Of a DNA stretch of 64,000 bases, positions 1-64,000 are shown piece by piece. The position numbers and the translations under genes are program-made. The notes below the pieces were generated by a model that saw only the letters and a list, made by a program, of their open reading frames with translations, did no database searches and had not been told where the DNA came from. Each line of letters begins with the position of its first letter. Position 1 is the stretch's first letter. The stretch is from positions 32,986,001 through 33,050,000 of the forward strand of contig CM119371.1 in NCBI GenBank assembly GCA_051294905.1. The letters are read 5' to 3'. Source of the DNA: Botryllus schlosseri. Its lineage: Eukaryota.

Positions 1-463
1 CAGGCTACAACGGTTACCTTCACAGTAAGCTATCCAGTCATGTATTCAAAGATATTGTGAAGCAGCTGTTCTTTGTTCATCATGTATTTCGTAACTCAAC
101 ATGTTCTGAATTAATCCTAAATCATTATTTTCGGACCAATCTACAATGCGCTTACAGAATCACCGCCATTAGTCGACTCCTTGACCAGCAGATCAACAAG
201 CCGCCAACGTCGTGATCATTGAAGCATAGCAGATCAGCCAATCAAACGCCGTTATTTCGTGATTACTATTCTGCTTGCCGTTCTATGGTCGCTGACACGC
301 CCACTCTACGGCAGCTACTCTCAAATGCATTTAGACAAATGTTAACGACTTTCCCGTGAGCTTATTGCAGGTCTATTGACGTTTTTCAACTATAATCTAT
401 AGAATGAGACATGGATACGAATAAATTTTGAGATTTTCCAAATTATGGACAACCCGCTAGCGT

Positions 464-3400
464 TCATGTAAATATGAAGTGTTCTAACGTTTCGGGCACG
501 TGGCATCGTTCACAGAGACCACTGTCATGCTGGCCAATTCGGTGCAGGTGTGCATTTAGTCGACAGTGACCTGTTTGAAGCCGAAAAAGGCTAGAGTTTT
601 CACGCTGAGTCAGTTCGTGAAGCTGGGAGGTTGCACCGACCAAATTCACCAGGCGAACATATCCGGAGCTCGATTCCCGATCCCGCATCTCCTTTTTCCA
701 TTTTGTGCGACAGAAGATTGATATCATGGATTTGCATTCGCTAAGCGTCAGCGAAATCTCTTCCATCCCATTGTTGACAATGTTCGCTGCATCTTTAGCA
801 AGCCTATTCGCCACTTCGTTGTTTACTATTCCTTTGTGAGCCGGGATCCATATAATTGTTGTGCGGCTGCCGCTAGACGAGAGGCGAGAAATACACTGAA
901 TGATGTCATCGATAACCGTGTTGCCTTCGTTGAGTCTTTGTTCGATGGCTTTGGTCGCACTTTGACTGTCTGTAAAAATGGCAATATTTGTGTTTGATGG
1001 ACAGTTACTGCATGCCCACAACAGGCTTTCCTTGATGGCGATAAGCTCCGCAGGGTACACACTTTGTAAACTACTCAAGGAAAGATTGAAAGAGGCACCA
1101 AGTGTTGGGATGTAGTAGCTGGCACCGCATCCCTTGTCAGTTTTTGAACCGTTAGTATATATAGCCAAATGATGATTGTAGCGGATAGACATATACTCCT
1201 TGCACTCAATTCTGATCGCATCGGGGTGTTCGATGTTCAAGGTCTTGGAGCCAAGACTTAGATCTACTGAAATTTCCAAAGGAATCCATGGGGGTACAGA
1301 AGCGGGTTCAATTCGGGTGAGTTTTATGTTTCTGCGCGGGTCTATATTAGATATCATATTGAATGTCTTGAAATTTTCCGTGTTTGGAAAAATTTCGTGC
1401 CAGGAGTGTTGTGTTACCGATGAGCAATGGTGTCTAGGTTGGCACAATATTGTGCACCGGTATGCGGCGCATGCTTGCAGGTGCCGAAGATGTATCGGTA
1501 ATTCGTTACAAAAAGTCTGTAGCGCGATCGTTGGGGTGCTAATCACTGCCCCACTACAGAGCCTTAGAGCAGAGTTTTGTATCTTCTGTATGGTTTGATA
1601 GACATACTTCGGTGCTATAAAATATGCCTCGAATCCATATTCCATTATGGAGCGAATAATGGCTCTATAAAGTAATATCATGCATGACTTAGACGCATCC
1701 CAGGATATGCCTCGCAGACACCGTAGGATATTCAGGCGCTTACTACATTTTTCAGCTACTGGACGGGAGTATTGCCGGTAGGTAAGTCTAGAATCAAACG
1801 TGATGCCAAGATACCGGAATTCTCTTTCGAACGGGATCCGCGACCCATCGAGAGATAGCTCAAAATTTGCGGGCTTGCGCCGTCTCGTGAATAGCATGGC
1901 AGCCGATTTGCTCAAGTTTATTTTCAATCCCCACTTTTTACACCAATTAGCAACCTTATTCAAGGAGTGCTGTATATTTTGCTGGAGGTCCAACGCATTC
2001 AAGTTTGAATCGTAAATAGGCCTACATATATCGTCTGCGTATAGGTTGATATGACAAGTGGCTTCTACGGGTAAATCATTCATCATAATTGTAAACAAAA
2101 CTGGGCTTAAAATACTTCCTTGTGGCGTGCCATTTGTCGTATGGAAAGTATCAGACAGCTGATCTGAAATTCTAACTTGAAATGAACGATGTTTAAGGAA
2201 GGAGTTCAACCAACGTAACGAACTACCGCGAATACCAAGACTAAGGAGTTTATACACTATTGCACGCTGCTATACCCTGTCATAGGCTTGTTCCAAATCT
2301 AAAAATACCGCTAGGGCAGGGGTGGGCAAACTTTTGAGGTCGCGGGCCGCATTCAACATATGAATCCATTCGCGGGCCGCACCTATAAAATTCGGATTAT
2401 GCACCAAAACGCAATATTGGTATTTGATTATATAGTGATGACATGGAGATAATATATATGCTTATTTAAAACAAACCAAACATTGCTTTGGTGGTATCAT
2501 ACATGCGTAAGAAACAGTGGCGAGATTTCATAGGCCGGTCATCCTTAACAACCACTTTGCTAAAACTATAGAGATGAAAGTCGGTTGTCACGATTCTTAG
2601 AACTGGATTGAAATTTGATTCTGTGAGCACTGAGCAGCGATCTGATCATGTATTTACTAATTCCACTTTTGGTACAGTTCCAGGACACACAATGCTGACA
2701 GCATCATAACAATGTTACCTTAAAACACGCTTCTACTGTGTGTAGATAAAATATAAATACCCTAATTCCACGCATACAGAGAACGAAGACACACGCTTTT
2801 CGTTGTTATAAGCACAACACTGTTATAATGAAAACTTGAGTGGCCAATCTGGAATGACACCGGTGATCCGGATTATGTTAATGTCCGTTTAAGATTTGTG
2901 ATGTTTAGCAGTTGAAACCTTTCAAACTGCGTGGGACTTGAGATAGGGATGTAGCGCCAGAAATTGAACATAAAAAGTAATAGAGCAAGTATTTACCTTA
3001 CAACAGTGGTTCTCAAACGTTTTAAGACACGCTCCCCTTAAGCTGGTAAGAGATTTCGCGCCCCCACCCTCTTATCGACATATCAGAAAACGCAACCAGG
3101 ATGCTAGCTAACCTAACGGATAGTTTGGTGTCATGGAAGGTTACGATTGTGGATGAGAGAATTTTAAATATGAAATTCAGACTAAATACTGATCAAGAAT
3201 GACGAGTTGTATGTTAGTCACGCAAAGCGCGAAAAAAAAAATCAGTTGAGCTCAGTCTCGCGCCCCCTTTCAGATGCTTCCACGCCCCCAATGGGTGCTC
3301 GCCCTCACTTTGACAGCCTGCCTTTGGATTATCGGGGTGAAATATACCAAGATGAAGTTTATTCTCGACCCCTGCATTAATTCCATTTTAGTACGCATTT

Positions 3401-5192
3401 TATCAGCATTTTTAGCAAGTTTCTGATGACTCTCGCGGGCCGTAGTTTGCCCACCCCTGCGCTAGGGTATATCTCTTGTTCGAAACGGCCTTATAAACTT
3501 CATCATGTAGAGAGATAATGCAGTCTCTGGTCGATCTGCGGGGTCGAGAGCCGCACTGAGCAGGGTGCAGGAGGTTGTTAGTTTCCAGCCACCACCATAA
3601 ACGATTGTATATCAAGCGTTCCATAACTTTGGACATATCGCTTGTAAGTAAGATAGGTCTTTACGAGACTGCTTCGGTCGCTATTTTGCCCTTTTTTAGT
3701 ATTGGGACCACTAAAGATTGCTCCCATGATGGTGGACACTCTCCATCAGACCAAATGTTGTTCAGTGCTTGCAACAGTATACGCATGTACGGTGGAGAAA
3801 GATGCTTTATCATTGCGTGACAGATTTAATCCCTTCCGGGTGCAGCACCCTTTCGCTGACGCACAACCCTCATTAGTTCCTCCATTGTGAAGGGCGAATT
3901 AAATTCATTGTTATGCGTAGTTTCTTGTAGAATCGATGGTAGATTCTCAGATTCGAACGTTGCTCGTCTGGTCTCAAACGACTCTTCCAAATGTCGATTT
4001 CCACTAACTGAGGCAAAGTGAGTAGCAAGCTCGTTAGCTATTTGTTTCCTGTCAGTAGCTACATCACGACCGCATTTGAGGGAGTTGATGTTGTTCCAAG
4101 TCCGATTTCCTACCATCGCTCGAATAACGTGCCAGATCTTTGATACACACACTAGCGGTTCGATCGAGTGAGCTCCAAAACGACTGCCAATAGTTTCTTT
4201 TGGCGATTTGGATGGTCTTTCTAGTGGCGGCGCGGCGAATTTTGAAGTTGACGACATCGTGAATAACGAATGTACGATTCATTTTAAGGAACGCTGCCCG
4301 TTTTAGCCTGACTGCTTTACAACACTCCGAGTTCCACCAGGGAACGCTTGGTTTTCTGAAGGGTTTGGTTAGCGGGATGCTAGCGTTTGCTGCTGCTATT
4401 ATGGATCGCGAAAGTGCTTCAATCGAAGTCGGGGGCTCTTCTCTTTCGGAGATCAACATTTGTTCACACATTTGACTAAAATTGTCCCAATTTGCTTTCT
4501 TCGGCGACCAGGACCTGTGGAAATTATCTGCAACGCTGATCGCGTGATCAAGATGACTCAAGATCACGTAATGGTCGCTGCCAAAAAGATTTTCCGTGAC
4601 TACGGTAGTTACTTTCGCCGCCAGGCATTTTAAGGTTATGACTATATTCAATACTGAGGTGCGACCAGGGTTCGGAAGAGATAGGTCTATTCTAGTTGGC
4701 GACGTCGTGTTTAACACGACCATATCGTTCATATCGATGAAGTAATGGAGATGTCTTCCACACGTGTTCATAGAGTTGCTTCCCCAGAGAGGATGGTGGG
4801 CATTGAAATCCCCGACCAATATAAATTTGAGGCCGAGGTAGGTAAAGCATCTATGCATCAACGAACGAGAGATGTTCCTATTCGGAGGGATATGAACGTT
4901 CATGATTGTTAGACCTTGGATGTTGAGCGCTTGTGTCGCCATTGGGCTTAACGGTTCTATTGGTAATTCAACGTAAGGTATACAGTTTTTAAAAAGAAAG
5001 CATATGCCACCGCCGTGTATGATTCGATCTTTTCTTAATAGAGTGTATCCGTGAATTTTGGTGAATATTTAGTGATAAGATGCGTCTCCTGCAGGGCAAT
5101 CAGATCTGGTTTCGCTTGCATGTCTAAAACATGTTTTTCAGCTCGTTCAATTTTCGGTAAATCCCGCGGCAGTTCCATTGCATGATTTTCAA
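464..5192 (-). pseudogene. LINE ORF2: APE endonuclease, reverse transcriptase, RNase H, CCHC tail (frameshifted, split by a MITE)
   Basis: APE motifs LKIMQWNCRG (~5192-5163), LQETHL, GDFNAHH, SDH; RT motifs GTPQGSILSP, YADD, YLG; RNase H motifs IYTNGSK, AELIAI, FTDSQS, WIPAHKG; CERC-x7-H ending in a stop. Pieces correspond to ORFs 4064-4942, 3826-4257, 3412-3636 and 464-2257. Confidence 0.93.
2317..3459. mobile_element. Non-autonomous hAT element inserted in the LINE RT
   Basis: TIRs CAGGGGTGGGCAAAC / GTTTGCCCACCCCTG; perfect 8-bp TSD CGCTAGGG (2309-2316, 3460-3467). Confidence 0.93.
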
Positions 5193-6129
5193 CTTTTCGA
5201 ATTTTGGTGGGTAAAGTCTTGTTGCGTTAGGTCCATGCCGATTTCACGATGTGTCAGGTTCATGGGTGAAGTATTTTCTACTGCAGTAGTGACGGCGGTA
5301 CCTGCGGAGTCAACTTCGTTCGCGTGTTGATCAGCGACAGCATTGGAAGAGTTGAGTATGGAAACGCCCAGTTTTGATTTTGCAGACTGTGTTACGATTG
5401 CTTCGATGTCGGTTTGTCTCTTTTCCGTCACACACATCAATGCGCTTTTATAACTTCTCCAATAAATAGTAAGAAATCTGATGTGCCTATTGTGATTTGT
5501 TCTGGATTGCTGTTAGATTGTGAAGGAGTTGTCGTGACCTGGGTGTGTCCTAATTGGGACACGAAAGTGTTACTGTCCGGCGTTACGTTAGCGCTGTGTG
5601 TCGGAATGTTCACTTGTGGATGAATATATGTCGGCGAAGGTGCCAAGACTGGGAATTCGTTATACGACCTTACATCAGGAGGTGTCGAGTTTTGCATGAT
5701 CTGTTTTCTGGCTTCCCAATAATTGATTCCTTGATTAGCTGCTAGCGCGTTGATCTGACTTTCCCGTCTGTATCGCTTACAACCACCGTAGCCCGCAGAA
5801 TGAAGTTCACCACAGTTGACGCAGCTAGGTTTATTAGTACAATCTTTGTAATTATGACGATCTCCACACTTGGTACATCTGTGAGCACTTCGGCAAAATT
5901 TCGATCTGTGACCATACCGATTACAATTGAAACATCTTAAAGGCGGCGGGTTATATGTCCTGGTACGAAAGAGCATGAACCCGATGTTGACCACGGTAGG
6001 AAAGATTGTTGACGCGAAACAGATCGAAACGGATCGACTCGGTACTGTATCACCATTCGATTTCTATGAGATCCGACGAACAAATACAACATTTTTGTTA
6101 TACAGTTCCTCTCTAATATCGTTATCGGA
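5189..6129 (-). pseudogene. LINE ORF1 (gag-like), C-terminal part
   Basis: Three zinc knuckles CFNCNRYGHRSKFC, CTKCGDRHNYKDC, CVNCGELHSAGYGGC in ORF 5437-5994; the frame continues upstream to the insertion site at 6129. Confidence 0.9.
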
Positions 6130-6149
6130 AGTAGTATAGTAGATCGGTC

Positions 6150-6425
6150 GTGAGGTGGGTGGGGCTCTTATGGGTGCGGTCGCACGGTGCCGAGAAACCG
6201 GGGGTGGCACGGTGACCCTTATCTCTTATGGCTGCGGTCGCACGGTGCCATTGTGTCTTATGGCGGGGGTCGCATGGTTACCTTTTCGGGTATAGGCTGC
6301 GGCGGCACGGTGCCGTGAAAACTCGCGGTGACACGGTTACCTTTTCAGGTATAGGCGCGGTGACATGGTGACCTTTCAGGTAGAGATGATTTGACTAACG
6401 TTGTGGGTATAGGCTGCGGCGGCAC
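6150..6425. repeat. GC-rich subterminal repeat array of the outer element (mirror at ~32645-32922)
   Basis: Recurrent modules CTTATGG, GGTATAGGC and GCACGGTG(C/A)C. Confidence 0.8.
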
Positions 6426-6679
6426 GGTGTTGAAAATGTATCAGGTATGGTAAATAGTGACGTGAATGGTTCTTAGTTAATGTATACGTCACAAATTATT
6501 ATATATGACCGGTTCGAGTTGATCCTAACGTTTATGGTGACTGCGACAATGATATATCGTTATTCTTATGGACGCTGCGGTGATTCGTACTTTCGGTTAT
6601 AGACTGCGGGTGGCATGTCGTCGTTTCAGGTGTGGAAATAGTTTGCAAAATCTAGGAATTACTCGCATGGTAATGTTTG

Positions 6680-7395
6680 GGTGATTAGTTTACCACAGAG
6701 CCGGCGTAGACGGCGATTCGAATATCAACAATACCAACGGACACAAATTAACACTTCAAATAGGTGTGAAATATTTGTAAAATCCTACGAGCGCTGACAG
6801 GATAACACATCAGACAGCCATCTCTCGTGGTTTGGTGTTACATAGGTTTGGTGTTACAGAGACAGGAATCACGCACAAGTAATATTTTAATAATTAGTTT
6901 GTCGCAGAGCCGGCGTAGACGGTGATTCCAATACCAACAATAGCCGCGTTCACATGCTAACACTCCAAATAGGTGTGAAATAGTTTACAAATCCCCGCAA
7001 TCGCTGACAACAGTATGTCTCGGGCATAGCCATCTTTCGCGACTTGGTGCTACAGGCATCGATCGCTCACGCGGTGAAATTTTCGTAAGCAGTTTGTCAC
7101 AGAACTTGATTTTACGATCAAGTAACGAATATTAGACCGTCAGTGTCTTTAACTTGAATAGCGATAAATTGTCACTTATTTCTGCTCTAACCCTAATCCT
7201 TTGTGAAGTGAACGCTTATTCAAAAAGGTGTGAAATAATTTTCAAATCCCACGACCGCTCACAGGGTAATGCTTCAGACATAGTAATCGCTCATGATTTG
7301 GTGTTACAGACATACCGATCGGTCACAAGGTAATATTTCGGTAATTAGTTTGTCACAGAGCCGTCGCAGACGGTGATTCAAAAACCAACAATTTG
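6680..7395. repeat. Degenerate ~190-210-bp tandem units in the outer left arm
   Basis: Core AGTTT(G/A)(T/C)C(A/G)CAGAGCCG..GACGG.GATTC at ~6687, ~6896, ~7091 (partial) and ~7347; same units in the inner element at ~12033, ~12219, ~12408. Confidence 0.75.
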
Positions 7396-10300
7396 ACACT
7401 TTCTGGTGGTCGCTATATGTTTGGACACTTCGGACCAGGGGTTGACTTTCGTTGCATGATAAGAATCATGAGAATATTCAAGCAATGTGTCAATTTGTCA
7501 ACTTGAAATGAAACTCACTACATAAACCAAGTTGATTCGCATTTGAATGTGTTGATCCGGTACAACTCTAATCCTTTGAGAAATCCATTTACCGCGATCT
7601 GTTGATTCGAACGTAACCTGAATATTACTGACTCCACATTACACGCCGCTGTTTCACACCTATAGAATCAATACCAACTAACTAAACAAGAATCAAGAAT
7701 CGCAAGTATGCACATACAATCATTGTATTTATTTCTGAGAAATCAAACGCTTAACAAAACCACGCAACTTATCATTTGCCAACTCTAGCATTACCAAAAA
7801 ATCCAGGAATTGTTGATTGAAAATCCTTGAGTCCTTATTATAAAAAAATGTTATAGTGTGGCGTCGGAATCCATTCGCAGGATGTACTAAAGGTAAATTC
7901 GGGTAATCCAAAATGAAATATCTCGACTTTGACATAGTCTGAATTGAAATAGATTGACAAACATAACTACCAACTTTCGCCCAGTCACATTTCGAAATTA
8001 TACGCACATTGATTTGAAACATGTAATGAAACATTACAACTCTATTCGCGATCTGGCTTTCCGTTTGCCAAAGAGACATTTTAGCATACTCAAAAGAATT
8101 ATTCTCAACATTAACCGATGTTAAAATCTAGTTTTCACTTACTTGATTATATCACTACAACTCGCAAACTTGAATTAATAATAATTATTCACACGACCGA
8201 TAATTTTTATTCAACTGTAAATAAAGGTCGTTACTATTCTGTAAGACAAAGTATTTACTAATCGGTACATACACGACTTGACATAGTCTATTACATTTTG
8301 AGTATACGAGATTTGAATGTCTGAACAATAACTGAGAATTAAATTATCACAAGTGAATCCGTATATTACAGCGTAAAAGATATTGGAATGTCAGCAACTC
8401 TTTACGGTCATAGTTACAACCACATTAACTAATTTACCCGGCCAGCACGTCATGATCATTCCTGAAATCAACACAAACGCAGTCACTGACTTGAGTTAAC
8501 CACAAAACGACATCAAGTTTTTAATCCCTCTGGAAGCTGACAGATTATTCGAATGCATCGATAGAGAATATTATTGAACTCGTCGATATTGTTACTCCTA
8601 CAAATTATCGCTTACGCCGACTGGGAAAGTTAATATCGAGTGGTAAGAATTGATCACATATTTGTTGAACACAGACACGACAAAGAACAATACCGAGATT
8701 TTATAAACTAGTCATATTACTTTTCACATCTATAAATATCAGAATATAAGTCGTCAAACTTTTTGTTAAATGTAACATTGCACTTTTGGAATCGGATTCG
8801 TTATAGTCATACAAATTGTATTAAACCCAACGCCAAAAAAAGGACTTTTTAGTTCATTGAAATCAAATCATTCGTCTTCGACTTGCGCTTTATTAGATTG
8901 CACACAACAATTAGTTACGAATGAGCTGTAACCAAAGTTAAGAAATCTTTGCGTCCGGCACAGATATGGAAGATGAATATAGCTAACACAATCACGAATC
9001 GACGTTTAGGAGTATTTCACGGATGTAATAAACTTGTTAGTGTCGCCTATCTAAAAGTATGCATGCGTTCGACCTCCAGACCGACTGTTGCGATGTTTAG
9101 GATTCGCTTACAACGACCAAGAGTGAGGTTTTAACATCAACGTCGTTACTGTCAGAATTCGCAACAGAGAATCGAAACATTACACAGTGTGAAAATATCT
9201 CTTTGATATCAAAGCACTATCCCAAGTACACGATTGATACTCAACTCCGTTCACACTTTCTATAGAACGTGCTAAATGTAAAATATCGCGAGGTTGCAAG
9301 ACTTTGATCATTTCAAAAGTAAATTGGAATATGTTTGCTAGATGCATTCAATTCAGCTAGAAATGGCTAGTGCACAACACTCGTAATATCAAGGAAGTAC
9401 TTGCTACACTGTAATTTGCTAAGCGTGTTTTGCATTGTTGGTCGTTTGTAGTATTGATTGAAATTGTTTTTGAACCCTCAAATAATAATTCCCGACATGA
9501 GACCAAGCCGCTGAAAGTCGTTACCATAACAAAGAAACAATTTGTACGATGTTTGGCAAATGTGTCCTATAGTTAGGTGTACTAGAATTATTTGTGTAAC
9601 ACATACACCGACTATGCAATCGAAAATTTCTCCGTTGTCATTCGCTAAAGTAAATGTCATCACAATACTCCGTCGCTAAAAGACGTTACTTGTATGTGAT
9701 TGAATCGCCGGTAATTAACTCGCTAAATCAAACCCTAAGAAATTCCACTCACTCGACGGATTTGAAACAGCGTCGCTTAATCGGTCTATATCGCTTTTCT
9801 AAATGTAAATCATATCCATCCAATCGAAAACAATTTCCCCTCACTTGGTAATGAAAACGTGGTGTAGGTCATTATTCAATATTTTGTTTGTGTCAAATAC
9901 TTTGCAAAAACACACTGTAATGGTTGAGCTTTACATCATCAGGCTGTCATCTGTAAATCTAGCTTACATCCGATTTGTAACTGTATCGTTTACCTAACCG
10001 AGTTGTATGCACAGTTTGATATTTTTTTTGTTATTTAGTAATTGCTGAATATACTACTTCGAAATACTCCGTTGAACGTAATTTCCATCATCGTAATAAT
10101 CGAAGTACATTTGTGTCGAATTCGTACCAACTGACTTTTCTATGACATGATAAATTTTTGACAAGTTATACTTAGAAGGTTGGTTGCATATCACGAACAA
10201 ATAATATACCACTCATATTGATACTGCTACTCCATTGATCGATATTTTCAAAGGAGTCGATTTTCAAACGAGTAAAATATATTACTTGAGTTGTTCCGCT

Positions 10301-11254
10301 TACTATATGTAAATGTAACCTCGTCCATCTTACAACAACGAACAACGATGAAAAGTATGCAATCAAACACAACATGTTTTACTTTTGTAGGACACTAATT
10401 ATTATCTCATTTCATACTAAGTGTATAAGAAAGATATTCATGACACACGAAAATATTCGATATTCCCATGCTACGAACCTGTACAATGATTGGTGACGCT
10501 TTCAAACTGTTTCGATGTCAAAAGAACTTTATTGTCTGAATGGTTGTTCATGTATCTTAATAATCAAATAGTTCAACACAGAACTAGTACGAACAGAAAC
10601 ATCAGAGTTGTTTACACAAAAGTTTGTATGCGTACAGTATGCGAATATCATGTGTAAGTCGAGCACAATTGCGGTATCCATCCAAGTTTAGTTAACACAA
10701 ATTCATTACAACGGAGCCGCGTAAACTTTCGTGAAAGAAAAGCATACCCACTTCCCGAGGGTTCTGTCAATGTCAGAACAATAAACCAGATACTCCAACA
10801 ACAGAGTACATATGTTTTCTAGTCACGGTCCTTACATCTTTCACATAGATCAATCTACTTTGCTACCGAAAAGTGCTGAGTCATCACATGATTGGCCTCA
10901 CAACAAAACAACCAGTAGATGGAGCTGTATTAAAATTTCCTAACCCTTTGCACACCAGTGACAAATTGTTTAGTGTATCGAGTTGTTGTTCAGCGTCAAG
11001 TCTCCATGTTGAAGCATACATTAAAACAGCGCAATCACAATCCAATTAAAACCACGGATATATTTTCATTACCTCACAAACTGCCACACTCAGAAAAATA
11101 AATTTTATTTTCACAAAACATACTTGTAACCAATCGCTTTCATTAAACACACAACACCATAATAGTATTTACTTTCTACAACATCGACATTCCGATGTAG
11201 TCAAGAAATATTTTATTAATCTAAATCATCGACAGTAGTTATATAGATCGCTCG

Positions 11255-11745
11255 TGACGGGCTATGGGCTCTTATGGGCGGGGTGGTGACCTGCCTGAAA
11301 ACCCGGGGTGATGACCCCACCCTTTTAGACCCCCCATGTGGTGGTGACCTGCCATTGTTTCTTATGGGCGCGGTGATGATACCACCCTTTCGGGTATAGG
11401 CTGCGGTGATGATATACCTTGAAAACTCGTGTTGGTGACCCCACCCTTTCGGTATAGGCTGCGGCGATGACCTGCCGTCTCGTATTCGAGGGAATCCCAA
11501 TGTTTACGGTGAATGCGACTTCAATATATCGTTATTCTTATGGCCGCGGCGGTGATTCGTACTTTCGGGTATAGGCTGCGGTCGTGATTCGCCGTGAAAA
11601 CTCGTGGTCGTGACTCGCCTTTTTTGCTATAGGCGGTGGTGGTGATTCGCCTGTCATGTATTCTTACGGGATCTGTGGTGACTCGCCATGTGTTCTTATG
11701 GATGCGGTCGTGAATCACCCTTTCGGGTATAGACATCTCTCGCAC
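11255..11745. repeat. GC-rich subterminal repeat array of the inner element (mirror ~24160-24652)
   Basis: Recurrent modules CTTATGG, CGGGTATAGGCTGCGG, GGTGACCTGCC and GTGA(T/C)TCGCC. Confidence 0.8.
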
Positions 11746-14700
11746 GGTGTTGAATATGTATCAAGTAAATAGTCACGTGAATGAACCTTTGTTAATGTGT
11801 ATATCGTAAATTATTATATATGATGTAGTTTAGTCGTGACAAATGACCGATCGTGTTCTAAGTCTTTCGTCGCTATAGATTTCTACGTACCCTGAATAGT
11901 ACTTTCAGATCGGATTATTCGCACCTTGTATACCGCTGTTTCGCACCTACAGAATAGTCTGCTTTTCACAGTCGTGACTTCACCGCGATAGCGCAATTTT
12001 CGAATCAGTCGCATGGTAATGTTTTGCTATTTAGTTTACCACAGAGCGGTGTAGACGACGATTCGAATACCAACAATACCGCGTTCACATACTAACACCA
12101 CAAAAAGGTGTGAAATATTTCCTACGACCACTCACAAGATAGCACATCAGAATAGCCATCTCTCGTGGTTTGATGTTACAAAGATAGGAATCACGCACAA
12201 GTAATATTTTGGTAATAAGTTTGTCACATAACCGGCGTAGACGGTGATACCAACAATAGCCGCGTTCACAAACTAACACTTCAAAAAGGTGTGAATTAGG
12301 TTGCAAACCCCGCGATCGCTGACAAGATATTGTCTCGGACATAACCATCTTTCGCGACTTGCTGTTACATACATCCCAATCACTCACAAGATACTATTTT
12401 GGTACTTAGTTTGTCACAGAACCGGATTTCACTGGTAAAATTTAATAAGTAACGAATAACAGAGCCGGCGTAGACGGTGATTCGAATACCGACAAATTTT
12501 CACTTATTTCTGCCCCAACCTCTGTGAAGTTGACGCTTATTCAAAAAAGGTGTGAAATAATTGTAAAATCCTACGTCGGTGACGCGATAATGCATCAGAC
12601 ATAGCGATCTAGTTATAGTACGGTGTCGGAATCCATTCGCGAGATGTTCTATAGGTAAATTGAGATAATCCGATACGAAATATTTTGACTTTGGCGTAGT
12701 GTGAATTGAAATAGGATTGACAAACATGACTACCAACTTTCCCACAGTCCCATTTCGATATTATATGCACATTGATTTGAAACAAGTAATGAAACATTGC
12801 AACTCTATTCGCGATCCCGCTTTCCGTTTGTCAAAGAGATATTTTAACCTCTTACCATACTCAAAAGAATTCTTCACAACATTACCAATAAATCTAGTTT
12901 TCACTTACTTGATTATATCACTACAACTCACAAACTTGAATTAATTCATCCTGGCTGTATTCGTATGATCGGTCTTTTTTATTCGATTGTAAAGGTCGTT
13001 ACTATTCTGAAGACAAAGTATTTACTAATCGGTACATATACGATTTGACTTGGACATATTATATTTTGAGTATACGAGATTTGAATGTCCGAACAATAAC
13101 TGAGAATTAATTTATCACAATTAAATCCGTATATTACAGCGTAAAAGATATTGGGGTGTCAGCAACTCTGTACGGTCGTAGTTACAACCACATTAACTAA
13201 TCTACCCAGGCAACTCGTCATGATCATTCCTGAAATCAACACAAGCACGACCACTGACTTGAGTTAACCGCGAAACAGCATCAAGTTTTAAATCCGCTTG
13301 CAGCTGACGGATTATTCGAATACATCGATGGAGAATATTATTGGACTCGTCGGTATTGTTACTTCAACAAATTACACCGACTGCGAAAGTTAATATCGAA
13401 TGGTAAGACTTGATCACATATTTGTTGATCACAGACATGACAAAAAAACATTACCGAGATTTTATAAACTAGTCATATTACTCTACACATCTATCAATAT
13501 CAAAATGCGAGTCATCCAATTTTTCTACTAAAGTAACATTGCACTTTCGGATTCGGTATAGTCATACAAATTGTATTAAATCCAACATCAAAACAAAAGG
13601 ATTTTTTTTTTAGTTTATTGAAATCAAATCATTCGTCTTCGACTTGTGCTTTTCTAGATTACACGCAACAATTCGTTACGAATGAGCTGTAACCAAAGTT
13701 AAGAATTCTTTGTGTCCACAGATATAGAAGATGAATATAGCTAACACAATCACGAATCGACGTTTCAGAGTATTTCACGGATGTAATAAACTTGTTAGTG
13801 TCGCCTATCTAAAAGTATGCATGCGTTCGATTTCCATACCGACTGTTGCGATGTTTAGGATTCGCTTACAATGACCAAGAGTGAGGGTTTAACATCAACG
13901 TCGTTACTGGAGGTATTCACAACAGAGAATCGAAACATTACACAGTGTGAAAATATATCTTTGATATCAAAGCACTATCCCAAGTACACGATTAATACTC
14001 AACTCCGTTCACACTTTCTATAGAACGTGCTAAATGTAAAATATCACGAGGTTGCACTCTAAGACTTTGATCATTACAAAAGTAAATTGAATATGTTTGC
14101 TCGACGCATTCAATTCAACTAGAAATGTCTAGGGCACAACAATCGTAATATTAAGGAAGTACTTGCTACACTGTAATTCACTTAACGTGTTTTGCATTGT
14201 TGTTCATTTGTAGTATTGATTGTTTTTGAACCCCCAAATAATAATTCCCGACATGAAACCAAACCGCTGAAAGTCGTTACCATCACAACGAAACAATGTG
14301 AACGATGTTTGCCAAATGTACCCTATGGTTAGGTGTACTAGAAATATTTGTCTAACACACACACATACACCGACAATGTAATCGAAAATTTTTCCGTTGT
14401 CATTCGCTAAAGTAAATGTCATCACAATACTCTGTCACTAAAGATCTTACTTGTATCTGATTGAATCACCGATAATTAACTCGCTAAATCAAACCATAAG
14501 GAAATTTCACTCACTCATCAGATATGAAACAGCGTCGCTTAATCGGTGTAGATCGTTTTTCTAAATGCAAATCATACCTGACCAACAGAAAACAATTTTC
14601 ACTCACCTTGTAATGAAACCAAGTGGTGGACCTTCGTTCAATATTTTGTTTGTGTCAAATACTTTGCAATAAACACAGTGGAGTAGTCGAGCTTTACATC

Positions 14701-16249
14701 AGCAGACTGTAATCTGTAAATCAAGCTTACATCCGACTTGTAACTGTATCGTTTACCTAACCGAGTTGTATGCACAGTTTGATATCTTTTGTTATTTGGT
14801 AATTGCTGAATATACTACTTCGAAATACTCCCTTGAACGTAATTTCCATCATCGTAATAATCGAAGTACATTTGTGTCGAATTCGTAACAGCCGACTATG
14901 ACATGATAAATTTTTGACAAGTTATGCTTGGAAGATTGGTTGTATATCACGAAAAATAATTACCGCTCATATTGATACTGTTATCCATTGTTCGGTATTT
15001 TCAAACGAGTAAAATTTATTACTTGAGTTACTCCGCTTAATGCAAATGTAAACACAACCGTCTTTCAACATCACAAAGACATCGATACAAAGTATACAAT
15101 CAAACGCAACAAGTTTTACTTTTGTAGGTTGTGTATGGTTATCCTGCATAACTCATTTCTTACCAAAGCCATATGAAATATATTCATGTTACACGAAAAT
15201 ATTCACTCATGCTACAAACCTGTACAATGATTGGTGGTGCTTTCAAACTGTTTCGATACCTCAAGAACTTTATTGTCTGAATGGTTGTTCATGTATCGTA
15301 ATAATCAAGTAGTTCAACACAGAACTAGTATTAACAGAAACACCAGAGTTGTTTACACAAAAGTTTGTATGTGTACAGTATACGAATACCATGTGTAAGT
15401 CCAGCACAATTGTGGTATCCATACGAGTTTAGTTAACACAATTTACGACACCGAGGTCGCGTCATCTTTCGTAAGACAACAAACCAAGGCTTCAGGATAT
15501 GTCCATGTCATAGCAATGAATCGGCTACTCCAACAACAGAGTGCATATGTTTTCTAGTTATGGTGCTTACATCTTACACACAAATCAATTGACTTTGCTA
15601 ACGAAAAGTGGTGAGTCATCATATGGTTATCCTCACTAGTAAAACATACTATCATACAAAACGGTCGTTATAGTTTGCACACCAACGGTACATCGTACAA
15701 GTAACAAGTCTCGAGAATCCAGTTATTCAAAAAGCGTGAAAGTATTTCTACACCAAGTCGTTATGTTGACGAAAGCGTATATTGTAATATCATGATCGAT
15801 TTGCATTCGTTGGTCACAAACTGTCACTACTCTAAATAATTCTTTTTCACTCAAACACAAACGCATACTTGTCACCATTCGTTTTCATCAAGTACGAGTT
15901 CAAGAAACTTACTACGACATGAACTTTTATTTTTATGTTGTGTAAATAGGTAATAATTATTTCAAGTAACACTATATCAACATCATCGCGTTGTGCTAAT
16001 AGATTTACATGTGGTCTTGTGGTTTTCATCGGGACATACAGCACGAACTAACTGTAGACTCCTCTCTGTTGTACAGCTACTCGGTAATCGAAATGCATTA
16101 ACATGTAAACAACGATCTTGTTTCGTCACACCAAAAATATGTTCACTGTCGCGATACTCCGCACAAGACGTGCATAGCCTTTTCACACTCGTAATAGTAT
16201 ACCAACGTCAAGCGATAACGTTTAACAAGACCAACGACACTGAACCCAC

Positions 16250-16770
16250 GACGTTTACCTATGTAAAATTACCACTTTCACTTGCCAGTCCATCGTTTAC
16301 CTGACTAAACATATTATTTTCCTTTGGAGATCTGATGTTTACCCAGAGTAAGAAACCTTTTTCACTTGGAAATCTATTTTTTCCTTGGCTAACAAACCTT
16401 TTTTCACTTGTAAATATATTTTTTCCTTGGCTAACAAACCTTTTTTCACTTGGAAATCTATTTTTTCTCTGGTTAACAAACCTTTTTCCCCGGGTAACAA
16501 ACCTTTTTCCCTGAGCAACAAGCCATTTTCACTTGGTGGTCCGTCGTTTACCTGAGTAAAAATATCATTTTCCTTTGGGGATCTGGCGTTTACCCAGTGT
16601 AACAATACATTTTCGCTTGGAAAAATACTTTTACCTAGAGTAACTAATCATTTTCCCCTGGGTAACAATCCCTTTTCGTCTGGAAACTATCATTTAACTG
16701 AGTACCAATACCGTTTTCACTTGGAAATACATTTTTTCCCTTGGTAACAATACCATTTTCGTTTTGAAAA
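16250..16770. repeat. ~39-41-bp minisatellite in the inner arm (mirror ~19137-19657)
   Basis: Units resembling TTTTCACTTGGAAATCTATTTTTTCCTTGGCTAACAAACC. Confidence 0.85.
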
Positions 16771-17239
16771 CTGACAACCACACCGGTCAATTTGATATTT
16801 TTGTATATTGTTACAACGAACAGTGACGGAAATATACACAGACTACCGGTTTCAGAGTACACCCCATCGGTCGTATCACGTCAATATCATCGGTTAACCA
16901 CATACAATATACTCTTGTACACCGAAATGCACGCTTTGGAAAATTGGACAATAGGCTGCGATAGTTCTGTGATGTCCGGGTTCGTGCTTTAGATTTTCCA
17001 GAGTCAAAATGTCTGAATAAAACACCTCCTCGACGACGGTTGGTATGTGGATAACGGTGTTCGGAAAACGGTTGGATTTATGTCACCCATCGCGATAACA
17101 ATTCCAGGTCGAGTTTTCCTCCCGCATGTTTACTATATTGTGTCTTTATTGGTCAATGTATGTCTCGACATTCAGTTTGAAATCGGAAATGATAAAGTAT
17201 GTAACCGGATCCGGATATCAACTCTGAATCGATAAACCA

Positions 17240-17749
17240 ATGAACAATATTCAAAGTAAACATGTTACACCCTGTGTTTCCACGAAAAAATACCATCCAG
17301 ACATACGTCGCGCTTGTTTGCCCTCATCAGTATACGCCCAAATGGAGATGTGTGACATTGCATGCAATGTGTTGGTATACAAACATCGATCCACAGACAT
17401 TATCATAGCCGGTAGTTTTGATGTAGATCGAATGTCACCTGATAACAATGTCATACCAATAAGCCACATTGCAATGACTCTGGGTCTGCGCTATTACATC
17501 GATATTTCGACACCGTTCACTGATTTACTCGATGGTGTTATCGTGTTGTTACATTGCAAGATAGTCATGACCCTATCTCCCGACAGATCACCCAGACCAA
17601 TTGGATACATCGTCAATATCCGTCGTGTTGTCGACACCGAAATTTTCTGTTGTACAGCGTTTGACCAATGTGAACTATCGAAGTACGGTGCTCGAAATGA
17701 TTGCGATCAGTCTTTCACTAAATCACGGGATGTCGCTACTCCCACATAA
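17240..17749 (+). CDS. Hypothetical 169-aa ORF crossing the arm/spacer boundary of the inner element; possible remnant of the parent's interior
   Basis: ATG start and longest ORF in the element; its first 80 codons are mirrored and truncated in the right arm (18427-18667); no recognisable motif. Confidence 0.3.
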   Translation: MNNIQSKHVTPCVSTKKYHPDIRRACLPSSVYAQMEMCDIACNVLVYKHRSTDIIIAGSFDVDRMSPDNNVIPISHIAMTLGLRYYIDISTPFTDLLDGVIVLLHCKIVMTLSPDRSPRPIGYIVNIRRVVDTEIFCCTAFDQCELSKYGARNDCDQSFTKSRDVATPT

Positions 17750-20700
17750 CGACTCCAGGTAAATATCGTGAACAGTGATTCTGAAAATCTCGGACTGATA
17801 CTGTGATCCAATAAGGTGTGTTTCTGTGGGATCTGCAATCGTACACCACAATAGAACACTACCTCGTGATTTCACACGCAATCATAAAACACACTTTTGT
17901 AAGGGTCCAATTCGTCCGGTGACATTTCGAAACGGTCATCGCTACAAGAGATCGGGTTGGTCTCGTCATATCGGTAGCATTTTGACACTGTCATCACCAC
18001 AAGGCTATTGACGTCGTTTCGGTTCGTCATGTCAATCCGTTTTATAATTTACCGTTTTTCAACTCCCCGCACCATAGTGTTACGACACAGACAAGAAGCA
18101 TCGGTGGAAATAATAAAACACGGAAGGCACACTTTGGTGTTATTTGACATGGATTTTACACCTGACGAACCTCACATTCGAGCGATGTATTTGAATGGCG
18201 ATTGTATTATTGATGTCCAAGGAAAAGAAATGTATCGATTTATCGGTTTCGTACATATCCAACAAAAACTTGGGTGTATGATTGTGCACGGTTCACATAT
18301 TTGACTGTGATCACAATATTGGTATGTACTGTACAGTTCACTTTCTCTGTCAAAGGTAGTCGTGCGAATACCCATGTTACGGTTTCTATGTTTGTGTGTC
18401 TGTATGTCATGCTTCAGATTGACTCCGAGTCATTGCAATGTGGCTTATTGGTATGACATTGTTATCAGGTGACATTCGATCTACATCAAAACTACCGGCT
18501 ATGATAATGTCTGTGGATCGATGTTTGTATACCAACACATTGCATGCAATGTCACACATCTCCATTTGGGCGTATACTGATGAGGGCAAACAAGCGCGAC
18601 GTATGTCTGGATGGTATTTTTTCGTGGAAACACAGGGTGTAACATGTTTACTTTGAATATTGTTCATTGGTTTATCGATTCAGAGTTGATATCCGGATCC
18701 GGTTACATACTTTATCATTTCCGATTTCAAACTGAATGTCGAGACATACATTGACCAATAAAGACACAATATAGTAAACATGCGGGAGGAAAACTCGACC
18801 TGGAATTGTTATCGCGATGGGTGACATAAATCCAACCGTTTTCCGAACACCGTTATCCACATACCAACCGTCGTCGAGGAGGTGTTTTATTCAGACATTT
18901 TGACTCTGGAAAATCTAAAGCACGAACCCGGACATCACAGAACTATCGCAGCCTATTGTCCAATTTTCCAAAGCGTGCATTTCGGTGTACAAGAGTATAT
19001 TGTATGTGGTTAACCGATGATATTGACGTGATACGACCGATGGGGTGTACTCTGAAACCGGTAGTCTGTGTATATTTCCGTCACTGTTCGTTGTAACAAT
19101 ATACAAAAATATCAAATTGACCGGTGTGGTTGTCAGTTTTCAAAACGAAAATGGTATTGTTACCAAGGAAAAAAATGTATTTCCAAGTGAAAACGGTATT
19201 GGTACTCAGTTAAATAATAGTTTCCAGACGAAAAGGGATTGTTACCCAGGGGAAAATGATTAGTTACTCTAGGTAAAAGTATTTTTCCAAGCGAAAATGT
19301 ATTGTTACACTGGGTAAACGCCAGATCCCCAAAGGAAAATGATATTTTTACTCAGGTAAACGACGGACCACCAAGTGAAAATGGCTTGTTGCTCAGGGAA
19401 AAAGGTTTGTTACCCGGGGAAAAAGGTTTGTTAACCAGAGAAAAAATAGATTTCCAAGTGAAAAAAGGTTTGTTAGCCAAGGAAAAAATATATTTACAAG
19501 TGAAAAAAGGTTTGTTAGCCAAGGAAAAAATAGATTTCCAAGTGAAAAAGGTTTCTTACTCTGGGTAAACATCAGATCTCCAAAGGAAAATAATATGTTT
19601 AGTCAGGTAAACGATGGACTGGCAAGTGAAAGTGGTAATTTTACATAGGTAAACGTCGTGGGTTCAGTGTCGTTGGTCTTGTTAAACGTTATCGCTTGAC
19701 GTTGGTATACTATTACGAGTGTGAAAAGGCTATGCACGTCTTGTGCGGAGTATCGCGACAGTGAACATATTTTTGGTGTGACGAAACAAGATCGTTGTTT
19801 ACATGTTAATGCATTTCGATTACCGAGTAGCTGTACAACAGAGAGGAGTCTACAGTTAGTTCGTGCTGTATGTCCCGATGAAAACCACAAGACCACATGT
19901 AAATCTATTAGCACAACGCGATGATGTTGATATAGTGTTACTTGAAATAATTATTACCTATTTACACAACATAAAAATAAAAGTTCATGTCGTAGTAAGT
20001 TTCTTGAACTCGTACTTGATGAAAACGAATGGTGACAAGTATGCGTTTGTGTTTGAGTGAAAAAGAATTATTTAGAGTAGTGACAGTTTGTGACCAACGA
20101 ATGCAAATCGATCATGATATTACAATATACGCTTTCGTCAACATAACGACTTGGTGTAGAAATACTTTCACGCTTTTTGAATAACTGGATTCTCGAGACT
20201 TGTTACTTGTACGATGTACCGTTGGTGTGCAAACTATAACGACCGTTTTGTATGATAGTATGTTTTACTAGTGAGGATAACCATATGATGACTCACCACT
20301 TTTCGTTAGCAAAGTCAATTGATTTGTGTGTAAGATGTAAGCACCGTAACTAGAAAACATATGCACTCTGTTGTTGGAGTAGCCGATTCATTGCTATGAC
20401 ATGGACATATCCTGAAGCCTTGGTTTGTTGTCTTACGAAAGATGACGCGACCTCGGTGTCGTAAATTGTGTTAACTAAACTCGTAGGGATACCACAATTG
20501 TGCTGGACTTACACATGGTATTCGTATACTGTACACATACAAACTTTTGTGTAAACAACTCTGGTGTTTCTGTTAATACTAGTTCTGTGTTGAACTACTT
20601 GATTATTACGATACATGAACAACCATTCAGACAATAAAGTTCTTGAGGTATCGAAACAGTTTGAAAGCACCACCAATCATTGTACAGGTTTGTAGCATGA

Positions 20701-23700
20701 GTGAATATTTTCGTGTAACATGAATATATTTCATATGGCTTTGGTAAGAAATGAGTTATGCAGGATAACCATACACAACCTACAAAAGTAAAACTTGTTG
20801 CGTTTGATTGTATACTTTGTATCGATGTCTTTGTGATGTTGAAAGACGGTTGTGTTTACATTTGCATTAAGCGGAGTAACTCAAGTAATAAATTTTACTC
20901 GTTTGAAAATACCGAACAATGGATAACAGTATCAATATGAGCGGTAATTATTTTTCGTGATATACAACCAATCTTCCAAGCATAACTTGTCAAAAATTTA
21001 TCATGTCATAGTCGGCTGTTACGAATTCGACACAAATGTACTTCGATTATTACGATGATGGAAATTACGTTCAAGGGAGTATTTCGAAGTAGTATATTCA
21101 GCAATTACCAAATAACAAAAGATATCAAACTGTGCATACAACTCGGTTAGGTAAACGATACAGTTACAAGTCGGATGTAAGCTTGATTTACAGATTACAG
21201 TCTGCTGATGTAAAGCTCGACTACTCCACTGTGTTTATTGCAAAGTATTTGACACAAACAAAATATTGAACGAAGGTCCACCACTTGGTTTCATTACAAG
21301 GTGAGTGAAAATTGTTTTCTGTTGGTCAGGTATGATTTGCATTTAGAAAAACGATCTACACCGATTAAGCGACGCTGTTTCATATCTGATGAGTGAGTGA
21401 AATTTCCTTATGGTTTGATTTAGCGAGTTAATTATCGGTGATTCAATCAGATACAAGTAAGATCTTTAGTGACAGAGTATTGTGATGACATTTACTTTAG
21501 CGAATGACAACGGAAAAATTTTCGATTACATTGTCGGTGTATGTGTGTGTGTTAGACAAATATTTCTAGTACACCTAACCATAGGGTACATTTGGCAAAC
21601 ATCGTTCACATTGTTTCGTTGTGATGGTAACGACTTTCAGCGGTTTGGTTTCATGTCGGGAATTATTATTTGGGGGTTCAAAAACAATCAATACTACAAA
21701 TGAACAACAATGCAAAACACGTTAAGTGAATTACAGTGTAGCAAGTACTTCCTTAATATTACGATTGTTGTGCCCTAGACATTTCTAGTTGAATTGAATG
21801 CGTCGAGCAAACATATTCAATTTACTTTTGTAATGATCAAAGTCTTAGAGTGCAACCTCGTGATATTTTACATTTAGCACGTTCTATAGAAAGTGTGAAC
21901 GGAGTTGAGTATTAATCGTGTACTTGGGATAGTGCTTTGATATCAAAGATATATTTTCACACTGTGTAATGTTTCGATTCTCTGTTGTGAATACCTCCAG
22001 TAACGACGTTGATGTTAAACCCTCACTCTTGGTCATTGTAAGCGAATCCTAAACATCGCAACAGTCGGTATGGAAATCGAACGCATGCATACTTTTAGAT
22101 AGGCGACACTAACAAGTTTATTACATCCGTGAAATACTCTGAAACGTCGATTCGTGATTGTGTTAGCTATATTCATCTTCTATATCTGTGGACACAAAGA
22201 ATTCTTAACTTTGGTTACAGCTCATTCGTAACGAATTGTTGCGTGTAATCTAGAAAAGCACAAGTCGAAGACGAATGATTTGATTTCAATAAACTAAAAA
22301 AAAAATCCTTTTGTTTTGATGTTGGATTTAATACAATTTGTATGACTATACCGAATCCGAAAGTGCAATGTTACTTTAGTAGAAAAATTGGATGACTCGC
22401 ATTTTGATATTGATAGATGTGTAGAGTAATATGACTAGTTTATAAAATCTCGGTAATGTTTTTTTGTCATGTCTGTGATCAACAAATATGTGATCAAGTC
22501 TTACCATTCGATATTAACTTTCGCAGTCGGTGTAATTTGTTGAAGTAACAATACCGACGAGTCCAATAATATTCTCCATCGATGTATTCGAATAATCCGT
22601 CAGCTGCAAGCGGATTTAAAACTTGATGCTGTTTCGCGGTTAACTCAAGTCAGTGGTCGTGCTTGTGTTGATTTCAGGAATGATCATGACGAGTTGCCTG
22701 GGTAGATTAGTTAATGTGGTTGTAACTACGACCGTACAGAGTTGCTGACACCCCAATATCTTTTACGCTGTAATATACGGATTTAATTGTGATAAATTAA
22801 TTCTCAGTTATTGTTCGGACATTCAAATCTCGTATACTCAAAATATAATATGTCCAAGTCAAATCGTATATGTACCGATTAGTAAATACTTTGTCTTCAG
22901 AATAGTAACGACCTTTACAATCGAATAAAAAAGACCGATCATACGAATACAGCCAGGATGAATTAATTCAAGTTTGTGAGTTGTAGTGATATAATCAAGT
23001 AAGTGAAAACTAGATTTATTGGTAATGTTGTGAAGAATTCTTTTGAGTATGGTAAGAGGTTAAAATATCTCTTTGACAAACGGAAAGCGGGATCGCGAAT
23101 AGAGTTGCAATGTTTCATTACTTGTTTCAAATCAATGTGCATATAATATCGAAATGGGACTGTGGGAAAGTTGGTAGTCATGTTTGTCAATCCTATTTCA
23201 ATTCACACTACGCCAAAGTCAAAATATTTCGTATCGGATTATCTCAATTTACCTATAGAACATCTCGCGAATGGATTCCGACACCGTACTATAACTAGAT
23301 CGCTATGTCTGATGCATTATCGCGTCACCGACGTAGGATTTTACAATTATTTCACACCTTTTTTGAATAAGCGTCAACTTCACAGAGGTTGGGGCAGAAA
23401 TAAGTGAAAATTTGTCGGTATTCGAATCACCGTCTACGCCGGCTCTGTTATTCGTTACTTATTAAATTTTACCAGTGAAATCCGGTTCTGTGACAAACTA
23501 AGTACCAAAATAGTATCTTGTGAGTGATTGGGATGTATGTAACAGCAAGTCGCGAAAGATGGTTATGTCCGAGACAATATCTTGTCAGCGATCGCGGGGT
23601 TTGCAACCTAATTCACACCTTTTTGAAGTGTTAGTTTGTGAACGCGGCTATTGTTGGTATCACCGTCTACGCCGGTTATGTGACAAACTTATTACCAAAA

Positions 23701-25059
23701 TATTACTTGTGCGTGATTCCTATCTTTGTAACATCAAACCACGAGAGATGGCTATTCTGATGTGCTATCTTGTGAGTGGTCGTAGGAAATATTTCACACC
23801 TTTTTGGGGTGTTAGTATGTGAACGCGGTATTGTTGGTATTCGAATCGTCGTCTACACCGCTCTGTGGTAAACTAAATAGCAAAACATTACCATGCGACT
23901 GATTCGAAAATTGCGCTATCGCGGTGAAGTCACGACTGTGAACAGCAGACTATTCTGTAGGTGCGAAACAGCGGTATACAAGGTGCGAATAATCCGATCT
24001 GAAAGTACTATTCAGGTTACGTAGAAATCAATAGCGACGAAAGACTTAGAACACGATCGGTCATTTGTCACGACTAAACTACATCATATATAATAATTTA
24101 CGATATACACATTAACAAAGGTTCATTCACGTGACTATTTACTTGATACATATTCAACACCGTGCGAGAGATGTCTATACCCGAAAGGGTGATTCACGAC
24201 CGCATCCATAAGAACACATGGCGAGTCACCACAGATCCCGTAAGAATACATGACAGGCGAATCACCACCACCGCCTATAGCAAAAAAGGCGAGTCACGAC
24301 CACGAGTTTTCACGGCGAATCACGACCGCAGCCTATACCCGAAAGTACAAATCACCGCCGCGGCCATAAGAATAACGATATATTGAAGTCGCATTCACCG
24401 TAAACATTGGGATTCCCTCGAATACGAGACGGCAGGTCATCGCCGCAGCCTATACCGAAAGGGTGGGGTCACCAACACGAGTTTTCAAGGTATATCATCA
24501 CCGCAGCCTATACCCGAAAGGGTGGTATCATCACCGCGCCCATAAGAAACAATGGCAGGTCACCACCACATGGGGGGTCTAAAAGGGTGGGGTCATCACC
24601 CCGGGTTTTCAGGCAGGTCACCACCCCGCCCATAAGAGCCCATAGCCCGTCACGAGCGATCTATATAACTACTATCGACTTCTGTTTACGGCGTTAGTGT
24701 GTGCATGTCATACATGTGGGGGTCCGTATTAAAATGGAAACGACACGACTGAATGTAAGGAGGTAGAGGTCTATCGCATAGATTTACATGTGGTCTTCGC
24801 TACGGTTTCAAAAAAACCAATCATCTCTTTTGCATTGATCGATACCGAGCAAGTTAGTTAATGACCATGATTGTGTTTGTCATATTCGAATGATAGGGTT
24901 ACTGTCAAATCTACACACAACAACCTTCTGGCACTCATAATAGCAATTTCATTCTCTCCCTTCGTAATTGTATATTCACGACGACAAGTATATTGTACAA
25001 CTCCACAGCTACGTTTAACAAGACCAACAACACTGAACCCACGATGTTTACCTATGTAA

Positions 25060-25500
25060 AATTACCACTTTCACTTGGCAGTCCATCGTTTACCTGACTA
25101 AACATATCATTTTCCTTTGGAGATCTGACGTTTACCCAGAGTAAGAAACCTTTTTCGCTTGGAAATATATTTTTTCCCTGGGTAACAAACCTTTTTCGCT
25201 TGGAAATATATTTTTTCCCTGGGTAACAAACCTTTTTTCACTTGGAAATATATTTTTTCCCTCAGCAACAAACCATTTTCACTTGGAAATATATGTTTTT
25301 TATCCCTGAGCAACAAACCATTTTCACTTGGAAATATATTTTTCCCTCAACAACAAACCATTTTCACTCGGCGGTCCGTCGTTTACCTTAGTATAAACAT
25401 CATTTTCATTTGGAGATCTGGCGTTTACCCAGTGTAACAATACAGGCTCACTTGGCCATCTAGCTTTTCCTAGAGCGGCAATACCGTTTTCACTTGGAAC
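25060..25500. repeat. ~39-41-bp minisatellite in the outer left arm (mirror ~27540-28025)
   Basis: Units resembling TTTTC(A/G)CTTGGAAATATATTTTTTCCCTGGGTAACAAACC; homologous to 16250-16770. Confidence 0.85.
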
Positions 25501-26113
25501 TCTGACAACCACACCCGGCAATTTGCAATTTGTTGTATTGACGACAGTTGGAAATTGATTACAACGAACAGTGACGAAAATATACACGGACAACCGGTTT
25601 CAGAGTATACCCGCATCGGTCGTATCACATCAATATCATCGGTTAACCATCATACAATATACTCTTGTACACCGAAATGCATGTTTTGGAAATTGGACAA
25701 TAGGCTTCGATAGGTCTGTGATGTCCGGGTTCGTGCTTTGGATTGTCCAGAGTCAAAATGTCTGAATTAAACACCCCTCGGCGACATTGGTAACTGGTTG
25801 GTACACGGATAATGGTGTTCGGAAAACGGATGAATTTATGTTCCCATCGCGCTAACAACCCCGGGTTACTTGTGAGTTTCCTCAGGTCTGTTTACTATAT
25901 TGTGTCTTTACCGGTCACTACATGTCGCTCCAGTCAACTGAAACCGGATGACTATAAGAAAGTATGTGGACCGGATCCGGCTATTCACTCATGAACCAAC
26001 GACCAATATTTAAGTTACAGACCGTGTTTTGTCTCCAAGAAAAATACCAATGCATACACCACATCAAGTACGTCACGATTGTTCACAAGTATTCGCGTAA
26101 ACGAGGTGTACAT

Positions 26114-26732
26114 TAGGGCTGTTCAAAAATAACCTTTTTTCCTTAATCTTGCGGGCTACTTGATTAAATCGTTAGGTTGCCTTAAAAAACGACGCACACC
26201 AAATTTGAATTCATTCCAACCAATATTCGCGGTTTACGTAGAGTTTGAAAATTTTGAATTTGCCCAGAAACGCAAAAAAATTTTTTTTTCAAATTTTTCT
26301 GCCAACCCCATGAAATTGTTGGGCTGTCTTCAAAGACTATGCAAAACAAATTTTACTCAATTCCAAGCCGTAGAAGTGGAGTTATTCCAGTTTTTCTTTG
26401 ATAATTCTGGGATTATCCTTGATCGGGGGATAATCCCAGAATTATCAAAGAAAAACTGGAATAACTCCACTTCTACGGCTTGGAATTGAGTAAAATTTGT
26501 TTTGCATAGTCTTTGAAGACAGCCCAACAATTTCATGGGGTTGGCAGAAAAATTTGAAAAAAAAAATTTTTTGCGTTTCTGGGCAAATTTAAAATTTTCA
26601 AACTCTACGTAAACCGCGAATATTGGTTGGAATGAATTCAAATTTGGTGTGCGTCGTTTTTTAAGGCAACCTAACGATTTAATCAAGTAGCCCGCAAGAT
26701 TAAGGAAAAAAAGTTATTTTTGAACAGCCCTA
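26114..26732. mobile_element. Fully palindromic hAT-type MITE, 619 bp
   Basis: Termini TAGGGCTGTTCAAAAA / TTTTTGAACAGCCCTA; perfect 8-bp TSD GTGTACAT (26106-26113, 26733-26740); self-complementary around ~26423; absent from the mirror arm. Confidence 0.93.
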
Positions 26733-29700
26733 GTGTACATACAATGGGCCGGTGTACAAACATCATGGAAAACAAATTCATGTTCTCAAGTCTCATCATG
26801 TGACGACTCTGTACATTCAATGTGGGCATAGATGAGGAGTTGTATGTATGGAATGTACAGAGTCGTCGCATGATGAGACTTGAGAAAATGAATTTGTTTT
26901 CCATGATGTTTGTACACCGGCCCATTGTATGTACACCTCGTTTACGCGAATACTTGTGAACAATCGTGACGTACTTGATGTGGTGTATGCATTGGTATTT
27001 TTCTTGGAGACAAAACACGGTCTGTAACTTAAATATTGGTCGTTGGTTCATGAGTGAATATCCGGATCCGGTCCACATACTTTCTTATAGTCATCCGGTT
27101 TCAGTTGACTGGAGCGACATGTATTGACCGGTAAAGACACAATATAGTAAACAGACCTGAGGAAACTCACAAGTAACCCGGGGTTGTTAGCGCGATGGGG
27201 AACATAAATTCATCCGTTTTCCGAACACCATTATCCGTGTACAAACCAGTTACCAATGTCGCCGAGGGGTGTTTAATTCAGACATTTTGACTCTGGACAA
27301 TCCAAAGCACGAACCCGGACATCACAGACCTATCGAAGCCTATTGTCCAATTTCCAAAACATGCATTTCGGTGTACAAGAGTATATTGTATGATGGTTAA
27401 CCGATGATATTGATGTGATACGACCGATGCGGGTATACTCTGAAACCGGTTGTCCGTGTATATTTTCGTCACTGTTCGTTGTAATCAATTTCCAACTGTC
27501 GTCAATACAACAAATACCAAATTGCCGGGTGTGGTTGTCAGAGTTCCAAGTGAAAACGGTATTGCCGCTCTAGGAAAAGCTAGATGGCCAAGTGAGCCTG
27601 TATTGTTACACTGGGTAAACGCCAGATCTCCAAATGAAAAGGATGTTTTTACTAAGGAAAACGACGGACCGCCGAGTGAAAATGGTTTGTTGTTGAGGGA
27701 AAAATATATTTCCAAGTGAAAATGGTTTGTTGCTCAGGGATAAAAAAATATATTTCCAAGTGAAAATGGTTTGTTGTTGAGGGAAAAATATATTTCCAAG
27801 TGAAAATGGTTTGTTGCTCAGGGATAAAAAAATATATTTCCAAGTGAAAAAAGGTTTGTTACCCAGGGAAAAAATATATTTCCAAGCGAAAAAGGTTTGT
27901 TACCCAGGGAAAAATATATTTCCAAGCGAAAAAGGTTTCTTACTCTGGGTAAACGTCAGATCTCCAAAGGAAAATGATATGTTTAGTCAGATAAACGATG
28001 GACTGCCAAGTGAAAGTGGTAATTTTACATAGGTAAACATCGTGGGTTCAGTGTTGTTGGTCTTGTTAAACGTAGCTGTGGAGTTGTACAATATACTTGT
28101 CGTCGTGAATATACAATTACGAAGGGAGAGAATGAAATTGCTATTATGAGTGCCAGAAGGTTGTTGTGTGTAGATTTGACAGTAACCCTATCATTCGCAT
28201 ATGACAAACACAATCATGGTCATTAACTAACTTGCTCGGTATTGACCAATGCAAAAGAGATGATTGGTTTTTTGAAACCGTAGCGAAGACCACATGTAAA
28301 TCTATGCGATAGACCTCTACCTCCTTACATTCAGTCGTGTCGTTTCCATTTTAATACGGACCCCCACATGTATGACATGCACACACTAACGCCGTAAACA
28401 GAAGTCGATGATTTAGATTAATAAAATATTTCTTGACTACATCGGAATGTCGATGTTGTAGAAAGTAAATACTATTATGGTGTTGTGTGTTTAATGAAAG
28501 CGATTGGTTACAAGTATGTTTTGGGAAAATAAAATTTATTTTTCTGAATGTGGCAGTTTGTGAAGTAATGAAAATATATCCGTGGTTTTAATTGGATTGT
28601 GATTGCGCTGTTTTAATGTATGCTTCAACATGGAGACTTGACGATGAACAACAACTCGATACACTAAACAATTTGTCACTGGTGTGCAAAGGGTTAGGAA
28701 ATTTTAATACAGCTCCATCTACTGGTTGTTTTGTTGTGAGGCCAATCATGTGATGACTCAGCACTTTTCGGTAGCAAAGTAGATTGATCTATGTGAAAGA
28801 TGTAAGGACCGTGACTAGAAAACATATGTACTCTGTTGTTGGAGTATCTGGTTTATTGTTCTGACATTGACAGAACCCTCGGGAAGTGGGTATGCTTTTC
28901 TTTCACGAAAGTTTACGCGGCTCCGTTGTAATGAATTTGTGTTAACTAAACTTGGATGGATACCGCAATTGTGCTCGACTTACACATGATATTCGCATAC
29001 TGTACGCATACAAACTTTTGTGTAAACAACTCTGATGTTTCTGTTCGTACTAGTTCTGTGTTGAACTATTTGATTATTAAGATACATGAACAACCATTCA
29101 GACAATAAAGTTCTTTTGACATCGAAACAGTTTGAAAGCGTCACCAATCATTGTACAGGTTCGTAGCATGGGAATATCGAATATTTTCGTGTGTCATGAA
29201 TATCTTTCTTATACACTTAGTATGAAATGAGATAATAATTAGTGTCCTACAAAAGTAAAACATGTTGTGTTTGATTGCATACTTTTCATCGTTGTTCGTT
29301 GTTGAAAGATGGACGAGGTTACATTTACATATTGTAAGCGGAACAACTCAAGTAATAAATTTTACTCGTTTGAAAATCGACTCCTTTGAAAATGTCGATC
29401 AATGGAGTAGCAGTATCAATATGAGTGGTATATTATTTGTTCGTGATATGCAACCAACCTTCTAAGTATAACTTGTCAAAAATTTATCATGTCATAGAAA
29501 AGTCGGTTGGTACGAATTCGACACAAATGTACTTCGATTATTACGATGATGGAAATTACGTTCAACGGAGTATTTCGAAGTAGTATATTCAGCAATTACT
29601 AAATAACAAAAAAAATATCAAACTGTGCATACAACTCGGTTAGGTAAACGATACAGTTACAAATCGGATGTAAGCTAGATTTACAGATGACAGCCTGATG

Positions 29701-32700
29701 ATGTAAAGCTCAACCATTACAGTGTGTTTTTGCAAAGTATTTGACACAAACAAAATATTGAATAATGACCTACACCACGTTTTCATTACCAAGTGAGGGG
29801 AAATTGTTTTCGATTGGATGGATATGATTTACATTTAGAAAAGCGATATAGACCGATTAAGCGACGCTGTTTCAAATCCGTCGAGTGAGTGGAATTTCTT
29901 AGGGTTTGATTTAGCGAGTTAATTACCGGCGATTCAATCACATACAAGTAACGTCTTTTAGCGACGGAGTATTGTGATGACATTTACTTTAGCGAATGAC
30001 AACGGAGAAATTTTCGATTGCATAGTCGGTGTATGTGTTACACAAATAATTCTAGTACACCTAACTATAGGACACATTTGCCAAACATCGTACAAATTGT
30101 TTCTTTGTTATGGTAACGACTTTCAGCGGCTTGGTCTCATGTCGGGAATTATTATTTGAGGGTTCAAAAACAATTTCAATCAATACTACAAACGACCAAC
30201 AATGCAAAACACGCTTAGCAAATTACAGTGTAGCAAGTACTTCCTTGATATTACGAGTGTTGTGCACTAGCCATTTCTAGCTGAATTGAATGCATCTAGC
30301 AAACATATTCCAATTTACTTTTGAAATGATCAAAGTCTTGCAACCTCGCGATATTTTACATTTAGCACGTTCTATAGAAAGTGTGAACGGAGTTGAGTAT
30401 CAATCGTGTACTTGGGATAGTGCTTTGATATCAAAGAGATATTTTCACACTGTGTAATGTTTCGATTCTCTGTTGCGAATTCTGACAGTAACGACGTTGA
30501 TGTTAAATCCTCACTCTTGGTCGTTGTAAGCGAATCCTAAACATCGCAACAGTCGGTCTGGAGGTCGAACGCATGCATACTTTTAGATAGGCGACACTAA
30601 CAAGTTTATTACATCCGTGAAATACTCTGAAACGTCGATTCGTGATTGTGTTAGCTATATTCATCTTCCATATCTGTGCCGGACGCAAAGATTTCTTAAC
30701 TTTGGTTACAGCTCATTCGTAACTAATTGTTGTGTGCAATCTAATAAAGCGCAAGTCGAAGACGAATGATTTGATTTCAATGAACTAAAAAGTCCTTTTT
30801 TTGGCGTTGGGTTTAATACAATTTGTATGACTATAACGAATCCGATTCCAAAAGTGCAATGTTACATTTAACAAAAAGTTTGACGACTTATATTCTGATA
30901 TTTATAGATGTGAAAAGTAATATGACTAGTTTATAAAATCTCGGTATTGTTCTTTGTCGTGTCTGTGTTCAACAAATATGTGATCAATTCTTACCACTCG
31001 ATATTAACTTTCCCAGTCGGCGTAAGCGATAATTTGTAGGAGTAACAATATCGACGAGTTCAATAATATTCTCTATCGATGCATTCGAATAATCTGTCAG
31101 CTTCCAGAGGGATTAAAAATTTGATGTCGTTTTGTGGTTAACTCAAGTCAGTGACTGCGTTTGTGTTGATTTCAGGAATGATCATGACGTGCTGGCCGGG
31201 TAAATTAGTTAATGTGGTTGTAACTATGACCGTAAAGAGTTGCTGACATTCCAATATCTTTTACGCTGTAATATACGGATTCACTTGTGATAATTTAATT
31301 CTCAGTTATTGTTCAGACATTCAAATCTCGTATACTCAAAATGTAATAGACTATGTCAAGTCGTGTATGTACCGATTAGTAAATACTTTGTCTTACAGAA
31401 TAGTAACGACCTTTATTTACAGTTGAATAAAAATTATCGGTCGTGTGAATAATTATTATTAATTCAAGTTTGCGAGTTGTAGTGATATAATCAAGTAAGT
31501 GAAAACTAGATTTTAACATCGGTTAATGTTGAGAATAATTCTTTTGAGTATGCTAAAATGTCTCTTTGGCAAACGGAAAGCCAGATCACGAATAGAGTTG
31601 TAATGTTTCATTACATGTTTCAAATCAATGTGCGTATAATTTCGAAATGTGACTGGGCGAAAGTTGGTAGTTATGTTTGTCAATCTATTTCAATTCAGAC
31701 TATGTCAAAGTCGAGATATTTCATTTTGGATTACCCGAATTTACCTTTAGTACATCCTGCGAATGGATTCCGACGCCACACTATAACATTTTTTTATAAT
31801 AAGGACTCAACGATTTTCAATCAACAATTCCTGGATTTTTTGGTAATGCTAGAGTTGGCAAATGATAAGTTGCGTGGTTTTGTTAAGCGTTTGATTTCTC
31901 AGAAATAAATACAATGATTGTATGTGCATACTTGCGATTCTTGATTCTTGTTTAGTTAGTTGGTATTGATTCTATAGGTGTGAAACAGCGACAAACTGCT
32001 TACGAAAATTTCACCGCGTGAGCGATCGATGCCTGTAGCACCAAGTCGCGAAAGATGGCTATGCCCGAGACATACTGTTGTCAGCGATTGCGGGGATTTG
32101 TAAACTATTTCACACCTATTTGGAGTGTTAGCATGTGAACGCGGCTATTGTTGGTATTGGAATCACCGTCTACGCCGGCTCTGCGACAAACTAATTATTA
32201 AAATATTACTTGTGCGTGATTCCTGTCTCTGTAACACCAAACCACGAGAGATGGCTGTCTGATGTGTTATCCTGTCAGCGCTCGTAGGATTTTACAAATA
32301 TTTCACACCTATTTGAAGTGTTAATTTGTGTCCGTTGGTATTGTTGATATTCGAATCGCCGTCTACGCCGGCTCTGTGGTAAACTAATCACCCAAACATT
32401 ACCATGCGAGTAATTCCTAGATTTTGCAAACTATTTTCACACCTGAAACGACGACATGCCACCCGCAGTCTATAACCGAAAGTACGAATCACCGCAGCGT
32501 CCATAAGAATAACGATATATCATTGTCGCACTCACCATAAACGTTAGGATCAACTCGAACCGGTCATATATAATAATTTGTGACGTATACATTAACTAAG
32601 AACCATTCACGTCACTATTTACCATACCTGATACATTTTCAACACCGTGCCGCCGCAGCCTATACCCACAACGTTAGTCAAATCATCTCTACCTGAAAGG

Positions 32701-32942
32701 TCACCATGTCACCGCGCCTATACCTGAAAAGGTAACCGTGTCACCACGAGTTTTCACGGCACCGTGCCGCCGCAGCCTATACCCGAAAAGGTAACCATGC
32801 GACCCCCGCCATAAGACACAATGGCACCGTGCGACCGCAGCCATAAGAGATAAGGGTCACCGTGCCACCCCCGGTTTCTCGGCACCGTGCGACCGCACCC
32901 ATAAGAGCCCCACCCACCTCACGACCGATCTACTATACTACT

Positions 32943-33318
32943 ATCGGGTAAGTCTAGAGGTACATCAGTTATGACAGCACGTACTTCTGGGGTTTTCGTC
33001 TTGTATAATTCAGTTTTGACTTCTATTGGTTTTGCCGCAGTGCCAAGGTTATTGCAAGCCAAAAGTCTTGTCACCTGGTCGTAGTTGTTACATAATACGC
33101 TCAAATCTCCGGATGGAAGTATCCTTACCTCCTTATATGCACCACCTAGTAGCTTTTGTTGACAAGAATAGGATTATAAGAGCGAAGCTGTTTAGTCAAG
33201 CCTGTCACTATGACCGATTGATTTCCACCGACCGAATTACTAGATGCAGCCTCTTTAGAAGCAGGACCAGAGAGTTCCTCTTCAGCGGAGCGCATCTGCG
33301 CCTCTTTTTTCCTGACAT
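32943..33318 (-). pseudogene. LINE ORF1, N-terminal part
   Basis: Reads ...VLCNNYDQVTRLLACNNLG...EVRAVITDVPLDLPD and continues as DNDIREELY at 6129 downward; candidate ATG at 33318-33316; frameshifts present. Confidence 0.8.
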
Positions 33319-34089
33319 TAAGGCTCCCTATCTACTGCGGTATTACTATACAAGCAAGACAAACAATAGAACGACCGCACCTGATACGAAGTCTCCCAGA
33401 CCAATCTCCTTTGTGTTCGCGAGGAAGCTAATCTCCTTGATTGCTGCACGTCCGTCCTCGACGAAGCTCACCACGCTGTGATGTGTTGAGGGTGTGATTT
33501 TTCGTCAAAGATTGGAGCGTGACCAGACCATATTTGTATTCATATTTTTGGAATCAGTGCGGCCAAAGCTTTCGATCAAGACCAGAGTCAGTACCGTATT
33601 TTCTGCGCTCTGGAAGTTAACTTTGGGATTGCCAGAAATCCTACAGTCGCTTACGCAAAAGAATTCTCCACTCCAGCCTCAGCGAAGCGGAACGAAGCTG
33701 CAAAATCGTTCGTGGCCATTCCATGTTTACATTCTACATGTTTACATAGTATGACCGGATGACCGTATACTGATATCGACCGAAAACGAAGAGTTCTAAT
33801 AGAAATTAGGATATGCACACAAAATAAAACAAAAAGCCATTACCATGTATATATACACAACACATTTCAAGTAAGGATGTTGAGATTCGTCACTGCAACA
33901 TTTCAAAGCATGTTTAGAAATTCACGATTGCTCTTATTGCGAATATAGGATCTACCTTTACTGCTATATGTTCCAAGTGACGCCCCAGGGTCCCTCAGTT
34001 CGACAGGGGATAATCTACTATTTACATTTTCATACATCCAAACCTATCGACTGCAATTGAAGACGACACCACGATATTATTTTTTGCAG

Positions 34090-35484
34090 AATATACGTCT
34101 ATAGTTGATGCAGTGAACGAAAATGCTCGTGTGAGGACGCGAGATAGAATTCTTGATAACTTCAAGCTTGAGGATCTTCAAAATCCTGGATTCCGCGTTA
34201 ACCCTCAAATGAGGAGACTTACAACGAGCGGTTTTTACAGGTTTAGTAGTTTCAATTACATAGATATATTCGAAAGTAAGACAAAAATGGTTAAATCCCA
34301 ACTATGCTACGGAGTTCCTTATCAGGTTGAACGTTCATATGTAACGATTGAAAAGTTAATCAATGAAAGGAAAGAGTCGGCTCCTTCAATAACCGCTATT
34401 GTTGGACCTGCCGGGTCTGGAAAAACAACTTTATTGCGTCGAATGGCGCGTCAAAACCTCGAAATGTCGATGAAGAGTAATCAGAGCCACAACGAATACA
34501 AGAGTAAGCCACGAATGATACATTATGTTGAGCTAAAAAATTTACGATACACGGATAGGATAAAACCTTCAAAATTTCTGTTTGGATGTCTATATAACAA
34601 CAAAGTCGACCAACAGCGCGCATATCAGTGGCTCAATGAAAACCAGTCGCAAGTTGTTCTTTATCTCGACGGTTTGGACCAGGCAATATGGAGGATTGAC
34701 GATCCAGCCTGTGAGGAATTGTTTCCGAGTACACGCGGGAGTCCGTCATTAATTATGTACAATCTACTTTCACGAAATTTACTTCCTGGTGTAGAAATAG
34801 TCCTGTCATCTCGTGAATTCAGACTAGCGGAACTACCTCGGGATGCACGACCCACCCAATTCGTAACTCTTGAAGGCTTCACACGGGACGACGCTAAAAC
34901 TCTTTTTATATCCCTGATCGGCGATAGAGGGGATGATGTGTGGAATAAAATGAACTCAATGCCGTCGGCTTTGCTCACTTTATTATCCGTACCAGTGTTT
35001 CTTATTTTAACGGCAATTGTTATGGCTAGAGATCCAACAAGACCTCCTCCCAAAAAAGTCACTGATTTGTACGAAAGAATCATATCAGCCCTTCGCCACG
35101 TGGAGAACTTTCGTATTCTCCGAGATAACAAGGAAGTAATACCAAAGTTGAAAGCAATGGCGCATCAAGGCATGATTGAAGGACGTATCTTATTTTATGA
35201 GGAGGACATGATCCGATTCAAACTATCGACGAGTGATACCCGGGACCTGATGCTGAAAATCCCGGGCAACAAGATGATATCCAGCTACCTATTAGCGGGG
35301 GATTTCATACATTTCTTCTGTCACCAGAGTATTCAAGAATTTCTTGCAGCTTGCTTTGTTGCCGAAATGGAAACAAAAATGTTCTCTGATTTCATAGAGA
35401 AATTTATCCATGAAAATGGATGGTCGGTGGTTCGCAGATTTGTGTATGGCATCGTATTCCGTGAGTCCAGAAATGACGATAAAG
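34090..35484 (+). CDS. Large exon encoding a NACHT NTPase domain (NLR-like protein)
   Basis: Walker A GPAGSGKTT, Walker B VVLYLDGLD, sensor-like VLSSRE, LEGF, PVFL and winged-helix FFCHQSIQEFLAA; acceptor TTTTTGCAG ends at 34089 and donor GTGAGT starts at 35485 (phase 1-1). Confidence 0.9.
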
Positions 35485-36125
35485 GTGAGTCGCTTTCATG
35501 ATTCTCTTCTGTATATAAATGCCAGACTTGTACCAACAGTTGCGTTATTTATATCACTATTTCTCAACCATCGGTCTGCTACCTGCTTGTCCGCTGAATA
35601 TATTAGAATTTTTATCTTGCTTCCTGAAGGCATGAAATTGACGCCTGTCCATGAATAAGAGAAATAAAATATGAAATTTTCAATGGATTCAGAGAATTGA
35701 AACGTATTTGCATGTATGTCGTCGTACTAGATGAGCGCTTTCCAACCTGGTGGATCGCCAACCTCTATCATTTGGGTCTCGAAGAATTTCTAATGTTACC
35801 GTTTCCCGATAAATTTGCAAATTCCAAACACTTAATCTTCATAAGATTAGACGAGCAAATACACATTTCCTCTTTTAAGTTATATTGCGCCATTAGTGCC
35901 ACAAGCTAAGTCCCTGCGGTCGCAATAATTTGTGAGTCATATTTTCGTGACAATCATTTGATTGGAGCGAGAAAACTGATAGTGCGTTATTGTGTATGCA
36001 TGAGAATTCGAATTGGCAGCAATCCAGCCCGATTTGTGGCTGTAGTCAGCAAACAATTGTCTCGACGCAAGGTACTCACAACTGCTTCGTTTTCGACATA
36101 AAAGACAAACTACTGATTGGATATA

Positions 36126-37087
36126 GGGGAGATGTGGTACCGATGGATCAAAAATTGCAAAATGATCTCTGGCCCTCAAATCTTCAACCGAGAATAGCAA
36201 ATCTTTTGCTGTCTCAACACTTCGATACAAGCTTTACCTATCGCGGACATTTACATGAATATCCGCCTTTTCAAAAAATATTTATAAGCGTTTAAAATTT
36301 GTTGCTCGAACGTGTCATCGGTCCCCACCCGGTGGGTCCAAAGGCACACGACCATGGGACCTATGAGACATGAGCTCAAAAACTCAAATTTGTTAACTTG
36401 TTTTGTTGTGTACTATAAGCTAAGCTACAGCAAGCCAATGAAGAATGTTTCGTCGCGACCTTAAAAAAGAAAATAGACTATATCAACTCAAATGTTGGCA
36501 TAAAATGATGTTTTGATTTACGCCTAAACTTACAAAATTAATGCCACATACATATTACCCGCAAATCGACATCTTGTCTTTCAAATACCTCGTAATAGCG
36601 ATAAAACACCACAGGTGACTATGATTTACAGCTTATATATATATAGGCGAGTTTCTGTTGTTAAGTGATTAGTTGGTCCATCTATTTTGCTTGATTTGGA
36701 TATGGTACCATAGGTCCCCCGCCCCGTAAATATTGTAATTGACTTGAAAATAGTCCACTCGAGGATGGTATTGATTCAAAAAATATGTGTCATTATATAC
36801 CCTGATACAAGCCCTATACTTCACATCAAAAATTATGGCGGGTTTGTTAGTCTGAACGGGGATATAGAAAAATGCAAATGTCGATCCAAATTTACTTTAC
36901 ACCCCCTAAAACGGAAATCATTCGTCACAGACCCCATAGCTCAAGCAGGTCGAATTTTTTTGCATGTGAGGAAAGATTCTGTCAGCATGTAATTGTAGAC
37001 AAAGTCACGGAGTGTAATCATGGAATTATCAAGGATAATTTTTCAAGTATTTTCGGTCCCAGTGATCCATCGGCACCACATCTCCCC
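36126..37087. mobile_element. Tc1/mariner-type (TA-TSD) MITE
   Basis: 25-bp TIRs GGGGAGATGTGGTACCGATGGATCA / TGATCCATCGGCACCACATCTCCCC (1 mismatch), flanked by TA on both sides. Confidence 0.8.
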
Positions 37088-38703
37088 TACCCGCTTTCCC
37101 GTTCGTTGTCGTTTGTGGTATTTGATTGACTACTCTGCTTTCTAACTCATCTTCAATTTCTACATCTTCGTCATTACGCCTTCTAACTTTAAGACGTCAC
37201 CGTCATCTTGATCGAAATCTTCGAGCGTAATGTAGTTTCCAGTTACACTGGATCAGATGAATGAGTCATTGAACGTATCGGTGACAGTAAATGTCATGTT
37301 TCTTTTTCTTGCTTTATCCTGCAGGGATCATCAAATCTATTGTCTAAAATTTTCTTGAATGATTACATCCGCTAACCAGAAATGGACCGAAGCATCGGCC
37401 AAGATCGCTACCAATACCTTTTTTCTGTTATAAAGCCCAATATAGGATTAAAGTGTGCATTTCTATAAGGCATGGATAAGCAATATGGCTACATTTGTGG
37501 AAATTTGCATAATTTGGTCAATTATTGTGGAGCAAGAACTTAACGCGATAAAAGAAAACCAGCGGCTTTGTTTGAATCAGCATATCAAAATTAGCCTAAA
37601 TCAAGTGCAAAATCAACAGATTTTTCGTTTGAAATTGTTGCCCAGTGTAGTATCCGTTTTGCGAGAGAGATGATTTTCATGGCATCACGCGAATCCCCTA
37701 TTGCCGTCGTTATTAACCTTTTCTTCCGTCCGCCCTTTCGGAAATAATCATGATTTGGCACCCCCAAACTGTAGTAAAGACGACAGGGTAGAGGTCTCAG
37801 TCCGGTCGCTTTTTCGGGTTTGGACTTGACTATCATTGGAAATATTTCGCACTCGAATCGCGCACAAAGAACACTCACTAAATTAACCATATAATATTTG
37901 TACCCACTATTTTCGGGATTGATTCGGCGACGTTATAGCTTTCGAAAACAGTGATGATTAGGTAATTATTGTGATCAGATAGCTTGAAATAATGTCTGCT
38001 GTACAAATGGCTCTCTCCCCCGCTCTAAAGAGTGGTATAGAATCAGCACGCTACCGGATTTCGAGACGAAGACTGACGCAATATATATTACCTAGTTCAA
38101 AACATTTCGTCGGAAAACCCCCTATACCCCCCTATAATGGATATTTTGCGATCAAAAAATACGCGCATTAAGCGCAAAACACATCTTAGATGTGATATAG
38201 TAATCAATGCATTCTTGAAATAAAACCATCGTCGGTAGGCCCTACCCGGCTGCAAAATATATACCTGGTTAAAAAAAAACTGTCTGGAGATGCCGGGAGT
38301 AAAGGGAGATGAGATTGAGATGAGAAATGAGATTTTTACGCGCATCATGCGTTAAAACACATGTCAGATGAAATATAAGTAACCATTGCATTCGCGGAAA
38401 CACTAAATACATCGTCAGTTTACTTGGCGCAAAGCGCAACGAAAATATTAGATAATTGACGATTTTATTTCGAATGAAAGTGTTTCTGCCCCCATCGAAG
38501 TCCAAATCGCCCCTAGGGAGCGCTGGTGACATGGTTAAGATTAAAAACCGCTGTCCTACTGCAGCACAGGACTGACTTGTGGTATTTTGAGTCACCAACA
38601 GATCTAATAAAAACATGATCGGTTTGCCACATATTGAACCGCGGCTAAGCCTCGAGAATATTTGTGAGGCCCCATAATATTAGGTCTATTATTATTCACA
38701 CAG

Positions 38704-39011
38704 CAGTCAGCGATAAAGCGGGAAAGCAGGACATTCTTATCAAATCGATAGAAGGAAAGTCACGATGTCTGGACAAAATGGAGTTGATGAAAGCTATCTT
38801 TGAATCGAATAACGACGAACTGATGAAAAATATCTCCTCGGTCAATGTATTTGGCCACTCTTTAAGCGTTGAAGAAGCTCATATCGTTGGATCTCTATCT
38901 GGTCAGATTCTGCGAAAGCGCAGTCTCGATCGTCTGGAATTTCGGCAGTGTGGGCTCGACGATGAACGTATGAATATTTTTATTAGAGAACTCCATGCTT
39001 CTCCAAATCAC
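38704..39011 (+). CDS. NLR-like gene, next exon (post-NACHT helical region and first LRR-like unit)
   Basis: CAG acceptor at 38701-38703 in phase 1, matching the previous donor; encodes ...MELMKAIFES...LDRLEFRQCGLDD...; donor GTGAGT at 39012 (phase 0). Confidence 0.78.
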
Positions 39012-40783
39012 GTGAGTCGTTATTACGTTATTTTCCACATTCTGTCACTGAATATAATTAGAGATATAAAACAGCAAATTATGAATTGATTGGAAAGTTT
39101 GGAACGCAATGCTCCGCATTATGACGTAATAGAGAGCCGGGCTGTAAACTCGGAGTAGGAATTTAGCTAAATTTTCACTCAATCGAGCCGGAGTCTAAAA
39201 AATGTATGATACGCGTCGGAGTAGTGAAAAAAGTACTTGCTGGAGTCGGGGTCGAAATTTGTGAAAATGCTCCTGACTCCGAATCCCACTCGATCTTCTT
39301 TAATACGAAAACAATGGCATTTAAAGGTATACGATTTTTATGTACCAAAAATCACTGTCATTGGTATAATTATCTTGATAAAATTCAACCAAGAAAAATA
39401 TACTGATGCAGTCAGAAATTGGTGCATTTTTTGTAATTTTAGCATTTTACTGTGAATGAGTAAGTGCATCGCCTAGTTTCTGTTAGCTACAAGATCAATT
39501 GCAAAATTGATGCAAATATAACGAAACGCTACTTCCGACTTTGCAAAATCAAAATTATTTCCAGTATGTAGCTCAGTCGCTTGGGTCGAACATATGAGGG
39601 CACGTATAGTTTTATTCCATGAATACTTGATCAAGTGGATGTAGACATTTGCTATTTGACTACTCCCTAAATTTCGTTTTTCAACCGTTTATTAGTAGTG
39701 AGATAGTGCATGTGTGCTGCTCATCAGTCCAGTGTGTAGTGATAAAATTCGTACATCGCCATCGTAGTTGCTGACTTGCATACAATAGTATTGTTTTTAT
39801 CCGAGCTTTAAATATACTTGTTGGGATATAGCAGTGCTCGTGAACCCTTGTTGTACGAAGAGCCATATTGGCCCTATTTTTTCCATCTCAACTCCCAATG
39901 ATCCATACATTCCAATCAACTGTTACGTCACAATTGAAAATTCGTGACGTCATGGTAGAACTAATTCGAACCCCCCATACATGGGATTCCTCCTGTGCGC
40001 CATATTTTATCTGTAAAAACTGGTATTAATTGTTCGAAAATAATGCTCGAAACGAGAGGTAAGGCACAAACGAGCCAAGCTTCACCATTGATAACGCAAT
40101 TCCTCGTAACTAGCTTAGAATTTATTATAACTGATATTAATCGAATGGGACTGTCACACTGATTCCGAAAATCTAAATACTTATCGACTTCTCAGTTCTC
40201 AAAGTATTCGGCGGTAACATAACTTTGCGCTACACGCCTAAATTTTATGGCCGGGACTACGGAGCTTTACCTACCAATCAAGAACGTGGATATAGCTATG
40301 ATGTTGTTCATAATTCGAGTTTGTAACACTCACATCCACTATCCACAACAGTTCATTTCGCGCCGTAGATCAGGAAGACAATGTGTATTTGAAAATTGCG
40401 TTTGGAAATGGACGTCGCCATGTCTGCTATGCTCTTTGCTCAGTCAACGTATCGCCTAATTGAAGAGTTCGAGCCTGGTTACATACAATTCGCGAGTGAT
40501 GTTGGCCGCCGGCGTGACAGTAACATAAATTTGATGATTTTGAAAAGAGGAGTTCCGAGTCAATAAACCTGATGACGACATTCTCTTTACCTCTCAAATA
40601 CATGTTTATACTGCCCCGAGAATATTCATTCTAGTCGTGATGAAAATATACCAACAAGTCGTTGTAATATTGATTAATTCAGTACAATATTAAATATTTG
40701 GCATAGAGCCATATCTTATACCCAAAGGAGCCATATATGGCTCGCGAGCCATGGGTTCCTGACCACCGGAATATAGGCTATAT

Positions 40784-41681
40784 CAGGGGCGGGCAACTTC
40801 TCGAGTCGGCGGGCCGGATATAGGAAAATTAGGTACTTGGCGGGCCGGATTGCTGAATCGATACAATATTCGCCCATTTATCCACATTCCACATCTACAA
40901 GGAATAAATCGCATTTAAAGAATACATTTTAACGACAGTAATGTCACTTCAAAGCCATTTCTCGCCGATAATGACGAAGACAATGTGGATTTGAGAATAG
41001 CATTGTCATACAGGCGCCGCCATGTCTGCTTCTATCTGATCAATCAACACACGGTGAAATCCTCAATTAAGACTTCAAGGAGTTTGATAACCCCGCTACC
41101 CCTAATTTACCAACACATATATTCGTTAGGGTTGAGTAGGTGACGAGATAGCATTGTTGTTCAACTGTGTGGCCTGAGAAATCTCGATAATGAATTCATG
41201 CGGTCCGCGACCTCTACGAAATTTGAAAAGTGGCCCGCGACCCGTTTTGAGTTAGCGACCCCTGGTATAAGCAGTGTTTTCGTCTTACAAAAGCCTAGAA
41301 GTGTGCCTGGCTACAAGTCGGCGGTTACAGAATGAAAAATAAGATATATCAGCCTGGTGTAATTGACCATTGTAGTCGACAAACACCATAATTACCACAA
41401 ACGACATTACGGTGGAGTACATCGCAAATGCCGATAATGCAAGTCTTCTCGCTTCGACGAAATTACGCGTAAGCTCCACTCTAGCACGCTGCGCATATAC
41501 GTATATAATAACATGCACCATGCAGTCACTAAAATTTGACGTTGTAAGCAAGTAGTGGGAAATCTCGGCAGACTAGGGCCGCGGGTCACATTATCATGTA
41601 AAACGAAAAACTGTCCGCGGGCCGGACAAAATCCCTTCGCGGGCCGGATCCGGCCCGCGGGCCGTATGTTGCCCACCACTG
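40784..41681. mobile_element. Non-autonomous hAT element
   Basis: TIRs CAGGGGCGGGCAAC / GTTGCCCACCACTG; perfect 8-bp TSD GGCTATAT; a degenerate relative lies at ~50041-50477. Confidence 0.88.
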
Positions 41682-41886
41682 GGCTATATCATGCTTAAAT
41701 GATTCATGCATATTATAGGATCCGTTACTTGTCTGTGTTATAAGGACTATAGAAAAAGAAAGAGAGGATATTTCGAAATTAATACTTCCATATTAATTGA
41801 ACAGTGCATGTTTCGTGTTGTACTACAATGAAACAATTTTGCGTGCCATCGTGAATAATATGTTTGCAGATAATTATTGATTTTAT

Positions 41887-42113
41887 TGTAGCGTACCGCT
41901 CCCTGATTACCATGATTACCCGCACTGATCGTCAATCATGCTGCTATTTGTTGCCGTTTGCGCACCTATGTGTGGCAGTCGTCTTTTAGTCTCCGTCGGA
42001 CGAGCATCGTCGTGTTTTAGTTGTTTCAATAAAAAGGTAATACTGAGGTGTCTACTTTGTCTTACCGAGCCGTGGACCTAGAAGAACGCGCGCCCACGAC
42101 AGAGCACGCTATA
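41887..42113 (+). repeat. 5' LTR (227 bp)
   Basis: Inverted ends TGTAGCGT...ACGCTATA, internal AATAAA, ends 3 nt before the PBS. Confidence 0.7.
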
Positions 42114-42116
42114 TTT

Positions 42117-42134
42117 TGGTGACCCCGACGTGAT
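42117..42134 (+). promoter_or_regulatory. Primer-binding site complementary to the tRNA-Trp 3' end
   Basis: TGGTGACCCCGACGTGAT is the complement of the ...ATCACGTCGGGGTCACCA end of eukaryotic tRNA-Trp. Confidence 0.85.
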
Positions 42135-42260
42135 TTCGCCAGCCTTACTAGCTGACGTGATATCGCCCGCCGACTTAAACCCGACGTGCGCTAGCCGACT
42201 CGAATCCTTTGCTCAGCTGTATTTGAAATGTCTTCTCGACGACGACGATGACAACAATCG

Positions 42261-43187
42261 ATGGAAGATATTGCCAGCTCGGCCAATTTCAATGGTACCC
42301 CGACGATGCCGCCACCGGTGGTCAATTTCTGGTACCGTTCGCCAGAATCTTGGTTTGTTTCGGTCGAAGCCGGATTTTCCACTTACGGAGTTACGGACTC
42401 TGCGTCGAAGTATTTTCATGTTCTGAGATGTTTGGACGGCAACCAGCTCGAATCGATTCGTTTCAAGTTACCTGACCAAGAAGACTACGACTGCTACGAA
42501 GTATTGCGTGATCTTCTAATGCGTGAGTACGCTATTCCCTTACGAGATCGTGTTAACGAACTGTATAGTGATCGTTGTAGAGATTTAAAACCCTCTGAAC
42601 TTTTGAACAAATTGCGAAATGCATTGGGGGCTCTATCAAACACACCCAGTTCTAACTGTTATTTGAAAGAAACTTCCCTTCATCATTTGCCAGATCATAT
42701 TGCTGGGATATTGTCGTCACATGTAGACGATACCGTGGAACAGCTTGCCCTACGAGCTGATAGTATATACACTCGCGGTTCTCCTCGTGTGGTGTCCGAT
42801 CATTACAGTTATCCTCAGACTAATCAATTAGATGAATTGCAACGAACTGTTCAATCGATAGCTCGAGAGGTCAGGGAATTGAGGGCGATACCTTCGGCAC
42901 GACATTTACCTGCATCTGACGGACAACGATCACCTGATTTCAATCGTAGTTCCGCTCCCCGTCCTGAACCACTCAGAAACGATCGACCAGCTTTTCGAAC
43001 GCAGTCAAACCGTTCAGAGACACATGGTGATATAACTAGATTTGCTCATCTGCGTGGTACGAGGCAGTTGTGCTTTTATCATGACAAATTCGGTGATAGA
43101 GCTCGAAACTGCCGCCCACCCTGTTCCTACTCTTCAAATCGCCCTTTTTTAGAAGGCCTCGTGAGGGATCGCAACAATTTTCAATAG
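42261..43187 (+). CDS. gag: Gypsy gag
   Basis: 308-aa open frame; N-terminal FWYRSPESWFVSVEAGF and C-terminal CFYHDKFGDRARNCRPPC (CHCC). Confidence 0.88.
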   Translation: MEDIASSANFNGTPTMPPPVVNFWYRSPESWFVSVEAGFSTYGVTDSASKYFHVLRCLDGNQLESIRFKLPDQEDYDCYEVLRDLLMREYAIPLRDRVNELYSDRCRDLKPSELLNKLRNALGALSNTPSSNCYLKETSLHHLPDHIAGILSSHVDDTVEQLALRADSIYTRGSPRVVSDHYSYPQTNQLDELQRTVQSIAREVRELRAIPSARHLPASDGQRSPDFNRSSAPRPEPLRNDRPAFRTQSNRSETHGDITRFAHLRGTRQLCFYHDKFGDRARNCRPPCSYSSNRPFLEGLVRDRNNFQ

Positions 43188-46100
43188 TGAATGCTAACTC
43201 CGAGTGTCAAAACCCTCTATTGCATGTGCGAGATTCGATTTCAGAGCAGATTTTCCTCGTCGATTCACGAGCATCCGTTTCTGTTTTACCGACTTCGAGT
43301 AACGTTTTCAAGAGTAAACCAGGACCAAATCTGTACGCTACAAATGGATCGAAAATTGCGACGTTAAGAACGAGATATTTACGGATCGAGGTCTCCGATA
43401 GACACGAGTATGGATTTCGATTCTATATTGCCGATACACACATTGCCATATTGGGGGCTGGTTTTATTGAGCGATTTTCTCTCGTTGATTTGAGGAGCAA
43501 TTGTGTGTCAACGACATTACCATTCCACGGAATGCAGCAATACGAGCTCATCACGGTACTGTATATCGTATTATTAATAATGGATGTCCCACTCGTTCTC
43601 GCTGTCGCCCATTGCCGCCCCATTTGAAACAGAAGGTGAAGAATCGATTGCAAGAGATGTTAATGTCCGGTGTAATCATTCCCTCAAAATCGCCTTTCGC
43701 CTCTCCCGTCAATGTCGTACCAAAGTGGTTAGACCAGAGGTCTCAAACTCAAGTGTGCTCGCGGGCCAGTTTTCCAGTTTTGACGACGCCGCGGGCCGCA
43801 GCATTTATAGGGGTATTCTGTCTTCCCAAGTAGTCCATAATTAGCGGGAAAGAATTGTCCTATTGAAAGGGATCCAGCAGACTGACAGTAAACACACATC
43901 TTTAATATGTGTTTTACTCTTGTATCAATTTAGGCCTGGCACGAAAAGAATCTTCATATTTATAACTATTTGAATATGATTGTTATTGTACTTGATTTAT
44001 ATTAATCATAAGATAGAGACACCATATGGGCGGACAAATGTATGATGCAATCATAAAATGCTGTCGGGTTATAATTTTGCAGCTACTGCGAATATTTTGA
44101 ATTTAACAGATTGATAATAGAGAATAATCTGATATCAAAACATTTTTAGGTTGAGCATTGCAATTCCAATCCAGGATTCGGGTATACTTCTGATAAGTAG
44201 CCTATTAATCTCAATGCCAAATATCAAATAAAGGAGCAGAAAAAAATATAAATATAATTTGAATATGGTAATGAATGTGTCCTAGTGATTGAACTGTCGG
44301 AACGCCGAACAGCCCATTGTTGGTAAATGGTTGTAGCGTACCACTACGGTACTCGATACCGTTAAGTGGCCCCAATAACGTGGTTTAGCGACCAAATATG
44401 CAATTAACAGATTGCCAATGGTTGCCATAACTACTTGCTTAGTTAGCGAAATACCAAGCTGCGACCTTCTGATCTATTACTATTCCCCTGATACCCGATT
44501 ATAGTTTGGTGCGTTCATGGCTCTAACCAATTCACGGCATTCCGAGTCCACTCGAGTCATGTTCATTTTGCCATTTTGCCATCGAGTTAGCTCGAGTACG
44601 AGTAATGCTAAGAAAGGTCGCATCCAAGTATAGATAACTAACCTACGTAGGTTAGTTATGTATAGTCCAAGTCCAGGTCACAAATTTCAGTCACGACTCG
44701 TCTAAAGGTCAGGTTTTGTCATCATGAAACGGAAATGTGACGAAATAGTGAATCGTCCACTGCATGGTAGCGTTTGCAATGGATGTGATAGTGTCAGGCT
44801 TTCGGAGAAATTTAAGAGGAAATTTTCACTTCATAACCAGAAAAGATATGTGTCACACTTATATATTGACAAATTATTAAAAATCTAAAATGTCGTCGCG
44901 GGCCGCACAAATTGCTCTGGCGGGCCGCATGCGGCCCGCGTTCCTCGTGTTTGAGACCTCTGGGTTAGAGGATATTAGACTCTGTGTCGACTATGGGAAA
45001 TTAAACAATCAAACGGTCAAGGATCGATGGCCTGTCCCATTTCCGCGTGATTTTACCAATGAACTGTCGAACTGTAATGTTTTTAGCAAAGTTTATTTAG
45101 CGAAGGCGTACCATCAAATTCCTCTTCATCCGGACGATCAAGAGAAGGCTGCTTTTATTTGTTTCGAAGGACTATTCCAACCAACGACGATGATATTCGG
45201 CTTGACCAACGCTTGTAGTACTTTAGCTGTTTTATATCTGAAGTAACGGAAGGACTGGACAATATTTTTGTGTTTTTAGAGGATGAGCCCATGGCAACAT
45301 TGAAGGAATTGTTTTCAAGGTTTCGTAAGTTCGGTTTCGTAAGTTCGGACTGGTCATAAATGTCGATATGTGCAGTTTCGGTAAGGATGAAATCAAATTT
45401 TCAGGTCACCTTGTCAATGCAAGGGGAATTAGTCCCTTACCATCAAAGGTTGAATACCATCAAAGGTTGAAGTAATCTCTAACTATCCTCGTCCCGAAAA
45501 TGTAAAACAACTACGTTCATTCCTTGGACTAGTTCGCTATTACCACCGTTTTGTCCAAAACTGTGCCGAGATTTTGAAGCCATGACGTGGTCAATGCAGC
45601 ATCGAATAAGCGTGATCGTGTCAAATGGACAGATAGTGCTAACACAGCTTTCGAACGTATCAAGACCTAACTGTCCGATAATGTCATATTATCTCTCCCG
45701 ATTCAGAACTGTCACTTGTGGTAGACGCTAGTCAAGTCGGAATCGGAGCTGTTTTGCAGCAGAAACGTGATGATTCGTGGTTACCCTTAGCATTCTTCTC
45801 GAAAACCTTGAACCCGACACAACGCAAGTACTCCGCATTTGATCGCGAGCTTTTAGCGGCTTATGCAGCAATCAAGCATTTTCATGTCCAGCTAAAGGGT
45901 AGGAAATTTCAACTGATTACCGATAATGACGGGCTTGTAAAATCGTTAAGGAATCCAACCGACAGACTTCTGGATCGTCAAGCAAGACAATTGGAATTCA
46001 TCAAAGACACATCAAGGAGTTCCACCTAACATAATGACCGGTGAATGTTGGCTTCCGAATCACCGGTCCTTTGTCGACAGAAAGAATTTTTGTATAATCT

Positions 46101-47160
46101 TAAAATCTCACACTATAGTTGTTGCTGCTTAGCTATTCGTCCGTATTTCTGCACAATTTTTATTCTGTGTTGCTGCATTGTCTCATTGTATTTGTATGTT
46201 ATTCCTCACGGGCAGTACTTATTGAAGTTGCTTGTTTGTTGCTATGGTTGAATTTCCACTCATGTTATTTATAAATTTTTATTATTGCGTCACAATTCGC
46301 CATTTGGTTTTGAATCCATCTCTGTTCTGTATCCTTTGCTCTTGATAAGAGGCACGCGAAAAGTTCTTCGAGTCAATAAATATGAATTTACTGTTAAAAG
46401 GTCAAAGATTCATAGGCAAACTCGAACTCCAATTAACAAGCTTTCCGTCCCTTCCGAACGCTTTCATACGGTTAACGTGGACATTTTGTCACTCCCCAAT
46501 AGTTGCGGCTACACGTATATTCTGATGTGTGTTGATCGCTATACTCGCTGGCCTGTATATGTGTTCCCATGATGGACATTCGTGCCCAAACTGTTATTGA
46601 TGCGTTTAGTTTTGGCTGGGTGTCGAATTTCGGCTCACCCCGTAAAGTAATAACCGACCGAGGAAGTCAGTTTACCTCGCTGGAATGGACTCGGTTTATG
46701 CAATTCTTGGGTATCTTCCATATCACAACCTTGGCGTATAAGCCGGAACAAAATTCTCTTGTCGAACGCTATAACAGAACTTTTAAAGCCTCCCTCCACG
46801 CATTAGAAAGTCCTCATAATTGGTATCATCATTTAGGCTCAATTGTTTTAGGGCTGCGATGGCACTTCCCTTCGATTACCCGGTCAATAGTCCATCCCTC
46901 TTCCAGTGGTAATAACGCTAATGATTTCAACTACGTCGGTGAATTGAAACGATATTTCTCAGCCTTGAGTGAGATGCCGACTAAGTTTCATTCGAATCAA
47001 AAATCACATGTCCCGAAAGATTTGAATAATTGCAAGCACGTTTTTTTTTGCGGATAGATGGTCATCGTAGATCACTCGATCCGGTTTATTCTGGTCCACA
47101 TCAACTTTTAAAACGCACTCGTAAATGTTTCACAATTCAAACGAATAAGGGTCCGTATGA
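43187..47160 (+). pseudogene. pol: Gypsy pol (protease, RT, RNase H, integrase), frameshifted and interrupted
   Basis: FLVDSRASVS (decayed D-S-G-A), SPFASPVNVVPK/RLCVDYGKLN, AYHQIP, VDASQVGIGAVLQQ, YSAFDRELLA, CVDRYTRWP, TDRGSQFTS, VERYNRT. Confidence 0.9.
43735..44962. mobile_element. Non-autonomous hAT element inserted in the Gypsy RT
   Basis: TIRs CAGAGGTCTCAAAC / GTTTGAGACCTCTG; 8-bp TSD GGTTAGAC / GGTTAGAG; removing it restores VPKWLEDIRLCVDY. Confidence 0.9.
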
Positions 47161-47280
47161 CTCATGAGCATAGCCATCGCATTTACACGTGAATAAATTT
47201 CTTCAGCCGCGATCATTTAATTATTTTTCTAGTTTGCCCCGAGCCGAAAATGTTTAGAAACCACTGGTCTACTGTATAGC

Positions 47281-48576
47281 CAGAGCCGTGACAGCACTTC
47301 GTCAGCCCCCCCCAAAAGCTTTGGTCTAGGGCCCCCCATAGGGCTATAGGCCGAACTTCTGGGGGTCTTAGCCCCCAAACCCCCTTTGGCGATACACTGT
47401 TTACCGCTATTCATCATATTACTTGGGAGTTGGTTTAGTGAATTAGCTTTCGTCGCCTAAGCGCGCGAATCGCGGAAAATTTATAGAATTCATGATTGTA
47501 TCAGGCAGTATAATCGGGAATTGCATAAACATTGTTATCAATACATATCTCCTCTCTGCTCACGCGATCAGATTTGCCAGTGGAGCTGAGTGAGGTGTGT
47601 TTGAAAAGGTAGGACCACTCGATAATAATTGAACATCTTCGGGCGCATACCCGTTGGCAGGAACGAAACTGTACCTCGTCAGGCCCCCCAAAACGTTGGT
47701 CTTGGGCTCCCATAGGGTGTAAAACGACACCCCCATCACGTTGTTCGCGTTTGTCACGAAATTATCTGTACTACATTTTGAGGCAGCGCCAAGCGCGAAA
47801 ATTTTCGATAATTTATGATCAAATCGGTCAATCAGATCGGCGATTGCATATATATTACGCTATCAATTTATCGTCCATTCTATACCCACGTAATTAGATT
47901 TACCGGTAGGGCTGAGTGAAGTGTCTTGAAAACGGGAGGGTCCGTAAATAATAATTGAAGACATTCGGGCGGGTGGACCCGCTGATATGACTTCGTTGCA
48001 TGATGTTATTTCGTGACTTCCAGTCTGCCATATCAAAAAACATAGAATCGCAATCGCCCAAACGTAGGCTTCTAAACTAAGAACGCACACGATTTCAAAT
48101 TGGTATTTCTTCACTGGCATAAAATTTTTCCCAGCGGGATGGTATTTGTCTTGTGAGGTTCAGATTGCAAAGACATGAACATTCGGCGCCAGTCATTTAG
48201 GCGCCTATGGACAATTAAACCTATATGTATTTTGTGTATATAACGAAGTCTTCGGTCAGCATACGGGCATAGACCTTTTTGGCCATGGTTTTCTCGCTGC
48301 CGATCGTTCTGGCATACTTCTTGGAGTGGTATGTTATATGGCCTAAAACTTCATTATATGTCTTGGTGGGTCGTGGCGCAGTAATGGCCCATTACCCAAT
48401 AATAAAGACAAATGGCTACTTGAATTCGCGCCTAGCGCGCAAAAATTTTGAAGAAATTGCATAAATTTTCGAAAAATACTCTATGATTTATGCTAATTCA
48501 CGAAATAATTTTGGGCCCCCTTCGAGCTCGCCCCCCCCCCAATTGAGGGGTTTGGGGTGCGGCAGTTACGGTGCTG
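47281..48576. mobile_element. Non-autonomous hAT-type element
   Basis: Imperfect TIRs CAGAGCCGTGAC / GTTACGGTGCTG; perfect 8-bp TSD TGTATAGC. Confidence 0.78.
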
Positions 48577-49957
48577 TGTATAGCAAACAATACCTCATTC
48601 CTTTCACAGGACACCGAACAATCACGATCAAGTTAGAGGTTTCAACAGCACTTCGCGAGCTTCGCTTTGCGTAAAATTCAACATAATCAAGCATAAATAT
48701 CTACTACCAAAAAGGCACCATCAATTTAAGTTTACAATGGCACATTTGAGTTGCATGCATTTATCGTAATTAAATTCATGGTTAATCTTGATTTTTGGAG
48801 GTTCACTGGCCGGCGACTTTTGTATGGAGTTTTATCGGTCTGGGTGGTCAAAAAGGTTGAGAACCACTGATATATACTATCCAATTGTATATTGAAGTTC
48901 TCTACCTCCAATAACAATTTCAAATATTGAGTTTTCTAACTTTTATTGTTTATTTCGTCCATACAACAGTAGTGCATTTCGCCTATTAAGGTCATGTGAT
49001 CCACGACAATGACTTGGAAATGTTAAGGATCTTTGCCTTCCGTAATCTTCATGATGACTTATAACACTCCGCGTTTCCAACATCAGTCTCTCTCGTTTTG
49101 CGTGCGCCCGGAACTTTATCTTCGGTCCCGACTTTTTCAGGCTCGGCTCACCATCACTCTGGGAGTTTTAAAACAATGCTATTGGAGCCCAGATAAACCT
49201 CCGGCACATAGAAACTTGGCAGAGTCGAGACCTGAACCAACATCCATTGGCGTCATGACGATGTATCTTAGCACACTACACCACTCGCTAGTTTTCTAAC
49301 TATCCAAACAATCGATCAAAAAACGAATTGACTAATATTATTATTCTGTATCACTTATAGAGCGCAAGTTATGAACGCACATTCAAACGCATGTACAATA
49401 AGGATAATGAATATTTAAAAGCATATTTCAACAACACAAACTGCGTTGATTTGGAAGAGAAATTGCATTGTACGATTGTTTTTCGCTGATTGTGTCTGTC
49501 CCAGAATACGTATAAAATGTAACTCTGACATAGCGTACATAATGCATATCGGGCTGATAATCGAATAAAACAGCACAGAAAATATTAAAGACAATATAGT
49601 AACTGTGCAATGGACCAAACAATTTTTTTGTTGCGAGCAGATGGGATAAGTGGGCGATCGATACCTGGTTTGCGACCCAGGGAGGCGGCCGTTGTGTACA
49701 AAATGAGTTTAGGTGAAAATGATTTGTAGACGCATCGCATGATGCATATATTAACGGGATGGCAATGCTTCTGGACGCACGGTGACATGTTTGATTGTTG
49801 GTTAATTTGATATTCATGGTGTTTTGACTACATTGTTTATTTTACACCAGGCCCATTTTCTTTATTTTTGATTCCGTATTTACCGAATTGTAGAACTGCG
49901 CACTTCTAGGCTTTTGCTTAGATAAACCTCCAACACTTAGATAGGAATTCCGTAGTA

Positions 49958-50031
49958 GACCTCGGTCGGACTCGAACCCACAACCCATTGGTATTGTAGC
50001 TGTGCATCATACCACTATACGCTATCTCTCC
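49958..50031 (-). mobile_element. tRNA-derived SINE head (Pol III A/B boxes)
   Basis: Minus strand reads GATAGCGTATAGTGGTA (A-box-like) ... GGTTCGAGTCC (B box); stems too degenerate for a functional tRNA. Confidence 0.6.
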
Positions 50032-50846
50032 ACAACTTCTCCAGTTGGCGGGCCGGATTCCAAAATCGATACAGTGATCGTGTAGGCTATTTATCCACCT
50101 CTACAAGAAATAAATAGTATAAAATGTGAATAATAAGTTGAAAGCATAGAGGCCCAAAATAGTATTTAATGAATTTATTAACGTAATATAGGCCTACTTC
50201 AATAGCTGTTGAAGTCGATAAGATATGCGTTCGATCAAATTTGGCGACAGCACGCTAACATCAGCTGGATTGGAACGCAGCTTATTCTCTCCATTTTCTT
50301 GGTCGAAAATTATTGTGCACTACTGTATGTAGACCCAAAGAGAACAAGTATAGTTTCATGGTGACCTTCCTCCAACTGCGGGTCACATTATCATGTAAGA
50401 CAGGAAACTCTCTGCGGGCCGCTTAGAATTCCTACGCGAGCCGGATCCGGCCCGCGGGCCCCATGTTGCCCGTCCCTTAACTAGAGCATATTTCTCCGGT
50501 CGTGGCTGACGGATTAGATTTACCAAATAAAATGTGTGTAGTCCAAGCCAACTACAATCGTACCTCTTATTAACACGGGGGCATGAATTCCATCGTGCAT
50601 ATTGGATATGGCAAGCGATCGAATGATGGTCAGCTATATGATACCTTCAGACAGAACTAAAGACTAAATAAGTAATATAATCCCTATCATAACTTCAATT
50701 GCCCTGTATAACGTTCTTCACAATTAGATAGTCAAATTATGTTGATAATTATACCTCTTTCAACATTAAATACGGTATAATTTGAATATGTTATTTATAT
50801 ATCTGAATGTACATTGTTGCATTTAATTGAGACGCTTTCTATTCAG

Positions 50847-50984
50847 GTGGATGTTTTAGACTTGGCTGGAAACTCAATTAACTCAACAGTATTTAATTCA
50901 TATCTTCGAAAATTGAAAGTACGGAAAGTTATTTTGGATTACTATGATATGAACAAGCACCGACATAGAAATTTTGCGTGGAAT
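50847..50984 (+). CDS. NLR-like gene, LRR-containing exon
   Basis: Acceptor TTTCTATTCAG, phase 0 matching the donor at 39012; VDVLDLAGNSIN fits LxxLxLxxNxI; donor GTAAGT at 50985. Confidence 0.75.
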
Positions 50985-51090
50985 GTAAGTTATTCAAACT
51001 TATCGAATATTCGAGGATGTAGGCTATTATAATGGTTAAGCCAATGAACAGTGAAGAGGTGTAGTAATCTAGCCTGGCGAACGTGTAAGA

Positions 51091-52331
51091 CAGTGGTTCT
51101 GAACCTTTTTGTCTCAACCTTTTATACCGTGACGGACCCTGCGGACCCCCTCAAGTGTTAGTTCAAATTTAGCTCGATTATCGTGCAACCGTCATCTGTC
51201 TTGTGTGAATATAAATTGTAGGATAGTGATAAACAGCAACAAAATTACCGATCTTGAAAACAATATCATACTATATGTAGAAATATGGATAGACTTTTAA
51301 TATTTCGAAGGGACTTCTGCAGCTGTATTTCTTATTTTTTGAAATATGTGGTCGTGTCTTGAAAATTCACGCGTTCGATTTGATATGAACAAGTGCTGAA
51401 AATCCATTTCCACAAATGTAGCTAGCGGCGAATGTAATAGTAACGCCTGACGCTTCCGACGACACCTTTGGGCGGTAAGTGCACACTGAACACTGAGTTG
51501 AGTTTTCTGGAATAATGTGCCAAAAAGTAGTTCTTCACACAAGCGAAAGCGACAATGCCGGACCGGTATATGAAGTTTACATGGGTAATGATATACTATT
51601 CACACAAAAAATGTAATTTAAATATCAGTGCTTGGTCGCGGTGCTGTATCATTTCTGAATTCAAAGGTCCCCGGAATCTAGAGAAACCTGACTCGTGATT
51701 TAACAAGAATACAACAAATTCAAAAGTCTGCGTTTACAGTTTAATCTCTTATATTCTTCACAACGCATACACACGGCTAACGCCAGATTACGACTTGAGC
51801 AAATGGAGCATGGAAATAACTGAACTTGTGTCGTCCTTACCGCCACTGTTTTATCAGCGGTTCATAAGTGTATTCAACTACAATCTCTATAATTCAACCA
51901 GCCAATCATCATCGTCAAGTACATTGCTCGCGAATAATGGTGTTGCTACTTGCTAGAATAGAGCCCCTATGATCCGTGATACAATTGCAATGTACTGTTA
52001 TCTATATATGCCTATGCTTGATAATAAGGTGTTCAAGTGACAAGCAAAGCGTGCGGCAGGCGAGAATTTGCAATTTTGAATCCGGCCCGCGACGTAATTT
52101 GAGGTTGAGAACCCTGATTTACACAGTAGCATATTTAATTTCATACGTCCCTCTGTAGATGTGCTTACTGAAGCATTAGCAGTTTGAAGCGAGACTGCTT
52201 CGCGATTTCCGTAATTTAAACAAGTTGCAAATTCCTTTACAATCATTTTGCAAATTTAGAGGTCTCGCGTGCCCCCTGAAAATGCTTCGCGGACCCCCAG
52301 GGGTCCGCGTACCCCCAGTTGAGAACCACTG
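51091..52331. mobile_element. Non-autonomous hAT element
   Basis: TIRs CAGTGGTTCT(G/C)AAC; 8-bp TSD GTGTAAGA / GTCTAAGA; homologous in inverted orientation to 55251-56136. Confidence 0.82.
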
Positions 52332-52444
52332 GTCTAAGACTTGATCAGTTGAAAGACACTGACACGACCGTCAGTGTAAATATATGCTTTTGAGATCCCA
52401 GTATTCATCATCTCTGGTTTTTATCTTTGGTTTTTCTTTGGAAG

Positions 52445-52543
52445 AGTATTCAGGTTGTGGATTTCGACAATGTTTTGACATTAATCAATGAGGACGACTT
52501 CATCCTGATTAAAGGGAGAGCCAGTGGACGTTTTCATAAAAAG
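52445..52543 (+). CDS. Candidate further exon of the NLR-like gene
   Basis: Long pyrimidine tract, then AG at 52444 (or 52453); open phase 0-0 frame SIQVVDFDNVLTLINEDDFILIKGRASGRFHKK; weak donor GTGGGC. Confidence 0.4.
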
Positions 52544-52899
52544 GTGGGCGGCATCAAGTATGCTGGCATTGTCATATTTGTTACCTCAGTCCAGTTTTTT
52601 TTCAAGTTTATGATAATAATCAAGGCATTTTTTTACCTTAAACGAAAGATTTTGACCTAAAAAATCTAAATTTTGACCTTTTTTGACCTTAAAAACTGAA
52701 ATTTGACCAAATTTTGACCTCACGTATGCAAATTAGGTGTTTTCGCATATAATGTTAAAATTGTACTACTTATCTTCATTTCCGGTTGAAACTGTTTGTC
52801 CTTACAAAGTAGATTGGCCTGAAAAAACGTTTTTGGCTCATAAACTGACAGATTTTTACATGTAAAACTAGTATTTTAACGAAATCTGGCCCTATGAAG

Positions 52900-53070
52900 A
52901 ATTCCAGTAGTTGTGGAAATAATTGAAATTTGTTATAGTACAACGAAAGATACTTTCCTTCATTCTTGGGTAGAAAGTGTCGGTCCTTACTACGTAGCTT
53001 GCCAAGAACGGAGAAAGAACGTTCAACAGCAGCATTTGTTGGCTGACAACACTCAAGTTGTGCTGCTGGT
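52900..53070 (-). pseudogene. Remnant of a hAT-like transposase C-terminus inside an element rich in TTTTGACC repeats
   Basis: PTNAAVERSFSVLGKLRSKDRHF resembles the hAT dimerisation-region ERxFS motif; flanked by TTTTGACC arrays at ~52650-52720 and ~53390-53450. Confidence 0.55.
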
Positions 53071-53530
53071 GACAAACCGTGTTGCTTCATTCTGACAATG
53101 TTGTCTCTGTCACAATTTTTCAGCTTGCGCTTCTTGATATAAGAACCATGCAATGTCCAAGCAGTCTTGCTTCAGCTAGGATATTGCGGTACGTTGACCA
53201 TAAAACCATGTCACTATTTGTTTCATTTGACCATTTATGATTCACAATGGTCAGACGATGGTCCGTTTACAACGGTAGGCCGATAAAGTAGGCTACAAGC
53301 TGTAAAATATCAAATGATAAGTTTACCGACAGCGCAAAATCTACGATACAAACGAAATGCAGAGGTCAAAAAATGTTTGACTTTTTAAACAATTTTGACA
53401 AATTTTGACCTAACGCTACAATTTTGACCTAATTTTGACTTTTTTTGACATGTCAAAAAAAATTGCCCTAATAATAATATGACTGATCAGAATTTGTAAT
53501 GAAGCTATATTTATACATGTAATTCCGCAG

Positions 53531-53683
53531 AACTCCGCACTTGCAATCGAAGCGGCAATTGCCTTCCGGGATGTAGTATATCTTGCGAGATTTTTCGAAG
53601 AAACCTGGATCGACATTCCCGACAATCAGATCTATGCGAGATATGATGAATTAGTCGACGCATCAGATGTCTATATCAGAAAG
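53531..53683 (+). CDS. Candidate further exon of the NLR-like gene
   Basis: Acceptor TTCCGCAG; 51 open codons (NSALAIEAAIAFRDVVYLARFFEETWIDIPDNQIYARYDELVDASDVYIRK); donor AAG/GTTAGT; phase 0-0. Confidence 0.55.
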
Positions 53684-55250
53684 GTTAGTCACGCAGTGTG
53701 TTTCAATTTTCCATGGAGCCTATGTGATATGTGTTCTCTTTCGAAGTAAAGTCAGAACTGCTTTAATCAAGAATTATAATGAGATAACTTGCTAGGAGAA
53801 AGATGTAGTAATAATTTATTACTGTACAAATAAAATAAGGAAACGTCGACCTAAATGCCACATTTAAAGTAAGTGGGCACCTTTGCTACTGTCATAATGA
53901 TGATGACTAAGTAAAAACTGGAAGACAACGTTATATGACTGCGGGGGCTTTTCGTCGACTTTTCGAAGAGAAGTTTGAAAGCTATGTTGCTACACAAAAT
54001 CGCAGCCACATAGCGCAAAATTCTTCTAGCGTGTTCTGCTCATCTGAAAGAATCGTATATAATAATCATCGTAGTCCCTTTGAAGGCTATTCAGTACCAT
54101 GCTTCCTAATGCTTCAATTAGTGACGCATACTGCGAGCGATTTCACATGTGGACATTCTGGATATGAAAACTCGTAATAAGGAAATGATGAGAAGAGACT
54201 GCAGCATGTTATACCGAAATTATACCCCATTCATGTGTGCAATATAAAAATAAATGCTAAACATTTCCACGAGTGAGTCAGGAAATAGACTGTCTATATT
54301 ATAGCTTCTAAATGGGATGTGCTAGAATAGAAATTGAAGACAGATCCGTAATATGCGTGAAAAATACATCCCAAATCATCTATACACGATTTCATTTAAT
54401 AAATTTAGTTAAAATGTGGTTTCCGGTGTTATTGGTCGTTCGTAGAATCAAAATTCTTTTCCATTTATAACCTATCCCGATTTATGGCTATACGTTATAG
54501 ATGTCTCATCTGTAATGTATAAGCGAGACGTCGAATATCCTTTAGATATCCAAGATTTTACTTGATTGCCGTGCAAACGAAAGGTGCATTGATTGGTCTT
54601 TGATTGAATCTCGTCGCCGTGAATACCAGGTCAGATTTGTAAAATGAACGTATATTCAATATTCCTGTAAGTTGTCTTTGTAAAGGTTGATTTCATCGAC
54701 GTTATTGTGAACATTGGGTACGGACTATCGCACAGCCACAGACTCACTCAAGAACAAAATACGACAGGATGGCACCAACCTGATTATATAAATCTCCATT
54801 GGATCTGTTTCATATGGCACTCGGATGAATTTCCATGGGCTTCCGTACATATGAAAGAAGTTGCTCCAGTATACGAATGATTAATTATATCGCACCGTGT
54901 AACGGAGTATTCAATCAAATCTCCATCAATTACAGCCTGATTCTGTACGATGTGTTTTTCCACGGAGTACAATGCTGCGCGCCATTCTAAAAAATATCAG
55001 TCAATTCATGGTAGCAACGAAATGGACAATGGTTTGCACGGACGAGCAACCGGTCGAACTGCCCACTGATTTCAACAACCGTAACATTGTTTTTGAGACT
55101 GGAACACGTGAGTTGTAATTTTCTTTAGTTCAGGGGTTCCCAATCTGTGACCCATGATCTACTACGGGCTGATGTGCCTTTTTCAGGGGGCATGAAATAT
55201 TTTATCTCCTACCTCCTACCAGTCTTCTCTATTAGTGTGATATACTAGTA

Positions 55251-56136
55251 CAGTGGTTCTCAACCGGGGGTCCGTGAAGCATTTTTGGGGGTCCACAAAG
55301 CCTCTAAATTTGTGAAATTATTGACAACCTAATATTTATTTATTTTTCAATTAGGAAAAGCATGAGCCAGTTTCGCTTCGTAATTGCTAAAACTTTAGGA
55401 CTCACATGTAAAATGATCGTCTGAGATGAAATACCAGACTGTGAACACTCATTATAATTATCATATTGCCATTATCCTGCTTATGCAGACACACTGCTGT
55501 TTAGAGATGTTTTGTTGATGTTTGTCGGAAAATGAAATGTTGGAGATGGCAAAATCAAACAGGGTGACTTCGAAATGCTCGCGAAACATTTTGAATTTGG
55601 AGTTGTCAGTCTCATCAAATTATTAAACAGTCGTTTGAAACAGAAATTCATGAATCCTTCCTAATCTGTCCCTACGAAGGATTTGAAACCTCGCCACGAA
55701 ATCCATTTTCTTCTGTGACATAACCACTAAATAACTTCCATGTGTGATGTTAGATAGAAATGACTATCGGCTGGACGTGATATGTTCACACCAAAAATCC
55801 ACACCAAAAGCTGTCGTCGGAAGCGTTGCGCGTTAATATTACATTCGGCACCAAATATATTTGTGGAAATGGATTTTCGGCACTCGTTTATATCAAATCG
55901 AAGACGCGAATTTTCAAGACAAGAAATACAGCTGGAAAATTCCCTTCGAAATAATAAAAGTGTGTTTCTTATAGTGTGTTGTTAGTCTTTATCAGTAGCC
56001 TGCAATTATTATTTGCACAATACAGATGATGGTTGCAAGATAATTGAGCTAATTTTGAACGAAAACTAGATGGAGTTCGCGGGGTCCGTGACGGTCCGAA
56101 AGGGGTCCGCGAAGACAAAAAGGTTGAGAACCACTG
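55251..56136. mobile_element. Non-autonomous hAT element
   Basis: TIRs CAGTGGTTCTCAACC / GGTTGAGAACCACTG; perfect 8-bp TSD TACTAGTA. Confidence 0.9.
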
Positions 56137-58291
56137 TACTAGTACGACGACAGGCAACTTCTTGATCCTGAGCAGAGGCAGCCAGTAACGAAGTATTTCT
56201 ACTTTTTCGAAGTACTCATGTACATTTCCTCTACTTGCAGTACTTTTCCAAGTAAATCTACTTTTACTTAGTCATGTTTGGTAATTCAGAAACTTACACA
56301 GTTTGTCAAGTACAAGTATTATGATTTTCCAAAATGAAAGACCAAGACGGAGTAATTCAGAGTCTAAATTCGTTGAAATTCCAAATTTTTCATGTATGCT
56401 ATTTCGGGCCCTTAGTAGTTCATATAAAAGATTTGTCGCATTAAATAGAGCTCAGCAAAATGCCTAAAATCATATAGGATCAACCATTTTCAATTGTCAT
56501 CATGGTCGCACTAAGTGTTCATGTAGTATCCTATACGCCTTATCCATATAGTCCCATGTATTTTAACCACGGTCCTTGCAATCAGGCATTGGGTAATCCC
56601 GAATCATAGTCGATTACGAGGGAATTGCGTAATCGCAATCGATTACATCCCAATAAATTCCGCATTAAGGCAGTAATCGTAATCGTAATCGACTAATTCA
56701 CATATGTAATCGATTTCTTTGCGAAAGAACGATTACTTTTTATTCGTACAAGGACTATGCTATAAACTGAACATTCGTGAACATTCGTGAACATTCGTGA
56801 TAATATACCAGGTTAGTGATAAATGTCTGATTTTCAAACGCCATCACTCATTATTACGTCAGACGTATTAGCTTTGCTCGTCATTGCGTAAGAAGTGTTC
56901 ACACGTAGTATATTGGATGTACATTGTTGTGTGCTGTAAAAACATCCGTCATGCTGTATATCACGCAGGGCTGTGGAGTCGGAGTCGAAGTTTGGCTAAT
57001 TTTCGCTTGATGGAGTCGGAGTCGTGAAAACTGTGGTGGCTGCAGTCGGAGTCGAAGTCGTGGAAAAATACTGACTGGAGTCGGAGTCGGAGTTAGCGCA
57101 AATGACCCCGACTTCGAATTCGACTCCTACTGCAACTTCTGTATCATGTAAACAATTTACTTTCAAAGATATCTTTTAAATTACTATTAATAACTATAAT
57201 AGGATTTTTATGTACTATCAATCACTGTTATTAGTAACGATACAGATCAGGGACGTCCATCCCGTGACCCGCAGGCCCAATGTGGACCGCGAGAAGGTTT
57301 TGTGTAACGTGGGAGGTAATTCTCGAAATTAGATATAACATCAGGTAAAATTGCAAGACCAACCCAAGTTTGATTAGCCTGACCGCGAAATTTGATGATG
57401 ACTAAGGGTGAATTGCACAGATGCCGATTGAAAAGCAATCACCGATTGCCTTAATCATCGATAATTTAATCAGCGAGCAAGGTCAACTGGTGACTCTGTG
57501 GTACAGATACGGATCCGCCTGTGAGTTATCTTATCGCGGATTACTGACGCAAATCGACGCAAATGACGTACGTTAGCAATCAGCTGTTTTCGGTCGGTGG
57601 CGATATGAACTGTGTCGTCATAAGTGAGAGATGCGCTCTTCATAGATATCATGTATGTTTAGTTGATTTCATGTGCGTATAGCAGCTAATTAAACTGTTG
57701 CTACTGCACAGTGTAAGGTTATGAACGCCAGAACGCGTCAGAACAAACGTTTTGAGGTTATGAAAAGAGGTATTGTAGGAGCGTACCAAAATCATCGTCT
57801 TATACCGGTATTGCTATGCCAGAAACTCTACTACAAATTTCGTATATTGCAGGACATTTATCTCATTACTCAGGGATATCTAGAACTAGATAGATCCTTT
57901 TCAGATAGAATTTTATTTTCCGTTTATTGGTGCATTAGTCATGATAGCCGCTTCACCAATGTGAAGATATACAAATTGAGTTCATACACACACATTTGCA
58001 TACGATTTTGATTTCTCCATACCAATGACAATTGGCTCTGCAGGTGTGTAGAAGTAAATTTCAACCATTGCAAGGATCTAACTGTTGTGCAATGTGCTGT
58101 ACAAACAGTAATGCATTTATGTTACAGTTTTGCAATGCAAAAGTTATCTGCTGTCACCCAGTTGTGTAATCTTGTTTGTTGACAGCCAAACCTCACTTCA
58201 GTTTATCAAGAATTTGGTCAACCATAAAATTCAATAGAACCTGTTTTATAGAGAGCTATATTAATACATTGCAATAACGCTGAGAATAACA

Positions 58292-58480
58292 ATGGATCCA
58301 TACCTCAATGTTCTTGCTACCCTCCAGATGTTAGAGAGCCTAGCAGAAGATAGAGTGCCAAGAAGATTGGTCAAAGATAGAGCAAATCCATTGGAATATA
58401 CCCTGGAGGTTAGCGACACCGATAACGTGACAGCACAACCGAGCACGACTTCAGCGCAGACAGATTGTTCAAAATCACTT
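58292..58480 (+). pseudogene. Harbinger transposase remnant (N-terminus only; DDE core deleted)
   Basis: RVPRRLVKDRANPLEY resembles the N-terminal RxxRDRxNPLE motif of Harbinger transposases; no catalytic motifs follow. Confidence 0.55.
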
Positions 58481-58932
58481 CTCTGGAATGTCTCCACTTC
58501 TCTGGAATGTCTTGAGTATTTCATCTCGTGTTTGAACAACACCAATAACCGCACATTCAATTCCTCGTCAATTGTTTTTATTACGAGATCCAGTAGCCTA
58601 TGCTGTAGTCAGAATTGGACAACTAGAAAATCAGCTTTTCAAAATTAGACTATAATGATAATTATGGCTGCATATTTTTCCAAATTAGAATAGAATTATA
58701 GACAGTAGTTATTTTTCAATTAAATTAGAATAGGGATTACTGAATATGTATAAATTGAATCTGCACAACTCGCTTCGTATTGTAGAGTTCTACTGTAGAA
58801 TTTTCAGCAAAGCCAGAAATTAAGTTAGAATGTTATTACTGGCATTTTGCACTTACTATTCTAATTATACAGCCAATTAACTAGTTGTCCAAGTCTGGTT
58901 TTTGTGCTGTTTCGATTCGTTGCTGTATTTTC

Positions 58933-60470
58933 TCAATTTTGCAGTTCTTTTTCCATTTCCAGTTTCTGGTACTTGACATGCATCTGTAATTCAAAATATT
59001 TCATTCTGTTATCATGCTGCTCCTTTGCCATTTCCAGGACGCTCATTTCTGAACACCACATTTTGATCACCAACATTATAGTTAAAATATGATTTTTTTC
59101 ATCAACACACCTGCCTCTCTTTTTCGAGACAATTGGCGTTGAGCTTTTTGTGTTCTCTGTCTCATCTTGCATATCTGAATGTAGTAATGAATAAACTATG
59201 GGTTGCATCACCATCATTGTATGCTAACACTTACCAGTCTGGTGTTCCATCCTGAAGTCTGTCGAGGTAACTGAAGGAAGCGTCACATCGCCATCAACAA
59301 CGAAAAGGGCGGCAATTTCATTTGCTGCAAGAAAACTATGGTTAACAACAGTTGTATTGATTCAATAGAGCAACGTTAATGTCAAAACAACCCGCAATGT
59401 TCTATTTGAAGTATTCGTGTGGCTATGTTAGTACCAACATGATTCATATGGATTTCAAATTAGTACCTCAACTTACCATAACTGTTGTGACATGAAGAAC
59501 CAGCCTCTGTGTTCACATCCTCGTCGATGATGAAGGTGCAAACTGAATCTTTGGAATATGCATCTGAATAAACATTTTATTCAAAAATTTTAGTTAGAAA
59601 TACATTAGTAAAGTTACTTTCAAATTATTTTTTTATGGTTCATCTTAACCTCGCGAAGCAAAGCCAGACTGTTGCGAGTTAAAATTGGATGCAAGTTCCT
59701 CTGTCGTTGGTTGTAACATATTAAAAAAGTTTATGTCCTAAATGCACTCACCATTGTTCGTGTGACTATCGAATACGCAATTGTAGTCATACCGATGTTT
59801 CAAACATTCAATTTGAGATGGAATGAGGTCTGAAAAGTGATAATACCAGTGCTATAAAAATCAATTGCAGATTGATCAAGGAGCGGTTCAGATTAGGAAT
59901 TAGCTGAGCAGTGTTCCCCATGTGTCGTTTTCGTAGAGCTGATGACGTGCAGCAGTCTCTGGATATGGTTAGTTTGTTGGGAATTACAAAAAGACAATAA
60001 ATCCATGCTTCTCATGATCATCAAAATTTGTCTATTCAGTTCAAAACAAGTGTTAGAACGTGAGTATGAAGCACGCAGAGAGTCACGATAAACACAGATG
60101 GAAACAATACATCTCCTACTGCGAATTTTAAAGAATTGTCAGTAAAATTACCTATCGAAAACCTTTTCCAAGGAGTTCGTCAACTGGAGGTGGGCCAGTT
60201 TTGGCCCGTTCGACGCGTCGTGATGCACATAACTTTTTTGCTTTTCGTTTCAAATTTTTCAATATATTCTGGATTTGGCCAGTTGTACGGCTGCACGCGC
60301 AGGACCAGTATTCATAGCTGCATATTTCTTACTGATTACATCTCAGGCTGCATCTTTTTGTTTTGCCGTCAGTCTTTTTGTCTTCTTTGATTTCAATATA
60401 TTCTTCTATCAATTCAATTATTCTAAACTTTTCCTGTCTGTTGCAATTTTCCGTCCTCGTATTTTATTTC
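58933..60470 (-). pseudogene. Harbinger Myb/SANT-like DNA-binding protein remnant (probably multi-exon)
   Basis: Across frameshifts, 60430-60235 reads IIELIEEYIEIKEDKKTD..KDAA*DVISKKY..RAAVQLAK..KNLKRKAKK (Myb/SANT-like); coiled-coil-like tail LEMAKEQHDNRMKYFELQM at ~59050-58940. Confidence 0.7.
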
Positions 60471-61880
60471 CAAAGTATGCTATCGAATTCTGTACAGTGC
60501 AGTCTGTAAAAAATGTCATACCGGTAATCATAGCATAAGGTACTATCGGCTGTGGTAGGCCCACGCCCATAATATGCGCCAACAGTTGTAGTAGTGTCTG
60601 AGTACAATGTTTTCAGCTAATACCGCAACTGCACGTCAGAGCATCCAGTTAACACCATCTCAATACCAAATACTAGTGTACCTGCAGCCAGCCCAGACCG
60701 CAGTCAACGCGAAGCACACAGCCGATTAACTTTCTAGACACCTCGCTCGTCGGATAACATTTGGCCGATTAAAATTTACCGATTAGTGGAAGATCGGCAT
60801 CTGTGCCACGGAAACCAGCCGATTACTGACGTTTAATCGGCGATTTGGAATTAATCGACATCTGTGCAATCCACCCTAAAACATCAGTTTCGACGCATTG
60901 GCGTAAACAGTGGCAAGCCACATTCAGCGCAGATCTTCGCATATGACCATTAAGTAGAATATTCCGTAGCATATTTATTTGGCTTGAAATTTTTCTTAGC
61001 ACTTCGCACGATTTATTGTCACATTTCTTGCATTTAGTATTGGAAACCCTCCTAGAAATTATAAATACGCGTAATTTACAGAATTGAATCCAACTATATT
61101 CGCAATTAGGAGAGGACGTGTCGTCCAACACGGGACTTCGCTTGTGCACTCGAAGCGAGATCATCGGCGATGAAACATTGCGCAAAATGACAGATCAATG
61201 TTCACCGAAACCCTTGATATTGCTACGTCGAAAACGCCAAATAATCCTGTCCTAGCCAAATGAGCCCATTGTTATACAGAGGCGACCCCCAATATGTGCA
61301 AGCAATATATTTATGATCGAATTCATTCATTAACTTTGAAAAGATTTCGTGCTTCGCGTGACTAGGGCATGACTGAACACTGTACAGCTGCACACTGCGT
61401 TTTCATGACATAATTGTTATCAATTTTAAAACATAGTCATATAAGTCTTGTTTTCAATGTTACCGAATTCGGTTCATTCCTATCGGGCGACTAATAAAAA
61501 AGGTTATCAACATGCAAGTTGCCCACGCAATGGTTCGTAAATCTCATGCAACCCTTTGGCCGAAACGGTTGCCCCCCCCCCCTGACATAGATAGAATTGA
61601 GCATTATTTGCAAAATACAATTCAGTTGCATAAAGGAATAAAGAAACAATATGCATCTTCGCGATGCAGTAACAATTTGACGCAATTTTTGGAATTATAC
61701 CATGATCTTGTGACAGAGCAAATATATCGTCTGCAGACCAACCATGGTTGTAAATAACCAAACGCTTCTTCCACTTGACAAAATTATTGTGGTGTAGCGT
61801 AGCTGCTTGGGTCGAACAAATGAGAAAGACTGCAAGTCCTAGTCCTTGAATACTTGACTAAGTGCATGTAGACTAGACAT

Positions 61881-62305
61881 TAGGGTTGTTCAAAAAAAAA
61901 CTTGTTTTTCCAAATCTCACTCGCCTAGTGACTAAATCGTCAGGTTGTCTAAGAAAACGATGCACACCAATTTTGACTCAATTCCAACCAGTAGAGGCCG
62001 TGCAATCTTGAATTGAAATTTTTAATTTAATAATAAAAATTAAAAAAAAAAGTCGGAATTGACTCAAATTTGTTTTGCATCGTCTTTGAAGACAGCTTAA
62101 CAATTTCATGGGGTTGACAAAAAAATTTGAAAAATTTTATTTTTTTATTTTTAATAATAAATTAAAAATTTCAATTCAAGATTGCACGGCCTCTACTGGT
62201 TGGAATTGGGTCAAATTTGGTGTGCATCGTTTTCTCAGACAACCTGACGATTTAGTCATTAGGCGAGTGAGATTTGGAAAAAAAAGTTTTTTTTGAACAA
62301 CCCTA
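61881..62305. mobile_element. Palindromic hAT-type MITE related to 26114-26732
   Basis: Termini TAGGGTTGTTCAAAAA / TTTTTGAACAACCCTA; perfect 8-bp TSD CTAGACAT. Confidence 0.9.
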
Positions 62306-63832
62306 CTAGACATATGCTATTTGTCTACTTCCTAAATTTCGTTTATGACTAATGTCTATTAGTAGTGAGAGTGTGTGTGCTTGTAATCAGTACAGTGTGT
62401 AATGACAAAATTAGAAAGATGCATCTTTGTATTAATTGCTGACTCATACACAAGAGCAACACTTCGATTATTTCATCTACATTTTAATCATACAGTATGG
62501 GATGTATGTCGTGTACGAGTGATTCACACATATTAGGTTATTAGAGAGTTCATGTTATGAAAACTGATAAAATACGAAAAAATGAAGGGAATTTAGAAAG
62601 GCAATCTTTCGTGCATAACGAATTATTCAAGCTGTGCCACAATGGAACAATTTTGCATACCATCGTTAATCATATGTTTATGGTTATATGATAGCCATGC
62701 CACAGCGTCACTGTGGCATATAATTTTCGAAGCAAATTGGTAATACTGTTGGAATCGAGGTTGGAATCGGAGTCGGAGTCGGTATTTTTAAAGACTCAGG
62801 GGTCGGAGCCGGAGTCGGAGTCGGTACGTTTAAAGAATCGGGAGTCGGAGTCGGTCCATTGAAAATGTGTTGAGTCGGAGTTGGAGTCGGTGCTAAAATT
62901 TACCGACTCCACTGCCCTGATATCTCGTAATCAATGCACCCCAGACGCCACTACCTCGTAGCAGGAAAATAATCACCACTCGGCCTAGTTTCAAATAGTT
63001 ACTTATGTATTGCTGTTTAGTTATAATTAGTTAAACCATGGTCGTTTACAATGACTATGGTTTAACTATGCATATGGTCAAATGCAGTTTTACCGTTGCT
63101 GATTGGCGAGCAGTAGCTCTATAATGGTACGGTATCGCAATCTTCGTTTATTCATCATGACTACAAGTGAGGCACTGCCTTACTTATCTCTCCTGATCGC
63201 ACGCTCCTGGTATGCACCAGAGATGAGCGAGAGATATTATGCAATCCAACTCCTTATCTAAGATTCAAATCAAGACCCTATCATGCCTCAATAGAGAATT
63301 ATTCCGGCAATGACACTGTAAATTCGTTTGAAAGACGAGAATCGGCGACAGTTGCGTAAGCCTTAAAGCAGGGGTCGCCAACCCCCGACACACCAAATGT
63401 CACACCAAATGATTTGCCGCACACGACACATATAATACTCAAGTTTGGTGTAAAACGAGTAACATGCTTTCAACGCGGAAAAAATCGCAGACGATCCAAT
63501 AATATCTCGTAATCAATTGATATTAAGTAAAGTGTTTTGGGGCAGGTTTTATTTTTTATGAAATTGTGTTTCGAGCCGGGACCCAATTTCTTGACCATAA
63601 TGTGGGAAACTCTCAAAATATATATACGGCAACCTAATACCGTATAAAATCGTTTGGATGCTTTAGAGCAGGGGTGTGCACTGTACAGCCTGTGGAAGCG
63701 CAACTATGTAATGAACAAGCATTTCGGCGCTGGGCATTTTTACGTTAGGAGACGCGCCTTTCGTACAACATGCGACTATGCAACCCCGTGCGCAGTGTGT
63801 GCTGCCAAAATGATAGGCGGCGATAAAACCTT

Positions 63833-64000
63833 AGTAGTATAGTCGATCGCTCGCGAACGGCCATTGGTTTCTTATGGCGGGGTCGCATGCTAACGCGAAA
63901 ACCGGGGGTGGCATGCTAACGTTTTCGTCTTATGGCGGGGTGGCATGCTAACGTTTTCGTCTTATGGCGGGGTGGCATGCTAACGTTTTCGTCTTATGGT
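63833..64000. mobile_element. Terminus of a third Polinton-like element; continues beyond the window
   Basis: AGTAGTATAGTCGATCGCTCGCGA followed by CTTATGGCGGGG and GAAAACCGGGGGTGGCA modules, as at 6130 and 11234. Confidence 0.8.

Follow-up and report, generated by a model that had tools for sequence, protein, structure and literature searches.

Palindromic Polinton derivatives in the Botryllus schlosseri genome as candidate members of a fold-back-replicating satellite lineage

Two palindromic elements, designated A and B, were delimited in the window, i.e., the whole 64-kb stretch of DNA that was analysed. Rather than being fresh defective genomes, they probably belong to a helper-dependent, fold-back-replicating satellite lineage of the genome's own Polintons, a reading to which the pattern of arm identity points. 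The preliminary description had regarded such elements as direct snap-back products of a Polinton genome; this view is not supported in that form, the arm interiors being unlike Polinton, the arm/centre junction being inherited, and most members carrying a gene of their own in the centre.

Element A begins with AGTAGTATAGTAGATCGG and closes with its reverse complement, and the two copies of its target site duplication (TSD), ATCGGA and ATCGGG, are equal at five of six positions. Both flanks of A occur together at eight places in the genome, two of them rearranged; at the other six, the flanks abut with an exact 6-bp overlap, which identifies these places as empty sites, and A is a true insertion. 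Subtraction of B with its TSD (13,446 bp) and of a nested MITE with its TSD (627 bp) from the 26,813 bp of A leaves 12,740 bp, of which 6,616 bp belong to the left arm, 32 to the loop and 6,092 bp to the right arm, exactly the inverted repeat around a loop at 26819–26850 that had been described earlier. The alignment of the two arms, over 6,048 bases, contains 33 differences (0.55%), and 32-bp subterminal repeats lie at 6199–6282. The segment 7099–7646 had been taken for an insert, which was rejected: its homologue is present in the arm of B, so that the right arm of A has suffered a 548-bp deletion at 31990, leaving 7099–7646 unpaired. Apart from this segment, the description of A as one giant hairpin holds. 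Among the 40 places scored, the loop of A was the sole full-length match, and the full palindromy of A appears, by sequence comparison, to be a private loss of the family centre. The MITE nested in A is unrelated; an 8-bp TSD, GTGTACAT, flanks it at 26106–26113 and 26733–26740, and we take it to be hAT-like from the length of this TSD.

Element B is likewise a true insertion, since a paralogous copy (L053+L054) preserves the uninterrupted site, with flanks that overlap by 6 bp. The AGTAGT...ACTACT termini and 6-bp TSD claimed earlier were thus confirmed for both elements by paralogous empty sites. B is neither gene-less nor one continuous hairpin, as both elements had been supposed to be; it has 6,253-bp arms around a 934-bp centre with a 91-aa ORF, and only A fits the gene-less description. 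Frames confined to the left arm of B do not exceed 115 aa, and a 173-aa stop-to-stop frame (17228–17746) straddling the arm/centre boundary has no Pfam match. The lower arm divergence of B (0.18% against 0.55%) indicates that B is the younger of the two elements.

Table 1 Features of elements A and B and of the nested MITE (positions in the window)
Feature	Position	Strand	Remarks
Left TSD of A, ATCGGA	6124..6129	.	Backed by 6-bp flank overlap at six paralogous empty sites
Element A, palindromic non-autonomous Polinton derivative	6130..32942	.	12,740 bp minus nested B and MITE; without centre, without ORF
Terminal stretch of A common to gene-bearing Polinton TIRs	6130..6508	+	88% to copy C15; mirror copy 32564–32942
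Ancestral arm sequence, only in left arm of A	7099..7646	+	B 12002–12604 aligns across
Left TSD of B, ATCGAC	11228..11233	.	Right copy 24674–24679
Element B, 13,440 bp, nested in left arm of A	11234..24673	.	Perfect TSD ATCGAC
Left arm of B, 6,253 bp	11234..17486	+	41–42-bp tandem repeats at 16317–16769
Unique centre of B, 934 bp	17487..18420	+	88–99% kept in other copies
Conserved orphan ORF in centre of B, 91 aa + stop	18029..18304	+	18029–18301 without stop
Right arm of B, reverse complement of left	18421..24673	-	11 differences in 6,253 bases (0.18%)
Left arm of A, resumed after B	24680..26113	+	41-bp tandem repeats at 25131–25368
Foldback MITE nested in A, unrelated	26114..26732	.	Ends TAGGGCTG...CAGCCCTA, 312-nt arms
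32-nt loop, axis of A	26819..26850	.	First 17 nt match the start of the ~1-kb centre in the closest relatives
Right arm of A, 6,092 bp, free of insertions	26851..32942	-	
Right TSD of A, ATCGGG	32943..32948	.	Flank comparison and empty sites

In agreement with the earlier statement that pPolB, integrase, ATPase, protease and capsid motifs are missing, none of 59 frames of at least 60 aa (B arm and centre, A right arm) exceeded the Pfam cut-off; this search of A and B yielded no pPolB, no rve integrase, no capsid, packaging ATPase or protease module, and no transposase. Comparison of A and B with four gene-bearing copies by blastx/tblastx gave nothing convincing farther than ~2 kb from the ends. 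The tblastx matches within the arms were rejected as coding evidence, being HSPs of 16–48 aa with summed E-values that derive from the terminal matches. The whole 64-kb window had no Rfam match, and a search confined to published papers found no description of the palindromic family.

Ten other copies (handles such as C3 denote individual copies) were selected among the top 40 of 2,069 first-look candidates, as end pairs 13–17.5 kb apart; three longer end pairs were left out, and the sample leans to young, intact copies. The first-look candidates, roughly 1,000–2,500 in number, are unverified. Six of the ten are palindromic like A and B and occupy other sites with other TSDs, so chance is not an issue. 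The earlier expectation that further copies have 6-bp TSDs was checked and found correct: the length is 6 bp in all 14 elements, and the duplication is perfect in 13, the exception being A. All 12 of A, B and the fetched copies start with AGTAG and end with ACTACT. The palindromic copies have TIRs of 4.4–6.7 kb, far beyond the usual 100–1,500 bp. The numbers of arm differences are 1/6506 in C11a, 8/6105 in C11b, 3/6445 in C9, 2/6725 in C2, 0/6395 in C3 and 4/4366 in C7; within each of the eight palindromic copies, the arms are therefore 0–0.55% apart (99.4–100% identical), whereas between copies the identity is 76–88% over 41–100% of the arm. Of about 12 single-arm matches, which might have been non-palindromic relatives, the two that were examined (L051–L054) proved to be a fragmented copy and a truncated palindromic copy.

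That the palindromes are chimeric fold-backs produced by the assembly has a negligible probability. Contigs from DNA runs X1, X4 and X7, which cover only 65–114 bases over the repeat, bridged none of the junctions, which leaves this explanation some room; nevertheless, the eight palindromic copies stand on six different contigs with distinct TSDs, and the nested insertions, arm-specific mutations and empty-site paralogues likewise argue against an artefact.

The other four fetched copies (C15, C1a, C8 and C1b) are gene-bearing, with the same ends, a 6-bp TSD, TIRs of 0.55–1.1 kb, pPolB (PF03175) and an integrase with rve and chromo domains, as anticipated by the claim that gene-bearing Polintons share these termini. 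In C15, pPolB scored 31.7 bits against a cut-off of 25.8 (E 1e-7), and the integrase was recognised by rve (PF00665, E 2.6e-16) and the chromodomain (PF00385, E 2.5e-8); the NTPase match was weak (RNA_helicase, 22.0 bits against 21.5, with Pox_A32 under its cut-off), and Pfam identified no capsid genes in this copy. Because 27 of the 37 long pPolB matches in the genome are free of stop codons, the existence of helpers is plausible.

The satellites resemble Polinton/Maverick elements in their AGTAGT...ACTACT termini, their 6-bp TSD and the outer 0.4–2 kb, as found in the four gene-bearing copies, and even the terminal variants are identical in palindromic and gene-bearing copies. Their overall length is also near (13.1–14.6 kb against 15.1–16.5 kb). 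Polinton TIRs start with 5'-AG and end with CT-3'. The differences are the lack of pPolB, integrase, ATPase and capsid genes, the possession of an orphan gene of their own in the centre, and TIRs of ~6.3 kb against the 100–1,500 bp given for Polintons in an excerpt of PMC10748475; the TSD of 5–8 bp given in the same excerpt includes the 6 bp of the satellites.

A foldback transposon of another superfamily (FB/MuDR, or P/Galileo-like) with ends that only resemble those of Polintons would also have very long TIRs, some internal tandem repeats and no Polinton gene inside. The likeness to foldback transposons (Drosophila FB; Galileo, PMC3573991) indeed extends to the predominance of inverted repeat, the internal tandem subrepeats and the many non-coding copies; the satellites differ in their 6-bp TSD, in their Polinton ends, and in arms that are several times longer and consist of unique sequence with only short repeat arrays. 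We consider this origin very improbable, given that the first 370–1,500 bp of the satellites are 82–98% identical to the TIRs of pPolB/rve-bearing copies and that Pfam found no transposase. Foldback elements of the MuDR/FB or P superfamilies have a 9-bp or a 7–8-bp TSD, respectively, in place of the 6 bp found here in 14 of 14 elements.

Kinship with the Polintons is confined to the periphery. Compared with the four autonomous copies, only the outer 0.4–2 kb of each ~6.3-kb arm is Polinton-like; the arm is otherwise non-coding, and for ~4–5 kb of it no Polinton ancestry could be detected. Within this outer part, the earlier proposal that both ends are copies of the same parental end is well borne out by C3, both arms of which contain one and the same 1,521-bp stretch; it matches an end of the autonomous C1b at 97.6% and passes 758 bp beyond the 763-bp TIR of that copy. 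The support is weaker in C2, with 336 bp at 81% to sequence just within one C15 TIR, and in A, C11a and C7, with 160–283 bp at 70–74% to sequence in the same position (weak for A); farther inside the arms, the proposal fails. In every case, the recombinant ends, like the moved arm/centre junctions, are present on both arms.

Could each copy then be a fresh snap-back defective genome, formed by template switching on a gene-bearing Polinton, and not a member of a self-perpetuating lineage? The same-end sequence on both arms would suit such an origin, and so would the distinct turn-around junctions of A, C2 and C7, a fresh turn-around being the mark of snap-back formation. The arms of C2 reach ~470–500 bp into sequence that is unique centre in B, and the inner 1.07 kb of C2 is 99–100% identical to B, against ~80–85% for its outer arms. 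However, B, C11b, C9 and C3 have one common junction, which implies that the palindrome is inherited and not re-made at random points. Moreover, the ~4–5 kb arm interiors, 76–88% identical among the palindromic copies, and the centre with its ORF, present in at least 150 copies, are both missing from the autonomous copies, and a fresh origin of each copy is accordingly improbable. The palindromic architecture and the arm/centre junction appear instead to have been inherited across a large, diverged family, most members of which have a unique, own-gene centre of ~0.9–1 kb.

Snap-back or copy-back defective viral genomes, as defined in an excerpt of PMC13506859, are nevertheless close counterparts of the satellite lineage preferred here: both have a near whole-length palindrome from two copies of one genome end and, as the lack of genes suggests for the satellites, both depend on the replication proteins of a helper; with the adenovirus defective genomes, a protein-primed parent is also shared. 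The satellites differ in that they are integrated, are passed on by inheritance and have diversified to hundreds of copies, in that most of the arm is not parental sequence, and in having a selected gene. Adenovirus defective DNA with long inverted repeats was reportedly described by Daniell and co-workers in the 1970s.

The 91-aa ORF in the centre is under purifying selection (dN/dS 0.11–0.56 for 15 pairs from six copies), and 143 of its 150 scored matches in the genome contain no stop codon. The ORF has no Pfam match, and in a tblastn comparison with the four autonomous copies no hit had an E-value under 9.9. Two close relatives emerged from a word-indexed search of 5.8 billion proteins (2–3 database relatives in all), and a profile search of 1.84 billion representatives recovered its own cluster only. 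Atlas feature matches of 0.84–0.86 were at chance level, and AlphaFold2 on five sequences reached a pLDDT of 47. In a thin sample of RNA, ~6% of one run (X23), 30 reads fell on the arms and none on 17553–18362, which contains the ORF.

The near identity of arms within a copy, their divergence between copies and the recombinant ends on both arms suggest that one arm is re-made from the other in each round. In the proposed cycle, the helper's protein-primed polymerase would copy the satellites and its integrase would insert them. In each round, a single strand of one arm plus centre would fold back on itself, and the second arm would be synthesised or corrected against the first, on the model of the adenovirus panhandle or of snap-back defective genomes; the paired termini would then function as an origin of replication, and the resulting duplex, with the same end on both sides, would be ready to integrate. 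Element A may be a derivative that lost its centre in a single additional event, either a fold-back or a deletion. Against this cycle stands the common junction of B, C11b, C9 and C3: with an inherited palindrome, identical arms might equally come from mismatch repair within a hairpin and require no copy-back step. Panhandle repair of terminal repeats in adenovirus and the self-complementary dimeric genomes of parvoviruses are laboratory observations on viruses; in both, pairing within a strand allows one end to serve as the pattern by which the other is made or corrected, a logic that for the satellites is read solely from the arm-identity pattern. A bolder and quite tentative version, which we hold as a possibility only, is a self-perpetuating satellite of endogenous animal polintoviruses with a whole-molecule hairpin intermediate, through which one arm would be renewed from its partner, a selected 91-aa helper-exploiting gene and a length of ~13–14 kb held near the helper genome size by packaging.

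The remaining explanation is a conventional non-autonomous element whose TIRs happen to be giant and which is mobilised by the Polinton integrase only; intrachromosomal gene conversion in place, of the kind known from large genomic palindromes, would keep its arms alike. Such conversion would accommodate the 99.4–100% arm identity in all eight palindromic copies as well as the inherited junction of B, C11b, C9 and C3, and the replication cycle of the satellites is a proposal drawn from sequence patterns. On the other hand, arm divergence rises after insertion: it is three times as high in the older host A as in the nested guest B, and the arms of the truncated copy S_C12 are 99.0–99.1% identical. 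In addition, the 13.4-kb insertion, the 0.6-kb insertion and the 548-bp deletion are each confined to one arm of A, and their absence from its partner speaks against strong conversion in place; the 1.5-kb autonomous-element end on both arms of C3 would be left unexplained. We therefore regard gene conversion as an unlikely source of the arm identity.

To our knowledge, Polinton/Maverick replication has so far been modelled and never observed. If arms are indeed re-made in each round, the genome sequence would thereby supply evidence of a fold-back step on a single strand, comparable to the adenovirus panhandle, and the many natural junctions and recombinants of the family would be available for testing the Polinton replication model; should the bolder version be true, the copies, which number in the hundreds and are dated, would provide the earliest record of Polinton replication to be described, and the family would be the first satellite described for Polintons. 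A conserved orphan gene in a family that parasitises a virus-like element is a lead to a new function. For the genome itself, the long, near-perfect palindromes of the family sum to megabases; they may be fragile sites and may give rise to hairpin RNA against Polinton ends.

Two palindromes, one nested in the other, were recognized by an inverted-repeat scan and self-BLAST of the window, a stretch of animal DNA: element A and, in its left arm, element B (the arms being the two mirror-image halves of an element). Two insertions break up the left arm of A: B and a foldback MITE, which is present in this arm only, is flanked by the 8-bp target site duplication (TSD) GTGTACAT and, from the length of the latter, is presumably hAT-like. 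With both insertions and their duplications subtracted, A measures 12,740 bp (6,616 + 32 + 6,092 bp), as the preliminary description had it, and its arms differ at 33 of 6,048 aligned bases; those of B are 6,253 bp each, with 11 differences and no gaps. The stretch 7099–7646 had been taken for a further insert, but the arm alignment of B spans these 548 bp, which means that A carries a 548-bp deletion in its right arm at 31990.

Features of the two palindromic elements and their surroundings (window coordinates)
Feature	Position (strand)	Description	Ends	Flanks
Non-LTR retrotransposon, host of A	464–6063 (-) and 33020–33481	zinc knuckle, AP endonuclease, RT, RNase H
Element A	6130–32942		AGTAGTATAGTAGATCGG...CCGATCTACTATACTACT	ATCGGA and ATCGGG
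Element B	11234–24673		AGTAGTTATATAGATCG...CGATCTATATAACTACT	perfect ATCGAC duplication
Unique centre of B	17487–18420	934 bp
Centre ORF of B	18029–18301	91 aa from first Met; orphan protein
Foldback MITE	26114–26732	619 bp, 312-nt arms, 9-nt spacer	TAGGGCTG...CAGCCCTA
NACHT + NOD2_WH (NOD2 winged-helix) frame	34014–35501 (+)	495 aa; NLR-type gene or exon adjoining insertion
DUF7041 frame	42252–43187
rve integrase fragment	46536–47057	another mobile element
Inverted repeat	61893–62294	159-nt arms, 84-nt spacer; MITE-like

Both A and B are true insertions. Searching the 495.5-Mb assembly (219 contigs) with 300 bp of each flank of A revealed eight places with both flanks; six of them are empty sites, with the flank matches contiguous on a single strand and sharing exactly 6 bp, and two have rearranged flank pairs. 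The empty site of B was found in a paralogous A-like copy (L053+L054), where the B flanks are contiguous with a 6-bp overlap. As to support from independent reads, no contig bridged any junction, the contigs being only 65–114 bases long here. At least six paralogues of the retrotransposon that hosts A occur elsewhere in the genome with an intact site.

The terminal 371 bp of A gave 44 matches in the 40 places scored among 2,069 first-look candidates, many of them forming plus/minus pairs 13–18 kb apart; the copy numbers of the family are lower bounds. Ten pairs, 13–17.5 kb apart, were fetched (a small, selected sample, with three longer pairs left out), and six proved palindromic, with arms of 6.1–6.7 kb in C11a, C11b, C9, C2 and C3 and of 4.4 kb, at the stringency used, in C7. 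The remaining four (C15, C1a, C8 and C1b) have TIRs of merely 549–1,115 bp and long ORFs; in C15, a 1,242-aa frame matches the type-B organellar/viral polymerase of Pfam, which also recognizes a chromodomain-bearing rve integrase and, weakly, an NTPase. Genome-wide, at least 37 long polymerase matches were present among 433 first-look candidates, 27 of the 37 being without a stop. By length, the Polinton polymerases group at about 1,212–1,242 aa and at 1,295–1,300 aa, and the longer ones match the query only from about residue 102, so their N-terminal part differs. Just inside one end of all four gene-bearing copies lies a 214–217-aa frame (L037:1188–1838 (-) and equivalents; 88–97% identity) with no Pfam match.

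The start AGTAG and the end ACTACT were found in all 12 elements, palindromic and gene-bearing, and perfect 6-bp duplications in 11 of the 12, with two further pairs adding two perfect ones. The earlier reading of AGTAGT...ACTACT termini and a 6-bp TSD as Polinton-type is supported by the gene-bearing copies, which have the same. Even terminal variants are held in common, by B, C2 and C3 with C1b and by C9 with C1a. CG stands at positions 3–4 in 13 of 23 target 6-mers (e.g., TACGAA, CACGTC, CTCGAG, AACGTT), taken from the TSDs of 14 elements and nine single termini of the window and of L001–L050, a few single termini with AGTAGTAGT having a boundary set by eye and uncertain by 3 nt; this suggests an integrase target preference for CG at these positions. 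C1a (L043/L044) itself sits in Polinton-family end sequence, its flanks matching C3 positions 1449–1949 and 1943–2402 with a 7-base overlap between the matches; together with the position of B inside A, this makes it seem common for members of the family to be nested in one another.

Likeness to the gene-bearing copies, at the DNA or protein level, is confined to the outer 0.4–1 kb of an arm, or 1.5 kb in C3. The other 4–5 kb are common to the palindromic copies (76–88% identity over 41–100% of the arm) and have 41–42-bp tandem arrays near their inner end; in this interior, A and B have no stop-to-stop frame above 132 aa except one entering the centre of B, and none of 59 frames matched a Pfam family above cut-off. 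The centre, a unique stretch of ~930 bp between the arms, is kept at 88–99% among B, C11b, C9, C3 and part of C2. Its ORF is open in six of six copies, including the divergent C11a (55% amino-acid identity), with dN/dS of 0.11–0.56 in all 15 pairs and of 0.27–0.40 in the pairs with C11a (dS about 1). Among the 150 top-scoring of 1,182 first-look genome matches, a choice biased to good copies, 143 had no stop and seven had one. The description "gene-less" consequently fits A, but neither B nor the family. The complete palindromy of A is a private loss of the centre, since a 121-bp probe over its loop (26819–26850) matched in full only at A among 40 scored places, while relatives match only to base 61, as inverted pairs about 1 kb apart; the first 17 nt of the loop correspond to the beginning of the centre of C11a, the closest relative of A. 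A centre is also lacking in C7, whose junction is asymmetric and which carries an insert of 2.3 kb of foreign sequence.

Arm divergence is 0–0.55% within copies against 12–24% between them, which implies that some process re-equalises the arms. With a single ancient palindrome merely cut and pasted, arm differences would have built up along each lineage. On both identical arms, C3 has a 1,521-bp stretch with 97.6% identity to one end of the autonomous C1b, which reaches 758 bp beyond the TIR of C1b and includes the intact 214-aa frame; in C2, the inner 1.07 kb is 99–100% identical to B, the outer arms only about 80–85%, and the arms take in about 470–500 bp that in B belong to the unique centre. 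In each, a change that must have occurred once is now on both arms, and fold-back copying is the simplest account: a strand with one arm and the centre would fold back on itself, and the second arm would be copied from the first. Mismatch correction inside the hairpin could add to the equalising, but the transfer of a 1.5-kb heterologous end in C3 is not easily explained in this way. Fold-back copying is also made likely by protein-primed, strand-displacing replication, and adenovirus panhandle repair offers a parallel. Another is provided by snap-back defective genomes, as defined in PMC13506859. Full-text literature searches turned up no account of Polintons that are palindromic or snap-back; a 2026 preprint reports that protist virophages have terminal palindromes of 52 nt, and retells the Kapitonov–Jurka model of excision and TIR annealing. 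The arms of the host A have diverged three times as much as those of the guest B, and A keeps its one-armed insertions and one-armed deletion; judged from these differences, arm equalising in the family seems to be coupled to transposition, not to the chromosomal locus.
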